DNA from: a virus
Taxonomy: Duplodnaviria > Caudoviricetes
IMG/VR virus record: IMGVR_UViG_3300028194_000282
Span: 1 to 62,384 of that record
Strand: one strand, 5' to 3'
DNA: 62,384 nt
Part shown: positions 1 to 62,384 of the stretch, one piece after another
Layout of the letters: each line of letters starts with the position of its first letter
Numbering within the stretch: the first letter of the stretch is position 1
The notes under the pieces: model-generated
The model's database searches: none
Told to the model about the DNA's origin: nothing
Seen by the model: the letters and a program-made list of their open reading frames with translations, nothing else
Program-made: the position numbers and the translations under genes

Positions 1-198
1 GTTTCCTCAAAACCAAACCCGTATTTTTTAAAGTTGTCTATTAGAAAAGGAACAACTTCTTCTTCTGTTTGGTCTATAAGAGCAGCATCTATCTTGCTTA
101 TGTCACTTTTGAAACCTTCGCTGCTTGTTATGCCTAAAGCTTGTGCTTCAGCCATTTCTCTTGCTTGTAGTTCTGCAAGTCTTTCTCTTTCTTGTTGT
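1..198. repeat. Terminal overlap copy 1 (same as 62187-62384, one mismatch)
   Basis: Direct comparison; T at 110 vs G at 62296; indicates a circular/permuted assembly. Confidence 0.97.
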
Positions 199-689
199 GC
201 CTCTACATCAGGTTTTTCTGCTTCTATATTAGCTTTGGTAGTTTCAAAATCCTCTATCTGTTGAGACATACCTCTGTCGATAGTGGCTTGGTCAGGATAC
301 ATACCCATATCTCCCATAGGAGGTCTATAGCCATCTTCTCTAGAGTCTTTGCCTGTTACTTTGTTTGGGTCAAAGTCAAATGTCGTTGGGTCAAATACAG
401 GTATTTCTGCACTCTCAGTTTCAGTTTCTGATGAGTCCGAAGAACCAACTTCCGAATTGAACTCCGTAACGATTTCGGTAGAGTCTTTTTTTTTTAATGG
501 GTTTGTAACACCTAGCAAAGTTGCAAAAGCATCAGCATCTCCATTGTATCCTGTCCTTGTAAACTCTCCAAAGCCTTCATTAAAGGCATCTGAATTTGTA
601 GACATTAATGTTTTAAAATCTGATTTTGCTCCTCTGTAGCCGGTTTTTACAAACTGCTCGTACAAATCATTAAATGCTTGTTCGTTCAT
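1..689 (-). CDS. N-terminal part of giant virion protein (continues across the junction into 62186..53999)
   Basis: ATG at 689 (MNEQAFNDLYEQF...), open frame to position 1, in frame with MAEAQALG at 155 (= 62341); adds 178 aa. Confidence 0.9.
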   Translation of the reverse strand, partial: MNEQAFNDLYEQFVKTGYRGAKSDFKTLMSTNSDAFNEGFGEFTRTGYNGDADAFATLLGVTNPLKKKDSTEIVTEFNSEVGSSDSSETETESAEIPVFDPTTFDFDPNKVTGKDSREDGYRPPMGDMGMYPDQATIDRGMSQQIEDFETTKANIEAEKPDVEAQQERERLAELQAREMAEAQALGITSSEGFKSDISKIDAALIDQTEEEVVPFLIDNFKKYGFGFEE

Positions 690-696
690 ATCTTAA

Positions 697-2775
697 TTAT
701 TGATTGTATGCTCCTCCATTTACTCCACCACCTGCACCTGAACCTGTAGTAACATTGTTGTCAACAGTTGGTCTTAATGACCCTCTTCTACTTTTACTTG
801 TACCTCTTTTACCCACCTTGAGTGCTTTGTCTTCTGCAGATGTAGCGTTACTAGACATTGCATAAACGCTTTCCATAAATTTAGCCATTGCCTCGTTGTA
901 CTTAGCAGTAGTTCCGTATGTAGATTTATCTAAGTTAATTCTAGCAACTTCTTTATCTTCACCGTTATTAATTACTAACTCATCACTACCTCCGGCTGCA
1001 GTGTCTACTGTAAACCCTGTTAGTCCCGGAAGACTCGATACAACATTAGCTAAGTTTTCTCTAGACTCGTCTTCATCATCTGCAACTAGTGTTACACTTG
1101 GAGCAGGTTGACCTTGACTAATTTCAGCAATATAAGCTGCCTCTAAATCATCTTTCACTTCTACTTCTTCTCCACCGTATCCTAATGAAATTTTATTTAA
1201 GTCTCTAGTCAAATCAACTTTAGACCTATCACTTACTTTATTGATGTCTGCAATTTTATCATCTGAACCTAAGAAGAAATTAGCAGAACCATCTACCCAA
1301 GATTTTTGCCCTAGTTGTTCTCCACCTGCTCCATTGAAAGGAATGGTTTCTGTTTTACCATTAGCGTATCTTACAATTACATCTTCTCCATTTCTGTCAA
1401 TATCTGTAATATCAGGGTTAGTACTTCTCAAGAATTTAATTGCCTCATCAACTTCTGCATCGCTTCCATAATAAAGTTTAGCAACATTGCTATAAACATT
1501 ATCTTGTTTTGAGTTTAGCTTTGCGTTTTTATCTTCAAGTTCACTTGGCTTAATATCTTTCTTCATAAACTCAGTAGTCTCTAGTTCTTCATAGTCTACT
1601 TGAATTCCTGTTTGAGACTTCAATGCACGTTTAGCAACATTGTTTTGTGTCTCACTAAGGTTGGAAACAGTTCTTCCGTTTTTAGTTTCTAAAAGAATTA
1701 TGTTTTCCTTGCCGGCTTGCCTAATTGGATTTCCATCTTTGTCTTCTTTATAACCACTATCAGTAGTAGAATCTGCTTCAAAAACTTCTTTAGGATTAAA
1801 GGTTGTTGAGTATTCTTTTCCGTCAGGAGTAAAATCAACAAAGTCCATTAATACTGATGCACCTGAAAAACTATCATCACTTATCTGACCGTCTGCCCAA
1901 TTGTTTTGTGCTTCTTGGTATAGAGAATAAGCTTTTATATCTGTTGCATCAACACCCAACTCAGTTGCTAAGGCAGCTAACTCAGTTGCATCCATATCTT
2001 TTATACCACCTTTTCTAGCAGTAATGTCACTTATTTTTTTAATTGTACCTGCAGTATATTTACTACCCATTGATGTTACAGTTTGCACCACATCTTTACC
2101 TAGACTGTCTGTCCAAGCTTCTGCATTACCAACTACATCATACTTTAATATTTTAGTCTTTATTCTGTTTTTTAAATTTGCAGGTGAAACTAAACTGTTT
2201 GGGTCCGGGTTAGGAATTTTAGGACCATCAGGATTGTTTGGGTCGGCAATCATATTAGCCATCATAACTTGTCCGTTCTCAGGATTGATGACTAACCTAC
2301 TATCATTAAAGTTAGCAAAGCCTTCAGCGTTTGCCATTATTTCTAAATCTACTGCTGATAATTGTTCACCTACCGGTAAGTCATTACTAAGCAATGCCAT
2401 TTTAGAACTATACTCTGTATTGTAATCTTGTAACAAACTAAACCCTTGGTCAGTTCCATCAGTAAGATTTTGTCTCATCATTGTATATTGCTCAGGAGGT
2501 AGTTGACCGGACTTTAAAAGAGTCTCTTGCATTAACATTTGCTTTTGCAAATCTGCAGAGAAACCTAATGCCATACCATTTAGATTACTGTTCTCTCCTT
2601 GTGGTACGTTATTTAATACCTTTTGATATTCTCGTGTGGCATCGTCAATTGCCTGCTTCTTATCTCTACGAGACTGAACTTCTTCGTCCAACATTGTGGT
2701 AAAGTCTTGTCCGACTTTTGCCCAATTTATATTGTCTTCTGCCTCTCTTTTAACGTACTTATATGCTGTAGCCAT
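697..2775 (-). CDS. Putative internal virion/ejection protein (692 aa)
   Basis: Long ORF between the tail genes and the giant protein; function inferred from position. Confidence 0.6.
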   Translation of the reverse strand: MATAYKYVKREAEDNINWAKVGQDFTTMLDEEVQSRRDKKQAIDDATREYQKVLNNVPQGENSNLNGMALGFSADLQKQMLMQETLLKSGQLPPEQYTMMRQNLTDGTDQGFSLLQDYNTEYSSKMALLSNDLPVGEQLSAVDLEIMANAEGFANFNDSRLVINPENGQVMMANMIADPNNPDGPKIPNPDPNSLVSPANLKNRIKTKILKYDVVGNAEAWTDSLGKDVVQTVTSMGSKYTAGTIKKISDITARKGGIKDMDATELAALATELGVDATDIKAYSLYQEAQNNWADGQISDDSFSGASVLMDFVDFTPDGKEYSTTFNPKEVFEADSTTDSGYKEDKDGNPIRQAGKENIILLETKNGRTVSNLSETQNNVAKRALKSQTGIQVDYEELETTEFMKKDIKPSELEDKNAKLNSKQDNVYSNVAKLYYGSDAEVDEAIKFLRSTNPDITDIDRNGEDVIVRYANGKTETIPFNGAGGEQLGQKSWVDGSANFFLGSDDKIADINKVSDRSKVDLTRDLNKISLGYGGEEVEVKDDLEAAYIAEISQGQPAPSVTLVADDEDESRENLANVVSSLPGLTGFTVDTAAGGSDELVINNGEDKEVARINLDKSTYGTTAKYNEAMAKFMESVYAMSSNATSAEDKALKVGKRGTSKSRRGSLRPTVDNNVTTGSGAGGGVNGGAYNQ

Positions 2776-2784
2776 ATTCTAATT

Positions 2785-3615
2785 TTATTGTGGTCTCGGT
2801 ATGTAGATGTCAAAAGGGTTTTTATAAGCACTTACATAGTCTTGATTTTTAAACAACATACTACTTTGTTGTGGAGTTAAGTCTCTTTTGAATGACCTAA
2901 ACTGTCTGTTGCTCATATTACCAATTGCCTGCATATCCATATTAGTAAATCCGTCAGAACCTGCAGCACCTAAAACTTTATTCCCTTCTACATTTCCAAA
3001 CTTTGTCATTTGTTCAGGAGTAAATTCTAAACCTCCCACGGCTGCTTTTTGTGCTCCTATGTTTTGACCATATAAAGGCACAAATGCTGCTGCTGCTTGA
3101 GCAGTATTAGCAATACCTTGTATACCTTGTGCTTTAGCTTGTTGTGCTGCTCTCTGAGCATCTGCTGCTTTTTGTTGGTTACCTGCAACTTCTTCTAAAT
3201 CTAAAGCCACATCTAAATCTCTTAGTCTTGAATCTTCATCTACAACTTGCTGCTCAATGTTTGTCATTTCGTCAGCCATTGCACTTCTTATTCCTCCTTG
3301 ACCTGCTTGTTGTGCAGCGTATACTCTACCTGCAGTAGCTGCAGAACCTCTTTCACTTTCTACACCTGCCTCAGTAGCCTGTGCTCCCTGAACTAACATA
3401 GCTTCTCTTTCTAAATCGTAAGCTTCTTTTTTAACAGAAAGTTGTTCAGCAAAGTTAACATCTAGCTTTCCTCTTGCTGCTTGCATTGCTTTATCAGCAT
3501 CTCTTTCTGCTCGCTTCTGTGCTTTCTTTTGTTTACTTGCTTGAGAAAATGATGCTGCAGTTGTTCCTATTGATATTGCTAAACCTGCTGCTGCTATTGC
3601 CGTTGCTGCTGCCAT
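2785..3615 (-). CDS. Putative internal virion (ejection) protein
   Basis: Ala/Gly-rich hydrophobic N-terminus then Gln/Ala coiled coil, typical of podovirus core proteins. Confidence 0.6.
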   Translation of the reverse strand: MAAATAIAAAGLAISIGTTAASFSQASKQKKAQKRAERDADKAMQAARGKLDVNFAEQLSVKKEAYDLEREAMLVQGAQATEAGVESERGSAATAGRVYAAQQAGQGGIRSAMADEMTNIEQQVVDEDSRLRDLDVALDLEEVAGNQQKAADAQRAAQQAKAQGIQGIANTAQAAAAFVPLYGQNIGAQKAAVGGLEFTPEQMTKFGNVEGNKVLGAAGSDGFTNMDMQAIGNMSNRQFRSFKRDLTPQQSSMLFKNQDYVSAYKNPFDIYIPRPQ

Positions 3616-3617
3616 AA

Positions 3618-4028
3618 TTATAAATTTTTAATCATTTCAAAAGTGTTTGAATCTCCTTTAACATATCCTAATGACTCAAATGTTCCCATCAATGATTTAT
3701 GTTTTAGTAACGAGTAACAATATTTTGCTCCCTGATTCTTACTTATATTCGTTAGTGTTTCAATTAACAAACCCATAGCATTTTTTCTATGTGGCTTCTT
3801 TCTATATTTTTTATTTGATACCATAAACTCAAGAAGATATACGTCTGAGTTGGTCATATAAATAAAACCTGCACACACCGGTATCTCCCCGTCTAAAATC
3901 ATCATACCACCCTTACCATTGTCCGGAAGAAAATCTTTAGGAGGAGGTGTCCAACCCCAATCCTTCCACCAATCTACTAATATGGTGTCATAATCTTCTG
4001 AATTTAATGGTCGTATGTCGAATATCAT
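3618..4028 (-). CDS. GNAT-fold acetyltransferase-like virion-module protein
   Basis: IRPL..ED..., CAGFIY, LIETLTNISKNQG, FESLGY pattern; start taken at MIFDIR downstream of the TATCTTTG box. Confidence 0.6.
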   Translation of the reverse strand: MIFDIRPLNSEDYDTILVDWWKDWGWTPPPKDFLPDNGKGGMMILDGEIPVCAGFIYMTNSDVYLLEFMVSNKKYRKKPHRKNAMGLLIETLTNISKNQGAKYCYSLLKHKSLMGTFESLGYVKGDSNTFEMIKNL

Positions 4029-4034
4029 TAAACA

Positions 4035-4042
4035 CAAAGATA
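4035..4042 (-). promoter_or_regulatory. Bacteroidota -7 promoter box TATCTTTG
   Basis: Matches TAnnTTTG just upstream of the ATG at 4028. Confidence 0.55.
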
Positions 4043-4048
4043 CTAAAT

Positions 4049-4885
4049 TTATGGAAAAGATTTCATTGCTTCGGATTCAACTGCAAATAGTTCAACTTTT
4101 GATGTGTTGCTATTCGTTAAACTGAAAACACTATAGTGTCCAAGAATTCCGTGAGACTCCGATACTGCATTTTTAATGTATAATGTGTATGTCGAATTAC
4201 TTGGAAATGGAAAAGTTGTTGGTGCAGGAGTAACTGAAGGAATAAAAGTGTTTCCGTCTGTGTTTATTACAACTTGATTTATACCTGCAGGAAGATTTTG
4301 GTTTATTGCAGTAACTTGACCTGCTAATTGTGGATTTGGAGTAGAATGATATAACATATCTCCAACGCTAATTACGTTACCTATAAATAAAGTTGTTGGA
4401 AAATCAACAGTAGTAACACTACCAACTACAGTTATAAGTGATGTTGAGCCTAAGCCATTTAAAGAACGTAAAGCATACTCACTTAGTTGAGCAGGAACTG
4501 ACCCACTATTTCTTATGAACGCATAAAAAGAACCTTCTTTTTCTTCATAATAACTTCCAAGTATAAAGCCTGAATCTTGTTGGTCACTTATTAATGTTGT
4601 TCCCCAAGAGTCATCTCCCTCTAAATTAATTGTTTTAAAAAGTTTGTTTTGCAATGGCTCATCATTAAATACTGACTGCAGTTCAGATGCATAGTTAACA
4701 TTATAATATCGGTTTCTAGTAGAATTGGTATTGTGTCTATATAAATTACCACCACTAAAAGAATAAAAATAATTATTCATCCCAACCATATACTCAGGAT
4801 TGTAAGAGTAAAAAGATGGAAATCCTTGAACTCCTGAATCATAAGATAAAGTGTAACTGTCTGTTTTTGTAACTGTATTTGCCAT
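4049..4885 (-). CDS. Tail protein resembling the C-terminal part of a tail stabilisation (nozzle) protein
   Basis: TLSYDSGVQGFPSFYSYNPE...GNLYRHN...FKTINLEG...EKEGSFYAFI motifs; start at MANTVTK. Confidence 0.6.
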   Translation of the reverse strand: MANTVTKTDSYTLSYDSGVQGFPSFYSYNPEYMVGMNNYFYSFSGGNLYRHNTNSTRNRYYNVNYASELQSVFNDEPLQNKLFKTINLEGDDSWGTTLISDQQDSGFILGSYYEEKEGSFYAFIRNSGSVPAQLSEYALRSLNGLGSTSLITVVGSVTTVDFPTTLFIGNVISVGDMLYHSTPNPQLAGQVTAINQNLPAGINQVVINTDGNTFIPSVTPAPTTFPFPSNSTYTLYIKNAVSESHGILGHYSVFSLTNSNTSKVELFAVESEAMKSFP

Positions 4886-4895
4886 ATATTTTATT

Positions 4896-6092
4896 TTAAA
4901 CTTGAGGACAATGAGTTGAATCATCACAAGCACGTTCTACTGCACTAGCTTGAATCCCATTTGTATCGGGTCCATTCCCAAATGATGTAATTGTTCCACA
5001 ACTTACATCGCTTTGAACTACACCACCAATTATTTTATTAAACTGTAGTACTGCTCCAACACCATAACCACCACCAAATCTCTCGTTGAATGTCCATTGA
5101 TTACCGTCAATACAATCAGTAACTGTAATTGTTTTACAAGCATCTACAACTGAAGTAACTATCCCTGAAGTCAATTGATAGGTAAATCCTGTTCCGTGTA
5201 AATACCATCCATCAGGTGGAAAGGTAACTCCATTTTGGTCATTAAACACATAGTCATTAACTGTTGGTATACCAACTGCTCCATTTGTAGGAACGGGTTG
5301 ATGAAAGTATTGTGTAAGAATTGATGTAGCAGGACGATTACCTTGATTGCAAGCATCAGTAGAAGTTGAGTCTGCATTAACTGCTCCTAAAAACTGAGTT
5401 AATGGAGTTGGACAATTTAAAGCTATTGCCCAACCTGTACTACCACAAGGACCAATTACCTTTATTTGCATTGTTGCAGGACTAGGGTTTGGTTTTGGAA
5501 TTACCATCACGCAAACACCCGGAGCGTTAGGAGTTAACAAATCTTGCTGACTTGTTATAACAATTGTTTCATTTGTGCCCGAACCTTGAAAGGCTGCTCC
5601 ATTATAATTACTTACAGGCAAACTGTAAGTACCTATAATATCTCCCGGAGTTCCTCCATTACAATTTCCTTGACTTGCCTGAGAACCAACGAATGTTGGA
5701 ACTTGAGGTGTTGACGATTGTAAAAGTCCTAAATTTGAACTTAGTTTATTATAAACCACACTATCGTACAGAACTTGAATACCGTCAGGTATAGATTGAG
5801 GGTTAAATGATATTACTATTGCACCTGTATCTGAACTAGTACCACCCACATCAATATCCATATAGAATATCCCTTGACCTCCACCTGCACTAATTGTAGA
5901 ATCACAAGCAGTTGCACAAGATGCACAAGCTTGTTGAGGTAGTAAGTAACAAGAGTTGTTTGCTACAACTTGTTCTCTAGAAATTATTCCATCTGAATAA
6001 AATCCTGCTGCTGCACAAGTAGTCAACCCTTGGTCGTCAAAGATTGCAGTTGAGTTACTTAATGTTGTTCCGTCTATATAAAAATTTGCCAT
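4896..6092 (-). CDS. Cys/Gly/Thr-rich tail-associated protein
   Basis: 398-aa ORF with paired Cys (CASCATAC), lies in the tail module. Confidence 0.6.
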   Translation of the reverse strand: MANFYIDGTTLSNSTAIFDDQGLTTCAAAGFYSDGIISREQVVANNSCYLLPQQACASCATACDSTISAGGGQGIFYMDIDVGGTSSDTGAIVISFNPQSIPDGIQVLYDSVVYNKLSSNLGLLQSSTPQVPTFVGSQASQGNCNGGTPGDIIGTYSLPVSNYNGAAFQGSGTNETIVITSQQDLLTPNAPGVCVMVIPKPNPSPATMQIKVIGPCGSTGWAIALNCPTPLTQFLGAVNADSTSTDACNQGNRPATSILTQYFHQPVPTNGAVGIPTVNDYVFNDQNGVTFPPDGWYLHGTGFTYQLTSGIVTSVVDACKTITVTDCIDGNQWTFNERFGGGYGVGAVLQFNKIIGGVVQSDVSCGTITSFGNGPDTNGIQASAVERACDDSTHCPQV

Positions 6093-6102
6093 TTATTTAA
6101 TT

Positions 6103-9100
6103 TTAAGTTGCACAACCACAACAAGATGATGAAGCATCTGCACCGTAGCATAAGTCAATTAATGTTGGTTTTCTGTAGTCATAAATTATATACAGATAAT
6201 CATCTGTTATAACTGATGGCATTAAGAATGTTCCTGAATAATAGTTTGGTGCTAAAGAAGAATTTGTAGTTAATCCTGTAGAGGCTGCAATTAATGCTGC
6301 CACTGAAGAAGGAGTGTTTACATATTCTGTCGCACTCTTTAAAAATCTAAACTTATTTGAATTAGGTTCAAAAACTGCAGTATCATTTTGTAGTTTTCTA
6401 AACGCTAAAGTCATATTAGAGCCTGTAGTTGGTATAGGTCCTTGACCTTGATTACCTAAAGTAGATTGATAAAAAGAAACCACTACACTTCCTGAGCCTT
6501 GTGCAAAAGATACACCCGTAGAGTTTAAAGGAGAAACAAAAGTTCCGTCTATAAATCTATGTTCATTGTGTATTTCTAAGCCTTGTTCATTAGCACTTGA
6601 TACACACACCTCAACAATAGTAATTCTTTTTGCATTAGGACAACTAACAGTAAGCAAGAATGTTGAACTACTAGATGAAGTAATTACTACTTCTAATTCA
6701 TCTTGATTAATACTATTTTTAGAAACCACTAAACTTCCTGATACAGTTTGATTATTAGCACTTGTTGTCTGACCACTGTAAGTTGCATCAACATCAAAAG
6801 AACCTGTTGGTCCTTTACCTGACACTGCCCAACTAATAGTTACCGGTCCTACCGAGTCTCCTACATCAAAACATTCATCGAATGGCTCTCCTGACACAAC
6901 AGTTATCTCTTGTTGAACTCCACAAGACACACAAGATTTTGGTATTGGAAGTAGTTGTTGATTTCCTGCTAAGACAAACTCATTCATATATGGGTCAAAC
7001 CCACCTAGCTTTTGTTTTTCAAATTGTATGTTAAACAAGTCTCTAAACCAAGGTCTCATCCCTAATTCAGATATGTTTTGTAACGAATCATTTTGATAGC
7101 TTGTACCACTTAATTGTAACACAACTCCTCTTTTAGCATCAGTAAAAAACTTATCCGGTCCGTACTGAGCAAAGCTTTCAGGGTTATGACTAATACCGTA
7201 TTCTTCTATTCTAGCTATCTGTGTTCCTAAAACTTCAGGAACATTTGTTAATAGGTTACCTGCACCTGCATCTGAAAGTAAATTCTTCCCTTGTAAAACA
7301 TAAGATATTTTATCTTCTTGTAAAGTTAGGATGTCAGTTTCTCTTCCAAATAATTTTTGTATAGGTCCAAAAGATTCTTCAAGTAGTTTAAAATTCAATA
7401 ACCCTGCATTGAATTCGTTTAACTTATTTATGTTTGACTCATCACCAAATATACCACTGTATGTTATATCTGCAAATCTTCTAACTTTTTCGTAATCTTG
7501 ATTCTGTGTAGATGTAACTCTACTGCCCGGCTTGAAATCTAATCCTAATAGACTATCTCTAATTTTATAACTTTCTGCTCCGTTTCCAAAAGCAAAGCAA
7601 TTATAAAAACCTGAACTAGCAATTGCACCTTGACCTGTGCTAAAAATTTGATTTTGAATATCAGCTAAATGTGTGCCTGCAGTTAATGCAGTGCTAACAA
7701 TTGTAACATTAGCCGGATTAGAAGGAACTGTAGCAGGACTAATACTTGCTGAACCACATCTACCATTAACGGTAACTGAAGTGTCAGGTTGTACAATAAC
7801 TGTTTCAGAAAAACCATCTAAGTCTATGTAGTTAAAAGCTATAGCTTCAGGCTCAGTTGAACCTACGGTTAAAACAAATTGACAAGTGTTATTGCCACTA
7901 GCAATTCTATAAGTTTTTGCTCCCTCATACCAAATATCCGGTGAAGAATCTAATGGCTCTGATTCAAATATAATAGTGTTTTCTGCTCTAAATACAGTAA
8001 TACAAATTCTAGCAGATGACCTACCATTCTTTCTCCATTTAGAACTTTCACAAGCACGAGTACCTCTAGCACAAAACTTTAATTGGTTTGTAGTTGTGTT
8101 TCTAAAAAATGCATAATGATTAGTTCCTAATGATTGAGGTAAGTTTCCGGGAGAAGTTAAAAGTGTGTTGTCGTATGAGTTTTCAATATCTCCACCACTA
8201 CCACCTACAAGTGAAACACCTTGGTTTAATACTGCCTGTACATTGTCCCCGTCAAACCACTCTTTAAAGTTGTCATAATCTTGAGATGATGTTAGTGTTT
8301 TTTCTAATAGGTATTCTCTTTTTTCACAATTACCATCTCCACCTCTGTATCCGTTTCTGTTAAATCTAAATTCAAAAACTATTCTAGAACCTCCCGGTAT
8401 GGTATAATCAACGTGAGTATAGCTAGGGTTGTTTGCATCTGTACCTGATATATTTACAGGGTATGTTACTAATGGATAATTATCTGCACCTTTTGCAGTT
8501 GTTTGTTTACAACCAAAATCTATAATAGCGTTCTCTGTAGTTTCTACTGAAAAGTTATTGGCTTTTATTTTCATATATGTTCCTGAAGGAACAGGTATGT
8601 TTTCATCAGGGTCGTCCTCTGATGGTATCTCTATAAAGTCTTTAGTTTTAGCATCTTTATCTAAAACAGTAGCATAAACGCAATTTCTTGTGGGACCATT
8701 TGTATCTGCTTTAACTATAAATCTTTGACCCTCTGTAACCTTTTGAGAGTTTTCTGCTTCTAGTAAAAAATAAGTTTCATTAGAGTTCGGGTCTGTAAAA
8801 AATATATTACTATAAATAGTTTCGTAAGTTTCTTTATCCGGCTTCAATGCAAACTTATAAGAAGTAGCAAATGAAGGAGCAATTTGAGTAGTTGGTATAT
8901 TTACATCTATTGTATTTTTAGTAGCTGAGTCTTCACAAGAAAAATGAAAAGTATTAAACTCACTAACTAAAGCAGGAGTTGTTCTGTTAAACTCATCCAT
9001 ATATAGTATACCAATCTCATAACTTCTATTACTGTGTAGACTAGAGCCATTACCTGATTTTTGATATTCTAAATCATTTGATAAAATAGAAAAGTATTCA

Positions 9101-10776
9101 GTATAGGTTTGTGTTGGTGTTGTAAGGTCATCTACATATTGTACTGCAGGAAATTGGAAGCCAATCTCTGTTGATGCAGGTGAAGACGTTATATTAATTG
9201 CTTGTTCTATAGCACTTATTCCACTCTGAAATTTTAAAATAGATAAAGTAGCATCTGAAATAGTACTAACAAAAAGAGAGTTATATTGGTCAGTTAAAGT
9301 AGTTCCTTGTGAAGAGTTAGCCATAGGCTCAATGTTTCCACCCGGTAGACTTGTTCCTATTGCTGCTAGAAATTCATCGCTTGTAGCCATTTCATATACA
9401 CTAGTATATGTTTGAGTTAATAACCAACCTAATGTTATAGTTAAAGGAGGTAAGTTTTCTGTAGTTGGTGATGGTGTTGCACCTGCCCAACTGTCGTGTT
9501 GAAATGTAAATTGAAAAGTAATAAGTGCACCTTCAACTAAATCTAATCCGTTTAAGTTAAAAGTACATATAGCATCTCCAATAGTTTGACTTCCTTGAAT
9601 GGTATAAGTACCATTAGATAAAGTACCATCTACTGAGTCGGGGTCAAATGTTCCTTTGTTTCCTGACAAGCTATAATCAAATCGTACAGGATTTCCATTA
9701 AAGTCTATCATATCATATCCTTCGACATAATTTCCAAACATTAATCTATTACCCATAATTGTTTGTGCTTGTGACAATCTTGGCACATTATCAAACAACC
9801 TTAGTATTTCTGATGCAGGTAAAATTGTAAAAATCTTACTACTAGAAAAAGTATATGTTACAAGTTGATTGTCTACATATCCATTATCTATCTTTGTTAG
9901 TTTTTCAATAATTTTTATGGTAGGACTATTAGCATCTTTAAACAGTAAATCAATACCTGTAACTAAAGGTCCTCCTGTGTTAAAAGTTATTTCAGCAGTA
10001 TTGAAAAGATTAGTCATCCCTTCGTTTAAAAAACTATCTCCTGAAAACTGAAAGTTGTTAGGTAAAAACGCAGGAGTAGTAAATTGTGATGTTGCTGAAT
10101 ACTCGTCATCATCATATTTATATCTATATCCAAAACATAAAAACCTTTCTTCTAAGTAGTTTTCTTGTCCACCTGTTCTAACTAAGTTTATAGTTGGTGC
10201 TGCAGCAGGAGGTCTCTTAATAACCATTATGTCATCAAAAGCAAACCCATCTACTAAAGGAGTTCCTACAGGGTCCTCATAATTTTTTGTTACATTAATC
10301 TTTCTAGGAGGGTTTACATTATCCGTAAAGAATAACATATTTTCAATTTTATTTACCCCTGTTATAAGAAATTGTTCGTCAAAGTTTAAGGTAGTGTTTA
10401 TCCCTCCCCCATCATTTACACTTTCAACGTGGTACTGAACAATGGTATTATTGGTATTATACGAAACTATTAAATCAAGCTTTCCTGTAGGACTACTTGT
10501 AAAGTTTTTATCGTGAATAAACCAATAGATAGTTTCTAATGCTCCGTCTTCAAAAACACCTATACATCTAGCTTCAGAAGAAAGATTTTCTCCTTCAAAC
10601 TGAATAGTAGTTAGTTGTGTATTTCCTAACGAATTTTCTATGACTCCTATTTCTGATGACTCAGTAGAACCCATACGAACATTAGTGGCATCAACGTATT
10701 GACCATTTGGAACAAGTCGTTCATCAACCATCTTGTTCATTTTACCTGCAGTAAAATTTCTTGTTAGATTTGCCAT
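6103..10776 (-). CDS. Tail stabilisation/nozzle protein (P22 gp10-like, crAss-like type)
   Basis: N-terminal F.AGKMNK..DERLVPNGQY.DA.NVR, LFFTDN.NPPRKIN, EYGISHNPESFA, FFTDAKRG.V. Confidence 0.8.
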   Translation of the reverse strand: MANLTRNFTAGKMNKMVDERLVPNGQYVDATNVRMGSTESSEIGVIENSLGNTQLTTIQFEGENLSSEARCIGVFEDGALETIYWFIHDKNFTSSPTGKLDLIVSYNTNNTIVQYHVESVNDGGGINTTLNFDEQFLITGVNKIENMLFFTDNVNPPRKINVTKNYEDPVGTPLVDGFAFDDIMVIKRPPAAAPTINLVRTGGQENYLEERFLCFGYRYKYDDDEYSATSQFTTPAFLPNNFQFSGDSFLNEGMTNLFNTAEITFNTGGPLVTGIDLLFKDANSPTIKIIEKLTKIDNGYVDNQLVTYTFSSSKIFTILPASEILRLFDNVPRLSQAQTIMGNRLMFGNYVEGYDMIDFNGNPVRFDYSLSGNKGTFDPDSVDGTLSNGTYTIQGSQTIGDAICTFNLNGLDLVEGALITFQFTFQHDSWAGATPSPTTENLPPLTITLGWLLTQTYTSVYEMATSDEFLAAIGTSLPGGNIEPMANSSQGTTLTDQYNSLFVSTISDATLSILKFQSGISAIEQAINITSSPASTEIGFQFPAVQYVDDLTTPTQTYTEYFSILSNDLEYQKSGNGSSLHSNRSYEIGILYMDEFNRTTPALVSEFNTFHFSCEDSATKNTIDVNIPTTQIAPSFATSYKFALKPDKETYETIYSNIFFTDPNSNETYFLLEAENSQKVTEGQRFIVKADTNGPTRNCVYATVLDKDAKTKDFIEIPSEDDPDENIPVPSGTYMKIKANNFSVETTENAIIDFGCKQTTAKGADNYPLVTYPVNISGTDANNPSYTHVDYTIPGGSRIVFEFRFNRNGYRGGDGNCEKREYLLEKTLTSSQDYDNFKEWFDGDNVQAVLNQGVSLVGGSGGDIENSYDNTLLTSPGNLPQSLGTNHYAFFRNTTTNQLKFCARGTRACESSKWRKNGRSSARICITVFRAENTIIFESEPLDSSPDIWYEGAKTYRIASGNNTCQFVLTVGSTEPEAIAFNYIDLDGFSETVIVQPDTSVTVNGRCGSASISPATVPSNPANVTIVSTALTAGTHLADIQNQIFSTGQGAIASSGFYNCFAFGNGAESYKIRDSLLGLDFKPGSRVTSTQNQDYEKVRRFADITYSGIFGDESNINKLNEFNAGLLNFKLLEESFGPIQKLFGRETDILTLQEDKISYVLQGKNLLSDAGAGNLLTNVPEVLGTQIARIEEYGISHNPESFAQYGPDKFFTDAKRGVVLQLSGTSYQNDSLQNISELGMRPWFRDLFNIQFEKQKLGGFDPYMNEFVLAGNQQLLPIPKSCVSCGVQQEITVVSGEPFDECFDVGDSVGPVTISWAVSGKGPTGSFDVDATYSGQTTSANNQTVSGSLVVSKNSINQDELEVVITSSSSSTFLLTVSCPNAKRITIVEVCVSSANEQGLEIHNEHRFIDGTFVSPLNSTGVSFAQGSGSVVVSFYQSTLGNQGQGPIPTTGSNMTLAFRKLQNDTAVFEPNSNKFRFLKSATEYVNTPSSVAALIAASTGLTTNSSLAPNYYSGTFLMPSVITDDYLYIIYDYRKPTLIDLCYGADASSSCCGCAT

Positions 10777-10777
10777 A

Positions 10778-11701
10778 TTACTTTAACCACTTATCTCGAC
10801 CCCTTAAGTTTTGTAAAAGTCTTCCGGGATGTATGTTACTAATTCTAATTTTTGCGTTTCTCAATAATGCTGATTTACGCTTTCTTGCTCTTGTAACTAC
10901 ATATTCTTGTACTTGTAGTTTAGAACCTAATATTGCATACTCTATTGCTGCATAAATAAAATCTTCAAATAATTTATTTACAGTAACTAAACTATCGTTA
11001 CCATTCATCATACCATCAGATACATATTCCAACACACATAACTCATCAGCCATTCCTGAACTAAAATTAATAACTCCTCCTTTAGGGTCGATTTTAAATG
11101 TGGGATTAGCATTTGCAGTTTCAGTATTAAGACCAAACCTCGCACCTATTCCATATTCAAAATACCAATTCCCATCAATGTTCCAACCCATATTTCCATT
11201 CTGACTTGAGTTAGCATTTAAGTATATTGATTGTTTTGTGCCATCTAATCTATCTCTATCAATGGTTGAATGTTGTGGCTTTAAAGCATTACCATCAATA
11301 TCAAATAAAATTCTACAGTCATTGTCCTGTAAGTATGCACCTGACCAATTGGTTTGAATGTTCTCACTTAATGGCTTTAGTAATCCATTTTGATATAAAG
11401 ATACTCTTACCCAATTCACATAATCAGATGGCAAGACATATCTTAAAGAATCACAAACACTAAGTTCTAATATTTTAATTTCTTTAAATGCATCATAGTT
11501 TAATTCTTGTATTGCTCTTTTTGCGTGAAACAAAATCTTAAACCTTTCCTCATTATTTACAAGACTATGATTGCCTTGATACATAAGTAGAAAATTGTTT
11601 ACTATATCTTCTAAAGAAACATATTGATATGAACCCCAATTAGCATCTTCAGGAACTAGTCCTCCATTTTCATAATATTGATAATCTGTTATATATGCCA
11701 T
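10778..11701 (-). CDS. Structural protein (tail ring/adaptor-like)
   Basis: 307-aa ORF tightly coupled to the nozzle gene. Confidence 0.6.
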   Translation of the reverse strand: MAYITDYQYYENGGLVPEDANWGSYQYVSLEDIVNNFLLMYQGNHSLVNNEERFKILFHAKRAIQELNYDAFKEIKILELSVCDSLRYVLPSDYVNWVRVSLYQNGLLKPLSENIQTNWSGAYLQDNDCRILFDIDGNALKPQHSTIDRDRLDGTKQSIYLNANSSQNGNMGWNIDGNWYFEYGIGARFGLNTETANANPTFKIDPKGGVINFSSGMADELCVLEYVSDGMMNGNDSLVTVNKLFEDFIYAAIEYAILGSKLQVQEYVVTRARKRKSALLRNAKIRISNIHPGRLLQNLRGRDKWLK

Positions 11702-11703
11702 AA

Positions 11704-12675
11704 TTATTTTTCTTCTTGATTGTTTGCTTGCTCTTCACTTCCTGCGAACTGAACTGCTTCTACTTCTCTAATTGACATACCTGCATATTGAAGAATTTTA
11801 TTAATCAAATTAACTTCATCATCATTTGGTAATTCAAAATCCTGATAGTCAGATGCTGATTGGTCAAAGGCAGGTTCTCCATTCGTTAGTGTTACAAATG
11901 TCCATTTAGGTACATAAGGAAATCTAATGTATTGACAAACCACTTGCCCAACATTATTTATAGTGTCAGGAAATAACTCCCCTTGTAATCCGTTTTGTGT
12001 ATAAGCAGGGTATGTAAGATTTGGTGCAGTAAGTATTGAGTTATTCAACATAGTAATTTTACTATGTGTAACTTTTTCTGCTTCTTTTATATCTGCTGCT
12101 GAATATATAATATAGTCTTTACCTATACTATCCCATACTGATGCTCCCTGAGTTGTTCTAACTATAAGTTGTGTTGCACTTAAAATTTGTCTAATTACAG
12201 TGTTATATGTAATACCACCTGTAACTGTAGCTGCTATATCTCCTACTTGTACTCCTGCAGCAATAAAATCTGCCGTACTATCAAAAACACCTACACTACC
12301 ACCATTAGTTCCGGTAGTAGTTCCCTGTATTAATATCTTGTTGTAAACTAAATTTTTGTTTATTAAATAATAATCATCATTAGTTGTTGTCAACGAGGGT
12401 AAAAAATACTCATTATAACCTCCGTTATTTAACAAGGGTAATTGTCTAGAAAATGTATCAATAACTTCTTCTAGTCCTTTTGTAATATCAGCGTACCCCG
12501 TACCGGATGCACGAGCATTTTCCTTATTAATCTGATAGTTGTACGAATAAAAATAATTTTCAAATAAATCTAACTGTGCTTGTTTTGCAAATAAGTTAAA
12601 GTCTGATGGGGATATATATCCGTAATTATTTTTGTTCAGGACGGACATTACCGTCTGTCTTACTGAATTTATCAT
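11704..12675 (-). CDS. Head-tail adaptor/ring protein
   Basis: INSVRQTV..VLNKNNYGYISP.DFNLFAKQAQL N-terminus; start at MINSVR, downstream of the promoter box. Confidence 0.6.
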   Translation of the reverse strand: MINSVRQTVMSVLNKNNYGYISPSDFNLFAKQAQLDLFENYFYSYNYQINKENARASGTGYADITKGLEEVIDTFSRQLPLLNNGGYNEYFLPSLTTTNDDYYLINKNLVYNKILIQGTTTGTNGGSVGVFDSTADFIAAGVQVGDIAATVTGGITYNTVIRQILSATQLIVRTTQGASVWDSIGKDYIIYSAADIKEAEKVTHSKITMLNNSILTAPNLTYPAYTQNGLQGELFPDTINNVGQVVCQYIRFPYVPKWTFVTLTNGEPAFDQSASDYQDFELPNDDEVNLINKILQYAGMSIREVEAVQFAGSEEQANNQEEK

Positions 12676-12691
12676 CTGTTCACTTTTACTA

Positions 12692-12699
12692 CAAAGATA
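12692..12699 (-). promoter_or_regulatory. -7 promoter box TATCTTTG
   Basis: Consensus match upstream of the ATG at 12675. Confidence 0.6.
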
Positions 12700-12707
12700 A
12701 ACAAAAT

Positions 12708-12737
12708 AAAAAGACCTCTTCAAAAATGAAGAGGTCT
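12708..12737 (-). terminator. Intrinsic terminator
   Basis: 11-bp stem AGACCTCTTCA/TGAAGAGGTCT followed by a T-run on the minus strand. Confidence 0.75.
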
Positions 12738-12764
12738 CTTAAAAATGTAATAAAGTTAGTTTAA

Positions 12765-13049
12765 TTAACTAGCACCAACTGTTACTCCTGTAATAACTTC
12801 GCCTTTAGGAATCATAACTAAATGCTCAACTTTCATCCAATTAGTTTGTGCTGCAAGAATGATTGCTTGGTTAATTGCATCTGCTGATGCAACCGTTAAT
12901 CCTGTTCCTACTACAGTGTAAATTGAAGCGTTGTCTGAAGAGTGAAGTTTAATTGAAGTTTCAGCTACAACACCAACAAACAAACCACCGTTGATAGGCA
13001 CTTGTGCAGGTTCGAAATCTTCGATTGCAAATTGTAAATACTTGTTCAT
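12765..13049 (-). CDS. Hypothetical protein (possible capsid decoration)
   Basis: 94-aa ORF with its own promoter box (13107-13114) and terminator. Confidence 0.65.
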   Translation of the reverse strand: MNKYLQFAIEDFEPAQVPINGGLFVGVVAETSIKLHSSDNASIYTVVGTGLTVASADAINQAIILAAQTNWMKVEHLVMIPKGEVITGVTVGAS

Positions 13050-13119
13050 AATAATATATTTTAAAAATTAGTAAAAAACACTATCCTCGTGATAGTGACT
13101 AAGCCACAAATATACGATA

Positions 13120-13872
13120 TTAATTTAATAAAGATTCCAAGTGTTTAAGCACTTCAATACCATCATCACTTCTCATATAAGAAGTAACTAAATCCATACC
13201 ATCTTTTCCAAATGGAACATTTAATAGTTTAGATTTATTAGTCTTGGTATTAAACCATACTTCTTTTTGACTTTTTCTAAAAGATAACAAACCTTCATCA
13301 AAGAACCTTTGAACAGTTCCTTGTAGTTTTAAATCAGGGTCTTTAAGAATGTCTAAGAACTCTGCAGGATAATTTCTAGCATATACTAGTACATCTCTTT
13401 TAAGTTCAGCACTAGAGGTCCTAGAGGTGTCTGTGTTGAATAATACTCTACAGATGTTTTCTAACATCTCAATAGATAGATTTCTAGCTTCACCTAAAGC
13501 ATCAGCTTCAACCATTAGGTCTTCTACTTGTTCTTCAGCATCTTTAGCTTTGTCAATCTCAATAAACTTTTTACCGTTTAAAGGGTGATAGTGTAAAAAT
13601 TCTTGTAATACTTGGTCTGTTTTCGGAACATATAAAAATCCATCTTCAAAAATTACCGGAGTAAGTAAAACATTCTTGTCTTGCTCGTCTACAAATGGAC
13701 TTTTTTGATTGCTTGAATACCTAAGTTCTCTGTTGATACCGTTGGTATCATCAAACCATAATAAAGGGAATCTTTGTGAGTGTCTTATTGGCAGCATAAA
13801 AGAAAGTGGTGCTGCTTCTTTGGTTAGTTTGTAACTCTTGTCTACAAACGCATTGGTCTTGTTTTTTTTCAT
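13120..13872 (-). CDS. Hypothetical protein downstream of the major capsid gene
   Basis: 250-aa ORF with coherent codon usage. Confidence 0.75.
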   Translation of the reverse strand: MKKNKTNAFVDKSYKLTKEAAPLSFMLPIRHSQRFPLLWFDDTNGINRELRYSSNQKSPFVDEQDKNVLLTPVIFEDGFLYVPKTDQVLQEFLHYHPLNGKKFIEIDKAKDAEEQVEDLMVEADALGEARNLSIEMLENICRVLFNTDTSRTSSAELKRDVLVYARNYPAEFLDILKDPDLKLQGTVQRFFDEGLLSFRKSQKEVWFNTKTNKSKLLNVPFGKDGMDLVTSYMRSDDGIEVLKHLESLLN

Positions 13873-13906
13873 TATAATAAAATTAGATTAAAATTAAAGT
13901 TTAAAT

Positions 13907-13938
13907 AAAAAAGGGAGTGTCTTTGAAGACACCCCCTT
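13907..13938 (-). terminator. Intrinsic terminator of the capsid gene, with the 16-bp motif as its upper stem
   Basis: Minus strand reads AAGGGG-GTGTCTT-CA-AAGACAC-TCCCTTTTTT. Confidence 0.75.
13917..13932. repeat. 16-bp palindromic motif copy 1 (GTGTCTTTGAAGACAC)
   Basis: Exact match; intergenic. Confidence 0.95.
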
Positions 13939-13950
13939 AGTATTGCCTTC

Positions 13951-15393
13951 TTAGTTCTTAAATAAGAAGAAGTTGTTAGCACCTAAAGTACATACTGCTC
14001 TTTCAGATAAGAAGTTTACCTCCATAGCATCTAAGCTAGAAGTTTTTGCTCCACCTGCTGAACCTGTAATCCAAGTCTTGTAACGTCTGTCTTCAGTTTC
14101 TGAAGCTCTATATCTAACGTGCAAGAATGGTCTCTTAGCGTTCTTCCCTAAGATTTGGTCATATACAGAAGTAGAACCTGCAGGAACTAAAAGTCCACTT
14201 ACTTTTCCACTACCTGCAACATTTGAAAGACCACCTCTCATTGTTGGGTCGTTTAGGTATTTCCAATCAGACTTGTAGAAATCATAACCTCTACGGAATC
14301 CTGTGAAACCTAAGTTTAGAGCCATTTCTTTCTCATTGTCAAATAGACCATAAGATACTCCACCTGCTGCATTAGAAGATTGTTGAGATAACATATCGTC
14401 AATGTCGAAAGAGAAATCTCTATCTACAAATACTACGTTCTCTTCAATTGCTCCTTGCTTGTCAAGTCTAGAAATAATAGAATCCCACTCTGCTAAAGTA
14501 ACAGGGTTTCCTCCACCATATACATTTCCTCTTTCCTCAACAACGTAGAAGATACCATCTGAACCTTTGTTACCACCGTCAGCAAAATCTGCTTGTGAAA
14601 TCACACCACCATTTGCTTCAGCCGGAACTGCTTCAATCATTGCAGTCTCAAGATAATCGTCAAAACGTAATCTTGTTTCGTGCTCAGACTTTAAATACCA
14701 TAGGTATCCGTTTGCTCCGTTTTCAGTTGTAACCTCAACCCATCCAATCTGTGCCATATCAGAACCTGATACTGCATACTTATCTTTTAAGATAATTGGA
14801 GAATTTTCGAAGATGAAATCATCAGCTTCTAGAGAGTTAGCCATTCCTACTGTTCCTTTAGCAAATTCAGAACCGTAAATAAATACAGTGAATTTGTTAC
14901 CTGCTGATGCCACCGGCATACCTGAAGCAGGATAGAAAGCTACTTTGAATGTTCTGTTAGCATAGTCTACTACAGTTACAAGTCCTTTTACTGAACCTCC
15001 ACCTGCGTTGTCGCTAATCATTACAGTTTGACCTGTTCTAATTGCAATTGAACCTGTTGCTGCATTTACGAATGCAGGATTCAATGCATCTAGTACAGTG
15101 AATGTTGCATCGTTATCGCCTGCTGCTGCTGCTCCTGCAGTCAAGTCAACATATTTAGTATGCAATCTTCCTTGTTCTGCCCATTTAATAAGGTCAGAGT
15201 TAGATGGCATTTCTGCTCCTACCATTCTTAAGAATGAAGAAATAGTTCTGTTTCCATAACGCTCAAATTCCTTTTCATAAGTATCAGGAAGATACTGATT
15301 CAAGAAATCAAAATTAGTTATGTAGTTTGATTCCAACGGCACTCTTTGTGCACTTGGTTGTAAATCAAAACCGGGTACGTTTGATACGCTCAT
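13951..15393 (-). CDS. Major capsid protein
   Basis: 480 aa, follows the portal and scaffold genes, ends at a strong terminator; crAss/Cellulophaga-phage-like MCP character. Confidence 0.8.
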   Translation of the reverse strand: MSVSNVPGFDLQPSAQRVPLESNYITNFDFLNQYLPDTYEKEFERYGNRTISSFLRMVGAEMPSNSDLIKWAEQGRLHTKYVDLTAGAAAAGDNDATFTVLDALNPAFVNAATGSIAIRTGQTVMISDNAGGGSVKGLVTVVDYANRTFKVAFYPASGMPVASAGNKFTVFIYGSEFAKGTVGMANSLEADDFIFENSPIILKDKYAVSGSDMAQIGWVEVTTENGANGYLWYLKSEHETRLRFDDYLETAMIEAVPAEANGGVISQADFADGGNKGSDGIFYVVEERGNVYGGGNPVTLAEWDSIISRLDKQGAIEENVVFVDRDFSFDIDDMLSQQSSNAAGGVSYGLFDNEKEMALNLGFTGFRRGYDFYKSDWKYLNDPTMRGGLSNVAGSGKVSGLLVPAGSTSVYDQILGKNAKRPFLHVRYRASETEDRRYKTWITGSAGGAKTSSLDAMEVNFLSERAVCTLGANNFFLFKN

Positions 15394-15422
15394 AATTTTA
15401 AATTTTTTAGTTTAACATTTAT

Positions 15423-16544
15423 TTATTTTCTACTACTTCGAATCTTTAAACCTCGACCTGAGTCAGGGGATAAAGACTTGATTTGCATTCCTGATTTAGT
15501 GTTCCCAACTTCAGGAGCAGAGCGAGTCGTCATATTTATATTTTTTAACTTCTTCATCTGCTCATCTGCTGCTTGACTTTTACCTTGCTCATAAAAGAAC
15601 TTGGCAAATTTATCAGGGTGCATCGCCATCGCTAGTGACCTGTGATATCCTTTTGCATCTTCCATTACACCATCTGCATCTAGAAATTTCTTTATAAAAT
15701 TACTAGGGTCTAGTTGGTTCTTTTTCAATTCATCAGAATCTCCCGGTGAAAAATAAACTTTGTTGTCATCTATACTGAACTCAAAACCTTTGAACTCACT
15801 GAATACATTGTTAGTTTTTTCTGTGAACACCTCGCCCTTACGGACATTTTGTTCATTAACTGTCTTCGCTTCTGCTACATATTGCTTATAGCGTTGGTAT
15901 TCTTCTGATTCACTTTCAGATGCAGCTTCCCTTCTTGACTCAAGAGGTACACTATATTGCTCTTTTTGATTCTCAAAATAATCCTTTGCTTTCGCAATAG
16001 TTTTTTTCTTTGCTAATTTGATTTTTCTAATAGCCTTCTCATCATCAACATCTTCGTCAAATGAATAGTCCTCCATTAAATCTTGAATATCATCTGCATC
16101 TAAACCTTTTTCAGTCGCAGATAAATACTCTCTTAGCAAATCGTCTGAATCCATTTCATTGTAATCCTTTTGAAGTTTTACAAAGTCTTCGAATCCTCGA
16201 CCTGTTTCTTTTTTAAATTTTAGATACTTAGATACATCTTCAGGAAGAGGTTCTCTCTCTCTCTGTTTTTGTAAATCGTCAAGAGAATTAATCTCCTCAC
16301 CATATCTATTACCAATATATTTTAGAACGTCTTCTTCTTTTAACTGTGAAGAGTCAGTTTTAATTTCTTCGTCAACTATAGGAGTTTCCTCTTTTAGTTC
16401 TTTCTGTTCATTATTAGACTCCTGAACTATGGGAGTTGTTTCTTGGTCAAGTTTTTCCTCGTGCTTATTAAGCAATTCTTGTTCCACTTCTTGTACAGAT
16501 TTCTCCTCACCGGATACATCTAGTGCTTTTACTTTAATTTCCAT
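15423..16544 (-). CDS. Putative scaffolding protein
   Basis: Highly acidic/charged coiled-coil protein between portal and MCP; promoter box TAACTTTG at 16568-16575. Confidence 0.6.
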   Translation of the reverse strand: MEIKVKALDVSGEEKSVQEVEQELLNKHEEKLDQETTPIVQESNNEQKELKEETPIVDEEIKTDSSQLKEEDVLKYIGNRYGEEINSLDDLQKQREREPLPEDVSKYLKFKKETGRGFEDFVKLQKDYNEMDSDDLLREYLSATEKGLDADDIQDLMEDYSFDEDVDDEKAIRKIKLAKKKTIAKAKDYFENQKEQYSVPLESRREAASESESEEYQRYKQYVAEAKTVNEQNVRKGEVFTEKTNNVFSEFKGFEFSIDDNKVYFSPGDSDELKKNQLDPSNFIKKFLDADGVMEDAKGYHRSLAMAMHPDKFAKFFYEQGKSQAADEQMKKLKNINMTTRSAPEVGNTKSGMQIKSLSPDSGRGLKIRSSRK

Positions 16545-16601
16545 ATTATATTAGATTTAATTTTATACAAAGTTACACAAAATTTATTAATGATTTAGAC
16601 A

Positions 16602-19037
16602 CTATCTAGGGTTAAACTCTGCTAAGTCAAAACCATCTAAACTATCTTCATTAGATTCAAAATTAATTGGTGGAAGATTATTTCTTCTTTGATTAATCAT
16701 TTTAGATTGCTCTGAGTTTGCTTGACTTATCCTAGAAGCTTTTGCATCTTCTCTTGATGTCTCTCTGCTCTGTAAAGCCTCGGCATCAATCTGTCTTAGT
16801 TGCATATTCAAATCAAATTCTTGTTGCATTAAACCTGACTTTAACTCAGCTTCTGCTTTTAACTTTTCAATTTCAAAAGCAATGTCTGCCTGTCTGTATT
16901 GCATTTTAGCCTGAACTTCCATCTGAACCTTTTGTTGATTGGCTTGAACTGCCATCTCTTGAGCCTTAAGTTGTTGTTGAGCCTGCATAGCTTGTTGTTG
17001 CATTGCCATTTTTTCTTCTCTTTCTTGCTTAGAAGTTCTTTTTAGTTTTAATAACTGATTGGCAAGTTTTAGATTTTTAATCTCTCTAACATCAATTGCA
17101 TCTTCAAGATTAATATCACCTTTAGATAAAGCCATTTGTATATTCTGTTCTAGCAATTGTTTTTGCTCTTCATCCGGAGACATTTCTATAAAAATTCCAA
17201 AATCATATATATATAAGTCTGCAATGTCTCCTAGTATAGAAACATTGTACTTACCTATTTGATTTATAAACTCTTCTTTAAAGTCTGAATATTGTAAAAT
17301 ATCTGCAACTCTATATGTTATAGCTTCTGCAAGAGATTTATATAAGTAAATAGAACCATCCAATATGTGTCTAGTTGCAACATTAGAATTAAGTGCTGCT
17401 AGTTTCTGTAATCCAACTAATGAATTAGGGTCGGGTGAACTACCATCTCGTGCTTCGTTTAATCCCGTTACAACTCTAATTTGGTTTAGATAATGATTAT
17501 AATTAGCTAATAACATCTGAGTCTTGGAATTACCTGAAGAAGATTGCAATTCTTTAATTGGAACTTTTCCTTGATTGTAATCACCTTCTTGAGTATAGCT
17601 TCTACCAATAACAGAACCTGTTTGAAAATATAATCTCAAAGCATCTTCGGGATTATAAGCATTACCTGTACCTAAATCAACTTCATTTAAACCATCTGCA
17701 TCAATAAATACACCATCAGGCACAACTCTAGAAATTACTTGTTGTAATTTTAAGTGAGTTATCTGACATAAATCTGCAAAAGGAATCATCCTTCTAACTA
17801 AAGACTCTATAGAACCTTTGTACATTCTTGGTGCAACTGCAAAATAATTAGGAATAGCGTGTTGCGTAGCAGATTGTGGTCTAACCATATTCTCCATCAG
17901 TTTCCACTGTAAAAGAATATTAGTTCCCATAACCATAACTCCTTCATACCATACATCAATAGTTTTAGAAACCTTCTCGTAATTACCTTCTTCTTGCATT
18001 TCTACCGGAGGATTGAAATCATCATCCTTTTCAATCATACTTACATTGCCATTATCTTTTACTTTTCTTTTATAAACTACTTGTTTTGTAGTTTTGTAAT
18101 TAAAGTACATTACAGTGGCAGTGTCTCTATAAAAAATATCGTTTTCGTAAGCCTGTGCAGTTTCATAGTAATTATACCAAGATTGAGAATACTTAGATAT
18201 CTCATCCATATCCTCATTACTAAGACTAGGGTCAATCTTTTTTAACTCAATTATTGGTAAAGTTTTAATTTCTCCCCAATAAAAACAATCTTTAAAATGT
18301 GGGTCTTCTGTATAGCTATATATAATATTAGCAGGGTTGACATAAGTAACTTGTACTCCTGCTCCTTCTAAAAACTCGTGTTTAACACAAGAGATTCCAC
18401 AAACAGTCAAATCATAGTCTAACTGTTTTCTAATATCATCATATTTGTTAGAAGCAAAAATCGTATTAATAGCTTCTTCTTCTGCAATCTCTATTGCAGG
18501 TTTATAATTAAGTTGCATATACAACTTAAGTTCATCATCAGATTCGGGAAGTTCGTCAGGATTTGCAGTAAAGGGATTTGCTCCTGTCTTTTGTTGTATA
18601 GTTTCAAGCAATGGCTTTGCAACCATTTGTCCTTCTATCATTTGCTGATACTTACTTCTCTTAGATTGCGATAAAGCATCCTGAGAATAAGCAGTTGCAA
18701 CAAACTCTCTACTCTGCATTCCGTTAACAACAATGTCAACAAACTTAGGTAGTATCGGAACGGGAGTCCAATCTAAATTTAGATAAGATAAGTCCCCGTC
18801 AATTGCTAATTCGTTTTTGTATTTTCCTACAGATTGTTCTCCTCTTGCATATAATCGGAGTCTGTGGAAGTCTCTAAATTGATTATAATATCTGCAACTG
18901 TTTCCGTCTCTTTTGAACCACTCATACTGTATTGCTTGACCAATTTGTAAACCAAATTCGTCTGTTGCTTTTTTACTGTCTGATACAAATTGACTAGGAA
19001 ATCCTGCAGATGATATATTAATGTCTATTTTCTTCAT
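16602..19037 (-). CDS. Portal protein
   Basis: 811 aa after the terminase; LNLDWTPVPILPKFVDIVVNG motif and C-terminal Gln-rich coiled coil. Confidence 0.8.
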   Translation of the reverse strand: MKKIDINISSAGFPSQFVSDSKKATDEFGLQIGQAIQYEWFKRDGNSCRYYNQFRDFHRLRLYARGEQSVGKYKNELAIDGDLSYLNLDWTPVPILPKFVDIVVNGMQSREFVATAYSQDALSQSKRSKYQQMIEGQMVAKPLLETIQQKTGANPFTANPDELPESDDELKLYMQLNYKPAIEIAEEEAINTIFASNKYDDIRKQLDYDLTVCGISCVKHEFLEGAGVQVTYVNPANIIYSYTEDPHFKDCFYWGEIKTLPIIELKKIDPSLSNEDMDEISKYSQSWYNYYETAQAYENDIFYRDTATVMYFNYKTTKQVVYKRKVKDNGNVSMIEKDDDFNPPVEMQEEGNYEKVSKTIDVWYEGVMVMGTNILLQWKLMENMVRPQSATQHAIPNYFAVAPRMYKGSIESLVRRMIPFADLCQITHLKLQQVISRVVPDGVFIDADGLNEVDLGTGNAYNPEDALRLYFQTGSVIGRSYTQEGDYNQGKVPIKELQSSSGNSKTQMLLANYNHYLNQIRVVTGLNEARDGSSPDPNSLVGLQKLAALNSNVATRHILDGSIYLYKSLAEAITYRVADILQYSDFKEEFINQIGKYNVSILGDIADLYIYDFGIFIEMSPDEEQKQLLEQNIQMALSKGDINLEDAIDVREIKNLKLANQLLKLKRTSKQEREEKMAMQQQAMQAQQQLKAQEMAVQANQQKVQMEVQAKMQYRQADIAFEIEKLKAEAELKSGLMQQEFDLNMQLRQIDAEALQSRETSREDAKASRISQANSEQSKMINQRRNNLPPINFESNEDSLDGFDLAEFNPR

Positions 19038-21262
19038 CTAATAATTTCGCTTATACTTCCCTTGTTACTATACCTTGCAAAGTTAATCTTTATTTTTGAA
19101 AGTTTTTTCTCCGGTAAATATAGGTGTTTTTGTGTAGCCATTATCGCTAAACCAGAGGATATACTTGCATCGAACTTAGTTCTATTAGTAATATCAAACC
19201 TTGCCCAATCTTCTAAGGTTCTTCCAAAAACCATATCTCCCATTTCAAGTTCATCTTTCAATCCTATATTCTCTTCTATGTAAGATTCTATGGCAGAAGC
19301 GTGTGCTTGTTTAACTGCTTCACTAGAGTTGGGAATACCTCCTAGTTCTTTTTCTGTTTTTGATAGTTTAGTATAAGACTTATCAGGTCTATTCATACAA
19401 TAATGTCTATATCCTCTATTTTTAAAATGATATAATAATCTTGGTTTGTTGTTTTCAATTAAGATTGGCATTCCATAAAATACGCAAGCCATTAAAACAT
19501 CTTCAAAAAATATTTCTGCAGTTTGTGGTCTTGCTATGTATTCTAAAAAAAACTCATTTGATGGAGCATCATCCATATTAAACATAGTTTTTCCGTGCAG
19601 TGCTCCGTTAGAACCACCTCCACCAACTACACCTGAAATATCATAACTATCACATCCAAAAGCACCTATGTGTTCGTTGCCCGGAAACTTCAAACCTCTC
19701 TTGTCAATTACTTTGTTTTGTAAGGCTTTACTTGGTGTCCAAGACACCATAAATCTTCCTCTAGTATTAGGACTAAAAATAACTTTGGTATCTTGTATTC
19801 CATTCTTCCAACTTAAAGAACCACGAGTAACGTGATGCTCCATAATTAAAGAATCGTTATAATCTATTTGCTGATATATTCTAGTTAAATTAAACAAAGA
19901 TTGTTTGCTTTCATCTCTAAATGCGTGTGACTCTGTTCTAGGAAATTGTCTGTAATATTCATTTAAAGCATCAGGGTCATTTTTTAAAGAGTCAACTTCG
20001 TTTTGCCAATAGTCGATTGCACCGGTATAAATCATTTCATTGTCTATACCTAAGACTTCTTGCTTTGGAGTCTTTAATACAGGCATTCCATACCTATCAA
20101 TAAATCCTTCCATATTTAATTCCATAGGAACGAAAAGGGAATATAACCCACTTTTAGTCTGACCATTTGCATTTCGTTGTAACACATCTGAATCATTATA
20201 TAATTTTTTAAAATTCTCCCCACCTTTATCTAAAGCATTAGAGGTTGAACCCATCATACATTTACCTATAATTTTACTTCCTAAACGTAAACAAGTTTTA
20301 GTTACTCGCCAATTATTTAAGATGTTATTTGGTTTAATCCACTTACCACTCTCATCGTGAACTAATAATAATAATTTTTCACCATCATAAGAGTTATCGT
20401 CTGTGTTTTTCCAATCAATAGTTGTATCTAATCCAAACAATTCATCATTGGTTGTATCATACATATTTTTCTTTGTAATTTTTGCAGCAGGAATTCTAAA
20501 AGCTAATTCAGTTTTAGGTTTATCCATACCATCCATAATTGGTTTAAAGAAAAATGGTAATCTACTATTTATTGGAACAACTTTATCTGTAAACATTTTC
20601 TTAGCATCAGAACCTGTTTTAGATAAAATACCTACTCTAGAATCTTTTACTAATGTTCCTGTATTAACACATTCAGATGAACTCATAAATGAAAATCCTG
20701 AACGTCTTATTTTTAAATAACACATTCCAAAACTTCTTATGTCTGCTTTACAAGCTTCCCAAAAAATAAATAATAAACGATTTGCATCTCTATAGTCGGG
20801 ATATCCAACGTCAATAGATGTCCATTGTAGATACATATAATGAGCACCTGTAATATATGTGGGTATTCCATTATTCATAAACCACATCCCCTGCTCTCTT
20901 CTGTCAAACTCCTCCTCTACATAATCTACCCACCTATCCTTGAATGTTGAATCCATTTCATTCCATTGGAATATAGATTGAATCTTAGATAAAACTTTAG
21001 GTAGTTCTTTTCTTTCCCAATATTGTTCTGTTTCTTTTTTGTGTCTTTGAAGACACTTATTTCCAACCGGAGGTAATGCTATTTTTAAACCTTGTATTAC
21101 AATTACATCACCTATCTGACCTGTTTTAGATATAACAACAAAGTCATACTTACTATTGTACCCATATAGCCACGTTTTAGCCTTGTTCTTAGACTTTAAC
21201 ACACCTTTAGGTACTACACCTGTAAGTTGCTTAAATAAGCTATTTAGACCTTCTTTCTGCAA
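19034..21262 (-). CDS. Terminase large subunit
   Basis: Walker A-like LKIRRSGFS, Walker B LLVHDESGK, MGSTSN coupling motif, nuclease GCDSYD. Confidence 0.9.
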   Translation of the reverse strand: MQKEGLNSLFKQLTGVVPKGVLKSKNKAKTWLYGYNSKYDFVVISKTGQIGDVIVIQGLKIALPPVGNKCLQRHKKETEQYWERKELPKVLSKIQSIFQWNEMDSTFKDRWVDYVEEEFDRREQGMWFMNNGIPTYITGAHYMYLQWTSIDVGYPDYRDANRLLFIFWEACKADIRSFGMCYLKIRRSGFSFMSSSECVNTGTLVKDSRVGILSKTGSDAKKMFTDKVVPINSRLPFFFKPIMDGMDKPKTELAFRIPAAKITKKNMYDTTNDELFGLDTTIDWKNTDDNSYDGEKLLLLVHDESGKWIKPNNILNNWRVTKTCLRLGSKIIGKCMMGSTSNALDKGGENFKKLYNDSDVLQRNANGQTKSGLYSLFVPMELNMEGFIDRYGMPVLKTPKQEVLGIDNEMIYTGAIDYWQNEVDSLKNDPDALNEYYRQFPRTESHAFRDESKQSLFNLTRIYQQIDYNDSLIMEHHVTRGSLSWKNGIQDTKVIFSPNTRGRFMVSWTPSKALQNKVIDKRGLKFPGNEHIGAFGCDSYDISGVVGGGGSNGALHGKTMFNMDDAPSNEFFLEYIARPQTAEIFFEDVLMACVFYGMPILIENNKPRLLYHFKNRGYRHYCMNRPDKSYTKLSKTEKELGGIPNSSEAVKQAHASAIESYIEENIGLKDELEMGDMVFGRTLEDWARFDITNRTKFDASISSGLAIMATQKHLYLPEKKLSKIKINFARYSNKGSISEIIR
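21041..21056. repeat. 16-bp motif copy 2 (inside terminase, encodes CLQRH)
   Basis: Exact match. Confidence 0.95.
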
Positions 21263-21521
21263 ATCCTTGTTTTGTATCAGTTTTACTCGCTCCTTTCTCT
21301 AAGGATTCGATTGCTTCTCTCTCTGCTTCTATTCTACTCAATATTTCAAATGCATCAAATATTGCTAACTTCTTTGTAGCTGCTGCATTCTTTAGTTTGT
21401 CTGCTGACAAATCATCTTCCGGGTCGTGCTTTATGATTGCTTCTTTCGCTACTTTTATCAATTGCTCCACTGCCCTGTGCCCTGCTTCTATTATTTTTAA
21501 TTTTATTTCTTTTGATTTCAT
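21240..21521 (-). CDS. Putative terminase small subunit
   Basis: Helical ORF directly upstream of and overlapping terL; start at MKSKEIK. Confidence 0.55.
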   Translation of the reverse strand: MKSKEIKLKIIEAGHRAVEQLIKVAKEAIIKHDPEDDLSADKLKNAAATKKLAIFDAFEILSRIEAEREAIESLEKGASKTDTKQGFAERRSK

Positions 21522-21589
21522 TTTTAATCTTTTTGCTAAATTTATTATTGATGAATTCTTCTTCATCCATCCAATCCCATTCTCTTCCG

Positions 21590-21982
21590 TTATTCATAAT
21601 AACTTCTTAGGTCCGTATGGTGTCTGTAATTAACAACAATCTCCTCATCCAACTCTATATCATTCTCTGCAATTAAAATCATATTATTGTTTTCCTTAAA
21701 ATAATAAAATTTTGCGTTATTATTTTTAGCGTGATTTGTATACCTACCGGCTAAGGTTCTGCATCCATCAACCATCCCATATCCAATAACATCACCTTTA
21801 GCAAAATCTTGTATGGCTATAATTCCATATCCCTCTATTTCAGAGTCTCTAACTTCATATTTATAATCTCCAAAATCAATAACAGGTCCTGCTAACTTTT
21901 CAAACTCTTCAGAATCTATATAATTATTTATAGTTTCTAAATCTACATTTTGTTCTTTTATAAATTTTTCAAAATCAGTCAT
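21590..21982 (-). CDS. SET-domain protein (lysine methyltransferase-like)
   Basis: SEIEGYGIIAIQDFAKGDVI, GRYTNH...N, IAENDIELDEEIVVNY match SET motifs. Confidence 0.8.
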   Translation of the reverse strand: MTDFEKFIKEQNVDLETINNYIDSEEFEKLAGPVIDFGDYKYEVRDSEIEGYGIIAIQDFAKGDVIGYGMVDGCRTLAGRYTNHAKNNNAKFYYFKENNNMILIAENDIELDEEIVVNYRHHTDLRSYYE

Positions 21983-22449
21983 TATATTTCTTTTAAAAAA
22001 CAAACTTGTATTAATCTAGCTTCATCTGCAAATCCAAAATTATCAAAAATGTTTCTTGAATGATACAAGTGAGATGGAAAAACAATCAATCTATTATACC
22101 TTGAGCGTAGTATACAACTTTTAAATCCTTTATAATATAATGTAGTTCCATCTTCTTCAGGATGGTTTTTACTTAAATAAAGTATTGCAGTTAAATCACC
22201 CATCATATCATCTGTATGAATCCAATTTGGCTCTACTTGATTTTTAGGTGACCTTCTTACAAAATTTAAAACTGCTTTGTGTATAGGATAATAACCTTTT
22301 AAAATTTCTACTAAATCATCTTCAGGTCTAACTTGAATGTTTTTAAACAAACCTTCCTCAAGCTGAACATCTTCAAAACCAAAGTTATGTATGTCTTCTA
22401 CATACCTATCTACATTTGTTATTACATCTTCATATATACCTATATTCAT
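21982..22449 (-). CDS. 2OG-Fe(II) oxygenase superfamily protein
   Basis: HxD (WIHTD), AILYL, GTTLY, NRLIVF...YH, terminal RLIQVCF. Confidence 0.8.
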   Translation of the reverse strand: MNIGIYEDVITNVDRYVEDIHNFGFEDVQLEEGLFKNIQVRPEDDLVEILKGYYPIHKAVLNFVRRSPKNQVEPNWIHTDDMMGDLTAILYLSKNHPEEDGTTLYYKGFKSCILRSRYNRLIVFPSHLYHSRNIFDNFGFADEARLIQVCFLKEI

Positions 22450-23009
22450 AGCTTTATAGTTATTTGATGGTCATACATTCTATATAGTTTTTCTCCATCA
22501 AAATCAAACTCGTACTCACTATGAGGTTGAAATGAAACTCTATCTCCTGAAACTAATCCTTGTTTTTTTAGATAAGAATTCAAATGAACCATTTCACCTA
22601 TCAAAGGCTCTTCGCTTAATGGTTTATATATATAACTTTCTTCTACAGGAACCGGCTTTACAAAACAAAATCTTCCTACACTATTCCATTTTCCTTTACT
22701 TTTATAAGCAAAATATTGGTCGGGTTCTATAAAAAATAAGTTGTCTTTAAAATAACTTTTACCACTTTGTTGTCTTCCCTTAATATCATTATAATATTTA
22801 AAAACATTATGATGTACTAACAAAATATCTCCCACCTGTATTGGACCTTTATATCCTAGGGGGAGTTCTATGACCTCAGCGTGTCTGTTGGAAAAGCTTG
22901 AATCTTCTTGGGAGGTACTAACTATAAAGTCAATACCTCCTATGTCTTTTGTATTATTGTACCTTTTACCTGTAACAGGTTTGGCAATAAACGCAAATGG
23001 TGATTTCAT
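22446..23009 (-). CDS. Tandem GroES-like protein
   Basis: Two GroES-like halves (VGDILLVHHNVF; GDRVSF...FDGEKLYRM). Confidence 0.5.
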   Translation of the reverse strand: MKSPFAFIAKPVTGKRYNNTKDIGGIDFIVSTSQEDSSFSNRHAEVIELPLGYKGPIQVGDILLVHHNVFKYYNDIKGRQQSGKSYFKDNLFFIEPDQYFAYKSKGKWNSVGRFCFVKPVPVEESYIYKPLSEEPLIGEMVHLNSYLKKQGLVSGDRVSFQPHSEYEFDFDGEKLYRMYDHQITIKL

Positions 23010-23017
23010 AATTTAAT

Positions 23018-23200
23018 TTACGAGCCACAACCAATACAATCTATATGTGAATCTGTAGGTTTAACTCCATTTAATTTCATTTCAATTCTGTGTATCTCAT
23101 CAGCATACATCAATTCTTCTTCAAAAGTTTTTGCTAACTCTTTCTTCATTTTTACAATCTCCAACCACTGAAGATTATCTTTTACATTATGGTCTTCCAT
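23018..23200 (-). CDS. Small protein with C-terminal CxxC (IDCIGCGS)
   Basis: 60-aa ORF in operon context. Confidence 0.65.
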   Translation of the reverse strand: MEDHNVKDNLQWLEIVKMKKELAKTFEEELMYADEIHRIEMKLNGVKPTDSHIDCIGCGS

Positions 23201-23203
23201 AAA

Positions 23204-23329
23204 CTATTTTTTTACTTTACTATATACGCTATTAGCAATTTGCTTATTAGATGGCAATCCTAGTTTTTCAGGCTTTCCATTCATTTTGTTACTAGCTGCA
23301 GTAAAATAAGGTTTTAGTGTCTTGCTCAT
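23204..23329 (-). CDS. Small basic hypothetical protein (41 aa, MSKTLKPYF...)
   Basis: Fills the gap between neighbours; translated by eye. Confidence 0.5.
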   Translation of the reverse strand: MSKTLKPYFTAASNKMNGKPEKLGLPSNKQIANSVYSKVKK

Positions 23330-23331
23330 AA

Positions 23332-23556
23332 TTAAAAGTTTATATTATACTCTATTGATATCGGCATAGTATCACTAAACTCTTTCCACATTCTAATTCC
23401 TACTTCATCCTCAATGTAAATAACTATTGAATCTCTGTCTGCATCATACTTAATTAAGTGAATTGTAAAGCTTCCGTTCAGTACTTGTTGACCAACGATA
23501 TAGTGCATTGCTCCTGATTTGTAATCAGGTCCAACTGATATTTTTCTTATGTCCAT
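23332..23556 (-). CDS. Hypothetical protein
   Basis: 74-aa ORF, start/stop coupled to the upstream gene. Confidence 0.7.
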   Translation of the reverse strand: MDIRKISVGPDYKSGAMHYIVGQQVLNGSFTIHLIKYDADRDSIVIYIEDEVGIRMWKEFSDTMPISIEYNINF

Positions 23557-25271
23557 TATACAGGGTATATTCTAAGTTCAAAGTTTCCTTGTAATATATC
23601 ACCTTGTGCATTTTGAAAGTCTCTATCAAGCTTGTTAAGCGTAACAATAGTTGAGTTATCATAGCCTGCAAAAAATGCTTCTATTTTATTTTCTTTAGTT
23701 CCACCATTTCCATTTACAAGAACTAAAACATTAGCACCCATATTTCCGGAACTAGTAATAGAGATTGTTCCATTTGAATTATTAGTCCACAAAAAAGTAA
23801 AAGTTGTAGTATTATTTAATTCTCTTAAGGTAAATGTGTTGCCCGAAAGAGTCCACATTGCTTCATAACTAGTGTAAGGTAAAGCACCTCCACTAGCTGC
23901 TTTCCATTCGGTTTGTACCTCTGTACCTGTAATAGACTTAACTCCTAATACTTGAGTAGTTGCAGTTGCGACTGTTTGAGGTAAATGAATCTCTTGTTTC
24001 ACACCACTGCTTGGTCCACATATTGAAATTATTTCAGGTGTACCTTTAGATGTTCCCGTTTCTATTTCAACCTTACCACCATAAGTACTTCCGTTACCTT
24101 CAATTCTTAGAATACCTCCAAGATTTGTAGGATTAGCATTCTGCCCTAACGTAAGCATACAGGTTGTTTTATCAAAAGTAAAGCCTGTATAAGCAGAAAA
24201 ATTAGTTCCATCATTAAACTGAACGCTACCTGCTACACCGGCAGGAGCAGTTGAGCCACCTGCATAATTAGGAACATTTAAAGTGTTAGTAGAAGAATCA
24301 TAAGTTGCTGCACCACTTGAACCGGTTGTGGTCAGAGTAGTCATAGCATCAAAATTCTTTAACTCCCCTGCACCATTTATATACTGACCAATTACTCCTT
24401 TAAAATCTAATTCTATTCTCGGAGTAGTAGAAGAGTCAAATACTCTTAAGTCTATAGCATCTGCAGGTGTTGGGTTAACTACAACTGAAACATCAGTAAC
24501 TGTTCCACCACCTCCACCTGAAGGGTTGTCCCAAACTAATTCCCAAGGAGAAGATGTTGCACTACTTTTTACTGCTAGTATTTGATTAGCAGTAGGTTCG
24601 TTACCCGGTAAAGCTATGTCATAGTCCACGGATTTTTCCATTGAACCCGGACCTATAATTCCAACATAGTTACTACTTGAAACTGCATCATACCAACGAA
24701 CAGAGCCAAACTGATTTTGGTCTCCTGCACCGTTGAATAGATTAACTATACCTGCTATACTTCCACCCTTTCCTATACTTCCATTACCTAAATCCAAAGT
24801 TTTAGATGTTGGATTAGAAATTAGATAATCGTAAGCAGCGAAAGAACCTGCTACATTTACTTGTATACCGTTTAGAGGGTCACCGGGTGCTCCTCCACTA
24901 ATCCCTGAACCATCAATATTAATAGTGTTTCCAACTGCAGTAATAGTAATTCCACCTTTTCCAAACAAATCAATAGCCGGTCCTGTTGCTCCATCTATAG
25001 AGGTAATACCTCCTGCTGATGCAGTGGAAGAAATAACTATTTCATTTTTTGTAGTATCTACTGCTAAACCGATATTGGTTCCTGCAGATAAATTGACTGC
25101 ACCTGTTAAAGTATTTAACGACTGAACACTTAAGCTACCACCCGGAACCATTGCAATGATATCACCTATCTTATAATTTTTAGTGATTAAATCATTTTCT
25201 ACATCTGTTCCTATTACTTTATCTTCTAAAGTAGGTGTTGCATCTATTGCATAAGTAGCTATTCTTGCCAT
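23556..25271 (-). CDS. Tail fibre/spike-like protein
   Basis: Gly/Thr/Ser-rich; N-terminus MARIATYAID is paralogous to MARISTYPID of 31486..32223. Confidence 0.65.
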   Translation of the reverse strand: MARIATYAIDATPTLEDKVIGTDVENDLITKNYKIGDIIAMVPGGSLSVQSLNTLTGAVNLSAGTNIGLAVDTTKNEIVISSTASAGGITSIDGATGPAIDLFGKGGITITAVGNTINIDGSGISGGAPGDPLNGIQVNVAGSFAAYDYLISNPTSKTLDLGNGSIGKGGSIAGIVNLFNGAGDQNQFGSVRWYDAVSSSNYVGIIGPGSMEKSVDYDIALPGNEPTANQILAVKSSATSSPWELVWDNPSGGGGGTVTDVSVVVNPTPADAIDLRVFDSSTTPRIELDFKGVIGQYINGAGELKNFDAMTTLTTTGSSGAATYDSSTNTLNVPNYAGGSTAPAGVAGSVQFNDGTNFSAYTGFTFDKTTCMLTLGQNANPTNLGGILRIEGNGSTYGGKVEIETGTSKGTPEIISICGPSSGVKQEIHLPQTVATATTQVLGVKSITGTEVQTEWKAASGGALPYTSYEAMWTLSGNTFTLRELNNTTTFTFLWTNNSNGTISITSSGNMGANVLVLVNGNGGTKENKIEAFFAGYDNSTIVTLNKLDRDFQNAQGDILQGNFELRIYPV

Positions 25272-25273
25272 TG

Positions 25274-25525
25274 TTATTCTTTTATTTTTTCTTTAGCACT
25301 AACAACTCCTGTTTCTAAATCAATCTTATTGTCCTTACCATACTTTTTTGTAAGAGTTCCCTCTACATCTGCATAGTTTTTCTTTAAGTCTTCTATTTGT
25401 AAAAACACTTGTTGTTTAGTTAACTCGGCATCTCCAAGTTTTATCTTTAATTGGTTAAACGTGCTCAACATTGATTGAACCTGAATCAACTCTTCTTTAG
25501 TGATTTTTGTTTCTTTTTTACTCAT
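25274..25525 (-). CDS. Small coiled-coil protein (fibre chaperone-like)
   Basis: 83-aa helical ORF ending KYG...IDLETG; promoter box at 25554-25561. Confidence 0.55.
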   Translation of the reverse strand: MSKKETKITKEELIQVQSMLSTFNQLKIKLGDAELTKQQVFLQIEDLKKNYADVEGTLTKKYGKDNKIDLETGVVSAKEKIKE

Positions 25526-25581
25526 TTTATTTGATTTTATTTATTATTAATTACAAAGATAGTAAAATTTGATTTATTAGA

Positions 25582-28500
25582 TTATCCCTTTATTAAATTA
25601 GGTAATTCACCATCAATTAAACCGGGGTCTCTTCCGGGTAAGTCACCTTCTCCTACACGAAGACACAACTGTAAACTAAAGTTTGAGCCATCAGCTAATT
25701 GGAATGTAGCACATCCACCTTTAGAATCAACGTCTATTCTTGATATTGTAGTGTCTTTATTGCCATCTAGAGATACAGGAAACTGTGGTCCGGCAGGACC
25801 CTGACTTCCGGTGTTACCCTGAATACCCTGAGCACCCTGACTTCCTGTTGCTCCTGTTGCTCCACGAGCACCTGCTGCTCCATTAGTTCCGTTTGTTCCG
25901 TTTGCACCTGCTGCACCCGTATCACCTTTTGTACCTTGTGGTCCCTGAGAACCTGTACTTCCTTTGTCTCCTGCAGGTCCCTGACTTCCTGTTGCTCCGG
26001 GATTTCCTTGAGGTCCCTGACTTCCGGTTCCTCCGGTGTCTCCTTGGTCACCTTTTGGACCCTGTGAACCTGTACTTCCGGTTGCTCCACGAGCACCATC
26101 ACTTCCATTTTTCCCATCATTACCGGGTTCTCCTTGAGGACCCTGTGAACCGGTACTTCCGGTTGCTCCTCTGTCTCCTTGGACACCTTGAATACCTTGT
26201 GCACCTGTCCCTCCGGTATCTCCCTTAGCACCGGCTGCACCGGCTGCTCCATCTTTACCGGGTGCTCCGTCATTTCCATCTTTACCGGCTGCTCCGGCTG
26301 CTCCTGTTCCACCTTGTGGACCTTGTGAGCCTGTATCACCTTTTGCACCTTGTGCTCCTGTTCCTCCGGTATCTCCTTTAACACCTTGGATTCCCTGACC
26401 ACCTGTTTCACCTTGTTCTCCTTGTTCTCCTTGAGGTCCTTGTCCACCGGTTGCTCCTCTTATTCCTTGGTCACCTTGGTCACCTTGGTCACCTTTTGGT
26501 CCTTGTGACCCTGTACTTCCGGTGTCACCTTTAGGTCCTGTTGAGGTAGGTAATGTAACTGAGTTTCCTCCTTCAATACTTAATGTTGTACCTGATATTG
26601 AAAGGTCTTGCCTGTCTGTACAAATAGTAATAGATGATGCTTCTTCATCATAGGTTACACTTGTTCCTTCACATCCTGTTAGTGTTATAGTATCACTGTT
26701 ACTTTGTGCTCTAATTCGTGATTTACCATCTGTTATAGTCTTAAATATAGCTTGAGATGAACCTCTATCAGAGTTTGTTATTGTTACTGCTCCTGATGTT
26801 CCACCACCACTAATACCTGTTCCTGCTCCAACTGAAGTAATATCACCTGTATTAGTTGTGTACCCTGCTCCGTTGGTTATTTGGTTGTTATTAGTTACGT
26901 TAGTTGCTCCATCAGCTACATTAAGACTTGACCTAACTTGTGCCATTGTAGAAGGTCTAACATAGTTGTTACTTGCAGTATCCACCTGAGTCATTATAAA
27001 CCCTATAGATGCATTAGTAGTGTCATACTCACTTCTAATTAATCTAACATTAAGGTCTCCTGATGCATCTCGTTTTGCAATAGTGTTTCCTGTAGAAGCA
27101 GTTGAACTTGTAACATTTAATGTAACATCTCCTGCTACACCACCACCTGTTAAGTCTGTTCCTGCAGTTACTTTTGTAATATCACCAACTGATGAATTGT
27201 CTACTTTCTGCCAAGCATCTGTAGCTAAGTCTGAAAATACTGCCCAATCACCAAGTTGCCAATCTGTAATTCCATCTAAATTAGTACCACCTGCTTTTGA
27301 AACTATATAATATTCTCCCGGTGTTCCCTTTCCACTTGTTAATGCAGGGTTGTTACTTGCTGCATCCCAAGTTCCTATATACTTTAATACTCCTGTTACT
27401 GCAGTATTAATTGCAGTTTGTATCTGTGCTCCTGTTGCTAAATTAGTAGAAGAAGAAGTTACTGTTCCTGTGTTAGGTGTTAATGTTACGGAAGTAGTAC
27501 CACTTTTAGTTAATGTATTTGTATTACCTGAACTTATCCCTGTAATACCTGAACTTGTAACATAACCTGAATTATTAGTCCATTGGCTTATGTTACCACC
27601 TTTGTTAGTAAATGTTTGAGAGTTACTAGCAGTAGTTGTTCCGGTGTTAGTGGTATAACCTGCACTGTTTGCAATATTTTTATTGTCTAACGCAATGTTA
27701 GCAGTACCATTAAAAGATACTCCTGCTATTGTTCTAGCAGTTTGAAGTTTTGTTGCACTTCCTGCATTACCTGTAATTGTAGTTTGAACAATATTAGGTG
27801 CAGTATTTGCGAATACAGTTCCTGTCAATGAAAGACCTGACCCTGCAGTATATTGTGTGTTATTATCTGTGGTCTTATAACCTGAGTCATTAGTCCACTG
27901 ACTAATATTTCCTGACTTGTTTGTTAATTCTTGTGTTCCTGTTTTTGTAACTACGGTAGAATCTATTGCAATATTGTTTGCATTAGCAGTTATACCTGTG
28001 CTACCAATTACATTTAAAGTAACTGAACCTGAAGAACCACCACCGGTCATTCCTGTTCCTGCAGTTACTCCTGTAATATCTCCTTGAGGTATTGACGGGA
28101 AAGTTTGTAAATCACCTGCTCCATCAATATATTCTTTAGCATCTCCTGCCATTGTAATGGCTAAAGTTCCTGAAGTATTTACAGGTGAACCACTTACAGT
28201 AAATGCATTACCTCCGTGAGTTTGACTTACTGCCTTTACTGTTCCTGTGTTATTTGTAAATCCTGATGGATTTGCATCGCTATAAGGAGTAAATCCTAAG
28301 CCTGTTGTAATCTGTGCACTTGTAAGTGATAATGAACCACCAAGAGTTATATTTCCACTTGTGGTAACTGTTCCTGATAGTGTTATTCCACTTACAGAGC
28401 CTGTTGTTCCAACAGATGTTACTGTTCCTGTATTAGAAGTCTTAGCATTAAAGTTTGACCAATCTGTTGAGGTCAATGCTCCTGTTGCAGTTTTCGATGC

Positions 28501-29604
28501 AGTTGCAATTCCTATTGTAACATTACCTGATGTTCCACCTCCTGTTATAGGTGATGTAACACCAACTCCTGTAATATCTCCTTGTGTAGAACTATTAACC
28601 GTAACTGAACCTGTCTTAGAGTCAGTAGTTAATGTAACATTTGTACCTCCTATTAAATTTAATGTATCATTATTTGAAGCAGCCGTCAATGTTGTTTGCC
28701 CTGATACTGTAATGTTTTTATATATAGCCTGAGATGAACCCTTATCTGCATTAGTAAGAGTTATTGTTTCGGCTGATGATTGATTAGTTGTAAACGCTGC
28801 ACCACCTGACATACCTGAACCTGCACTAATTGATATAGTAGCATTATTGGCTGCTGAAGGTATTGTTGTGCTATTAAATGCATTGCTACCAAAAGTAAAA
28901 GTTTGGTCAGTTGCTCCTGAAACACTATAAGTTAATACATTACCTGCTTTTGTAATTCCATTTAAAAAGTAATTAGGTGCTGAGGTTAGGTATCTACCAT
29001 CTAAATCAACTGTAATATCTGTTAAGCCTGAACGACCTAAAGTTAATACTCCGTCTGATGTATCAAACGCTGCACTATCTAAATAATTATTAGAACCTGC
29101 ATCTGTAATATATCCGGAGTCATTAGTCCACTGACTTATGTTTCCTCCTTTATTTGTAAATGTCTGAGCATTAGAAGCAGTTGTAGTACCGGTATTAGTG
29201 GTATAACCTTTATCATTTGCCCACTGATTGTTTGAACCACTCTTATTAGTAAATGTTTGAGTATTACTAGCCGTTGTAGTTCCTGTATTAGTGGTATAGC
29301 CTGCACCATTAGCTAACTGTTTGTTGTCAGTTATACTATTGGTAAACGTAATTGTTTTAGATGCAGATTGGTTTAACGTAAAGGTTGACCCTCCCGATAA
29401 TCCCGTTCCTGCTGCTAATGTTATAGTAGCGTTACTAACAGTTGGTAGGGAGCCGGAAGTTATGTATCCGGCTCCATTTAGCAACTGATTATTATTCGTA
29501 GGTATTGTTTGATTAGAAAAAGCTGCAGTACCTAAGCTAACACCGTCTATAGACATTGAACCCTCTACGTTAATAGGCTCTAAAAATTGAATTGTATTCG
29601 CCAT
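25582..29604 (-). CDS. Long tail fibre with internal repeats and a collagen-like domain
   Basis: Repeated GYTTNTGTTTASNxQTFTNK and GDITxV units; ~84 uninterrupted Gly-X-Y triplets. Confidence 0.8.
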   Translation of the reverse strand: MANTIQFLEPINVEGSMSIDGVSLGTAAFSNQTIPTNNNQLLNGAGYITSGSLPTVSNATITLAAGTGLSGGSTFTLNQSASKTITFTNSITDNKQLANGAGYTTNTGTTTASNTQTFTNKSGSNNQWANDKGYTTNTGTTTASNAQTFTNKGGNISQWTNDSGYITDAGSNNYLDSAAFDTSDGVLTLGRSGLTDITVDLDGRYLTSAPNYFLNGITKAGNVLTYSVSGATDQTFTFGSNAFNSTTIPSAANNATISISAGSGMSGGAAFTTNQSSAETITLTNADKGSSQAIYKNITVSGQTTLTAASNNDTLNLIGGTNVTLTTDSKTGSVTVNSSTQGDITGVGVTSPITGGGTSGNVTIGIATASKTATGALTSTDWSNFNAKTSNTGTVTSVGTTGSVSGITLSGTVTTSGNITLGGSLSLTSAQITTGLGFTPYSDANPSGFTNNTGTVKAVSQTHGGNAFTVSGSPVNTSGTLAITMAGDAKEYIDGAGDLQTFPSIPQGDITGVTAGTGMTGGGSSGSVTLNVIGSTGITANANNIAIDSTVVTKTGTQELTNKSGNISQWTNDSGYKTTDNNTQYTAGSGLSLTGTVFANTAPNIVQTTITGNAGSATKLQTARTIAGVSFNGTANIALDNKNIANSAGYTTNTGTTTASNSQTFTNKGGNISQWTNNSGYVTSSGITGISSGNTNTLTKSGTTSVTLTPNTGTVTSSSTNLATGAQIQTAINTAVTGVLKYIGTWDAASNNPALTSGKGTPGEYYIVSKAGGTNLDGITDWQLGDWAVFSDLATDAWQKVDNSSVGDITKVTAGTDLTGGGVAGDVTLNVTSSTASTGNTIAKRDASGDLNVRLIRSEYDTTNASIGFIMTQVDTASNNYVRPSTMAQVRSSLNVADGATNVTNNNQITNGAGYTTNTGDITSVGAGTGISGGGTSGAVTITNSDRGSSQAIFKTITDGKSRIRAQSNSDTITLTGCEGTSVTYDEEASSITICTDRQDLSISGTTLSIEGGNSVTLPTSTGPKGDTGSTGSQGPKGDQGDQGDQGIRGATGGQGPQGEQGEQGETGGQGIQGVKGDTGGTGAQGAKGDTGSQGPQGGTGAAGAAGKDGNDGAPGKDGAAGAAGAKGDTGGTGAQGIQGVQGDRGATGSTGSQGPQGEPGNDGKNGSDGARGATGSTGSQGPKGDQGDTGGTGSQGPQGNPGATGSQGPAGDKGSTGSQGPQGTKGDTGAAGANGTNGTNGAAGARGATGATGSQGAQGIQGNTGSQGPAGPQFPVSLDGNKDTTISRIDVDSKGGCATFQLADGSNFSLQLCLRVGEGDLPGRDPGLIDGELPNLIKG
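25783..26538 (-). repeat. Collagen-like Gly-X-Y repeat (~252 aa)
   Basis: GPKGDTGSTGSQ...GPAGPQ, Gly at every third residue. Confidence 0.9.
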
Positions 29605-29627
29605 TCTATAGTTTGTATGTTAAAATT

Positions 29628-31466
29628 TTATGCTCCTATTTTCTGAATCATATAAGTGTAAGGTTCTGTTTCTCCACCTGCTGCTTTACCAATGTTTAGA
29701 GTTACTGTATTTACGTCTGTTCTAACAACTCCTACATTAATGGTTTCGCCTGTAGCTATTTCATAACACTGAACCATAACATTTGTTGATTTAAAGTTAT
29801 GTGCAATTGCAGTAGACTTTAATTTTCCAAAATTTCCTACAACTTCTCTGTCAGTATCTGCAACACAAGCCTTAACCTCTGCACAGAAACTAGTAACTTG
29901 ACTAGCTGCTATTGCAATGTCTTGGTCTGACAATGAAGTTACGATACCTTTAGCATCAACTGTTATTGAAGCTGATTTACTTGCACTACCTTTCGTAGCT
30001 GCAGTTACTCCTGAATCTGCTAAACTAACTGCTCCTCCTGAAACTGCTAGTCCTCCATTTGTTGGGAAGTTTGCAATACCTAATACTGTGGCAGTTGCTA
30101 CTCCAACATTATTCTGAACTACTGTCCAACTAGCTAATGCTGCTGCATTGTCTACTTCAGCAATAAGCAAATCTCCATCTTCTACTGCTTCTCCGTAGAA
30201 TGTACCTGCTGCAGTAACTGCATAAGTCCATCCTTTTAAAACTGCGATTGGAACTGCTCCTCCTCTATTATCTAGTACAGGTGTATTATTTGCTGCATCA
30301 TATCCTCCTTGGAAGATTAATGCTCCTGAACCTGAAGCTACTAAATCAACATAAGCTTTAGAAGCTGCATCATCTGCTGCTGCCGGTGTTGATGCAATTT
30401 TAGTAACCTGCTTACCTCCCATATTAATGTCGGCAGTTGCAGCAGCTAAATGTGATAGTGGTATAGTATTAATTGCAACTAATTGTTGTACTTGTTTTTC
30501 TGAACCAAACACACCTGCTAGTTTGTCTGCTGCTGCAGGTGATGCAATTGTACCTAGTTCACCTAATGCAAGTGTAATCTCTGATGTTGCAACCTTTGAA
30601 TTTACAGATGTCACAGTGGTAATACCTTCACCACCTGCCATATCTACGGTAATTCCGTCAGAAATTGTTTGATTAGTTCCTGAATCTGATTGTAGAGTCC
30701 AAGATGACATTGTACCGGACTTGTTAGTTGATGTTGCCGTTACGACTCCACCTGACCTTGTAAATGTAATTCCACCTGCTCCTATAAAGTCAACAACGTC
30801 TCCTGTTCCAATATTTAAACCTGCTCCTGCCTCTGTTTCTACTTTTAAGTTCCATCCTGCATATCCTGCCGGCACTGATGCCCAAGTTCCATCCCCTTTT
30901 AGGTATTTAACATTGTCTGCTGCTGCCGGTGCAGGTACTGCACCCTTGGTTCCTGCACTTGTTCCGTCTGCTCCGGTAAAATCACTTATTCCAATTTCAG
31001 GTGAGTTTCCTCCGGATGACGTAATTGGTGCTGCTCCTGTTACTCCTGTAACTGTACCACCCCCTGCTGCTGCAGAAATCTGTGATATTGTTACTTTCTT
31101 TATATCTTTACCTTCATTAATACTTACCATTAATGAATCGGCTCCAACTAACACATCAGCCTTTCCGTCTACTTGTGCTTCAATAAGGTTGTCTGTTCCT
31201 GAAACGATAGGTGATACTGTTGCTACACCTGACTTAGTGTTAGCAATCAAACCTGTTGACCCTGCTACACTATCAATGTTACCTGTTCCATCTAATACAA
31301 TCCACTTTGCACCATCGTTATAGTTAAAGGTGTTAGTTCCTGTATTAAAAATAAATTGACCTGCATAGGAATTAACCTGTGAAGGATTTGATGCTAATGA
31401 TTGTGCAGCGACATTTTGAATTTCTAATCCGGTTAAGTCAATTGCATCTAAAAATTTTATTGCCAT
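29628..31466 (-). CDS. Tail fibre/structural protein
   Basis: 612 aa, Ala/Gly/Thr-rich; shares a G.(Y/W)DAA.N.P.L module with the long fibre. Confidence 0.65.
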   Translation of the reverse strand: MAIKFLDAIDLTGLEIQNVAAQSLASNPSQVNSYAGQFIFNTGTNTFNYNDGAKWIVLDGTGNIDSVAGSTGLIANTKSGVATVSPIVSGTDNLIEAQVDGKADVLVGADSLMVSINEGKDIKKVTISQISAAAGGGTVTGVTGAAPITSSGGNSPEIGISDFTGADGTSAGTKGAVPAPAAADNVKYLKGDGTWASVPAGYAGWNLKVETEAGAGLNIGTGDVVDFIGAGGITFTRSGGVVTATSTNKSGTMSSWTLQSDSGTNQTISDGITVDMAGGEGITTVTSVNSKVATSEITLALGELGTIASPAAADKLAGVFGSEKQVQQLVAINTIPLSHLAAATADINMGGKQVTKIASTPAAADDAASKAYVDLVASGSGALIFQGGYDAANNTPVLDNRGGAVPIAVLKGWTYAVTAAGTFYGEAVEDGDLLIAEVDNAAALASWTVVQNNVGVATATVLGIANFPTNGGLAVSGGAVSLADSGVTAATKGSASKSASITVDAKGIVTSLSDQDIAIAASQVTSFCAEVKACVADTDREVVGNFGKLKSTAIAHNFKSTNVMVQCYEIATGETINVGVVRTDVNTVTLNIGKAAGGETEPYTYMIQKIGA

Positions 31467-31485
31467 AATTTCTCTTTTTTATTAA

Positions 31486-32223
31486 TTAATTTAAAAATGC
31501 TTGACCTGAAAAGGCATTCGCAAATGTTATTGTTATGTTACTCTTACTTATATAATCTACGCTTCCGTAAACTGTTTCTCCTGCTGAATCAACAACAGAC
31601 ACTGATGCGAATTTATCTAAGCTATGAGTTATATCCCATACTTTCGCTGCCGTTCCTTGATTAAATATTTCTGTTTTATCTCCTCCTGCTGCATTTACAT
31701 CGTACTGCAACAAAGATATGAAATAATCTTTAGTGTTTTCAAGACTACCATTCCCTGTAACATAGGTTAAGCCTATACTGTAAAAAGGAGTTGTAGTTTT
31801 TTGTGAAGATGAATCCCATTTAAAAATACCAAAGGTACTTACGTCAGTTACATCACTAATTAGTACATAAGAGCCTATTAAAGGGTTTGTATAAAAGTTA
31901 GAAATATCATTAGTCTTTCCAAAAGAAGCATACCTTAAAGAGAATGCACTAAAAACTAATGCGTTTATTGCAGAAAAATCTAAATTCCCTGCAGTATCTG
32001 CTTCTAAACTTATCGAACCTTTTTTTCTAGTAATGTCTGTGGCACTTGCTTGATACTTAAATCTTAATGTTTGAGAATCTATTGCTGCATTAAAATTTAA
32101 CCACTCCACAACACTTTCCAAAGAGAAATTTTTGGTTGCCATATTATTATTTGCATCCGAACCAATCCACTTGTCTTGTGGGTTTAAGTTATTATCTATT
32201 GGATATGTGCTTATTCTTGCCAT
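31486..32223 (-). CDS. Structural protein (fibre-attachment-like)
   Basis: 245 aa; promoter box TACCTTTG at 32248-32255. Confidence 0.6.
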   Translation of the reverse strand: MARISTYPIDNNLNPQDKWIGSDANNNMATKNFSLESVVEWLNFNAAIDSQTLRFKYQASATDITRKKGSISLEADTAGNLDFSAINALVFSAFSLRYASFGKTNDISNFYTNPLIGSYVLISDVTDVSTFGIFKWDSSSQKTTTPFYSIGLTYVTGNGSLENTKDYFISLLQYDVNAAGGDKTEIFNQGTAAKVWDITHSLDKFASVSVVDSAGETVYGSVDYISKSNITITFANAFSGQAFLN

Positions 32224-32272
32224 TTACTTGAGTTATTTTATATCCTACAAAGGTAAAGAAAATATTTGACGA

Positions 32273-32668
32273 TTATTTTTTAGTCTCCGAATAAGAATTC
32301 ATCATTTTTTCTCCTGTACGTCCTATAACATATCCACCTATACCTATTTGTAAAAGATTCCAAAACTCATTTTCTAGTTCAGGAATAGTTAACCCAAATA
32401 CAGGTGCTAAAAATTTTACATAGATAACTATAAAACCAAAAGCTAACATTAAAATTGGTCTCCAACTTCTTTGAAGCCAATTACCTTTTGCTTCAGTAAC
32501 TATGATTTCAGTTTGCATCTTTTGTAGTTCTAATTGTTTTTGAACTAAAATCTGCTTTATAACATTTTCTGCTTTTATTTTCTCTTCTTTAGATGTGAAG
32601 AGATTATCGAGACCTCCGAGTAAATCTTTTACTACGCTGCCTCCGAACCAATCAATTATTTTTTTCAT
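32273..32668 (-). CDS. Holin-like membrane protein (3TM type)
   Basis: WLQRSWRP followed by TM segments, GGYVIGRTGEK; adjacent to the amidase. Confidence 0.7.
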   Translation of the reverse strand: MKKIIDWFGGSVVKDLLGGLDNLFTSKEEKIKAENVIKQILVQKQLELQKMQTEIIVTEAKGNWLQRSWRPILMLAFGFIVIYVKFLAPVFGLTIPELENEFWNLLQIGIGGYVIGRTGEKMMNSYSETKK

Positions 32669-33089
32669 ATTCCATTTCGCTTATATAGCAATACTCTTCA
32701 GTAGCATCAAAGCTAGGACAAGCTTTGTTGGCAAAATCTCTATGACCGTGCACGATACTTTCTGTGTGTATGGCTTTTAATGTTAAAAGTAGAGCATCTA
32801 AACTTTCTATTTGTTTAGCAGTCCTTGTATCTTTTGGTGTTTTGCCGTCTTGTTCTACCCCCCCTATATAACAAATTCCCAAACTGCTTTTATTGTATTG
32901 TCTACAATGAGCACCGGGAACATTATCTTCTCTTCCTTTTTTTATACTACCATCTAGATAGATGATATAGTGGTATCCAACATCTCTCCATCCACGACCA
33001 CTAACGTGCCAATCTCTTATAGTATCTATTGTAATATGCTGACCTTCTCTAGTAGCAGAACAATGAACTATAAGTTTATCAATCTTCAT
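32652..33089 (-). CDS. N-acetylmuramoyl-L-alanine amidase (T7 lysozyme-like endolysin)
   Basis: IVHCSAT, GWRDVGYHY, GAHC, GICYIGG, GHRDF, KACPSF. Confidence 0.92.
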   Translation of the reverse strand: MKIDKLIVHCSATREGQHITIDTIRDWHVSGRGWRDVGYHYIIYLDGSIKKGREDNVPGAHCRQYNKSSLGICYIGGVEQDGKTPKDTRTAKQIESLDALLLTLKAIHTESIVHGHRDFANKACPSFDATEEYCYISEMEYEKNN

Positions 33090-33240
33090 TTTTTTTAGAA
33101 TTTTTGTTTAACAACCACCATCGTTGGGCAGTGTAACCAATACTGAAAACAAGAAGCGTGATTTTTAAAATCATATCGATATGCGACATTGATATCGCAA
33201 GGGCACTTACATTTAGTAAGTACATTTTAATGTCTCCCAT
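33079..33240 (-). CDS. Small membrane protein (holin-like, 53 aa)
   Basis: MGDIKMYLLNVSALAIS...ILKITLLVFSIGYTAQRWW; overlaps the amidase start. Confidence 0.6.
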   Translation of the reverse strand: MGDIKMYLLNVSALAISMSHIDMILKITLLVFSIGYTAQRWWLLNKNSKKNED

Positions 33241-33358
33241 CCAATTATTCACCATCTGTATAATTGTACACTATATTCACCTTATCTCCTAATGTAGAAG
33301 TTGTTGTCCAATATTCTTTCATATTCTAATTGTTATCCCGATTGTTAATGTTTTCATA

Positions 33359-33856
33359 TTACCAAAGTGCTACTATATCTTTTGCTGCAGTACCTGTACT
33401 CCAAATTTTCTTTACTTGAACAGGAAAGAATCCTACAGGAACACTTTTAAATACAACCTTTTCATCTCCTGTAATAGTATCTAATGTTAAATCACCTGAA
33501 GTACCTATATATAAAACACAACCATTGTTTGCATCTTGATAGTTTGTAACGGAACTTGCAGAGTATAAAATGTAATCTTCTTGACCACCTACATTTAAAA
33601 AGATGTTAGCATTAAGTTTTAATGTTACACTATCAACTACATCAAGAACAGTAGCAGCAGCACCCGTTGTCATATTGTATACTATATCACCGGCATAAGC
33701 AGTCTTAGTAAAAGCTGCTCCGGCTTCTGCGATTAATTGGTTTGGTGCAATTGAATCACTCTTACCTTTTGAGGCTACAGATGTATAAGGAATGTTTGCG
33801 TTGTCGGATGGCAATATGTTTAAAGCCTGATATCCTTGTGTTTTTTGATATGCCAT
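33359..33856 (-). CDS. Putative structural protein
   Basis: 165 aa ending PVQVKKIWSTGTAAKDIVALW. Confidence 0.65.
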   Translation of the reverse strand: MAYQKTQGYQALNILPSDNANIPYTSVASKGKSDSIAPNQLIAEAGAAFTKTAYAGDIVYNMTTGAAATVLDVVDSVTLKLNANIFLNVGGQEDYILYSASSVTNYQDANNGCVLYIGTSGDLTLDTITGDEKVVFKSVPVGFFPVQVKKIWSTGTAAKDIVALW

Positions 33857-33864
33857 ATTATTTA

Positions 33865-34035
33865 TTATTTATAAGGTACTGCTTTGTTCAGTGCCTCTTT
33901 TCTTTTTGAGCAACCACATTCGGTTCCTGTTACCTCTGCCACTTTGTCAACAACGGCTTTTATCCCCGTTGCTTTAGTGATTTTTTCTATTGTATCACCT
34001 AAACCTTTTGACTTATAGGTAAACTCAGCTTTCAT
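33865..34035 (-). CDS. Small protein with CGC motif (56 aa)
   Basis: SKGLGDTIEKITKATGIK...ECGCSKRKEALN; translated by eye. Confidence 0.7.
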   Translation of the reverse strand: MKAEFTYKSKGLGDTIEKITKATGIKAVVDKVAEVTGTECGCSKRKEALNKAVPYK

Positions 34036-34172
34036 TATTTACAGGTACATAGTTTATTAGGACAGTCTTCAACTTTAAACATAGCTTTTGCTACGAGCCA
34101 ATTCCATCCACATTGAAACTTACACCAAACAGATTGCATCCACAAACCGATTTTTACTAAAAGTCGTCCCAT
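34035..34172 (-). CDS. Small Cys/Trp-rich protein (45 aa)
   Basis: Start/stop overlaps (TAATG) on both sides. Confidence 0.55.
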   Translation of the reverse strand: MGRLLVKIGLWMQSVWCKFQCGWNWLVAKAMFKVEDCPNKLCTCK

Positions 34173-34372
34173 TAAAAGTTATGTTTTACAACTTTTAAAT
34201 TGTTGTGATGATAGCATCCTTGTGCAGAACCACTGTTTCCTGAGTAAGCTTTTTTACCCATTGCCTTTTCCATTCCTTTAGACTCGTTTCTACGAGACTT
34301 AAGTGATTGAGATTTTTTTCCGTTTCTTGCTCCTAATGACTCATCGAGTCTAGAGTTATATCCTTGTGCCAT
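34172..34372 (-). CDS. Small basic protein
   Basis: 66 aa, K/R-rich; promoter box at 34401-34408. Confidence 0.65.
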   Translation of the reverse strand: MAQGYNSRLDESLGARNGKKSQSLKSRRNESKGMEKAMGKKAYSGNSGSAQGCYHHNNLKVVKHNF

Positions 34373-34422
34373 TGTTTATGTTTTACAATTATTTATTTTA
34401 CAAATATACAAATATTTTTTTT

Positions 34423-34695
34423 CTATTTTCTTGACTTGGCTCCTGAACACTTCCAACGCTTTCTTGATAAATTGTTTGGTGTGTTAGGGTCGTTTCTTTT
34501 TTTAGCTGATAATCTTTTTTTAATACCTAAGCTTCTAGCACAATAGCTATCACCTTTAGATGTTCCCGGTCTTACTCTAGGTCCACCTCCTTTAGCTTTG
34601 CCTGCTTGACCATAGCTAACTTTTTTACCACTAGCAGTAATCTTAACCTTAGCCTTACCTCTTCTAGGTTTTGACATTCTAGTTTTACCTGCCAT
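34423..34695 (-). CDS. Small highly basic protein
   Basis: 90 aa; KKVSYGQAG...GDSYCARS...SRKRWKC. Confidence 0.7.
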   Translation of the reverse strand: MAGKTRMSKPRRGKAKVKITASGKKVSYGQAGKAKGGGPRVRPGTSKGDSYCARSLGIKKRLSAKKRNDPNTPNNLSRKRWKCSGAKSRK

Positions 34696-34826
34696 TACTT
34701 TTTCTTCTTTGGCTTTGTATTTGAGTAACCTGCTTTTTTCAATGCATTATGTTGTGCCATTGTTTGTGCCACTTTTACCCTGCCTGACTTATTGTACATA
34801 TTATGTACTGTGAATTTTTTTGCCAT
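34695..34826 (-). CDS. Small basic protein (43 aa)
   Basis: MAKKFTVHNMY...PKKKK; TAATG coupling. Confidence 0.6.
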   Translation of the reverse strand: MAKKFTVHNMYNKSGRVKVAQTMAQHNALKKAGYSNTKPKKKK

Positions 34827-34966
34827 TACTTTTTATTTTTAGGTAGTGATTTAATTTTTCCATTTGTTGTTCTTGCATACCTATGTGTTTTGGTTTCCTT
34901 ACTTGGTATTAATGTACCACTATAAGATTTACCTCCCCACTTCCAAGTTACCTTTCTTCCTGCCAT
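34826..34966 (-). CDS. Small basic protein (46 aa)
   Basis: MAGRKVTWKWGGKSYSG...; TAATG coupling. Confidence 0.6.
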   Translation of the reverse strand: MAGRKVTWKWGGKSYSGTLIPSKETKTHRYARTTNGKIKSLPKNKK

Positions 34967-34968
34967 AA

Positions 34969-35292
34969 TTATGAGAGTCTATTGTTTTTTTTCTTTAACC
35001 TTCTTTTTTTATTGACTTTAGATAGCATAGACCCACCAAAGGCTAGTATACTATTCCTTTTACCGGGAGTTGTATTGTTAGTTGTGGTTGGTTTTGTTTT
35101 TGGTTTTTTTACCGGAGGAGGAGGAGGTGTAGTTGTAGTTGTTTTTTTCTTCTTATTAAGATTAGCAACAGTACCTGTACTAGCAGTTCCATCCTTATAA
35201 ACATTACTGTCTTTTTGTTCGTTCTGTCTTTTTTTCTTAGCTTTCGCTTGACAGTCTTTTAACTTTTGTCCGGTAAGTCCTTTGCAACTCAT
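34969..35292 (-). CDS. Low-complexity basic protein
   Basis: 107 aa with K, T and P runs. Confidence 0.6.
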   Translation of the reverse strand: MSCKGLTGQKLKDCQAKAKKKRQNEQKDSNVYKDGTASTGTVANLNKKKKTTTTTPPPPPVKKPKTKPTTTNNTTPGKRNSILAFGGSMLSKVNKKRRLKKKNNRLS

Positions 35293-35308
35293 TGTCTATT
35301 TGTTTTGT

Positions 35309-35327
35309 TATCTTTGTTACAAAGATA
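35309..35327. promoter_or_regulatory. Face-to-face -7 promoter boxes TATCTTTG-TTA-CAAAGATA
   Basis: Inverted pair of consensus boxes between divergent genes. Confidence 0.65.
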
Positions 35328-35341
35328 TTAAATTTAATTGA

Positions 35342-35773
35342 ATGGTAGATTATCTAAAATATTGGAGAGTAATCCGTTATTTTATCAAACAAAAATATGG
35401 CTTAACTCAAGCTGAGTTAGAGATGCTTCTCTTCTTGAGAAGTGAAAAATATTTTTCTAAAGATGACTTTGATGAGTTTGATGAATTGCTTAGTTGGAAC
35501 AAAAATAGATTTGAAAAACTAAGACAAGAAGGATGGATTGAAGTGTTTAGAAAAAAAGAAGGTAAGCGTAGGGTTGTATATCAATTGTCATACAAAGCAC
35601 AAAGAATGATAACAACCTTGTATAAAAAATTAGAGGGCGAAGAAATACCTGAAAGTAAATCTTCAAACCCTCTGTTCTTAAAAAACGTAAGCTATACCGA
35701 TAAAGTATATAGAAACTTTATATTAAAGTTGAATCAATCTATTCGACAACTACAACATCTCTCTCAGAGATAA
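35342..35773 (+). CDS. Winged-helix (MarR-like) DNA-binding protein
   Basis: YGLTQAELEMLLFL...FEKLRQEGWIEV...YQLSYKA pattern; the only plus-strand gene in the late arm. Confidence 0.6.
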   Translation: MVDYLKYWRVIRYFIKQKYGLTQAELEMLLFLRSEKYFSKDDFDEFDELLSWNKNRFEKLRQEGWIEVFRKKEGKRRVVYQLSYKAQRMITTLYKKLEGEEIPESKSSNPLFLKNVSYTDKVYRNFILKLNQSIRQLQHLSQR

Positions 35774-35996
35774 CAGTGTATTGTTGTTCTTTAATAATCA
35801 TAGTGTATCCTGCTCTAGTATCATAATAGATTATATCACCTGAATCAATTACCGTTACATCTGTTCCGGGTTTTATTACTTCAGCTTTTTTATACCTAAT
35901 GTCTTTTACATCATCAGCAGAAAGTAATAAGCCTGATTCAGTCTTAACTTCTTCTTTAATTTGTTTTACTAGAATATATTTTCCTATTGGTTTCAT
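35739..35996 (-). CDS. groES: Co-chaperonin GroES
   Basis: MKPIGKYILV...KTESGLLL...GDIIYY...ISERDVV. Confidence 0.85.
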   Translation of the reverse strand: MKPIGKYILVKQIKEEVKTESGLLLSADDVKDIRYKKAEVIKPGTDVTVIDSGDIIYYDTRAGYTMIIKEQQYTVISERDVVVVE

Positions 35997-37585
35997 TTGT
36001 CTTCGTATGTTCTTGCCATAGTAATGATAGCGTTAGTAGATAATAGAGTAACTGCAACCGACACTGCGTTTTGTAAAGCACATCTTGTTACTTTTAATGG
36101 GTCTATAATACCCATCTTGTACATATTGCCATACACACCTGCCTTAACATCATAGCCTTGGTCTGCAAGTACTAAGTTTTGACCTGTAATTTCTTGTGGG
36201 TCTTTCCCTGCGTTTCTTATAATTTGATAGATTGGTGCTTTTAATGCTTCGTGCATCATATATAAAGCCATTCCTTTAGCACCTTCTTTTAACACAGGCA
36301 TTTTAGTTCCTTCATTGAATAAAGCAAGTCCACCTCCCACAACTATTCCTTCTTCTAAAGCTGAACGTACTGCACATACTGCATCGTCAACTCTATCATA
36401 TAGTTCTTTTTGTTCTAGGTCTGTATTACCTCCCACATATATTACACCTACACCACCATTTAAGGAAGCTATACGACTTAATATAAACTCTTTATCTTCT
36501 TTTTGCTTAGTGTTTTCTAAAGCTTCTCTTAATTCAGATACTCTTTCCTTTACCAACAAGACATCTTCCTCGACATCTTTTATAATAACAGTAGAGGCAC
36601 GACCAACTATAACTTTAGAGCAATGACCTAAATCTCTTTCTGTCATTAAACTCAAATCATCTCCTGTTTTCTCAGAGAAATATGTTGCACCTAAACTAAT
36701 TGCAATGTCCTGCATTAACTCGTGAGACTTATATCCAAACGATGGGACACCAATGCAACATACCTTTAACCCGTTTTTCATAACATTGGCTGCTAATGTA
36801 TTAACTACATTGCTTGATACCGGTGCTATGATAAGTAGTTTCTTATGGTCTTGTATAATAGGCTTTAATACATTTTCAATGTTTAATAGGTTTTCTATTG
36901 GAGCATCACATACCAATACATAGCAATCCTCTAAAACACATTCATCTTTCTTTTGGTCATTAACAAACAAAGGAGATTCATAACCTCTTTCAATTTTTAA
37001 TCCGTTTGTAGTTTCATAATAAGTCTTAGAAGTCTCAGACTTGTCAACTGCAACGATACCGTCCTTACCAACCTTTTCATAAACCTTTGCGATTATATCG
37101 CCAATGAAAGAATCATTGTTTGCAGAAATAGATGCTACGTTCTTTAGTGTCTTTGAAGACACTTTTTTAGAATGCTTCTTTAAGTTCTTTACTACCTCAT
37201 CAGTTAGTGTGACAAGTTCTCTAAGTACCTCTGTCTTATTTTCGTCTAAATCCCTACCTGCGTTGACTAACGCTTCGGTTAAAACAATTGCAGTTGTTGT
37301 TCCATCTCCTGCTTGTGTTGCAGTTCTATCGGCTGCCTCTTTCATTATTCTTACTGCTAAGTTCTCTACAGGGTCTAACAATGAAACAGATTTAGCTACA
37401 GTTACTCCATCTTTGGTAACCGTGATTCCGTGTGTGTGCTGAGGTGATTCTATTAAGACTGTTTGTCCTGCAGGTCCAAGTGTTGACTTAACTGCTTTTG
37501 CTATTGTTTCTATTCCGTTATAAAGCTTACTTCTTCCGGATTTGTCAAACAATAAATTCTTAGGTGTGTATCCTATTTCCGACAT
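35993..37585 (-). CDS. groEL: Chaperonin GroEL
   Basis: STLGPAG, TKDGVTVAK, AGDGTTTA, GIVVGGG, GIIDP.KV; start at MSEIGY; promoter box at 37609-37616. Confidence 0.95.
   Translation of the reverse strand: MSEIGYTPKNLLFDKSGRSKLYNGIETIAKAVKSTLGPAGQTVLIESPQHTHGITVTKDGVTVAKSVSLLDPVENLAVRIMKEAADRTATQAGDGTTTAIVLTEALVNAGRDLDENKTEVLRELVTLTDEVVKNLKKHSKKVSSKTLKNVASISANNDSFIGDIIAKVYEKVGKDGIVAVDKSETSKTYYETTNGLKIERGYESPLFVNDQKKDECVLEDCYVLVCDAPIENLLNIENVLKPIIQDHKKLLIIAPVSSNVVNTLAANVMKNGLKVCCIGVPSFGYKSHELMQDIAISLGATYFSEKTGDDLSLMTERDLGHCSKVIVGRASTVIIKDVEEDVLLVKERVSELREALENTKQKEDKEFILSRIASLNGGVGVIYVGGNTDLEQKELYDRVDDAVCAVRSALEEGIVVGGGLALFNEGTKMPVLKEGAKGMALYMMHEALKAPIYQIIRNAGKDPQEITGQNLVLADQGYDVKAGVYGNMYKMGIIDPLKVTRCALQNAVSVAVTLLSTNAIITMARTYEDK
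37147..37162. repeat. 16-bp motif copy 3 (inside groEL, encodes VSSKT)
   Basis: Exact match. Confidence 0.95.
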
Positions 37586-37639
37586 ATTATATTTAATTAA
37601 AGTTTGAACAAAGATACACATTTTAATTATCTTAGCCTT

Positions 37640-37984
37640 ATGGACTATAACTCTAATTTTGAATACGACCTTGAACTTGGTAAAGTAAAAGAAAAAGAAC
37701 TATATGAAATTTTCTCATATAAAAAGATTGAAGTAAAAACTGACTTCAAAGCAAATGAAACAGGTAATGTATTTATTGAATATGAAAGCCGAGGGAAAAA
37801 AAGTGGTATAGCTACAAGCCTAGCAGATTATTATTGTATTGCTATTGAGAATTCATTTCATATAATGAAGCCTGAACTGTTAAAGGAAAAATGCAGGAAG
37901 TATTTAGGAACTAAAAGAGATGTCCTTGGTGGAGACAACAATACATCTAAAGGAATATTATTACCGGTTATTGAACTTGTTTAA
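37640..37984 (+). CDS. PD-(D/E)XK-fold nuclease-like protein
   Basis: IEVKTD...TGNVFIEYESRGK.SGI..S.ADYY. Confidence 0.6.
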   Translation: MDYNSNFEYDLELGKVKEKELYEIFSYKKIEVKTDFKANETGNVFIEYESRGKKSGIATSLADYYCIAIENSFHIMKPELLKEKCRKYLGTKRDVLGGDNNTSKGILLPVIELV

Positions 37985-38281
37985 CTATAGTCTAAATCGT
38001 AATGTTAGAATTACGCTATTCACTGCTCCTATACTACTACTACTAATATACTACTGCAAATAAATCGTTACGGAAAGTTTGCTTTTGAAATTAACATAAT
38101 CAACATTCTTATTTTATTATTCTAATTATCAGACTATTAACTTTTTAATAATTAACATAATATTAAAATCTATATGTTGTTTTATAACATTCTTCTATAT
38201 TGGAATAGAAAAGTATTGAACGATTAATATATTTAGACGAGAATTAATCAGAATATCTCTGACGATAATTAGACGGGAAAT

Positions 38282-38355
38282 GCACCTATAGCTTAATTGG
38301 ATAAAGCAACTGCCTTCTAAGCAGTAGAGTCTAGGTTCGATTCCTAGTAGGTGTA
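38282..38355 (+). tRNA. tRNA-Arg(TCT)
   Basis: Acceptor GCACCTA/TAGGTGT, anticodon arm ACTGC-CTTCTAA-GCAGT, T-arm CTAGG-TTCGATT-CCTAG; CCA not encoded. Confidence 0.95.
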
Positions 38356-38356
38356 C

Positions 38357-38387
38357 AAAAAAAAGGGACGGTAATCAGCCGTCCCTT
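38357..38387 (-). terminator. Intrinsic terminator (possibly bidirectional)
   Basis: AAGGGACGG/CCGTCCCTT stem next to an A8 run. Confidence 0.75.
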
Positions 38388-38413
38388 ATCAATCAAATCA
38401 AATCAACTAAAAT

Positions 38414-38608
38414 CTACATTCTGTAGAAACCTTTTCTGCCTTCAGCTAGTTCGATTCCGTCAGCAATCATATCTACCTTCTTTGCTCTATGCATCATCTT
38501 TCTAACTCGTGATGCCTGTTCTAATCCTGACACACCTTGAGGTCTGTCATTTATAAGGCGACCCTTCTCAACTCGAAGTCCACCCATACTTTGATATTTC
38601 ATTTCCAT
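38414..38608 (-). CDS. Hypothetical protein
   Basis: 64 aa, with promoter box at 38632-38639 and its own terminator. Confidence 0.7.
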   Translation of the reverse strand: MEMKYQSMGGLRVEKGRLINDRPQGVSGLEQASRVRKMMHRAKKVDMIADGIELAEGRKGFYRM

Positions 38609-38896
38609 ATCTAAATCTTTTTGTTATACGACAAAGATAATAAAATTTTATTAGATATTTAGAACCAACGGGTTCTATGGCATCTCACGGCAGCCTACCC
38701 CAAAACAAAAGTGATTTTTTTTTCTTCAGCCGAAAAACTTTTCATTCCTGCATCCGGATTTTTTTAGCTTTTTATTTTACCCGTCACTGCCACCGGTCTG
38801 CACCGGTGCAGTTCTTCCTATGTCCATACGCATCAGTAGTTCGTTTGACCTTTGACCTTCCCTCTTCCCCTCTTCCCTTCCCCTAGTTACTATGTA

Positions 38897-38912
38897 ATGT
38901 CTTTGAAGACAC
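38897..38912. repeat. 16-bp motif copy 4 (15/16 match)
   Basis: ATGTCTTTGAAGACAC in the strand-switch region. Confidence 0.9.
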
Positions 38913-39047
38913 AAAGAGACTTTGCTTAACCTATGGTCGGTAGTTTTATACCATAAACAAAACGTAGTAAGTTCAGCGATAAAATGAGAGCGAATTAATT
39001 AGTAAAAGATTATTCTTTATTTAGACTAATATTAGACTTAAATTGTG

Positions 39048-39055
39048 TATATTTG
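39048..39055 (+). promoter_or_regulatory. Early promoter -7 box TATATTTG
   Basis: Consensus match upstream of the first plus-strand early gene. Confidence 0.6.
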
Positions 39056-39139
39056 TTTCAGAAAGGGAGAGTAAAACATAGAATCTTCCTCTAAGTGACT
39101 GAGAGTCAGTCAATTAACTTAATTTAATTAACAAATACA

Positions 39140-39781
39140 ATGGAATTACTAGCAATCGAAAATGCATTCTTACAATCCTCAGCGATTAAAGATGCATTAA
39201 AACTAAACGAAGTGAAACGTGTTCAGCGTTCAATCAACAATGCTCACAAGAGCAAATTCAATCATACTACTACACTATCCAAGTTAATTGGGGAAGCAGT
39301 TCAATGGTTTGAAAGTGAAGAGGGAAAGTCAAAATTTGCAGAAGAGGGAATCGAATGGAGCAAAGCAGAATTTGGTGCAAAGACTTTCGGTTATCAAAAA
39401 TCATTCTTCTACAAGCTAATCAAGGTGGCTAACCTAGACCAACGAATAGTAGATGCATTCAACGCAAAATGTGATGCAATCGGAACAGATGCAAATCGCT
39501 CAATTGCCGGTTTATTAGATTTCTCTAGAACAATTGACCTAGACAACTTAGATGTAAGTGAAGATGCAACAGAAGAAGAAATTGTAGAAGCAGAAAACGA
39601 AGCTATCGAAAATGCTGAAGTAGAGCAAGAGAGAGTTAACTACACATTTGTAATGACATACAAAAATCCTCAAGGAAACAATCTATCAGTTAGAATAGAT
39701 GACCAAGGTAATGTGTCCGGTAACAATCTAGAAGAGATAGCAAACGCAATTCAATTCTTACAAAATTCAATTAATAATTAA
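39140..39781 (+). CDS. Early hypothetical protein
   Basis: 213-aa ORF with an acidic linker. Confidence 0.8.
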   Translation: MELLAIENAFLQSSAIKDALKLNEVKRVQRSINNAHKSKFNHTTTLSKLIGEAVQWFESEEGKSKFAEEGIEWSKAEFGAKTFGYQKSFFYKLIKVANLDQRIVDAFNAKCDAIGTDANRSIAGLLDFSRTIDLDNLDVSEDATEEEIVEAENEAIENAEVEQERVNYTFVMTYKNPQGNNLSVRIDDQGNVSGNNLEEIANAIQFLQNSINN

Positions 39782-39783
39782 TA

Positions 39784-39799
39784 GTGTCTTCAAAGACAC
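39784..39799. repeat. 16-bp motif copy 5 (GTGTCTTCAAAGACAC)
   Basis: Exact reverse-complement form; intergenic. Confidence 0.95.
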
Positions 39800-39815
39800 A
39801 AAAAATCCAATCACA

Positions 39816-40766
39816 ATGACAAACGAAATTCAATACACAATCGACAACAGAAGAGATAGAGCAACGATGCAAAGTTACCATCGTTCTCCATCTCCGAAAG
39901 ACCATTCAAAAGGTGCTAAGGATGGCGATATTGCTAACTTAAAATCAGCAAGCAAACGTAATCTAATTACGATAGAGGGAAACACTGAATCGAAGTTCAC
40001 TATCGGAATGGAAGTAGAGAAAGCTAGATTTCAAAGAGGTGCAGTAAAAGAGTATTCTTTATTTGCCGGATTTGAAAGAGATAGTTCTTGTGGCTATGAA
40101 GCTATAACGCATATCTTACCATTGTTACCTAGTGGAAAATGGAGAAACAAAGTATTCAATATGATGTTTGAAGCTAGAAACATTATTGAAGATTCTAAAA
40201 GTCCTAGTGACCTACAATGTGGTGGTCACATTACAATAGGTGTCCAAGGGATGACCGGTGCTGAAGTTATGAAATCAGTTAGGAAAAATATGGGGATTGT
40301 ATATGCATTGTTCTTTAAAAGATTAAACAATGGATATTGCAGAAGTAACTTAACTATGCTTGACAAGAACGAAGTTCAAGGTAGTGATATGATGAACGGA
40401 TTCGGTAGGTATTCAGCAGTGCTAGATAAAGGTGCAACAATCGAGTTTAGATTAGTTAGCAGATTTCAATCGGTAAAGCAGATGATGAGAAGATACGAGT
40501 TAATGTATGAGTTACTTGATTTCTCAATCAACAATCCAAATGGAAGCCACAATGCTTTCCTTAGAAAAGTTACACCAATCATCAAGTCTATGTACAATGG
40601 CGATATGGCTATGGTAGAGCAGAAGTTATCAATGGCTAAATCATTTAGAACAATGATTCTAAAGAATAAGGTTAACCGAGATGTAATTAACTATGTAGAC
40701 CCAATGCGAAGAATGGATGCTCGCAAATGGTACGATAGAGACCTACAAAGGAATGGAAGTAGATAG
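39816..40766 (+). CDS. Putative amidoligase (COOH-NH2 ligase family)
   Basis: IGMEVE, DSSCGYE, CGGHITIG, TIEFR motifs. Confidence 0.7.
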   Translation: MTNEIQYTIDNRRDRATMQSYHRSPSPKDHSKGAKDGDIANLKSASKRNLITIEGNTESKFTIGMEVEKARFQRGAVKEYSLFAGFERDSSCGYEAITHILPLLPSGKWRNKVFNMMFEARNIIEDSKSPSDLQCGGHITIGVQGMTGAEVMKSVRKNMGIVYALFFKRLNNGYCRSNLTMLDKNEVQGSDMMNGFGRYSAVLDKGATIEFRLVSRFQSVKQMMRRYELMYELLDFSINNPNGSHNAFLRKVTPIIKSMYNGDMAMVEQKLSMAKSFRTMILKNKVNRDVINYVDPMRRMDARKWYDRDLQRNGSR

Positions 40767-40792
40767 TCTAACAAGGGAGCAGAGATGCTCCC

Positions 40793-40843
40793 TCTGTCCA
40801 CAAGTGAGTGCTTGTGCTGATGAGTTCAAAAGAACGAAACAGA
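40793..40843 (+). ncRNA. Type III hammerhead ribozyme
   Basis: Stem III TCTG/CAGA, GUC cleavage triplet, stem I CACAAG/CTTGTG, CUGAUGA core, stem II GTTC-AAAA-GAAC, GAAA. Confidence 0.9.
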
Positions 40844-40866
40844 AAAATTAATTTAATCTAATCACA

Positions 40867-41067
40867 ATGAAAAAAGTAATCAAGTTATCAAGCAATGCAA
40901 CAATCGTATTAGTAACATTATTCGTTTATAGTTCAGCTATAAGAATGATAATTCAGATGGTGTCTGATATGGGATGGAAGTCTCTTGCATTGTTACCGGT
41001 TTGGGCATTCATAGGTTTTCTTATGTATGTTTCAGCAAGTCTAATAATCAAACAAATCAAATCGTAA
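40867..41067 (+). CDS. Small 2-TM membrane protein
   Basis: Two hydrophobic segments. Confidence 0.65.
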   Translation: MKKVIKLSSNATIVLVTLFVYSSAIRMIIQMVSDMGWKSLALLPVWAFIGFLMYVSASLIIKQIKS

Positions 41068-41246
41068 TGGAAGAGAGACAAGACTATTACAAAGTAAGAT
41101 ATGCCGGTAAGTTAATTAAAGTCTTGCCGGCACATTCTAAATGGCAAGCAATGGATAAGTTATATTCTTATTACATTGATAGATACCCTTGGATAAAACG
41201 AGAAAAATTAACTGCCGTAAAGTATGGTAAAAAATTTAAAAATTAA
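41067..41246 (+). CDS. Hypothetical protein (MEERQDYY...)
   Basis: TAATG coupling with the upstream gene. Confidence 0.6.
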   Translation: MEERQDYYKVRYAGKLIKVLPAHSKWQAMDKLYSYYIDRYPWIKREKLTAVKYGKKFKN

Positions 41247-41250
41247 AGTT

Positions 41251-41478
41251 ATGAATTACGATGATTGGAAGTTAGCAAGTCCTCCGGAGGGAGGATTGGT
41301 TAGTTCTTGTTGTGGCGAAGACTACAACGAAGAATATGAATCAGACCTAGAGTTTGATTATTTTGTTTGCGTTTCTTGTCAAGATGAGTGCGACATCATA
41401 GAAGATTATGAGTACGAACAGAATCGAAGAGAGTCTTATTTAGAAGACCTTGCCGATGAACAAAGACTAGAACGATGA
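41251..41478 (+). CDS. Acidic Cys-containing small protein
   Basis: SSCCG...CVSCQDEC putative Zn ligands. Confidence 0.6.
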   Translation: MNYDDWKLASPPEGGLVSSCCGEDYNEEYESDLEFDYFVCVSCQDECDIIEDYEYEQNRRESYLEDLADEQRLER

Positions 41479-42056
41479 AGAAGTTTATAATACTAACAAG
41501 TATATCTGTGATTGGATATGTTGGAGCAGATGTGTCTTTGAAGACACAATCTGTGTCGATGAAAGAGGAGGATTTATTTCCTCCTCAATCATTGGTCGAT
41601 GTCCTGACAGTGGATACGGTTCAGGATACAATACGAATCATTAATTCGTTTGACATAGACACGACCTTGACATTCAACGACTTTATAGAAGCAGTCATAT
41701 ACATAGAAAGCAGAGGTGATAGTCTAGCATACAACACAAAAGAAAAAGCAGTGGGTGTGCTACAGATTAGACCTATAATGCTCCGGGAAGTTAACCGGGT
41801 GCTAAGAAAAAATAAAGTTCCTGGCAAGTATGTGCTACAGGATAGATACTCACAGGAGAAGTCAATCGAGATGTTTGAAATTATGGCTGAACAAGTTAAT
41901 CAAGATGAGTTAAGTCAGATGCAGTTCTTTGAAATTGTTGCACGAAGGTGGAATGGTGGAAGGAGAGGCGACAAAAAGAAAGCTACAATAAAGTATTGGG
42001 AGCGAATTAAAAATCAATTAAATATAATAAATTATGGAAAGTTCAGTAATCAGTAA
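41475..42056 (+). CDS. Lysozyme-fold (transglycosylase-like) protein with N-terminal signal/anchor
   Basis: IYIESRG...AVGVLQI...ARRWNGG...YW. Confidence 0.65.
   Translation: MKKFIILTSISVIGYVGADVSLKTQSVSMKEEDLFPPQSLVDVLTVDTVQDTIRIINSFDIDTTLTFNDFIEAVIYIESRGDSLAYNTKEKAVGVLQIRPIMLREVNRVLRKNKVPGKYVLQDRYSQEKSIEMFEIMAEQVNQDELSQMQFFEIVARRWNGGRRGDKKKATIKYWERIKNQLNIINYGKFSNQ
41532..41547. repeat. 16-bp motif copy 6 (in gene, encodes VSLKT)
   Basis: Exact match. Confidence 0.95.
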
Positions 42057-42285
42057 AATCAAAAATGCAATCAAAGATTTCGAAATGCTACAAAACGAAG
42101 AATGGCAACCGGATAATGATTCTTGCCAAGCAAGTATAGACAATCTTGAAACTGCAGTATCACAATTAAGAGACAACGCATTGTGGTTAAATAAGTTTAT
42201 CGACTATGTGGAAGAACAAAGACCAAACACTTACAACGAGGCTTGTGAATATGCCGATGAATATTCAGAAAGAAAAGACATCTAA
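42034..42285 (+). CDS. Hypothetical protein
   Basis: 83-aa ORF in operon. Confidence 0.6.
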   Translation: MESSVISKIKNAIKDFEMLQNEEWQPDNDSCQASIDNLETAVSQLRDNALWLNKFIDYVEEQRPNTYNEACEYADEYSERKDI

Positions 42286-42311
42286 TATTAGGTTATGTCT
42301 AAATTTAGTCT

Positions 42312-42319
42312 TATCTTTG
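42312..42319 (+). promoter_or_regulatory. -7 promoter box TATCTTTG
   Basis: Consensus match upstream of 42378. Confidence 0.65.
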
Positions 42320-42339
42320 TATAAATCAATCAGAGGTCT

Positions 42340-42355
42340 GTGTCTTCAAAGACAC
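42340..42355. repeat. 16-bp motif copy 7 (in the 5' leader just after the promoter)
   Basis: Exact match. Confidence 0.95.
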
Positions 42356-42377
42356 TCCTCATAAAATCAAATCAATT

Positions 42378-43448
42378 ATGTGCGTAATTATTATTAAGCA
42401 AAAAGAAAGTATGATGTCTGAAGAGATAGCCAAGACATCATCAAAAATTAATCCTCACGGATTAGGAATTATTTGGCTAGACACTTTTGAAGTTACTTAT
42501 CACAAGTCAAAAGATTATCGAATACTATTAACAGACAGACCATTCATTGCTCACTTTAGGTATGCAACTATGGGTGCAGTGAACAAGTCAAACACTCATC
42601 CATTTGTATGTGGAAACAACAAGGATGAGATGTTAATGCACAACGGAACTATAAAAGGTTTAGGTAGTGCAGAACTATGTGATTCAAAAGCTTTAGCAAT
42701 TGAACTAGGGTCAACACCTAGACAAGATTGGAAGACACGACTAGAGCAGTATGATTCTAGATTTGTTTCTGTGAACTTACGAACTCGTTCATTCCAAATT
42801 TATAATCGTAATCTCTATACATATAGAGATGGCATTTGGTATTCCAAAGCCAATGTATTGCAAGACAATCTTATTGCAGTATACGGAACTCTTAAGAAAG
42901 GGTTTAGCAACTACTATAGTTTTCTTACCAACGCAAAACATTTAGGAAGAGGAACAACTCAAGACAAGTATCCTTTGTTAGTTAGTGGGTTACCTTATAT
43001 GGTAGACAAGAAAGGTGTAGGTCACAATGTGGTTGTTGATGTATTTAAAGTTAGTGATGTTCAACTTGAAAAGGTTGACCAACTAGAGGGTCATCCACAA
43101 TGGTATCAAAGAAAACTTATACCAATAAAATTAAAAGATAGAACTCTTAATTGTTGGTTGTACTTTAATCCAAAACAAATAACTCCAACTACAGAAATGC
43201 ATAAAGAGTATGTGCAACAAGTACAAAAGAGATTTACTTTTGAGGATGTAGGCACAAGCTATGACACTGCTGAATATCACGAAGCAATAGACATAGGGTG
43301 GACAGACAACGATTTTCCAACTAACGAAACCAATGCTTGTATAGATTGTTTTAATGATGTGGAACACGATGGCTTTGCCAACTACTACTGCTCCTCTTGT
43401 GGGAATTGGTTTACAGAAGAAGAAATAGTTAACTTTAATAAAATATAA
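42378..43448 (+). CDS. Class II glutamine amidotransferase fused to a gamma-glutamylcyclotransferase-like domain and Zn ribbon
   Basis: N-terminal MC, NPHGLG, HFRYAT.G, HPF, MHNG, DS; then AVYGTLKKG...DQLEGHP..Y.R; C-terminal CxxC...CxxC. Confidence 0.85.
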   Translation: MCVIIIKQKESMMSEEIAKTSSKINPHGLGIIWLDTFEVTYHKSKDYRILLTDRPFIAHFRYATMGAVNKSNTHPFVCGNNKDEMLMHNGTIKGLGSAELCDSKALAIELGSTPRQDWKTRLEQYDSRFVSVNLRTRSFQIYNRNLYTYRDGIWYSKANVLQDNLIAVYGTLKKGFSNYYSFLTNAKHLGRGTTQDKYPLLVSGLPYMVDKKGVGHNVVVDVFKVSDVQLEKVDQLEGHPQWYQRKLIPIKLKDRTLNCWLYFNPKQITPTTEMHKEYVQQVQKRFTFEDVGTSYDTAEYHEAIDIGWTDNDFPTNETNACIDCFNDVEHDGFANYYCSSCGNWFTEEEIVNFNKI

Positions 43449-43449
43449 A

Positions 43450-43671
43450 ATGGACTTAAATAAAATAAAAAACATAGCAAAAGATATCATCTCAGATGAT
43501 GAATGGGTAAACGATAGTCACTCCCAAGCAGAACATACCGGAATCAAAGATGGGTTGAACAGACTCATCAAACACCTTGAAGAGACTGATGGGAAACCAT
43601 ATTGGTTTCACAAGGCAGACAAGATAAAGAAAGATGGATATTGGTATGTAAAAATAAGTGACATAAAGTAA
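43450..43671 (+). CDS. Hypothetical protein
   Basis: 73-aa ORF. Confidence 0.6.
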   Translation: MDLNKIKNIAKDIISDDEWVNDSHSQAEHTGIKDGLNRLIKHLEETDGKPYWFHKADKIKKDGYWYVKISDIK

Positions 43672-43723
43672 TGTTATGTCTAAATAAATTCGTACTTTAG
43701 TACAAATCATAAATCAAATCATA

Positions 43724-43963
43724 ATGGCAAGACTATTAAAATCAAGTGGAGAGGTGCTACCTAATGTAGACATCTCTTCACTCAAAAAAATGCAGAACCT
43801 TGTTCAAGGTTATATCGAATTCATTTACATAAAGGATAAGATATTAATAGTAAACGAAGAAGGTTTACTAGACCAACTGCCACCAAACATTGAAGCAAGT
43901 CGAATATACGGGAAACCTTTAGTCGGGGATGTAATAGAATGTGGAATCAAAGAAGTTAACTGA
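43724..43963 (+). CDS. DUF3846-like protein
   Basis: LKKMQNLVQGYIE...IVNEEG...LPPN..AS...LVGDVI. Confidence 0.65.
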   Translation: MARLLKSSGEVLPNVDISSLKKMQNLVQGYIEFIYIKDKILIVNEEGLLDQLPPNIEASRIYGKPLVGDVIECGIKEVN

Positions 43964-44058
43964 TGGATAGAGATAAGTATAACGCATCAATGATAGGCAC
44001 GTTCATAAGTTATGTGGGCATTATAATTATACTGATTATATTAAAAGTACAACAATAA
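43963..44058 (+). CDS. Tiny membrane peptide (31 aa)
   Basis: TGATG coupling; hydrophobic stretch. Confidence 0.45.
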   Translation: MDRDKYNASMIGTFISYVGIIIILIILKVQQ

Positions 44059-44180
44059 TGATACAGACTTTACAACAGAAAATCATAAAGCTTAAGTTAG
44101 AAAAGGGAGACAAGCAGCAGATACAAAAACTGCAGCAAGAACTCGATAAATTAATCAATCAAAAAAAAGAATCAAAATGA
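44058..44180 (+). CDS. Small coiled-coil peptide (40 aa)
   Basis: TAATG and ATGA coupling with neighbours. Confidence 0.45.
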   Translation: MIQTLQQKIIKLKLEKGDKQQIQKLQQELDKLINQKKESK

Positions 44181-44425
44181 AATGGAAAAATTTTAAATCA
44201 TATCAAAGTACCGGACTCATCAGTAAGATAAGTTATGTAAGTGATAAAACTTTACTGCATACAAAAACTACTGATGTTATTATTTATGCCAACAATAACT
44301 ATATCGAAATGCTGAAAGATGGGAAATTTTTATACCGTCCGTCAGGAATTGGTCAGGGAAAACGAAGCAGAAACTTAGAAAATGTAGAACTATATATGTA
44401 TAAAGAACTTTATGGAAACAACTGA
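44177..44425 (+). CDS. Hypothetical protein
   Basis: 82-aa ORF. Confidence 0.6.
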   Translation: MKWKNFKSYQSTGLISKISYVSDKTLLHTKTTDVIIYANNNYIEMLKDGKFLYRPSGIGQGKRSRNLENVELYMYKELYGNN

Positions 44426-44702
44426 AGAACTAATTAAGCAAGTAGGGAGGGAAGTGGTAATGCTCCTGCTCGAAAAAAATAAAGCCTATGGAGACACGGC
44501 TAACAAACCACCAAAAATATTTTCAAAGCTATCAGCCAAGGAAGGAATCTTAGCTAGGATAGATGATAAGTTAAGTAGAATCAAGACCGTTGGACTAAAC
44601 GACAAGACAGAGGATACAATGCTTGACCTTATTGGATACCTTATATTATATAGGGTGCAATGCAAGAAGGAAGTGTCTTCAAAGACACAGAAAATAAGTT
44701 AG
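44412..44702 (+). CDS. DUF1599 / nucleotide-modification-associated-domain-like protein
   Basis: KNKAYGD...RIDDKLSRI...EDTMLDLIGYLIL. Confidence 0.7.
   Translation: METTEELIKQVGREVVMLLLEKNKAYGDTANKPPKIFSKLSAKEGILARIDDKLSRIKTVGLNDKTEDTMLDLIGYLILYRVQCKKEVSSKTQKIS
44673..44688. repeat. 16-bp motif copy 8 (3' end of gene, encodes VSSKT)
   Basis: Exact match. Confidence 0.95.
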
Positions 44703-44766
44703 ACAAAATTTGGAAAAGTAATATACTTTTGTTACCTTTATAGTCAATCAATTAAATCAAAATCAA

Positions 44767-44979
44767 ATGTCAAAATCAAGTAGAATGTTCCAAGAGGAAC
44801 GAGAGAAAGAGCCTATTAATTTAGAGCAATTCTTAGATGCAGAGTACCAACAAATACAAGAGGTACACATCAAACAAAAACAAGTGTTAAACGATATCTT
44901 TGAAGCTTGGGGAGAAATCTTCGGAGCAAAGGATATATCAAAAAAAATCGAATCAAGAGATGAAGACAACAATTTTTAA
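44767..44979 (+). CDS. Hypothetical protein
   Basis: 70-aa ORF after an AAATC-rich leader. Confidence 0.6.
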   Translation: MSKSSRMFQEEREKEPINLEQFLDAEYQQIQEVHIKQKQVLNDIFEAWGEIFGAKDISKKIESRDEDNNF

Positions 44980-45256
44980 TCAGTATGTAGAGCGAGTGTG
45001 CTATCTATTTAATGTAGATAGAGAACTCCTATTTAGTAAAACAAAGAGAAGAGATGTGGTAGATGCTAGACATCTGCTTTATTACTTATGCTCTTTGAGA
45101 CCAATGAGGTTGGTGTATATACAAGAGTATATGTCAGAGAATGGATACTTAATAAATCATTCGTCTATTCACCACGGAATACAAGTAGTTAAAGAAAAGA
45201 TGGAAACAGACATCGACTACGTTAAAGAGATAAACTTAATCAAAGATGAATACTAG
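44960..45256 (+). CDS. DnaA C-terminal (domain IV)-like DNA-binding protein
   Basis: SKTKRRDVVDARHLLYYL...NHSSIHHG resembles the DnaA R...V..R..AMY...DHTTV.H motif. Confidence 0.65.
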   Translation: MKTTIFNQYVERVCYLFNVDRELLFSKTKRRDVVDARHLLYYLCSLRPMRLVYIQEYMSENGYLINHSSIHHGIQVVKEKMETDIDYVKEINLIKDEY

Positions 45257-45695
45257 ACTCCTAGAAATTTTTGAGGAATCCAAGCAGGACACTTATGCGT
45301 TAACTATAAATTCACACGGGTATGAGTCAAGAATGGTGTATGGAATTAAAATCATTAAAGATAATGAGACAAACGAAATACAATTTCTCAATACAATGTT
45401 AGGAGGCGATTATTATTCTAGATTAACTGAAGACCAAATAAATATTTTTATAGAAAATGGTTGGAGGTATGGGGTTTATGTCTTATCTTTGTCTAACTAT
45501 CGTGCAAAACTAGACATCATTGAAAAGCGTATGCAAAAGTATATCAGTGAGAAAAAGTCTGAAAAGCAGATTAGACAATTAAAGGGGAGCAGAGAACGAG
45601 TGCTTTCTAAATATAGTGAAATCAATTTTAAATTAAATCAATTAAACAATGGAGACAAAAAAGTCAACACCAAAAAAGAAGCAGACAACTTTTGA
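45246..45695 (+). CDS. Hypothetical protein
   Basis: 149-aa ORF. Confidence 0.7.
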   Translation: MNTRLLEIFEESKQDTYALTINSHGYESRMVYGIKIIKDNETNEIQFLNTMLGGDYYSRLTEDQINIFIENGWRYGVYVLSLSNYRAKLDIIEKRMQKYISEKKSEKQIRQLKGSRERVLSKYSEINFKLNQLNNGDKKVNTKKEADNF

Positions 45696-46308
45696 AAAAT
45701 TATCTGCTATCAACGTAAATCAATACGTTGAGAAGAAAGGAAATCTAACGTACTTATCTTGGGCATTTGCTTGGAGCGAGACAAAAAGAAATTGTCCGGA
45801 TGCAAGGTATGAAATTCTAGAAACAACTTACGATGAGCAACTAGGCTTTATGTGTAACACACAAGTTACAATTGAAGGCGAGACATTACCTATGTGGTTA
45901 CCCGTTATGGATAGTAAGAATCAATCTATGCGTAAGACTAACTACAAATACTCTACAAGATATGGAGAGAAAGAGGTTATGGCAGCGACAACTTTTGACA
46001 TCAATAAAACTATGATGAGATGCTTAGTTAAAAACTTAGCGATGTTTGGAATGGGAATTTATATCTATGCAGGAGAAGATATGCCAACTGAAGAGGTCAA
46101 GGTTATCCCTACAAAAGAGAAAGCTAAACCTAAAAGTAATAGCAAAGACAAGGATGAGTTAGTATTGAATTCAGATGATTGGAAGAATGTATCTAAGTTT
46201 GTAGTAGAAAGTAAACACTTAGGACTTAAGAAAATTATAGACAAAGTTTCATTAAAGTTTAGTCTTACTGCATCAGTTAAGAATGAAATCAAAAACCTAA
46301 TCAAATGA
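45649..46308 (+). CDS. Sak-like single-strand annealing protein (DUF1071)
   Basis: EKKGNLTYLSWAFAW, LPVMD, DINKTMMRCLVKNLAMFGMGIYIYAGED. Confidence 0.85.
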   Translation: METKKSTPKKKQTTFEKLSAINVNQYVEKKGNLTYLSWAFAWSETKRNCPDARYEILETTYDEQLGFMCNTQVTIEGETLPMWLPVMDSKNQSMRKTNYKYSTRYGEKEVMAATTFDINKTMMRCLVKNLAMFGMGIYIYAGEDMPTEEVKVIPTKEKAKPKSNSKDKDELVLNSDDWKNVSKFVVESKHLGLKKIIDKVSLKFSLTASVKNEIKNLIK

Positions 46309-47039
46309 TAGATAGCCAAAAAATTCTAGATGCTCTTAGAGATGATGAGCAATACTACGGAGAGTTTGGTCAGCAGTACTTATCTAATTCAGATGTAGGA
46401 ACACTCCTAAAAAATCCAACACAATTTAGAAAGCCACAAGATGATAATGTAAATTTTCATAAAGGCAGATACTTTCATCAACTAATTCTTGAGCCGGAGA
46501 AGGCTAAAGAAACTAGCTTTATAGATGTTTCATCAAGAAACACAAAAGCTTACAAGGAAACTGCAGTTAATGGAATTGTGATGTTGGAAAAAGAAGGTCA
46601 GGAAATCAGAGATTGCGTTAATGCAATGATGGAAAACTATTCTTTTTTTGAAGGCATTCGTCAAACCGGTTGTGAGTATGAAGTACCATCCATACAAGAG
46701 TTTAATGGTGTGTGGTGGAAAGGTAAGGCAGACATCGTTTGTCCCGATAAACTTATTGATTTAAAAACTACCGGGAACATAGATGATTTTAAATGGTCAG
46801 CTAGGAAGTACAACTATGATAGTCAGTGTTACATATACCAAAAACTATTTGGGTTGCCATTAGAGTTTTATGTAGTAGACAAGACAACTAAAAGGTTGGG
46901 TATATTTAAACCATCTGAAGAGTTTGTAGCAAGAGGAGAACAGAAAGTTATTCAAGCTATAGGAGTTTACAACAGATTCTTTAATGAAGATAAAAAAACA
47001 GAAGACATCAACGAATATTTCATCAGCGATGTTCTTTAA
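46305..47039 (+). CDS. RecE/exonuclease VIII-like PD-(D/E)XK nuclease (DUF3799-like)
   Basis: LSNS, G..FH..ILEP, KGKAD, IDLKTT, Y.YD.Q..IY. Confidence 0.8.
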   Translation: MIDSQKILDALRDDEQYYGEFGQQYLSNSDVGTLLKNPTQFRKPQDDNVNFHKGRYFHQLILEPEKAKETSFIDVSSRNTKAYKETAVNGIVMLEKEGQEIRDCVNAMMENYSFFEGIRQTGCEYEVPSIQEFNGVWWKGKADIVCPDKLIDLKTTGNIDDFKWSARKYNYDSQCYIYQKLFGLPLEFYVVDKTTKRLGIFKPSEEFVARGEQKVIQAIGVYNRFFNEDKKTEDINEYFISDVL

Positions 47040-47156
47040 AAAGAAACGAGTTAAGTGGTTCAAAGTTCCAATGGAATGCAAGACTCGTGAGGAAAAAGAT
47101 AATCTTATCCTCTATATAATAAACAATTTGGAACAAACAATTAAAATCAATTAATT

Positions 47157-47429
47157 ATGGCAGAAGAAAAAATCTTTGCAGATGGTTTCTCATTTAAGAG
47201 AAACGACAACGCACCCGAATTTGTAGTAGGGAAGCAGTCAATTAAAGTGGATGAAGCAATAGCTTTCCTAAAACAGAATGCTAAAAATGGATGGGTAAAC
47301 CTAGACATCAAAAGAGCAAAAGGTGGAAACTTTTATTGTGAGTTAGATACTTGGGTTGCAAAACCTCAAGGCGATGCTCCTAAAAAAGTGGAAGAAAAAG
47401 TGGATGAGTCAGCAGACTTACCATTCTAA
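47157..47429 (+). CDS. Putative single-stranded DNA-binding protein
   Basis: Small protein with acidic C-terminus ending DLPF, downstream of the SSAP and exonuclease genes. Confidence 0.6.
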   Translation: MAEEKIFADGFSFKRNDNAPEFVVGKQSIKVDEAIAFLKQNAKNGWVNLDIKRAKGGNFYCELDTWVAKPQGDAPKKVEEKVDESADLPF

Positions 47430-47445
47430 GTGTCTTCAAAGACAC
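47430..47445. repeat. 16-bp motif copy 9 (immediately after the stop codon)
   Basis: Exact match. Confidence 0.95.
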
Positions 47446-47455
47446 CGGTAATAAG

Positions 47456-47483
47456 AAGGGAGACAATAGTCTCCCTTTCTTTT
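47456..47483 (+). terminator. Intrinsic terminator
   Basis: AAGGGAGAC-AATA-GTCTCCCTT-TCTTTT. Confidence 0.8.
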
Positions 47484-47649
47484 ACCCCAATTAATGTTAC
47501 TTGTCGGAAAAAATAATCAACTATACTCTTTTATAGTATATATATTTTTCTTTTCTTTACCTATATAAAGAAAATAAATAACATAATCAACATAACTACT
47601 GATAATCAGAGAGTTAAATAAATCAAATCAACATTAAATCAACATATAT

Positions 47650-50067
47650 ATGACACAATCATCATCACAACAAGTAACAATCTTCAAAAACATTAAATCG
47701 ACAGACACACCTTTTGTAAGACCAATCGAAGATATACTAGAAAGAATTCAAGATGGGTCTACTAAGAATTTAGTAAAGAGTATCAGACAAACAAAAGATA
47801 AGTCTGAAAGAAATGAATTAAAGAAAAGACTACCGGCTATTTGTTTCTCCGGTGTATTCAATAAACGAAACGATGCAGGACTAAAAGAACATTCAGGTTT
47901 AATCTGTTTGGACTTTGATGGATATCAAAAGAAAAAAACATTATTAGAACATAAAGAGAAGCTAACCAAAGACCAATATGTTTTTGCAGTTTTCATTTCA
48001 CCGTCAGGCAACGGACTAAAAGTTTTAATTCAAGTACCGGCATTACCCGATAACCATATAAATTATTTTAACTCACTAGAAAAATACTTTGACTCTCCAT
48101 ATTTTGATAAGATGTGTAAGAACGTAAGTCGTGTGTGCTATGAATCTTACGACCCTCTACTGCATTATAATAAGAATTCAATGGTATGGGATACAATTGC
48201 AGAGCCGGACTACGAGGAGAGAGATAAAGACAGAGACCCTCCAAGTATACCAATTAGTGATGAGAATAAAATTGTAGAGATACTTATCAAGTGGTGGACT
48301 AAGAATCATCCAATGGTTGAAGGACAAAGAAACCAAAGTGTATTTGTATTGGCAATGGCATTAAATGATTACGGAATCAATAAATCTTTAACGGGTTATG
48401 TTCTGAATCAATATGCAACTAAAGGCTTTTCCTTAGCAGAAATATCAAGAACCATAGACAGTGCATACAGTCATACGGCTAATTTTGGAACAAAGTATTA
48501 TGAAGATGAAGAAAAACTTCAAAGAATAAAAGATAAATTTCGTCAAGGTGTATCTAAAAAAGAGATACGCAGCCAACTCAGTGACTCCGGTGTAGACAAT
48601 GAATCAATAGACATCATTGTAAATAAAATAGAGAAGGAGCAATCTAAAAAAACATTTTGGGAGAAGAATGAAAAAGGTACAATAAAAATAGTTCATTATT
48701 CTTTTAAGAAATTTCTTGAGGACAATGGTTTCTATAAGTATTGTCCCGAAGGTAGTAAGAATTATGTTTTTGTAAAGGTTACCAATAACTTAATAGACCA
48801 CACTTCTGAGAAAGAAATAAAAGATTTTATATTAAACTATCTAATTGACTTAGATGATATTAGTGTATACAATTACTTCGCAGACCAAGTAAGATTTTTT
48901 AGAGAAGAATTCTTAACTCTATTATCTACCATAGACATCTATTTTATTGCTGACACTAAAGATAGTGCCTATTTATATTACCAAAATTGTGCCGTTAAAA
49001 TATCTAAAGGAAACATTGAGCCAATAGATTACCTAGATTTAGGAGGTTACGTTTGGAAAGACCACATCATACCACGAAAGTTTAAGATATGCGATATGCA
49101 TAAATGTGATTACTCAGTATTCATAGGAAACATTTGTGGCAACAATGCAGATAGAATTAAAACGATGCAAAGTACAATTGGTTTTATGATGCACGGATAC
49201 AAGAATCTAAGCTACTGCCCGGCAGTAATACTTAATGATGAGGTTATATCAGACAACCCTGAAGGAGGCACGGGTAAAGGACTATTTATGAATGCACTTA
49301 ATCAAATGAAAAAATTAGTCGTCATAGATGGTAAGGCATTCGCTTTTGAAAAATCATTTCCATATCAGTTAGTTTCAGCAGACACGCAAATACTTTGCTT
49401 TGATGATGTAAAAAAGCATTTTGATTTTGAAAGATTATTTAGTGTTGTAACAGAAGGTCTAACTTTAGAAAAGAAAAACAAGGATGCAATCAAGATACCA
49501 TTTAGTAAGTCTCCTAAAATTGCAATTACAACTAACTATGCTATAAAGGGAACGGGTAATTCTTTTGTTAGAAGGAAATGGGAGATTGAACTTCATCAAC
49601 ATTATAATAAAAACTTCACTCCATTAGATGAATTTGGGAAACACTTCTTTGCTGATTGGAATGAAGATGAATGGTGTTTGTTTGATAACTATATGACTTC
49701 CTGTCTACAGGACTTCCTGTCTACAGGATTAGTCAAAAGTAAATTTGTTAACTTACAGATTAGACAACTGTCTGCAGAAACTTCACACGATTTTATAGAA
49801 TGGTGTGGTTTAATAGCAGGACATCAGAAAAATGATAAGCTAGACTTTAATGCTAGAATAGTAATGCAGGACTTATACTTTGATTTCATTGGAGAGTACC
49901 CGGACTATGCACCAAAAGCAAAGATGACTATAAGCAGAACAAGGTTTTATAGATGGCTTATTGCATACGGAAACTTTGTAAGCAGCGATGTAGATGAAGG
50001 AAGAGATATGTTAGGTAGATGGTTTAGTATGTCAAAACCAAAGAACCAAACTGAGATAGATATATGA
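47650..50067 (+). CDS. Primase-helicase (BT4734/VirE-N-like primase domain, PriCT, P-loop helicase)
   Basis: KKRLPAICFSG, GLICLDFD, FISPSGNGLK, GQRN, GGTGKG Walker A, FDD. Confidence 0.85.
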   Translation: MTQSSSQQVTIFKNIKSTDTPFVRPIEDILERIQDGSTKNLVKSIRQTKDKSERNELKKRLPAICFSGVFNKRNDAGLKEHSGLICLDFDGYQKKKTLLEHKEKLTKDQYVFAVFISPSGNGLKVLIQVPALPDNHINYFNSLEKYFDSPYFDKMCKNVSRVCYESYDPLLHYNKNSMVWDTIAEPDYEERDKDRDPPSIPISDENKIVEILIKWWTKNHPMVEGQRNQSVFVLAMALNDYGINKSLTGYVLNQYATKGFSLAEISRTIDSAYSHTANFGTKYYEDEEKLQRIKDKFRQGVSKKEIRSQLSDSGVDNESIDIIVNKIEKEQSKKTFWEKNEKGTIKIVHYSFKKFLEDNGFYKYCPEGSKNYVFVKVTNNLIDHTSEKEIKDFILNYLIDLDDISVYNYFADQVRFFREEFLTLLSTIDIYFIADTKDSAYLYYQNCAVKISKGNIEPIDYLDLGGYVWKDHIIPRKFKICDMHKCDYSVFIGNICGNNADRIKTMQSTIGFMMHGYKNLSYCPAVILNDEVISDNPEGGTGKGLFMNALNQMKKLVVIDGKAFAFEKSFPYQLVSADTQILCFDDVKKHFDFERLFSVVTEGLTLEKKNKDAIKIPFSKSPKIAITTNYAIKGTGNSFVRRKWEIELHQHYNKNFTPLDEFGKHFFADWNEDEWCLFDNYMTSCLQDFLSTGLVKSKFVNLQIRQLSAETSHDFIEWCGLIAGHQKNDKLDFNARIVMQDLYFDFIGEYPDYAPKAKMTISRTRFYRWLIAYGNFVSSDVDEGRDMLGRWFSMSKPKNQTEIDI

Positions 50068-50303
50068 GAGAAGAAGAAAGGGTAGTAATGGCATTCGAGA
50101 ACTCATACCGAGTTATTATACTTAACTACGATTGGGAAGACATTATGTTAACTGACTATCCTTTCTTTGCTCATAATCCATCACGGAGATTACCAAAAAT
50201 AAAAGACATAAAAAACTTAATGAATTATTACTCAGACATCAGAGACTTCAAGAAATGCATAGCGATAAAGAAATACGTCAAGGAAAAACAGATTACGTTG
50301 TAG
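50064..50303 (+). CDS. Hypothetical protein
   Basis: 79-aa ORF with ATGA coupling. Confidence 0.6.
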   Translation: MREEERVVMAFENSYRVIILNYDWEDIMLTDYPFFAHNPSRRLPKIKDIKNLMNYYSDIRDFKKCIAIKKYVKEKQITL

Positions 50304-51748
50304 AAAGAAACCTAGGTTATTCCAACGAGATGATGTATAACCAATGCTTACTGTTTTATAATATAATATTTAAAACAAAAAAAGTAAAAGTAGGCAGAGG
50401 AAAAAACGCAAAATTTATAGAAGAAAGAGCGTACACTCCCGAAACAAGTGTAGACAGAAGAGCAACTGATAGTTTAAACTATTATAAAAATAAAATGAAA
50501 ACCAAAAGTAAAATTAAATACAGAGATTATCAAAACAAAATTATTATAAAAGGAGCCGAGATACTTTTAATCCATAACTTTCTTTACCTAACAATGGAGG
50601 TAAGGACAGGCAAGACATTGACAAGTATGGGCATAGCAAAGCTGATGAATAAGAAAAATGTTTTGTTTGTTACAAAGAAAAAAGCAATTAGCAGCATAGA
50701 AAATGATTACGAATCACTAGACCCTGACTATGACTTAACAACAATAAACTACGAATCATTACACAAATTACCCAAGCCGGGTAATTATGATTTAGTAATT
50801 TTAGATGAAGCACATTGTATGGGTGCATTTCCTAAGCCAAGCAAGAGAGCCAAACAAATATTCTCTTTGATTAAATCTAATGTGTGTAGCGTTATATTAT
50901 TATCAGGCACACCAACTCCCGAATCTTACAGTCAAATGTATCATCAAGTCTATGGCATAGGCAACAATCCATTTAATGAGCACGTTAATTTTTATAAGTT
51001 CTCTAAAAAATACGTCAATGTAAAGCAAAGAAAAATAAATGGTTTGTTTATTAATGATTACCACGATGGACTACAAACTATTATAGATGCAATGAAACCA
51101 TATACAATTGCTTATTCACAAAAAGAAGCAGGCTTTAAGGTTGATACGAAAGAACATACGCTATATGTAAAGATGAAACCAATCACATATCAGATTGCTA
51201 ATAAACTAAAGAAACAATTAGTAGTAGAAGGAAACGAAGAAACCATACTTGGTGATACACCGGTGAAGTTAATGATGAAGCTTCATCAAATATATTCAGG
51301 CACTGTTAAGTTTGAATCAGGCAAGTCAACTATATTAGATTTATCCAAAGCACAATTTATACACGACAATTTTGCAGACGTAAAAATTGGAATCTTCTAT
51401 AAGTTTAAAGAAGAACTTAACGCATTGATGCAGGTCTATGGAAAATCAAACCTTACTACAGAACTTAGTGTCTTTGAAGACACAGATAAATCAATAGCTT
51501 TGCAAATAGTTTCAGGTAGAGAAGGTATTAGTTTAAGGCAAGCAAAAGCTTTAGTCTATTACAACATAGACTTTAGTGCCACAAGTTATTGGCAATCAAG
51601 AGATAGGATGACAACTAAAGAAAGATTGAACTCAGACATCTATTGGTTGTTCTCCGAAGGAGGAATAGAAGACACAATTTATAAAGCAGTTAGCAAGAAG
51701 AAAGATTACACCGTAAATCATTTCAAAAAGGATTTGTTATCTTTGTGA
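50255..51748 (+). CDS. SF2 (SNF2-like) helicase
   Basis: RDYQ, EVRTGKT, ILDEAH, LSGTP, GREGISL, QSRDR; exact start uncertain. Confidence 0.85.
   Translation: MHSDKEIRQGKTDYVVERNLGYSNEMMYNQCLLFYNIIFKTKKVKVGRGKNAKFIEERAYTPETSVDRRATDSLNYYKNKMKTKSKIKYRDYQNKIIIKGAEILLIHNFLYLTMEVRTGKTLTSMGIAKLMNKKNVLFVTKKKAISSIENDYESLDPDYDLTTINYESLHKLPKPGNYDLVILDEAHCMGAFPKPSKRAKQIFSLIKSNVCSVILLSGTPTPESYSQMYHQVYGIGNNPFNEHVNFYKFSKKYVNVKQRKINGLFINDYHDGLQTIIDAMKPYTIAYSQKEAGFKVDTKEHTLYVKMKPITYQIANKLKKQLVVEGNEETILGDTPVKLMMKLHQIYSGTVKFESGKSTILDLSKAQFIHDNFADVKIGIFYKFKEELNALMQVYGKSNLTTELSVFEDTDKSIALQIVSGREGISLRQAKALVYYNIDFSATSYWQSRDRMTTKERLNSDIYWLFSEGGIEDTIYKAVSKKKDYTVNHFKKDLLSL
51468..51483. repeat. 16-bp motif copy 10 (inside helicase, encodes VFEDT)
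   Basis: Exact match. Confidence 0.95.
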
Positions 51749-51749
51749 T

Positions 51750-51941
51750 ATGAGGTTTCTAAAGTTTTTTTTGATTTGGGTGAGCCAAAATTTAGCTATA
51801 CCTTTTTGGGTTGTTGGTCATATTCATTTATCTATACACGACTTACACGACATAGTAGAAGTAGTATCATCCCTTAGTATGAATATTATTGTACTCATAG
51901 GATTTCTTTATGATTACGAACAACAAAAAATTGATGACTGA
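51750..51941 (+). CDS. Small membrane protein
   Basis: Two hydrophobic segments; TATCTTTG at 51738-51745. Confidence 0.55.
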   Translation: MRFLKFFLIWVSQNLAIPFWVVGHIHLSIHDLHDIVEVVSSLSMNIIVLIGFLYDYEQQKIDD

Positions 51942-52173
51942 ACAACAGATACAATCAAAAAGAATAAAACAATTAGAAGCAGAAGGTTACTATGTCTTGA
52001 AGTTAGTTAAAACAAATAAGAATGGAATCCCTGATGTGCTAGCTATACCACCTAACAGTGAGGTTATATTTAGCGAAATAAAAACTCCTAAAGGAAAGGT
52101 ATCTAAATTGCAAGAATATAGATTAAAAGAATTAAAAGAATATGGATTTAGAACTGAAGTATTTAGAGGATAA
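51934..52173 (+). CDS. VRR-NUC domain nuclease
   Basis: E..IQ, GIPD, FSEIK, GKVSKLQ. Confidence 0.85.
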   Translation: MTEQQIQSKRIKQLEAEGYYVLKLVKTNKNGIPDVLAIPPNSEVIFSEIKTPKGKVSKLQEYRLKELKEYGFRTEVFRG

Positions 52174-52564
52174 TACTCTATATGAAATAGATGATTGGTT
52201 TTTTTCTCAACTGCGTAACTTTAGTGTTAGTGAAGCAGAAGTAATAATAGGTCAGATACTTGCAGTGCTTAACAGATTACCTTGTAGAGACGGATGGTCT
52301 CAAACAGTTTACGGGGTTGTGTCCCAAAAGAATCCAACATTTTTTATGATTGAGTTTCTAAAACAAACAATGGATATTCCTATATTAGTAGACATAGAAG
52401 AAATAGATGTAGATGAATACTTAGATGCAATAAATCAAAATAAATCAATTAAATCTTACTTAAATGGACAAACGATTACAGAACTTATACTTGAAAGAGG
52501 AGGAATTTCTCCACCTAAGAGAGATAATAAAGAGTCAAACAGGGGTAGAAGTACGGAACAATAA
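52142..52564 (+). CDS. Hypothetical protein
   Basis: 140-aa ORF. Confidence 0.55.
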   Translation: MDLELKYLEDNTLYEIDDWFFSQLRNFSVSEAEVIIGQILAVLNRLPCRDGWSQTVYGVVSQKNPTFFMIEFLKQTMDIPILVDIEEIDVDEYLDAINQNKSIKSYLNGQTITELILERGGISPPKRDNKESNRGRSTEQ

Positions 52565-53015
52565 GAACAGAATGCAACAAGTTGTTGATTCTAAAATGAT
52601 ATTCGCAAATCTTTTACAACAAAAAGGATACGGCTGCAGTGTTATTGCTAAGTATATGGGAATGAACCACGCAAGTATATTACACTACTTTAAAAAGTTT
52701 CCTTGGTACTTAAAAACTGAAGCAGGATTAAGAAATAATTATGAAAGAATCAGGTCAGAATATTTTAGTGAATACGACCCTGTTTATTATTTGTCGGAAA
52801 ATGAACTAAAAAAAGAATTGTTTTCTTTGAGATTTGATAATAAAAAACTATCTTCACAACTGAGTAAAGTCGAAGACCAACTTGCCAATGTCACTAGAAG
52901 AGAGGATAGACTAGGGGAAATTTTCCAACTCATAACAGAAAGAACAAGACCAAATACAGAACCCAAAATACTCAGTAAGCTGAGAAGATTTTACAATGGT
53001 GTATACGATAACTGA
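52464..53015 (+). CDS. Second DnaA-domain-IV-like HTH protein with coiled coil
   Basis: R.QQVVDSKMIF...IAKYMGMNHASILHY. Confidence 0.6.
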   Translation: MDKRLQNLYLKEEEFLHLREIIKSQTGVEVRNNKNRMQQVVDSKMIFANLLQQKGYGCSVIAKYMGMNHASILHYFKKFPWYLKTEAGLRNNYERIRSEYFSEYDPVYYLSENELKKELFSLRFDNKKLSSQLSKVEDQLANVTRREDRLGEIFQLITERTRPNTEPKILSKLRRFYNGVYDN

Positions 53016-53250
53016 TATAGATAAAGTTTTAGGATATAAAACTTGGTCCAATAAAAAAAAGCAAGATGAACTGCTTCGTATGGATTGTAATATGTATTGT
53101 AATATTGGAATAGACAGTACTAAGGCAGAGAAATTAGAAGTAAGAAAAGTTTCACGAAGAATATACACTGCTATTAAAACTATAGATAAAAATATGGGGG
53201 TACTCTTTCTTCAAACAATGGACTTAGATAAACCAAAGGGACCACTATAA
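52996..53250 (+). CDS. Hypothetical protein
   Basis: 84-aa ORF. Confidence 0.65.
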   Translation: MVYTITDIDKVLGYKTWSNKKKQDELLRMDCNMYCNIGIDSTKAEKLEVRKVSRRIYTAIKTIDKNMGVLFLQTMDLDKPKGPL

Positions 53251-53254
53251 AAAA

Positions 53255-53446
53255 ATGGAAGACACATCAGCGTATGATAAAGAGCGAATAACTCACATCA
53301 ACTACCTGATGGATAGCATTCACGACTCCTCCGATATCATCTATGAATCACTTGTAGATAGAGATTTCCCAACACTTAAAACAGAAATTAATTCTCTTCA
53401 GTCAATTTTAAAAGAGATATCAAACTCCATAGAGGATGATATATGA
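53255..53446 (+). CDS. Hypothetical protein
   Basis: 63-aa ORF. Confidence 0.6.
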   Translation: MEDTSAYDKERITHINYLMDSIHDSSDIIYESLVDRDFPTLKTEINSLQSILKEISNSIEDDI

Positions 53447-53876
53447 GTATACTGAATTTCGCTCTGAGCAACAACTATTTGATTTTATTAAAAAGTTTTT
53501 TATAGAAGACCTAGAGTCATCCGAAAACCCTACGTCTAGGTATGATTGTTATTCACCTAAGTTTAAAAGTCATATAGAATTAAAGTGCAGACGTAAGCAT
53601 TACCAAAATCTTATTATTGAAAAAAGTAAGTACGATGCGATGATGAAGCGTTGTGAAAAAGATAACACAATACCAATATATATAAACTCTACACCTGAAG
53701 GAGTATGGGGGTTTTATTTAACAGGATTAAATCTTGAATGGGAAGAGCGTAGTTTGCCAAAGCAAACAGACTTTTCTAAAAAACATCACGTTAAGAAGAT
53801 AGTATCTTATCTTGATGTAGACAAAGGGAAAGATTTACTTTCTCTTCTTTCTCTTCTTCCTCCTACTCTTGGATAG
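53436..53876 (+). CDS. PD-(D/E)XK nuclease-like protein
   Basis: RYDC...IELKCR...LIIEKSKYD. Confidence 0.65.
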   Translation: MIYEYTEFRSEQQLFDFIKKFFIEDLESSENPTSRYDCYSPKFKSHIELKCRRKHYQNLIIEKSKYDAMMKRCEKDNTIPIYINSTPEGVWGFYLTGLNLEWEERSLPKQTDFSKKHHVKKIVSYLDVDKGKDLLSLLSLLPPTLG

Positions 53877-53987
53877 TTTAGATTTTTTAAATCCATCTGT
53901 TGCGTAGTAGAGTTTTACTTGTGCATCAGTAAACACTCTACCACTTGGACTCACGTTTTTATTTGGACCTACTTTATCGAATGGCAT
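53835..53987 (-). CDS. Small hypothetical protein (50 aa, MPFDKVGPNK...)
   Basis: Directly downstream of the giant gene; translated by eye. Confidence 0.5.
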   Translation of the reverse strand: MPFDKVGPNKNVSPSGRVFTDAQVKLYYATDGFKKSKLSKSRRKKRKKRK

Positions 53988-53998
53988 AATTTTAATTT

Positions 53999-56900
53999 TT
54001 AATAGTCACTCATTTCATCTTTTAATTCTTTTCTCAAGTCTTTCATTTCTTGTTTGATATCATAAATATCAGAACCTTTTCCGTATATATCTTCATACAA
54101 TTCAGGGTCGATTAGTTTCAAATCAGCCTTACTTGTTTTCTTTTTCTTAGTGGTTGTTTTCTTTTTCTTAGTACCATATCCCGGTCTGTAAGATGGTGTA
54201 ACACCCGTTGCATCATAAATGTTATCATCATCGAAATCACCTCCTAGAATCTTCGCTACACCTATTGGTGAATCTAACTGCATACCGGCAATGATTTCAA
54301 AAATTGGTTGCACAACTGCGAGTATTGAGCCATCTTCTTTCATTTCTTTATATGCCTTGTCTACTTTTCTTACTACAGATGTAAGTGGATTAACACCATC
54401 ACTAATAGGTTTTCTATCTCCGGATATTTTAGCCACTGCACTTTCTATACCTGCTCCTAAAATAGGAACTGAATAAAGAAGGTTCAATCCAAGTGCAGCA
54501 TCTCTTAACGCTCTTAACGCTCTGTCACGCTCATCTCCTTTACCCACAAGTAATGCAGGTGCATAAGACATAGCAGTAAACATTACGTTGGCTACGGCAT
54601 AATTAAGAACAAACTTTCTATAGTCTGATTTTCCTGCTTTACCACTTACTATTGCTGAACCTGCTTGACCTACGTTGTTCATCATAAGAAATAATGAACT
54701 ACCAAACATAGTAAAGAATCTATTAAACACATCTGTTGATTGCTGCATTGGGGATTTTTCAGTTGCTCTTCTAGTTTGTTGAGTTGAGTTAAACTCATTA
54801 AACAATCTTAAAGCTTCTGCTTTACCCATACCATTTGCTATCGCTCTGTTGTATACTGCTTTGTATCCAAGTACACCAAGTATATCTCCTGCTACTGTTG
54901 TAAAACCTTTAACTTTTTCAAAACCTCTAGATAATTTACCTTTTCGACCTTGGTCAGCTTTAAGACTCTTATAAGTTCTACTTCCTGATTCAAGACCAAA
55001 TATATCTCCTGCTAATCCTTTTTTCAAACGAGCATCAAAAGTTGCAGAAATATCTCTAGACTCTTTTATTTCACTAGGTAGTCTTGCTATAACTTTAAAG
55101 TAATCGTAAGCAAAGTTTATTAAATCATATCCCGGAATTTTATTAGGTTGAGGAGTAGCAGAATACTTTTCAAATGCTTGATAAAATGAAGATGCTTGCT
55201 TAACTATCTGCACAGGTTTAAGTGCTAAAGCAAACCCTGTAAACTTGTTTTGTATCCAAGATACAACATCTTGGTCAACACTTGGACCTGAGTCAGGATT
55301 GATTGCATAGTTTAAATTCGATAAGAACAATCCTTTTAAACCCGTTTGTTCTAAAAGTAAATTAATAGATGGGTCTTTTAATACTTGACTCATTTCTTTA
55401 ACACCAACGGCATAAGCTTTGTACTTTTCCATTTGATTAACGTGGTCTTCCATCACCTCGCTAAATGATTGTCCTATTTCTACATCATTTGTTTTATCAA
55501 ATCTTTCTTTAAAAGCAGGTGAGAACTCTGTATCAAAAATGTTTTGGAACTGACCTGCACCAATCATCTCAGCAGTTATCTGTTCTTTGATTGTTCTTGT
55601 TGGGAAATAGTTCTCTACAAACCCAAGACCTATATCATTTACTTGAATGTATACATCATTAGTTTCTTCAAAGTATGAGTTACTTAAAAAGTCTACTGCT
55701 TGGTCTACTAAAGCTACATTATCGGGACCTATAAATGTTTTGATACCTTCGATATCTAACTTCTGTCTTTCTAATTTTTTACCCTGTATTTTATTTTTAG
55801 ATAAAGCATAGAGCCTCATTGCTTGGTCTTTGTTTAATCTTTTGTTAGCAGGTTTCCCGGTCTTGCTATTTATCATAGTAAACTCTTGTGTCTCTGTTCC
55901 TAAAGAATACTTCCAATCAGTCCAATCTTTTTTGTTTGTAGATTGAGCCATTGAATTCATTTTAGATTCAGTCCTTCTAATTCCTTTTAGAGTATTCTCA
56001 TCAAAGTCATTTAGTCTGTCAAAAAATATTCTAGTAAACATACCTCTTGTGTTGCCATCTAGTTTTCTAGCTACAGTTCCAAGGTGTGCAATTTTGTTTT
56101 CCATAAACTTAACTACTCCATTTGATTTTAATTGTTCTCCATCATAGAATGTTTTAAAGAATGTTCTTAAACCACCAAACAAACCGTTCTTCTCAAACCC
56201 TTCTCTTATTTTTTCTTGTCTTGTTTTAACTTGGTTTTTGTTTAACGGATTACCGTCTTCGTCAAACAAGAATTCATAATTGCTTTCAATCTCAGCTTTA
56301 AATTCTTCTTTTATTTCATTAAGAGCCTCTCTTCTTGTGTTCCTACGGTTGTTTAAATTAGCTATAGACTCTGAACTTGTAGCCTTTACATCTACAAATA
56401 AATCTTCTACCTGTTGTAAATCCATATTCAACACATCACCAAAAGTGTCGATAGCTAATTGTCTGTCAAGTAATACTTGTTGTTTAGACGTTAACTTTTT
56501 ACCGGCTTCTTTATCAATTAAAGCTTGTTCGTAAGCTTCAGGGTTGATAGATTCTTGCAAATCAATAATGGCTTGTAAGTCACCTTTCTTAGCTGCATTC
56601 AAAACTTTCTCTACTTGCGTAAAGTAACTTTGTCCCGGTGCATCTAATCCTGCCGACCTTCTTTTACCACTCGCAGTTTTTCTTACTTTAACTTTACTCT
56701 TAACTAGTTTAGCTATTTTATCTATTAATATATTTCGTTGCACTAATCTTTGTGCTTCTACCTGTGTTAACACTTCACTCACTTTACCTACAAAGTTTTT
56801 TGGAGTAGTTGTGTTAATGGTTTTTAATAAACTATTAATAGCCTTGTTGCTATAATTTTTAGAATTAGGTAATAGCTTTCTTATAATTGTTCTCATTCTT

Positions 56901-59900
56901 CTCTGAGCATCAGCTATATTGTCTTTGCTTATTTTTCTTTGCTTAAGATTGTTTTTAATTTGACCAATCTCTTTAGATACTCTTTGATTGGTTCTAATAC
57001 CAAGCATTCTATCTAATGCAACTGTTAACTCTAATTGTGTTTGTTCAGGTTGCACTTGGAAGATAGGATTAGCTTTTAAAATATCTAAAGCTTTTTGTCT
57101 TACCTCAGCAAATGATTTAGTTCTTTCCGGAACTCCTCGTCCAACTCTTTTGCTTCCTGAAAAAGCAAACTCATTTATCTTTGCTCTAACTTCATTAAAC
57201 AATTTGAATCCAACTTTTGCACCACCATCTACATTTCCAAACTCTCTTGGCAGTGGCTTAGTAAGGTCTATATTAACAACCATTGCGTTATTTATATCCT
57301 TAGCCTTAAAGCCTCTGTTTTTTAATACCACTCTTATAGACTCATCATTTATAAACTGCTCTCTACCTTGTTGAATAATACTCTCCATAGAGATATCAGA
57401 ACTAAACATAGCTTCAGGATTTTTCAAGGCTATCATCTGTTCATCTGTCATCTTGATTTCTTTTCCTGCAAAAATATCTGCAAGTGCAGTACCTAAGAAT
57501 TGGTCTAGAGTTAAGTCTTGTATCTCTTGTTCACTTAAGTCTGTTGATAGTTTAAACTTTCTTTGTATGTATTGCCACATACCAAGAAGCCATTCTTGAA
57601 ACTTAGATTTAACTGAAGCATCTGCAATGGTCTGTCCTTTGTTACCAATTAAAATAGCCATCGCTTCATTAGTTGCTTTAGTAACATCACCATTAAATCT
57701 TTCAAGTTGTGTTTTAAAAGTATCAGTTTGTTGCACTAATTCTGCACCCTGCTTGTATATTTTTCTTCCTTGTTCTGTTGTCTGTAAATAGTCTGTCCAA
57801 ACGTGACCCATCTCGTGAATAGATGTGTTGAATAAAGCAGACTCTGAGTTGTGTACTTCAGGGTTAATATAAATATCCCCGTCTACTGTAACACCATATA
57901 CTACTTCGTTTCCTTTTAAATACTTAGTCACATTGTCTTGTGACATTACATTATTAAATGAGTTAGCATCGGTATTAATTACAACACCGGGAAATGAAAT
58001 ATTCATAAATGCATTAAGCTTATCTACATTGCTCGGATTAGAATTTGCAATTACTCCAACATAATCAAATGATGGGATACCAATCCCTACTCCTGTTTGT
58101 TGTGCTCTTAATGTTTTGGTAGATGTTGGCTTCTTCTTACTTGCTTTTTGTTTATCAGTGTCAGTTGAAACTTCTGTTGTCTTTTGTTTTTCGCTTTCAA
58201 TTAGTTTTGAAAACACTTTCCCATAAGCTTTCGGATACACTTTAGCCATCTGTTGAGGGTTCTCTAGAATACCTATAGACTTTCCTCTAACTCCATACTT
58301 ATAGTTAGGATGTGTAGTTTCAACAACACCGGGATTCAAAACGTCAACACCAACAATAGAGATTACATTTCCAATAGGAACATTTCTTAATTGTGGGTCT
58401 GTTACAACATCAGTTATAACACCTATGTTTATTAAATCAGTTTTAGTACTTACACCTTTAAGTAAAACTTGTGGTACTGCTTTGGTTTTAGCATTAACTG
58501 TTCCTGCTTTTTTAGACTTCTGATTAGGTGTATTAGCCTTACCTGTTGTAGCGAGTCTTATTAAATGACTTCTAACCGGCAACGGTAAGGTTTGAATAAA
58601 TTCATTACTAAAAACATCATCTATGCTTTTAGGATTTAATTTCTCAATAGCATCTTGTAATTGCTGAAACTCACTCAACTCTTTTGTTGGTTTTGCTTTA
58701 GCTTGTTGTCTAGCTACTTCGGCAGCAATCTCTGTTTTTAAAACAGGTATAGCTGCTTTTCTATTTGTCTCAGGTAATGTTTTAAGATTATCAAGCAATA
58801 CTCTAGATACTGCTTCATTTGATATCATAGCATTCTCACCCATCTTAACTACGTTCATAGGAACTAAGCCATTGTATTCAGGGTTTGCTGCCCACCAAGA
58901 ATCAAATACTTCTTTATTGTTTTGATATACTTGTTCGGCTTTGTTTATTGTGGTCTGTGCTTCTTTCTCAGTAACATTTGCCCAAGCTGCATTCTCATTT
59001 CCTGTTGTTCCGTTAAAACCTACTGCTCCTTTTAAGTTGTCTATTGTGTTGCCTGTCGTGGAATTCACTACGTTCCCCGTAGTTAGTTGGTCGCTTATCG
59101 TAAAAATAGTTGGTATACCTTTAATTACTTCTAGCTTAGTAATCTTAAGTGGGTTATCAGTTCTTGTGTTTAACTCTTCTACATTTATATCTGCAGACTC
59201 TTCTGTGCTTTCAATAACTGTTTCTACATTAGGAGATTCTATCTCGTTAATTTCTGTAGTTATGTCAATCTCATCAGGACCTACATTATCAGTATTGTTT
59301 TCGTTGTCAGTTTGAATTTTAAAATCAACCTTTGGTTTTTTACCATCTAGTGATGCTTCCAAGTCAGCCACCTCTTGTGCTTGAACATCATTATCCATTA
59401 CTGACTCTTCTTGATTTAGTGTCTTTGAAGACACTCCATCTTCTGCAGTAGTTTGTACAATGTCTGTTGTGGTTTCAGTAGGTGCTGCTTCATTAGTTAC
59501 ACTCTCTGCTTCATTAGTTGTAGTCTCAGCAGCAGGAGTTTCAAGATTACCTTCATCAACAACAAGACTTCCATCATCTGATATCTTTACTTTCTCTTGT
59601 ATAGGAGCAACCTTAGCCTCCACCATTTTATTAGCTAAGTATTGAGCAGTTTCATCATCATTATCTATAGATGCGTTTAAACGACCTAAGTCTCTTGGGT
59701 CTAACTCATTTATATAATTTAGAAACTCTTCCTTAGAAACCTCTGTAAACTGCCCTAGCTTACCTCTAAATCCTTTTTGGATTCTATATGTTTGCTTTCC
59801 TGCTCTTAAATCTGTACCTGCATTTTGTTCGCTTGGAGATAGCACACCCTCTCCTGCTAGTCTAGTTTCCTGACTAGGGTCAAGTAAAGTTTTAGTGCTA

Positions 59901-62384
59901 ATGATTTCAGCTAACTCTGAATTTATTTGTTTTAGTTTAGGACCAAACACTGCTTTTCTGTTTGGAGTACTTGATAGTTCTTCTTTAGCTTGAAGCAAAG
60001 TCATTACTCTAGCTTCTAATTGCGTAGCGTTCTTACCTCTAAATCTTTTTCCATACTTAGATGTCTGCAATAATTCCATTGCAGTTTTTCTTACCCCTAC
60101 ATTTTGTTGTATTAGTTGGTTTGTCTCTGCATCTATCTTGCCTAACTTTTCCATATTGTTTGCCCAAGCCGATATCTGACTATCAGTGGACAACTCTTTT
60201 GACATAAAATTTATGTTGGTTAAGTTAGTGGCTAATTCTAAATCATTTCTTGACCTAACTTCTAAAGCTAAGTTAATACTCATATTAGATGTATTGTTTC
60301 CAATACCACCACCCATCTCTGCAACAATTTCTTTCCAATCTAAATCATCACCAACATTCATTTGTGCCAAGTACTCTCCTGTACCTTCTCCTATTGGGTC
60401 AGCAATAAGTCTTTCAGCAGTTAGTGCTGCTATTCTTTTACCTCTTGTTGCAACTGAACCGGTTCTAAGTAAGTTACCTGCTAGTTTTGCAGTAATTAAA
60501 TCTACAATGGCAATTGGTATACCTCTTTTTAAACCTCTTTCTAATCCTTCATCCCATACATCTTGGTCGTTTAATGCTGCTGCAACTGACTCAGGGTCTG
60601 TTATATCATAATCTTGATTTGTCATAGCCTCTATCATTGCATTGGTATATTCCATTGCGACTGATGTTGATGCAAAACCTGTTCTAAATCCCCAAATACC
60701 ACCCGTTGCTGCACCTGCTCCTGCAGTTACAACACCACCGGGTCCTGTAACGAATCCTGTAGAACCAATTGCAAATCCTGTACCTATACCTGCCAAGGTT
60801 GTACTTGCTATAATTTTAGAACCATAGGGAGCCATCATAGCCAAACTCTGTCCTGCTAATGTTGTTGCCCACTCTAAAGGGTTGTCTGATATAACATCCC
60901 AACTTTCGTCAAATCCGTTAGCGTTACCCCACCTTGTCAATACTCTAGACTTAGTGCTTGCTCTATTTTCTAAGAATCCTACAATTTGTTCAGCAGCTTT
61001 CTTGGTAGACTCTGGGTCATCTAAATCGTAACCACCCAATAGTTCAGGAAACATTGATGCCATAAGAATAACATCCCCTGCTTTACCTCTAGCTAAACCG
61101 TTTTGAATTTCTGCAGTAAACCCATTCCAATTATCTGAGTACTCTAACTGTGCACTCTTGTCGTGTTTCATTGTATAATAAAGCTGAGAGTTCTCATAAA
61201 CATCTGCAGCTTTTTCAGATTGAGTTAAAGCTAATTGATATGCTTCTTTAGTTTGATTTATTAAAGCAGCCTCTTGTTCATCCTTTGGAACTATAGAGTT
61301 TAGGTTGTTTGCTTTGACACCAAACATTAATAAAGAAGCTTCTTCAACTCTATCTTGTTCTATTCTAGCTTTACGATTAACTTGTATTGCTCTACCTGCA
61401 GATTGTTTGTGTTGCTTTGCTAAAAACAAATCAAATTCTTCACGAACTAATTCAGTATCATCATTTAAGTAATCATCTTTAATTTCTTCATACCTAGTAG
61501 TTACTTCATCTAAAACTTCATCATAATCATAACGAAGCTTTCCGTTCACATATAAACTAGAGAATTGTTTTTGTTCTTCAGGAGATAAATCTTCTTGTTT
61601 GAAATTAGGATTGTTTTCTAAAAAGTCTTTTAATCCTTTTATTTCTTGGTATTCATCTATAATCTTTCGTTCTCTATTATAGTCTAAACCTCTCTCATCA
61701 TAAAAAGCTTTAGCTTCAGCATCTTGTGTGCTTACATTTTTCCAAGAACCTGCAGCAAAATCATCTGCCTCTTCTTTGGTATCAAACTTAAAAACCTCAC
61801 CTCTTTCTTGAGCAAGTGCTAAAGCCTGTCTAAAGGGTAGTTCATCCCAATACAATGGATTAGATGTGTAGCTATTAGGGTCTTTAGGAAATAAGGTTGG
61901 TATAACTATATTCTGTCCGTCTAATGTTCCTGACTGAAAGTTAGTTGCAGAGTGTCCACCACCTTTATTTGTTCTACCAACTTCTCTTAAGTTTTTTGCT
62001 CTAATTGCTTGAGTTACTTCATCAGCTACAGGAGCATCCTCCTCAAATTCAGTAATATTATTTTTAATAAAATTCTTTAACCTCTGTGCTTCTGTAATCT
62101 CTGTAGAATTTGTAAAAGGGTCAAGGTCTATTGTAATGGTATTAGCACCGTCAGGTGAGTTTACAATTACTGCATCACCAATTCCTGTTTCCTCAAAACC
62201 AAACCCGTATTTTTTAAAGTTGTCTATTAGAAAAGGAACAACTTCTTCTTCTGTTTGGTCTATAAGAGCAGCATCTATCTTGCTTATGTCACTTTGGAAA
62301 CCTTCGCTGCTTGTTATGCCTAAAGCTTGTGCTTCAGCCATTTCTCTTGCTTGTAGTTCTGCAAGTCTTTCTCTTTCTTGTTGT
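53999..62384 (-). CDS. Giant virion protein (~2958 aa including 1..689) with HExxH metallopeptidase motif
   Basis: Uninterrupted ORF; HEMGH at 57863-57877 with downstream NEAMA; Gly/Ala-rich hydrophobic segment. Confidence 0.85.
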   Translation of the reverse strand, partial: QQERERLAELQAREMAEAQALGITSSEGFQSDISKIDAALIDQTEEEVVPFLIDNFKKYGFGFEETGIGDAVIVNSPDGANTITIDLDPFTNSTEITEAQRLKNFIKNNITEFEEDAPVADEVTQAIRAKNLREVGRTNKGGGHSATNFQSGTLDGQNIVIPTLFPKDPNSYTSNPLYWDELPFRQALALAQERGEVFKFDTKEEADDFAAGSWKNVSTQDAEAKAFYDERGLDYNRERKIIDEYQEIKGLKDFLENNPNFKQEDLSPEEQKQFSSLYVNGKLRYDYDEVLDEVTTRYEEIKDDYLNDDTELVREEFDLFLAKQHKQSAGRAIQVNRKARIEQDRVEEASLLMFGVKANNLNSIVPKDEQEAALINQTKEAYQLALTQSEKAADVYENSQLYYTMKHDKSAQLEYSDNWNGFTAEIQNGLARGKAGDVILMASMFPELLGGYDLDDPESTKKAAEQIVGFLENRASTKSRVLTRWGNANGFDESWDVISDNPLEWATTLAGQSLAMMAPYGSKIIASTTLAGIGTGFAIGSTGFVTGPGGVVTAGAGAATGGIWGFRTGFASTSVAMEYTNAMIEAMTNQDYDITDPESVAAALNDQDVWDEGLERGLKRGIPIAIVDLITAKLAGNLLRTGSVATRGKRIAALTAERLIADPIGEGTGEYLAQMNVGDDLDWKEIVAEMGGGIGNNTSNMSINLALEVRSRNDLELATNLTNINFMSKELSTDSQISAWANNMEKLGKIDAETNQLIQQNVGVRKTAMELLQTSKYGKRFRGKNATQLEARVMTLLQAKEELSSTPNRKAVFGPKLKQINSELAEIISTKTLLDPSQETRLAGEGVLSPSEQNAGTDLRAGKQTYRIQKGFRGKLGQFTEVSKEEFLNYINELDPRDLGRLNASIDNDDETAQYLANKMVEAKVAPIQEKVKISDDGSLVVDEGNLETPAAETTTNEAESVTNEAAPTETTTDIVQTTAEDGVSSKTLNQEESVMDNDVQAQEVADLEASLDGKKPKVDFKIQTDNENNTDNVGPDEIDITTEINEIESPNVETVIESTEESADINVEELNTRTDNPLKITKLEVIKGIPTIFTISDQLTTGNVVNSTTGNTIDNLKGAVGFNGTTGNENAAWANVTEKEAQTTINKAEQVYQNNKEVFDSWWAANPEYNGLVPMNVVKMGENAMISNEAVSRVLLDNLKTLPETNRKAAIPVLKTEIAAEVARQQAKAKPTKELSEFQQLQDAIEKLNPKSIDDVFSNEFIQTLPLPVRSHLIRLATTGKANTPNQKSKKAGTVNAKTKAVPQVLLKGVSTKTDLINIGVITDVVTDPQLRNVPIGNVISIVGVDVLNPGVVETTHPNYKYGVRGKSIGILENPQQMAKVYPKAYGKVFSKLIESEKQKTTEVSTDTDKQKASKKKPTSTKTLRAQQTGVGIGIPSFDYVGVIANSNPSNVDKLNAFMNISFPGVVINTDANSFNNVMSQDNVTKYLKGNEVVYGVTVDGDIYINPEVHNSESALFNTSIHEMGHVWTDYLQTTEQGRKIYKQGAELVQQTDTFKTQLERFNGDVTKATNEAMAILIGNKGQTIADASVKSKFQEWLLGMWQYIQRKFKLSTDLSEQEIQDLTLDQFLGTALADIFAGKEIKMTDEQMIALKNPEAMFSSDISMESIIQQGREQFINDESIRVVLKNRGFKAKDINNAMVVNIDLTKPLPREFGNVDGGAKVGFKLFNEVRAKINEFAFSGSKRVGRGVPERTKSFAEVRQKALDILKANPIFQVQPEQTQLELTVALDRMLGIRTNQRVSKEIGQIKNNLKQRKISKDNIADAQRRMRTIIRKLLPNSKNYSNKAINSLLKTINTTTPKNFVGKVSEVLTQVEAQRLVQRNILIDKIAKLVKSKVKVRKTASGKRRSAGLDAPGQSYFTQVEKVLNAAKKGDLQAIIDLQESINPEAYEQALIDKEAGKKLTSKQQVLLDRQLAIDTFGDVLNMDLQQVEDLFVDVKATSSESIANLNNRRNTRREALNEIKEEFKAEIESNYEFLFDEDGNPLNKNQVKTRQEKIREGFEKNGLFGGLRTFFKTFYDGEQLKSNGVVKFMENKIAHLGTVARKLDGNTRGMFTRIFFDRLNDFDENTLKGIRRTESKMNSMAQSTNKKDWTDWKYSLGTETQEFTMINSKTGKPANKRLNKDQAMRLYALSKNKIQGKKLERQKLDIEGIKTFIGPDNVALVDQAVDFLSNSYFEETNDVYIQVNDIGLGFVENYFPTRTIKEQITAEMIGAGQFQNIFDTEFSPAFKERFDKTNDVEIGQSFSEVMEDHVNQMEKYKAYAVGVKEMSQVLKDPSINLLLEQTGLKGLFLSNLNYAINPDSGPSVDQDVVSWIQNKFTGFALALKPVQIVKQASSFYQAFEKYSATPQPNKIPGYDLINFAYDYFKVIARLPSEIKESRDISATFDARLKKGLAGDIFGLESGSRTYKSLKADQGRKGKLSRGFEKVKGFTTVAGDILGVLGYKAVYNRAIANGMGKAEALRLFNEFNSTQQTRRATEKSPMQQSTDVFNRFFTMFGSSLFLMMNNVGQAGSAIVSGKAGKSDYRKFVLNYAVANVMFTAMSYAPALLVGKGDERDRALRALRDAALGLNLLYSVPILGAGIESAVAKISGDRKPISDGVNPLTSVVRKVDKAYKEMKEDGSILAVVQPIFEIIAGMQLDSPIGVAKILGGDFDDDNIYDATGVTPSYRPGYGTKKKKTTTKKKKTSKADLKLIDPELYEDIYGKGSDIYDIKQEMKDLRKELKDEMSDY
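59419..59434. repeat. 16-bp motif copy 11 (inside giant gene, encodes VSSKT)
   Basis: Exact match. Confidence 0.95.
62187..62384. repeat. Terminal overlap copy 2 (same as 1-198)
   Basis: Direct comparison. Confidence 0.97.

Follow-up and report, generated by a model that had tools for sequence, protein, structure and literature searches.

Localized single-strand nicks are found in the genomes of T5, phiKMV-like and LUZ24-like phages. According to two papers (PMC3517423, PMC3890496), phage tf carries 14 nicks at TACT/RTGMC, their positions are similar in relatives whose main site differs, and the authors suggest that nickase and site co-evolve; the same papers report amidoligase and glutamine amidotransferase genes in those nicked phages too. 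At the RNA level, hammerhead ribozymes flanking phage genes have been proposed (PMC3088659) to cut long transcripts into gene-length mRNAs. Here, we analyze a whole 62-kb uncultured marine phage (the window), in which the 16-bp palindrome GTGTCTT(TG/CA)AAGACAC occurs in 10 exact copies and one 15/16 copy. Known nick sites have no symmetry and all lie on the same strand, whereas this site is a palindrome whose centre reads TG in seven copies and CA in four on the plus strand. We put at about 50% the probability that the palindromes are cognate sites of the phage-encoded protein E1, forming with it a private pair whose specificity changed several times among relatives. The features concerned are as follows.

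13917..13932, minus strand: palindrome copy at the tip of a 12-bp hairpin (13911-13938), then a T-run
21041..21056, minus strand: palindrome copy in the large terminase (TerL), variable linker, codons about 69-74, read as CLQRH
37147..37162, minus strand: palindrome copy inside GroEL, VSSKT
38897..38912, plus strand: 15/16 copy, ATGTCTTTGAAGACAC, between the late and early gene blocks
39140..39781, plus strand: E1, first early gene, 213 aa, proposed palindrome reader
39784..39799, plus strand: palindrome copy 2 nt past the E1 stop and 16 nt before the E2 start
39816..40766, plus strand: E2, 316 aa, carboxylate-amine ligase of glutamine-synthetase fold, module member
40775..40844, plus strand: non-motif hairpin (40775-40792) and type III hammerhead ribozyme (40793-40844)
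41532..41547, plus strand: palindrome copy inside ORF 41475-42056, VSLKT
42340..42355, plus strand: palindrome copy 22 nt upstream of the GATase-GGCT start
42378..43448, plus strand: GATase-GGCT, third module gene, class-II glutamine amidotransferase/gamma-glutamyl cyclotransferase fusion
44673..44688, plus strand: palindrome copy near the end of ORF 44412-44702, VSSKT
47430..47445, plus strand: palindrome copy beginning 1 nt after the stop of ORF 47157-47429
51468..51483, plus strand: palindrome copy inside an SF2 helicase, SVFEDT, codon about 405
59419..59434, minus strand: palindrome copy inside a giant ORF, VSSKT

All 11 copies of the original prediction, including that at 38897, were found in place and far above chance: 100 dinucleotide shuffles gave no exact match against the 10 observed, and a search allowing any two centre bases and up to two mismatches recovered 11 of 11 against 0.30 expected. 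The 45 coding sequences used for a codon-preserving control contain six exact copies, and none of 2,000 synonymous-codon shuffles reached that number (mean, 0.067; maximum, 2). The four predicted readings were reproduced, namely, CLQRH in TerL, VSSKT in GroEL, ORF 44412-44702 and the giant ORF, VSLKT in ORF 41475-42056, and VFEDT in the SF2 helicase, as was the CA form in the sense direction in 8 of 10 copies with an assignable direction. Two gene labels fared less well, since ORF 41475-42056 (“lysozyme-like”) has no PHROG or Pfam match and ORF 44412-44702 (“DUF1599-like”) matches only phrog_1485, of unknown function. The stretch from 38.9 to 51.5 kb holds 7 of the 11 copies, and flanks are unrelated between different copies. 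The TerL copy, flanked by the conserved blocks IALP and EQYWER, is intragenic only if the TerL start precedes its first ATG, which is supported by these blocks and by a PHROG match that covers the TTG-start ORF from residue 27 on.

The copies in the window are not an assembly artefact. At least half of the words of a 10-kb early stretch are present in 19 runs from 11 studies, and contigs from three other studies span the copies at 38897, 39784, 41532, 42340, 44673, 47430, and 51468; among the 40 differences listed (of 96) between these contigs and the window, none falls within a palindrome copy. In an RNA run, contigs covered 14 of 30 bins. We found no published description of the motif in the literature.

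Related phages carry 10 to 19 sites per roughly 60-kb genome, in versions with the arms GTGTCT, GTGTCC, GTGTCG, GTCCGT, GACGCC, or GGCTCG around a T-Y-R-A centre. The 12 arm bases are common to all copies of one genome, and between genomes the arms differ with full compensation. The predicted invariance of the TG/CA centre thus stands for the window genome only, as relatives also use TA and CG; with any centre allowed, 156 of 156 distinct sites have CA/TG, TA, or CG. Despite the change of motif, sites occupy homologous places: before E2 (14 to 32 nt upstream in 10/10 palindrome genomes, whatever the version), before GATase-GGCT (10/10), at the capsid-gene terminator (with the lineage's own motif in G001, G003, G004, G007, and G008), and inside the terminase, helicase, and giant genes, the last with one copy each in G001 to G004, G007, and G008 at residues equivalent to about 324 to 1102 of the window protein. 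A copy is also present within or next to the E1 upstream region in G002 to G007 and MW202828; the window copy at 38897 is 227 nt upstream of E1, and its G003 flank (L057) is nearly identical. In addition, G001 has nine copies within 3.4 kb (L036), as near-identical hairpin-plus-leader units between small early genes, and G009 has five identical 17-nt hairpins with conserved flanks. Intergenic hairpins conserved in sequence are also present in palindrome-free relatives without E1.

Within coding sequence, amino acids change to fit the local palindrome. Among 77 subjects compared at the SF2 helicase site, GTGTCT phages carry AGTGTCTT-YR-AAGACAC, the GTCCGT lineage encodes SPFERT with its own motif, and palindrome-free relatives encode DEFDTT, EDFDNT, KDFEET, or SIFEST. 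Across 16 genomes, the TerL linker reads KCLQRH in the window, G002, G003, and G004, ACPQRH with its own half-site in G008, and QLVDEP with its own motif in G005, and holds no palindrome in the palindrome-free G009 to G013. The codon shuffles and both comparisons agree with the predicted conservation at the nucleotide level. In GroEL, the copy of G002 and G008 sits at another codon than that of the window; the copies at 41532 (codon 20) and 44673 occupy the same codons in G003. At 41532 the centre is TG in the window and CA in relatives (L010, L060).

The presence of the palindromes strictly follows a module of three early genes, E1, E2, and GATase-GGCT, and cuts across core-gene similarity. 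Profile searches with E1 and E2 match 10 of 10 palindrome genomes and none of 11 others, and GATase-GGCT was recovered from all 9 further palindrome genomes searched and is absent from G009 to G014. In the 37 loci that reach 9 kb or more beyond the primase-helicase on its upstream side, E2 is present in 15/15 with palindromes and 0/22 without; loci and genomes are related, so these counts do not represent independent events. By TerL identity, the palindrome-free G010 to G012 (84 to 86%) are closer to the window than the palindrome-bearing G002, G004, and G008 (77 to 80%). Against this pattern, G014 (74% complete) keeps two copies without E1 or E2.

Two module members are enzymes. E2 folds like glutamine synthetase (Foldseek search of the PDB, best E value 1.5e-4, with glutamine synthetases, YbdK, and PafA listed), and GATase-GGCT matches the Pfam families GGACT (1.7e-20) and GATase_4 (8.4e-6). 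We rejected E2 as the palindrome reader, as G005 and G006 share a 95% identical E2 despite their different motifs. Because the arms are identical within a genome and compensated between genomes, positions are kept, and proteins are rewritten, a sequence-specific trans-acting reader is needed, and the co-occurrence of the module with the palindromes against core-gene relatedness places it within the module. E1, the only non-enzyme of the three and the fastest evolving, tracks specificity and is thus the candidate. Between G005 (GGCTCG) and G006 (GACGCC), E1 is only 43% identical, compared with 95 to 97% for TerL, E2, and primase-helicase and 85 to 97% for the genes neighboring E1, and motif switches fall on long E1 branches. 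A putative recognition helix reads K-[SA]-x-x-[YH]-K in 7/7 genomes with GTGTC arms and differs in the three others. Speaking against this candidate, the E1 proteins of G002 and G004 are only 37 to 40% identical to that of the window, yet would serve the same motif. The original prediction had named this first early protein among several possible readers. Its other candidates, the wHTH (35342) and the two “DnaA-IV-like” proteins (44900-45256 and 52464-53015), are poor ones, being also present in palindrome-free relatives at 36 to 80% identity.

The predicted structure of E1 (pLDDT, 86) comprises a helical domain and a small beta domain. DNA-binding domains of KorB-operator, Spo0J, and ParB-parS structures appear four times in its top 50 of 48,161 chains, at Z scores of 4.3 to 5.3, below the aligner's own meaningful level for helical proteins, and in a language-model comparison the closest clusters with a name are DUF3102, DUF6192, and a Borrelia plasmid-partition protein. 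These resemblances may serve as leads only; Foldseek gave nothing at an E value of ≤0.001, and Pfam and PDB profile searches gave no match. Neither a ParA partner nor a ParB N-terminal domain was found, so that a partition role, one of those first proposed, is not supported. A dedicated, co-evolving site system is supported.

A second layer is real, in that many copies cap an RNA hairpin, either a terminator or one fused to a hammerhead. An RNA-level role remains the main rival, possible if tentative: the palindrome, folded into a 6-bp stem closed by a U-Y-R-A tetraloop, would mark gene boundaries and phage mRNA 3' ends, at terminator tips or at ends left by hammerhead or nuclease cleavage. 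A sequence-specific RNA-binding factor, possibly E1, would recognize it, in the way that SLBP recognizes the 16-nt histone stem-loop and lambda N recognizes boxB, and would govern RNA processing, stability, or translation. Most sites lie just past stop codons or 15 to 23 nt before starts, rather than at recognizable promoters. The copy at 13917, which lies 18 nt beyond the stop codon of capsid-like gene 13951-15393, is an intrinsic-terminator-like site with 12 pairs and the tail TTTTATTTAA on the minus strand (-18.8 kcal/mol sense, -15.4 antisense). After the copy at 47430 come another hairpin, GGGAGAC-AATA-GTCTCCC, and then TTTC. Upstream of GATase-GGCT the outer stem covaries, being GAGG...CCTC in the window (fold, -12.6 kcal/mol) and G007 and GGAT/ATCC in G002. 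At the 123 sites of 10 genomes, pairing continues farther into the flanks on the sense strand, thanks to G-U pairs whose antisense counterparts would be C-A (28 versus 9 sites at a difference of at least 2; binomial p, 0.0026), and with extensions of at least 4 the sense strand is favored in 25/29.

The window hammerhead, with predicted cleavage after C40798 (z, -4.4), reaches only 18.1 bits against the Rfam Hammerhead_3 threshold of 48.5; its type III family comprises 16 distinct homologous elements with 14 different fully paired stem I arms around a conserved core. The hairpin preceding it is the palindrome motif in G003, G004, L209, and others, making 8 of the 16 distinct elements, directly before the cleavage site, and in G007 three type I hammerheads have the palindrome as their distal stem III. 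Since it forms stem III or directly precedes the cleavage site, the palindrome must be transcribed and folded there. Of 29 hammerhead cores in 76 loci, 25 are in sense orientation, which, like the proposed cutting of phage transcripts noted above, fits this alternative, as does the loop-like centre variation of G005 and G007 (CCAA, GCAA, TCAG, TACA). However, the bare motif hairpin is weak (-5.6 kcal/mol), and 6 of the 11 window sites fold as nothing but this 6- to 7-bp stem. In G008, half-sites assort independently (9 C/G, 7 mixed, and 0 T/A, against 9.8, 5.5, and 0.8 expected by our own arithmetic on those counts), and at pair 6 U-G (3) is about as common as C-A (4), without the preference expected of RNA. 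Structure alone cannot explain identical arms per genome or amino acid changes that keep them, and E1, the only non-enzyme of the module, resembles DNA-binding folds if anything. The restricted centre, the independent G008 half-sites with C-A equal to U-G, and the weak bare hairpin fit a DNA site.

It is unlikely that the copies serve another DNA transaction, that is, localized single-strand nicks or base modification by E2 and GATase-GGCT targeted by E1. In the number of sites, their constant positions, their variation between lineages, and their strict linkage to ligase and amidotransferase genes, these phages recall phage tf, but the sites here are palindromic and occur in both orientations, the 14 copies of MW202828 are perfectly symmetric, and no nuclease domain was found in E1 by Pfam, PDB profile search, or Foldseek. 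Still more doubtful is a host protein (transcription factor, nucleoid protein, or defence component) whose versions track hosts, although MW202828, with another version, comes from a freshwater spring and the window from marine runs, so that hosts probably differ. Presence follows the E1 module rather than core-gene relatedness, and G005 and G006, although closely related, have entirely different motifs. The bacterial scan (at least 124 loci) lends no support to the host reader once predicted: among the 80 listed, almost all are single copies scattered across unrelated phyla, apart from a Pirellulaceae MAG in which three contigs hold a copy apiece and a 56-kb phage-sized contig with at least five copies binned with a Cytophagales MAG. 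Copying with no reader, through REP-like mobile hairpins or through recombination cassettes on the model of the promoter-stem-loop repeats of T4-type phages, is highly improbable, for although G001 and G009 contain dense near-identical arrays and the phage encodes Sak-type annealing and exonuclease proteins (PHROG scan), a 16-nt insertion would break reading frames and yet six copies are in frame at conserved codons, flanks of different copies are unrelated, and the 66 ORFs scanned against PHROGs include no transposase or HUH enzyme.

The palindromes and their fast-evolving early protein look like a private gene-control code. We infer that E1 reads DNA rather than RNA, as a dimer, and thereby controls transcription. 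Each monomer would contact one 6-bp arm of the double-stranded 16-bp site, with the T-Y-R-A centre as a deformable spacer, and E1 of the window is predicted to bind double-stranded GTGTCTTCAAAGACAC as opposed to arm-swapped GTCCGT..ACGGAC. E1 would be made first and then occupy the junctions of its own operon (after its own stop, before E2, and before GATase-GGCT) and a few fixed places in late genes, where, once bound, it may tune or block transcription. Sites would be built into hairpins the phage needs anyway, at the capsid-gene terminator and in those abutting hammerheads or forming their stem III; many lie inside RNA hairpins, presumably because a palindrome needs no extra space there. 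E1 sites are thus proposed to act similarly to the KorB operators of plasmid RK2 and the stoperators of mycobacteriophage L5-type repressors.

The array of the palindrome GTGTCTT(TG/CA)AAGACAC proves to be real, as the original prediction had it: the pattern GTGTCTTYRAAGACAC has 10 matches in the window and none in 100 shuffles, and allowing any centre and up to two mismatches gives 11, the added copy being that at 38897 (15/16). Six of the 11 copies are intragenic and in frame, a number never reached in 2,000 synonymous-codon shuffles of 45 coding sequences (mean, 0.067 copies; maximum, 2), the control proposed for them at the outset. An assembly artefact can be discarded, since seven copies are covered by independent contigs of three other studies, and none of the differences shown (40 of 96) falls inside a copy. 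The region 38600-48599 was found in 19 public runs from 11 studies. The centre reads TG in seven and CA in four copies on the plus strand, and CA in eight and TG in three in the sense direction. Four copies (13917, 39784, 42340, and 47430) lie 1 to 22 nt from a stop or start codon. Several independent Logan contigs begin or stop in or beside copies 38897 and 44673 (window 38901-38906 and 44688-44713).

The window is rated 100% complete at 62,384 bases, with these main features and two further elements:
1-38.6 kb, minus strand: late and structural genes
38.7-53.9 kb, plus strand: early and replication block
1-689 and 53999-62384, minus strand: giant ORF, an uninterrupted frame of 3024 codons across the window ends
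38282-38356, plus strand: tRNA-Arg (anticodon TCT), upstream of the early genes, near the switch between late and early blocks
21590-22003, minus strand: small ORF matching a SET domain (Pfam E 1.7e-7, above the curated cutoff)

Since the giant ORF is open across both ends, we read the record as circularly permuted and cut inside the giant gene. Among cultured phages, the giant protein matches only a 145-residue stretch of a Gundel_1 "structural protein". A tRNA similar to the tRNA-Arg is found in two related genomes (G003 and G008). The SET ORF adjoins an ORF faintly similar to 2OG-Fe(II) oxygenases, and tblastn found it in none of 15 other genomes.

An exact-pattern scan of viral contigs recovered the motif at a minimum of 162 loci and, among the matches listed, several viral contigs of 40 to 64 kb are rich in copies. 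Four related genomes (G001, G002, G003, and G004) have 19, 13, 13, and 12 matches, respectively (any centre, one mismatch). The closest GenBank relative, MW202828.1, with a terminase large subunit (TerL) 74.6% identical to that of the window, has no copy of the window pattern and instead carries GTGTCGTTAACGACAC 14 times; both arms are changed with compensation, and all 14 copies are perfectly symmetric. Further versions were observed near homologues of the primase-helicase (76 loci), namely GTGTCC..GGACAC, GTCCGT..ACGGAC, GACGCC..GGCGTC, and GGCTCG..CGAGCC, each repeated within its own genome and all with a T-Y-R-A-like centre. Across 156 distinct sites of the form GTGTCTT-NN-AAGACAC, the centre is CA/TG in 128, TA in 19, and CG in 9, with no other dinucleotide. 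Contig WTJX01000555.1 (56,458 bp; loci L344-L347 and L394), binned with a Cytophagales MAG, carries five or more copies of the motif in a 10-kb stretch and is probably a phage of this group, the binning being weak evidence of a host.

Many relatives have no repeated palindrome. Five cultured ones (Maribacter phage Panino, Flavobacterium phage elemoA, Cellulophaga phages phi38:1 and phi46:3, and Tenacibaculum phage Gundel) contain neither GTGTC-N6-GACAC nor any enriched palindrome, and a megablast of 20 kb against phages returned no match. The GGACC-N4-GGTCC "palindromes" of palindrome-free genomes are collagen-like coding repeats, and the repeats of loci L219 and L247 are coding tandem repeats. 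Other repeated elements were seen in this group. In G009, a genome lacking the first two genes of the early module described below (E1 and E2), GGGGAGCGCAATGCTCCCC is repeated five times without change (L247:718-2612), its flanks also conserved, 17 to 25 nt before consecutive small early genes. In the palindrome-free loci L232 (2570-2660, 2860-2945, and 5030-5175), L250, and L264, a different intergenic element recurs before early genes, a long hairpin of the form ACCACCAA-CC...stem-loop...GGGG-(A/T)TTTGGTGGTAG; L245 and L258 have a related hairpin with a TTTTGG tail. At L245:1921-1955, just 5' of a palindrome copy, a segment reaches the Rfam gathering score for the DUF805b RNA (39.0 versus 35.6 bits). 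The 17.9-kb locus L257 carries the 8-bp palindrome GTTTAAAC 13 times, mostly within genes and often followed by G, with fewer than one expected by a rough estimate. Phage phi38:1 (L196-L199) has eight copies of the nonpalindromic word AAACACTATCAA, and two MW202828 sites have the similar ACACTATC between palindrome and start codon.

We mapped all copies of ten palindrome-bearing genomes onto the window genes, among them three genes of the early module:
39140-39781, plus strand: E1, the first early gene and candidate reader of the palindrome
39816-40766, plus strand: E2, a ligase of glutamine synthetase fold
42378-43448, plus strand: GATase-GGCT, a class-II amidotransferase fused to a gamma-glutamyl cyclotransferase

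Recurrent places hold whichever version each genome uses. A site is present 14 to 32 nt before E2 in all ten genomes, and another upstream of GATase-GGCT, likewise in 10/10. Other recurrent sites lie in or next to the stretch preceding E1, in the N-terminal linker of TerL, at one codon position of the SF2 helicase, and, as a single copy, inside the giant gene, while a site just 3' of the capsid-like gene is shared by the window, G001, G003, G004, G007, and G008.

Two of these places were compared without selecting for the motif, using 77 subjects for the SF2 helicase and 16 genomes for the terminase linker. At the helicase site, every GTGTCT phage has AGTGTCTT-YR-AAGACAC, encoding SVFEDT or SVFKDT, with synonymous variation on either side; palindrome-free relatives have DEFDTT, EDFDNT, KDFEET, or SIFEST, and the GTCCGT lineage has SPFERT, encoded by its own motif. 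The terminase linker (from IALP to EQYWER) reads CLQRH in the window, G002, G003, and G004, CPQRH in G008 through a mixed half-site, and LVDEP in G005 through that genome's own motif, with unrelated sequences in palindrome-free genomes. Conservation at the level of nucleotides, as had been proposed from the window by itself, is thereby upheld: the helicase and terminase residues follow each lineage's motif, which indicates that the nucleotides are under selection and that the sites shift in step within a lineage. Such concerted change requires a sequence-specific factor, one that is not the same from lineage to lineage. The residues set by the motif in the terminase, the helicase, and the giant protein are a measure of a regulatory site overriding protein sequence.

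In search of this factor, every window ORF was profiled across 15 other genomes. E1, E2, and GATase-GGCT occur in all nine other palindrome genomes and in none of the six without an array (G009-G014). Three diverged E1 copies were missed by tblastn and recovered by profile search, and profile matches to E1 and E2 are found in 10/10 palindrome genomes versus 0/11 others. The original prediction had listed the first early protein (39140) among several possible readers, and its presence indeed tracks the palindromes. Where a locus reaches 9 kb or more upstream of the primase-helicase (37 loci), the 15 with palindromes all have E2 and 12 have E1; in the other three, E1 falls outside the locus or is truncated at its edge. 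The 22 palindrome-free loci have neither gene. Many loci are close relatives, so that these counts do not represent independent events. The link is not just phylogeny, since in their terminase, portal, and capsid genes the palindrome-free genomes G010-G012 show 83 to 86% identity to the window, above the 70 to 80% of the palindrome-bearing G002, G004, and G008.

The winged-helix protein and the DnaA-C-like proteins, also named at the outset, drop out as readers because both are also present in palindrome-free genomes. A host protein is unlikely: nearly every bacterial match listed is a single copy, spread across unrelated phyla, apart from one Pirellulaceae MAG with a copy on each of three contigs and a contig of phage size binned with a Cytophagales MAG. 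E2, which the phyletic correlation also suggests, has no Pfam match and an empty PDB profile search, and its model resembles glutamine synthetases and other carboxylate-amine ligases (Foldseek best E 1.5e-4, with YbdK and PafA listed). We rejected it as reader in view of this fold and of its 95% identity between G005 (GGCTCG) and G006 (GACGCC), whose motifs are unrelated. As E2 and GATase-GGCT are enzymes, E1 is the remaining candidate.

Between G005 and G006, E1 is only 43% identical, in contrast to TerL (95%), GATase-GGCT (85%), and primase-helicase (97%). In the E1 tree, motif switches fall on long branches (G007, G005/G006, MW202828, and G008), with three GTGTCT genomes also long-branched. 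Judged from these comparisons, E1 behaves like a specificity determinant. In an alignment of ten proteins, one E1 helix has K-[SA]-x-x-[YH]-K in all seven genomes with GTGTC arms and differs in G007, G005, and G006. The E1 model (pLDDT 86) comprises a helical domain (residues 1 to 165) and a small domain of three strands and a helix. Foldseek against the PDB gave nothing at E <= 0.001, Pfam gave no family at threshold for 12 E1 homologues searched at E <= 1, a PDB profile search was empty, and BFVD returned only E1's own unnamed family. VIA-align matched the model to 1r71_A, an operator-bound DNA-binding domain of KorB (Z 5.3; 99 aligned; rmsd 3.6), 1vz0_A (Spo0J; Z 5.2), 8qa8_A (KorB; Z 4.8), and 6s6h_B (ParB on parS; Z 4.3), four matches in the top 50 of 48,161 chains with KorB third and tenth, at Z values (4.3 to 5.3) under the aligner's caution level for helical proteins. 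In a language-model search, the nearest named clusters are DUF3102, DUF6192, and a Borrelia plasmid-partition family, with lead-grade scores. If anything, then, the modelled E1 looks like a DNA binder.

We consider recognition on DNA most likely, and assign a probability of about 0.5 to sequence-specific recognition of the palindrome by E1 on DNA. The restriction of the centre to pyrimidine-purine steps counts for readout of DNA, as does the resemblance, if any, of the candidate reader to DNA binders. In G008, the arms assort as independent half-sites, with 9 C/G, 7 mixed, and 0 T/A combinations where our calculation for independence expects 9.8, 5.5, and 0.8, and C-A combinations (4) are about as common as U-G (3); this too is counted for DNA. 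In addition, the bare hairpin is weak (-5.6 kcal/mol), which points the same way, and the predicted fold consists of the motif stem alone in 6 of the 11 window copies.

The strongest alternative is that the palindrome is read in its RNA form, which we regard as somewhat unlikely. It draws on the association of the motif with hammerhead ribozymes, of which the window encodes one:
40775-40844, plus strand: predicted type III hammerhead ribozyme with its preceding hairpin (ribozyme 40793-40844), between E2 and the next early gene

This element has CTGATGA at 40817, GAAA at 40836, and GTC ending at 40798, is predicted from its sequence to cleave after C40798, and is preceded by a plain hairpin. 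It is a partial local match to Hammerhead_3 (18.1 bits versus 48.5 gathering). Relatives also have several type I hammerheads, one of which (L275) scores 28.8 versus 34 with Hammerhead_1. The 16 distinct type III elements share a conserved core, and their stems differ while remaining paired: stem I takes 14 different 7-bp forms, all fully paired, stem II 7, and stem III 4. Since the parser required pairing, these counts describe variety among accepted elements and are not an unbiased covariation test. Of 29 hammerhead cores, 25 are on the sense strand. The palindrome forms the hairpin before the cleavage site in 8 of the 16 type III elements and, in G007, the outer stem III of three type I hammerheads predicted to cut approximately 20 nt before a start codon. 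At some sites it is thus certainly transcribed and folded. Metatranscriptome run X20 has contigs over 14 of 30 bins, which reveal neither expression nor RNA ends. Hammerheads flanking phage genes have been proposed by Perreault et al. 2011 (PMC3088659) to process long transcripts into gene-sized mRNAs.

RNA readout is also favored by copy 13917, which forms a 12-bp terminator-like hairpin (6 G-C pairs; loop of 4) with the T-run TTTTATTTAA on the transcribed minus strand, at 1 such terminator found versus 0.5 expected. Across 123 sites, flank complementarity extends further on the sense strand via G-U pairs in 28 cases versus 9 at a difference of at least 2 (p 0.0026), and in 40 versus 28 when any flank difference is counted (p 0.18). 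The palindrome is no ribozyme in its own right; most copies have no hammerhead core nearby, and Rfam at E <= 1 has no family matching the palindrome itself. A palindrome could be written free into any hairpin that RNA needs, and because it would cost nothing there, we propose that sites have settled in terminators and ribozyme-adjacent hairpins while E1 recognizes them on DNA. A further and rather improbable reading is that E1 itself binds the palindrome as an RNA hairpin, besides or instead of DNA, and together with the hammerheads forms a phage-private marking of mRNA ends. On this view, the fate of each transcript (cutting, retention, or translation) would be set by a KorB-like fold, with each lineage having its own hairpin "address"; in a bolder version, the linked ligase and amidotransferase would add a chemical mark to the nucleic acid at such addresses.

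Nick sites of the type known from T5, phiKMV-like, and LUZ24-like phages are unlikely. According to PMC3517423 and PMC3890496, these sites number about 10 to 14 per genome, hold conserved positions, and vary between relatives, in phages that also carry amidoligase and amidotransferase genes nearby. The window shares with them the number of copies, the conserved positions, the drift of the site, and a ligase and amidotransferase nearby. However, nick sites are asymmetric and confined to one strand, whereas the window sites are palindromic, with seven TG and four CA centres on the plus strand.

The remaining explanations were rejected. An N4- or crAss-like virion RNA polymerase acting on hairpin promoters conflicts with the location of the motif inside transcripts, as in G007, where a hammerhead core upstream of the motif places it within the transcript and not upstream of its start; the giant protein of 3024 aa has no Pfam, PHROG, or PDB sequence match, and its DFDDD at residue 2946 is not conserved in five homologues. 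REP elements are extragenic and accompanied by a Y1/HUH transposase (RAYT). REP-like or cassette copying does not fit six in-frame intragenic copies at fixed codons, and no transposase is annotated among the 66 window ORFs (PHROGs). The host -7 promoter box is TAnnTTTG; the idea that it is hidden in the motif was dropped, as most copies before an ATG are wrongly oriented and the MW202828 version has no TTTG. The motif contains the restriction site GAAGAC, but mimicry of it is dismissed, since no other version shares a GAAGAC-like site. Mimicry of CRISPR repeats (PMC10651486) does not agree with the copy number and intragenic positions.

The two 16-mers appear in no paper searched in full text, a set with few subscription journals, and we found no description in the literature on phi38:1/elemo, Baltic Flavobacterium phages, phage hammerheads, or ParB-like phage proteins. 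If E1 reads the sites, these abundant uncultured marine and freshwater phages would hold a compact, self-contained regulator-site pair, and at least six specificities with the G008 intermediate would make a case for joint change of protein and site specificity. Orthogonal protein-site pairs would be useful as synthetic gene-control parts. In addition, the gamma-glutamyl ligase/amidotransferase cassette and the intercistronic hammerheads, both poorly understood phage features, gain a testable context.

Among known systems, the histone stem-loop with SLBP and boxB with lambda N pair a fixed-sequence hairpin common to mRNAs with a dedicated protein, and the 6-bp stem and 4-nt loop of the histone element equal the geometry of the palindrome hairpin. 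Unlike in these systems, the candidate reader here resembles, if anything, a DNA binder. The stoperators of Cluster A mycobacteriophages are asymmetric 13-bp sites oriented with transcription, and the specificities of repressor and site co-evolve between subclusters. In PMC9283540, stoperators of L5 and Bxb1 are described as genome-wide and largely in short intergenic gaps, with a repressor that binds as a monomer and, once bound, stops elongation; the evolution of Cluster A phage immunity is the subject of PMC6550527. The array resembles stoperators in its many copies across the genome, some in short gaps between genes, but differs in its symmetric 16-bp palindromes of no single orientation. 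Neither an integrase nor an immunity cassette is found among the 66 window ORFs (PHROGs).

The IncP plasmid RK2 has about a dozen identical palindromic O_B sites on a replicon of approximately 60 kb, some of them promoter-distal, bound by the helix-turn-helix protein KorB and serving global control. Long-range silencing by KorB is described in PMC11790492. The likeness lies in one replicon-encoded protein with about a dozen dispersed identical palindromes, the structural match of E1 being weak. E1 differs in being a phage early protein rather than a plasmid partition protein and in having no ParB/Srx CTPase N-terminal domain detectable with Pfam in 12 homologues, and neither a ParA-like partner nor KorA is annotated (66 ORFs against PHROGs; 23 ORFs against Pfam). 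Unlike KorB operators, the phage sites also lie within coding sequence and RNA hairpins. By analogy with KorB operators and stoperators, one replicon-encoded protein with many dispersed cognate sites is already known in kind. What appears new here is the protein family, the use of symmetric 16-bp sites written over coding sequence, a natural range of at least six specificities with one mixed intermediate, the tight link to a gamma-glutamyl enzyme cassette, and the physical merging of sites with hammerhead ribozymes.

Follow-up and report, generated by a model that had tools for sequence, protein, structure and literature searches.

A Predicted Type III Hammerhead Ribozyme Abutting an Intercistronic Hairpin in the Genome of an Uncultured Phage

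Introduction

Type III has been described as the usual hammerhead architecture of infectious circular RNAs, type I being the usual one in bacteria and phages (PMC13725137), and a review still treats the function of phage and bacterial hammerheads as an open question (PMC6765202). The locus studied here raises the question of whether a compact type III motif lying between two phage genes is a genuine ribozyme and, if so, what it would do to the RNA that contains it. The window, i.e., the whole 62,384-bp stretch of DNA that was analysed (IMG/VR record IMGVR_UViG_3300028194_000282), comes from an uncultured marine podophage with a probable host among the Flavobacteriia. A previous reading of this DNA from its letters and open reading frames (the sequence-only reading) had placed a hammerhead at 40793–40843, with a cut after C40798 and an abutting hairpin, between an amidoligase gene and a membrane-protein gene of an early operon.

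Results

The Motif and Its Position

The 51-nt motif lies on the plus strand at 40793–40843, as judged from the sequence, from our own type III descriptor and from the alignment of relatives, and the cut is predicted between C40798 and C40799. The 5′ strand of stem III is UCUG at 40793–40796 (to 40797 when U16.1, which is 40797, is included) and pairs with 40839–40843; C17, the nucleotide 5′ of the scissile bond, is 40798, in agreement with the distribution at position 17 in viral copies given below. Stem I consists of 6 bp and a U·G pair, CACAAG(U) at 40799–40805 with (G)CUUGUG at 40810–40816, and together with loop 1 (UGAGUG) it occupies 40799–40816. The core strand CUGAUGA (C3–A9) follows at 40817–40823, then stem II with GUUC at 40824–40827, loop 2 AAAA and GAAC at 40832–40835, then GAAA at 40836–40839 (G12-A13-A14 and A15.1), and finally CAGA, the 3′ strand of stem III, at 40840–40843, all on the plus strand. 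The core elements and cleavage position that had been claimed agree with the sequence at these coordinates. The hammerhead core is complete, with C3–A9, G12-A13-A14, the A15.1–U16.1 pair and C17, in accordance with the H17 rule; the topology is that of type III, in which loops close stems I and II while stem III is open, an assignment which the covariation described below supports.

From stop codon to start codon the gap measures 100 nt and is made up of a 7-nt spacer, the hairpin, the ribozyme and a 23-nt leader, with nothing left over. The intergenic location is thus as had been claimed, the ribozyme being on the coding strand between two ORFs.

Chance Expectation, Rfam Score and Folding

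On both strands of the window the descriptor matched exactly one site, 40793–40843. When the window was randomised 300 times by a first-order Markov model, a total of 8 loose matches arose, about 0.03 per window, none with stems as long as those of the real site. An Rfam scan of the whole window at gathering thresholds returned a tRNA-Arg only and no hammerhead. When 201 nt were searched by E-value, Hammerhead_3 (RF00008) aligned locally to the site with omission of stem III and scored 18.1 bits (E = 0.17), the gathering score being 48.5; the Rfam hammerhead search, which the sequence-only reading had proposed as a check, went against it at that cut-off. The minimum free energy (MFE) fold of the site is without stem III, both for the 51-mer alone and with the hairpin, and the hammerhead secondary structure lies above it by 1.0 kcal/mol (51-mer) and 1.6 kcal/mol (hairpin included). 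Comparison with GenBank phages by blastn gave no match for 39800–41900 and noise only, with E between 0.2 and 3, for 40774–40866.

Conservation and Covariation in Related Phages

A covariance model, R1, was built from 20 copies, the window copy among them, the 20 rows having been pre-selected for pairing. The window copy scored 75.4 bits with this model, in whose training set it is contained. Searching with R1 gave 45 matches of 52–76 bits in the window and in 36 of 43 related phage contigs, all of them on the gene strand. At 32 of the 36 ribozyme loci the match to one and the same upstream gene ends 30–160 nt before the ribozyme, and at the remaining four the ribozyme lies behind a GATase-GGACT gene.

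Compensatory changes in relatives, another check that had been proposed, were found in all three stems. Among the 20 aligned copies, 11 of the 16 base pairs showed changes on both sides, namely six of seven pairs in stem I, three of four in stem II and two of five in stem III, where the other three pairs were invariant; the core strand C3–A9 was (nearly) invariant. The covariation score was 0.729, compared with 0.238 in shuffles, none of 500 shuffles reaching the observed value, and it fell to ≤0.13 when partners were slid by 1–3 columns. As an unbiased control, copies were picked by the core-plus-stem-II pattern alone, and stems I and III were then scored. Both stems and a UH site were also present in 61 of 72 distinct viral copies picked in this way among the matches listed, as against 30 of 3600 flank-shuffled controls.

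Further regularities were seen in the 73 non-redundant viral copies among the matches listed. At position 17, 64 copies had C, 8 had A and a single one had U; G, which the descriptor excluded there, did not occur. Loop 1 had the pattern UG(A/U)GU(G/A) in most copies, loop 2 was NAAA in 72, and the total ribozyme span was 49–55 nt. The conserved loops would be compatible with a tertiary contact between loop 1 and loop 2 of the kind that makes hammerheads active at physiological Mg2+. In addition, a 366-nt IMG/VR record (L131) contains a hammerhead with the same loop types, which scored 62.8 bits with the phage-derived model. These comparisons mark the motif as a hammerhead maintained by purifying selection.

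A fortuitous match, or a degenerate relic without present function, would accommodate the Rfam score under threshold and the absence of the element from some complete relatives. It is contradicted by the covariation, the positional conservation, the strand bias and the flank-shuffle control, and we regard it as extremely improbable. The low RF00008 score is a limit of the curated model and not the sign of an absent structural feature; the Rfam type III model misses these phage ribozymes at threshold, and they are therefore under-annotated in marine viromes.

The window carries a single copy in its whole 62-kb genome, and circular-RNA and excision models were rejected for it because of this. 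Nine related records have 1–3 strong copies each, within ≤3.4 kb and on one strand. No copy was found in five related records, four of them at least 90% complete, nor in the closest GenBank phage, MW202828.1, and the element is therefore dispensable. A close relative (L002) has A9U in the core, and 11 loci have U·U at 10.1–11.1; these copies may be slow or inactive. Among the matches listed, the hairpin–hammerhead module was also present in many Patescibacteria genome bins; word searches of the literature, which were coarse and are no proof of being unpublished, returned no paper tying hammerheads to Patescibacteria.

The Abutting Hairpin

Immediately upstream, at 40774–40793 of the plus strand, the sequence and the folds show the hairpin AGGGAGCA-GAGA-UGCUCCCU, of 7–8 bp, with no U-tract behind it and with equivalents in relatives. 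Its 3′ strand runs directly into stem III, T40793 being common to both. The hairpin without U-tract of the sequence-only reading is therefore present, and it is conserved both in relatives and in unrelated phage contigs. Among the matches listed, the 30 nt just upstream of the ribozyme fold to ≤ −8 kcal/mol in 58 of 73 non-redundant viral copies, compared with 2 of 73 control segments at −95 to −66 and 3 of 73 immediately after the ribozyme; in 65 of these 73 copies, 0–2 nt lie between the end of the hairpin and stem III. The hairpin sequences vary widely between lineages. Judged from this positional conservation, the hairpin is part of the ribozyme unit. A pseudoknot in which the hairpin loop GAGA would pair with the UCUG behind it, considered by eye, was rejected, as it would have only three of four pairs and a 4-nt loop and would compete with stem III. 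Word searches of the literature, again coarse and no proof of being unpublished, returned no report of phage hammerheads with a hairpin joined to their 5′ side.

The hairpin might act mainly as a folding aid or insulator for the ribozyme and not as an exonuclease block, a role compatible with cleavage. It would then stack coaxially on stem III and keep the 5′ strand of that stem off the upstream coding sequence, and a stem III of 4–6 bp would form fast enough during transcription. Consistent with such a role, no unpaired base separates the hairpin from stem III in 53 of the 73 viral copies, and stem III is short, the total spans given above implying 3–6 pairs beyond U16.1–A15.1 (both among the matches listed); the MFE fold, moreover, offers a competing pairing of ACA 40771–3 with UGU 40795–7, which the stable hairpin limits. 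However, like hairpins, often with the tip GUGUCUUCAAAGACAC, follow stop codons on their own at junctions that have no ribozyme, both in this genome and in relatives, and the hairpin therefore has a role that needs no ribozyme; the candidate hammerhead of a cultured Elemovirus, in turn, lacks an abutting hairpin. As the main function of the hairpin, assistance in folding thus appears rather doubtful.

Other junctions of the same operon have a hairpin and the same kind of leader with no ribozyme. In ribozyme-free relatives the slot is occupied by other structured RNAs, i.e., plain hairpins and a tRNA-like acceptor/T-arm minihelix; an Rfam E-value scan and ARAGORN, applied to seven ribozyme-free loci, reported nothing at the slot.

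The Leader and the Variable Block Downstream

The ribozyme is followed on the plus strand by an unstructured, G-free, A/U-rich leader (40844–40866) of the downstream gene, and in the 73 viral copies among the matches listed the median distance from the ribozyme to the first ATG is 23.5 nt. The downstream gene of the ORF list, g40867 (40867–41067, plus strand), encodes 66 amino acids; the former label of membrane protein holds as far as two hydrophobic stretches, seen by eye in this product, support it. A block of poorly conserved small genes is opened by g40867 and reaches 42377, the ribozyme forming its left edge. By tblastn among 43 related loci, g40867 was found in 2, g41224 in 1, g41475 in 13 and g42034 in 4, whereas the flanking conserved genes g39140 and g39816 were found in 34 and 43, respectively.

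This border between conserved genes and a variable block suggests another explanation, in which hairpin, ribozyme and leader form a mobile regulatory joint. The near-invariant 25–30 nt would offer co-infecting phages a patch of homology at which to recombine, with a swap of the small accessory genes that follow, and RNA cleavage would make any inserted gene expressible. DNA homology to one relative (L001) runs through hairpin, ribozyme and leader, ends at 40882, 15 nt into the ORF, and resumes at 41072, and in a second (L018) 40794–40883 alone aligns locally, with 84% identity. The 1–3 copies per relative, close together on one strand, the near-identical cores in contigs of very different sizes (among the matches listed) and the inconstancy of the genes flanked by prophage hammerheads, as described in the main text of PMC3088659, point in the same direction. 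On the other hand, short and fast-evolving ORFs are hard for tblastn, so part of the variability of the block may be an effect of sensitivity. A third relative (L003) aligns contiguously at the DNA level across the downstream ORF, no pair of recombinants was demonstrated to have its breakpoint within the ribozyme, and catalysis accounts in full for the conserved core. A recombination joint is an unlikely account of the locus.

The Upstream Gene and the Operon

The upstream gene, g39816 of the ORF list (39816–40766, plus strand, stop codon TAG at 40764–40766), encodes 316 amino acids and has homologues in all 43 loci. For this protein there was no Pfam or PHROG hit at E ≤ 0.001, DUF6179 alone (0.12) appeared in Pfam at E ≤ 10, none of 15 homologues matched Amidoligase_2 at E ≤ 0.1, and a profile search against PDB sequences gave 0 matches. 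Its AlphaFold model (pLDDT 85) had as top Foldseek matches only glutamine-synthetase, YbdK and PafA-type ligases, all weak (best E 1.1e-3, TM 0.27–0.36); in a neighbouring Atlas cluster PF12224 is present in 12% of members. The modelled structure suggests that the product is probably a glutamine-synthetase-like carboxylate-amine ligase. The name amidoligase accordingly keeps the backing of the weak structural matches, and lacks that of Pfam, PHROG and Amidoligase_2.

The operon had been called early. Replication and recombination genes are on the same strand, and an early status may be supposed from them. The phage also carries a 2780-aa ORF without a family match.

Transcription Data and Promoter Searches

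The public data consisted of 24 runs, all as assembled contigs. The sole metatranscriptome on record (X20) covered 11 of 30 bins, including 40294–40444, and nothing at the ribozyme. Two runs labelled RNA-Seq (X7 and X10) gave an even, DNA-like coverage, with contigs bridging the ribozyme site. No sequence variants were listed in 40793–40843 in the public runs.

The promoter searches bear on the idea that the ribozyme shortens a primary transcript at its 5′ end instead of splitting a polycistronic one, with a promoter in or just before the hairpin, for instance a hairpin-type promoter for a phage RNA polymerase, and with the hammerhead removing a triphosphate leader. The cultured Flavobacterium phage vB_FspP_elemoE_10-3D has a candidate hammerhead (38.8 bits; MT497078.1, 28914–28966, minus strand) situated between divergent genes, 15 nt ahead of the gene that opens an operon. 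The palindrome GTGTCTTCAAAGACAC, which in many relatives makes up the hairpin ahead of the ribozyme, was counted 11 times in the window, the expectation being 0.3, and the 2780-aa ORF could, as a speculation, be a virion polymerase. The window hairpin, however, is not this palindrome, only 7 nt separate it from the upstream stop codon, and at 13917 the GTGTCTTCAAAGACAC copy makes up a textbook terminator together with a U-run. Sigma-70-like sites show no enrichment in the window (60 versus 71.9 in shuffles). The Bacteroidota-type promoter motif is TTTG-N17-23-TAnnTTTG; it occurs 8 times in the window versus 5.1 expected, not above chance, and none of these sites is near the ribozyme. A cut 6 nt past the hairpin, moreover, suits 3′-end formation better than initiation. 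Although a halovirus hammerhead at the 5′ end of a major transcript provides a precedent (PMC3088659), trimming of a primary transcript is very unlikely here.

Discussion

The best explanation is probably that a genuine type III hammerhead forms one half of a two-part intercistronic hairpin–hammerhead module in a self-cleaving operon RNA. The parts of this explanation differ in strength. That the hammerhead is real and under selection is, on the evidence of its relatives, almost certain. Self-cleavage in infected cells, and thereby processing of the polycistronic RNA, is predicted with good confidence. As for the hairpin, the proposal that its main role would be to cap the new 3′ end stands at even odds.

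For the transcription across the site, the cleavage, the chemistry of the ends and the effects on stability, we infer the following course. The ribozyme would be transcribed within the plus-strand replication/accessory operon. The hairpin at 40774–40793 would form first as RNA polymerase crosses the gap, stems I and II would be next, and the 3′ strand of stem III would then close the three-way junction on the five bases after the hairpin. The conserved loops 1 and 2 would dock, and the RNA would cut itself between C40798 and C40799. The upstream product, the mRNA of the 316-aa ligase-like protein, would end in the hairpin and a 6-nt tail with a 2′,3′-cyclic phosphate, a 3′ end on which 3′ exonucleases and polyadenylation should act poorly. 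The downstream product would start with a 5′-OH on a base paired in stem I, followed by the G-free leader and the start codon at 40867. The cut would uncouple the fate of the conserved gene from that of the variable small genes behind it, with no host RNase needed. The consequences for stability lean on knowledge of bacterial RNA decay whose main sources are E. coli and Bacillus; the phage studied here probably infects a member of the Bacteroidota.

A wider interpretation is offered tentatively, and we hold it to be somewhat less probable than not. The hairpin and the ribozyme would together be a distinct, widely spread, two-part "cut-and-cap" punctuation cassette, in which the hairpin serves as a fourth helix that promotes folding by stacking on stem III and later as a protective cap, and the ribozyme core as a joint for the exchange of accessory genes. 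Under this interpretation the plain hairpins and the tRNA-like minihelix, as processing signals that depend on the host, appear able to stand in for the cassette at the slot.

The locus is a clean test case, in which a single canonical ribozyme fills a 100-nt gap with a defined hairpin and leader, and natural material is at hand in 36 sequence variants of the slot and in "knock-outs" that hold other RNA elements. If the hairpin caps the cleaved 3′ end, the module would be a compact natural part for operon design.

With RF00008 (clan CL00010) the phage element shares an identical core, i.e., CUGAUGA, GAAA, A15.1–U16.1 and C17, three helices of which stem III is open, a 4-bp stem II with an NAAA tetraloop and a 6–7-bp stem I with a 6-nt loop. 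It differs in its score (18.1 versus 48.5 bits), in its location in an operon of a dsDNA phage and in the abutting 5′ hairpin.

In phages T7 and T3, host RNase III cuts inside hairpins between the cistrons of the long early transcript, so that the upstream mRNA is left ending in a hairpin. The present module would work alike as regards the hairpin left at that end, whereas here a self-cut is predicted just behind the hairpin, giving 2′,3′-cyclic phosphate and 5′-OH ends. Hairpins of the RNase III type have about 20 bp or more and the present one has 7–8 bp, so the likeness is one of function only and not of membership. If the hairpin caps the cleaved end, the module would be a host-independent equivalent of the T7 RNase III punctuation.

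In RiboJ the hairpin follows the ribozyme on its 3′ side and acts for the gene downstream, whereas the window hairpin lies 5′ and would stay with the upstream RNA, and the present element is natural and not engineered. RiboJ itself has been described as a synthetic insulator, composed of a hammerhead and an extra hairpin, that makes downstream expression independent of the upstream sequence (PMC6206723).

Gene-flanking hammerheads are already known from phages. According to the main text of Perreault et al. 2011 (PMC3088659), hammerheads flank genes in prophages, cleave in vitro within polycistronic constructs of about 2 kb and, in one set, were active in vivo after cloning. The present elements are likewise intergenic and on the sense strand, the 1–3 copies of the relatives appear to flank small non-constant genes, and the role proposed there, the conversion of a long phage transcript into gene-length mRNAs, is the same (PMC3088659). 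The window differs from those prophages in its single copy; a constant 5′ hairpin, a fixed spacing to the start codon and a position at the edge of a variable block go unmentioned in the passages of that paper on these hammerheads (PMC3088659). The HHphage ribozyme of haloviruses HF1/HF2 is also found in the early region a few nucleotides upstream of a start codon, one halovirus hammerhead lying 13 nt upstream with its cleavage site at a mapped 5′ end (PMC3088659). As described there, HHphage has a variant core, needs high salt and heads its transcript, whereas the core of the window element is canonical and its place is within an operon, after a stop codon.

Results

The ribozyme element occupies positions 40793–40843 of the plus strand and reads UCUG-U-C / CACAAG-UGAGUG-CUUGUG / CUGAUGA / GUUC-AAAA-GAAC / GAAA / CAGA, in exact agreement with the sequence-only reading. 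Stem I consists of six Watson-Crick pairs and one U.G pair, stem II of four pairs, the first being G10.1-C11.1, and stem III of five pairs including A15.1-U16.1. Hammerhead numbering read from the sequence places U16.1 at 40797 and C17 at 40798, with the scissile bond at 40798/40799. The hairpin AGGGAGCA-GAGA-UGCUCCCU (40774–40793, plus strand) was likewise found as described, abutting the element and lacking a U-run behind it. The gap of 100 nt between the stop of the upstream ORF (39816–40766) and the start of the downstream ORF (40867–41067) is wholly taken up by spacer (7 nt), hairpin, motif (51 nt) and G-free leader (23 nt).

Whether such a match could arise by chance was considered with a type III descriptor of our own (CUGANGA, GAAA and UH; minimum stem lengths of 4, 3 and 3 pairs), which gave one site in the window on scanning of both strands. 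Eight loose matches in total were obtained from 300 first-order Markov randomisations of the window, none of them with stems as long as those of the real site. The search with Rfam hammerhead models, proposed earlier as a check, remained below threshold: in gathering mode no hammerhead was reported in the window, the sole match being a tRNA-Arg(UCU) at 38282–38356 (plus strand), and a 201-nt search in E-value mode gave Hammerhead_3 (RF00008) 18.1 bits (E 0.17; cut-off 48.5), with stem III left out of the alignment. Rfam alone gives no support for the hammerhead call. In the minimum free energy (MFE) structure from ViennaRNA the hairpin, stem I and stem II were present and stem III was absent, and the hammerhead secondary structure lay 1.0–1.6 kcal/mol above it; this is normal where tertiary contacts hold a junction together and is no positive evidence.

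An IMG/VR search with the 316-aa upstream protein gave 43 related loci (identity 36–77%), across which the descriptor found 29 hammerheads. The covariation in relatives that had been suggested as a further check was borne out in A1, a MAFFT alignment of 20 distinct copies: 11 of the 16 pairs of the three-stem structure showed changes on both sides, stem I positions carried up to six pair types each, and the covariation score was 0.729, compared with 0.238 for shuffles, of which none in 500 reached it, and fell to at most 0.13 when pair partners were slid by 1–3 columns. As the rows of A1 were pre-selected for pairing, the percentage of paired positions is uninformative, and less circular checks were provided by a search with R1, the covariance model built from A1, and by pattern-selected copies. 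The R1 search of the window and the 43 loci yielded 45 matches of 52–76 bits, all on the gene strand, in the window and 36 loci; in 32 of these 36 the match lay 30–160 nt past the end of the upstream-gene match, and in the remaining four (L022, L026, L041, L042) the ribozyme was behind the GATase-GGACT gene. Selection by the core-plus-stem-II pattern alone gave at least 134 IMG/VR stretches, of which 80 were analysed; 61 of 72 distinct copies had stem I, stem III and a UH site as well, compared with 30 of 3600 flank-shuffled controls. Among 73 non-redundant viral copies, loop 1 was mostly UG(A/U)GU(G/A) and loop 2 was NAAA in 72. Position 17 was C, A or U, G being disallowed by the descriptor. 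The covariation, the R1 matches, the excess over shuffled flanks and the conserved loops argue, against a chance match, that the window element is a real hammerhead under selection.

A U.U mismatch at 10.1-11.1, next to the core, was observed in L004, L007, L010, L011, L013, L016, L026, L038, L039, L041 and L042, and an A.A mismatch in L040; stems I and III still covary in this sub-lineage, which suggests a tolerated natural core-adjacent variant. The L002 copy has the core CUGAUGU (A9 to U) and may be disabled.

A stable hairpin ending at stem III preceded nearly every copy in the relatives, and likewise the copies in unrelated contigs from the pattern scan. In the 73 viral copies, the mean MFE of the 30 nt directly upstream was −12.3 kcal/mol, versus −3.1 kcal/mol at −95 to −66 and −1.7 kcal/mol directly downstream, and −8 kcal/mol was reached in 58, 2 and 3 copies, respectively. 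The last paired base of the hairpin was 0–2 nt from the ribozyme in 65 of the 73 and directly adjacent in 53. The hairpin belongs to the ribozyme unit. Its sequences are wholly unlike between lineages (GGGAGCA/UGCUCCC in the window, GGGGGGAAC/GUUCCCCCC and GGGGCUUCGGCCCC elsewhere); the conserved feature is a structure at a position. The hairpin might serve as a folding aid, a role compatible with self-cleavage that separates two messages, the reading preferred here.

By tblastn of window proteins, g39140, g39816 (the 316-aa protein) and g42378 were detected in 34, 43 and 37 of the 43 loci, and the ribozyme and g42378 enclose four ORFs that were detected in 2, 1, 13 and 4, counts to be read with the caution that short ORFs are hard to detect. 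DNA homology to L001 extended from 39099 through the hairpin, ribozyme and leader to 40882 and resumed at 41072; in L018 the sole local DNA alignment was 40794–40883 (84%). Counter to this variability, L003 DNA aligned across the downstream ORF. The ribozyme thus appears, from these alignments, to form the border of a variable block. The hairpin-ribozyme module could also act as a recombination joint at this border, which for the most part would not exclude separation of messages by cleavage.

The 316-aa protein had been called an amidoligase. No family match was found for it; its AlphaFold model (pLDDT 85, pTM 0.86) gave as top structural matches solely glutamine synthetases, YbdK, PafA and glutamate-cysteine ligases, all weak (best E 1.1e-3, TM 0.27–0.36), and PF12224 occurred in 12% of the members of an Atlas neighbour cluster. 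The name may be kept as a reasonable, if weakly supported, label.

Other junctions of the window's operon consist of a hairpin, a G-poor leader (AAAUCAAAUCA-like) similar to the one behind the ribozyme, and ATG, with no ribozyme, as before the 316-aa gene (39784–39799) and before the GATase gene (42340–42355). Their hairpin is the palindrome GTGTCTT(CA/TG)AAGACAC, of which the window holds 11 copies versus 0.3 expected (16 nt each, at 13917, 21041, 37147, 38897, 39784, 41532, 42340, 44673, 47430, 51468 and 59419). Eight of the 11 have their central CA in the same sense as the genes around them, several copies lie directly behind stop codons, and in many relatives the hairpin before the ribozyme has the palindrome as its tip. 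Behind the capsid-like gene, the copy at 13917 (minus sense) is extended and leads into a U-run, which makes it a classical terminator. Candidate roles for the palindrome are an RNA end cap, a terminator core and a protein site. Start codons of the plus-strand operon follow G-poor leaders (39800–39815, 40844–40866, 42356–42377, 43672–43723 and 47040–47156) with the AAAUCAAAUCA-like motif and without a Shine-Dalgarno sequence, as expected for a Bacteroidota host, the link to which is itself inferred.

The gap behind the 316-aa gene was compared in seven relatives without ribozyme. L009 (~3446–3520) and L015 (~3443–3515) have the palindrome adjoining a long bulged hairpin (ACCAC...GGTGGT, an inner GC-rich stem and an AGAAAC loop). 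In L017 (~3383–3460) and L021 (~3374–3440) the palindrome is joined by an acceptor-stem/T-arm-like minihelix with GGUUCGAGUC, and in L037 (~3450–3495) the same minihelix stands behind a different GC-rich hairpin. In all three the minihelix contains GGTTCGAGTC in the slot behind the 316-aa gene homologue, and it could be a processing signal of the RNase P or RNase Z type. L033 and L035 carry two short hairpins with the GATase gene directly next and no inserted genes; an Rfam DUF805b RNA motif was observed at 1702–1736 of L033 (39.0 bits, threshold 35.6). Neither Rfam nor ARAGORN gave a call at the slot in any of the seven. Differing structured RNAs in one slot would fit a site of RNA processing or end formation.

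Whole-record searches of nine related records gave 1–3 strong copies each, grouped on one strand within at most 3.4 kb; the window has one. No copy was found by whole-record search in five other related records (four of them at least 90% complete) or in MW202828.1, the ribozyme-positive records validating the search.

In prokaryote genome bins the core-plus-stem-II pattern occurred in at least 131 stretches. Most record titles of 80 such loci (L197–L276), among the matches listed, were Patescibacteria (Saccharibacteria, Paceibacterota and others), a taxon mix that may mirror database order; among the same matches, 77 of 81 distinct copies were full type III hammerheads, 43 of these 77 with a stable hairpin just upstream. 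Hammerheads with window-type loops were also seen in two small IMG/VR records, L131 (366 nt; 44–93, 62.8 bits with the phage-derived model) and L140 (457 nt; 1–45), so this loop design is common to phage copies and small replicon-sized records. A candidate type III hammerhead (38.8 bits, CUGAAGA core) was found in the cultivated Flavobacterium phage vB_FspP_elemoE_10-3D (MT497078.1, 28914–28966, minus strand; L330 1501–1553), in a divergent intergenic region 15 nt before the first gene of a leftward operon. It lacks the abutting hairpin, and offers a possible experimental system.

The window is the entire 62,384-bp record, a single contig. Portal, large terminase, capsid-like protein, collagen-repeat tail fibres and GroEL are encoded on the minus strand, the GroEL-type chaperonin at 35993–37621 (PF00118, E 3.7e-55); the plus-strand block (~37.6–53.9 kb) encodes a Sak annealing protein, a PD-(D/E)XK nuclease, a BT4734-type primase, a helicase and the GATase-GGACT fusion. 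A strong terminator-like hairpin lies on the opposite strand just past the tRNA (38363–38387). The 2780-aa ORF at 53999–62341 (minus strand) matched nothing in Pfam or PHROGs; its size and position might, speculatively, suit an enzyme packaged in the virion, for instance an RNA polymerase. GenBank relatives of the primase belong to phages of Flavobacterium, Polaribacter, Cellulophaga, Nonlabens and Maribacter, the closest being from an uncultured podovirus (69% identity), and marine and seawater metagenomes from 11 studies contain near-identical DNA; from this we infer a marine podophage of Flavobacteriia.

Discussion

The best reading of these data is co-transcriptional self-cleavage, by which the upstream message, which is conserved, would be parted from the variable genes that follow. 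The known chemistry of hammerhead cleavage predicts an upstream product with a 2',3'-cyclic phosphate behind its hairpin, on a tail of 5–8 nt as estimated from total ribozyme lengths of 49–55 nt, and a downstream product that begins with a 5'-OH on C40799, paired in stem I and followed by the open leader. Given the way bacterial 3' exonucleases and 5'-end-dependent decay work in general, effects on the stability of both products would be expected. Of 24 public sequencing runs found, all in the form of assembled contigs, four were compared with the window and yielded no usable signal at the ribozyme, an outcome that does not count against this reading. Trimming of a primary 5' end by the ribozyme is a further, less probable rival; most of the rivals could hold alongside the separation of messages.

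In the accessible part of Perreault et al. (2011, PMC3088659), prophage hammerheads flank genes, cleave polycistronic constructs of ~2 kb in vitro and are active in vivo after cloning, and the cleavage site of a halovirus hammerhead that lies 13 nt ahead of a start codon coincides with a mapped 5' end; according to the part of a 2019 review available (PMC6765202), the purpose of hammerheads is still open. The constant abutting hairpin, the fixed start-codon spacing, the interchangeable slot and the variable-block border are features of the window family that the accessible part of Perreault et al. (2011) does not describe, and coarse word searches, with the supplements of PMC3088659 outside their scope, returned no paper on any of the four. 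By its structure the window element qualifies as a type III hammerhead, although it falls short of the Rfam score threshold, and its setting matches that of the phage and prophage hammerheads as far as these sources describe them; on both grounds it belongs among these known ribozymes.
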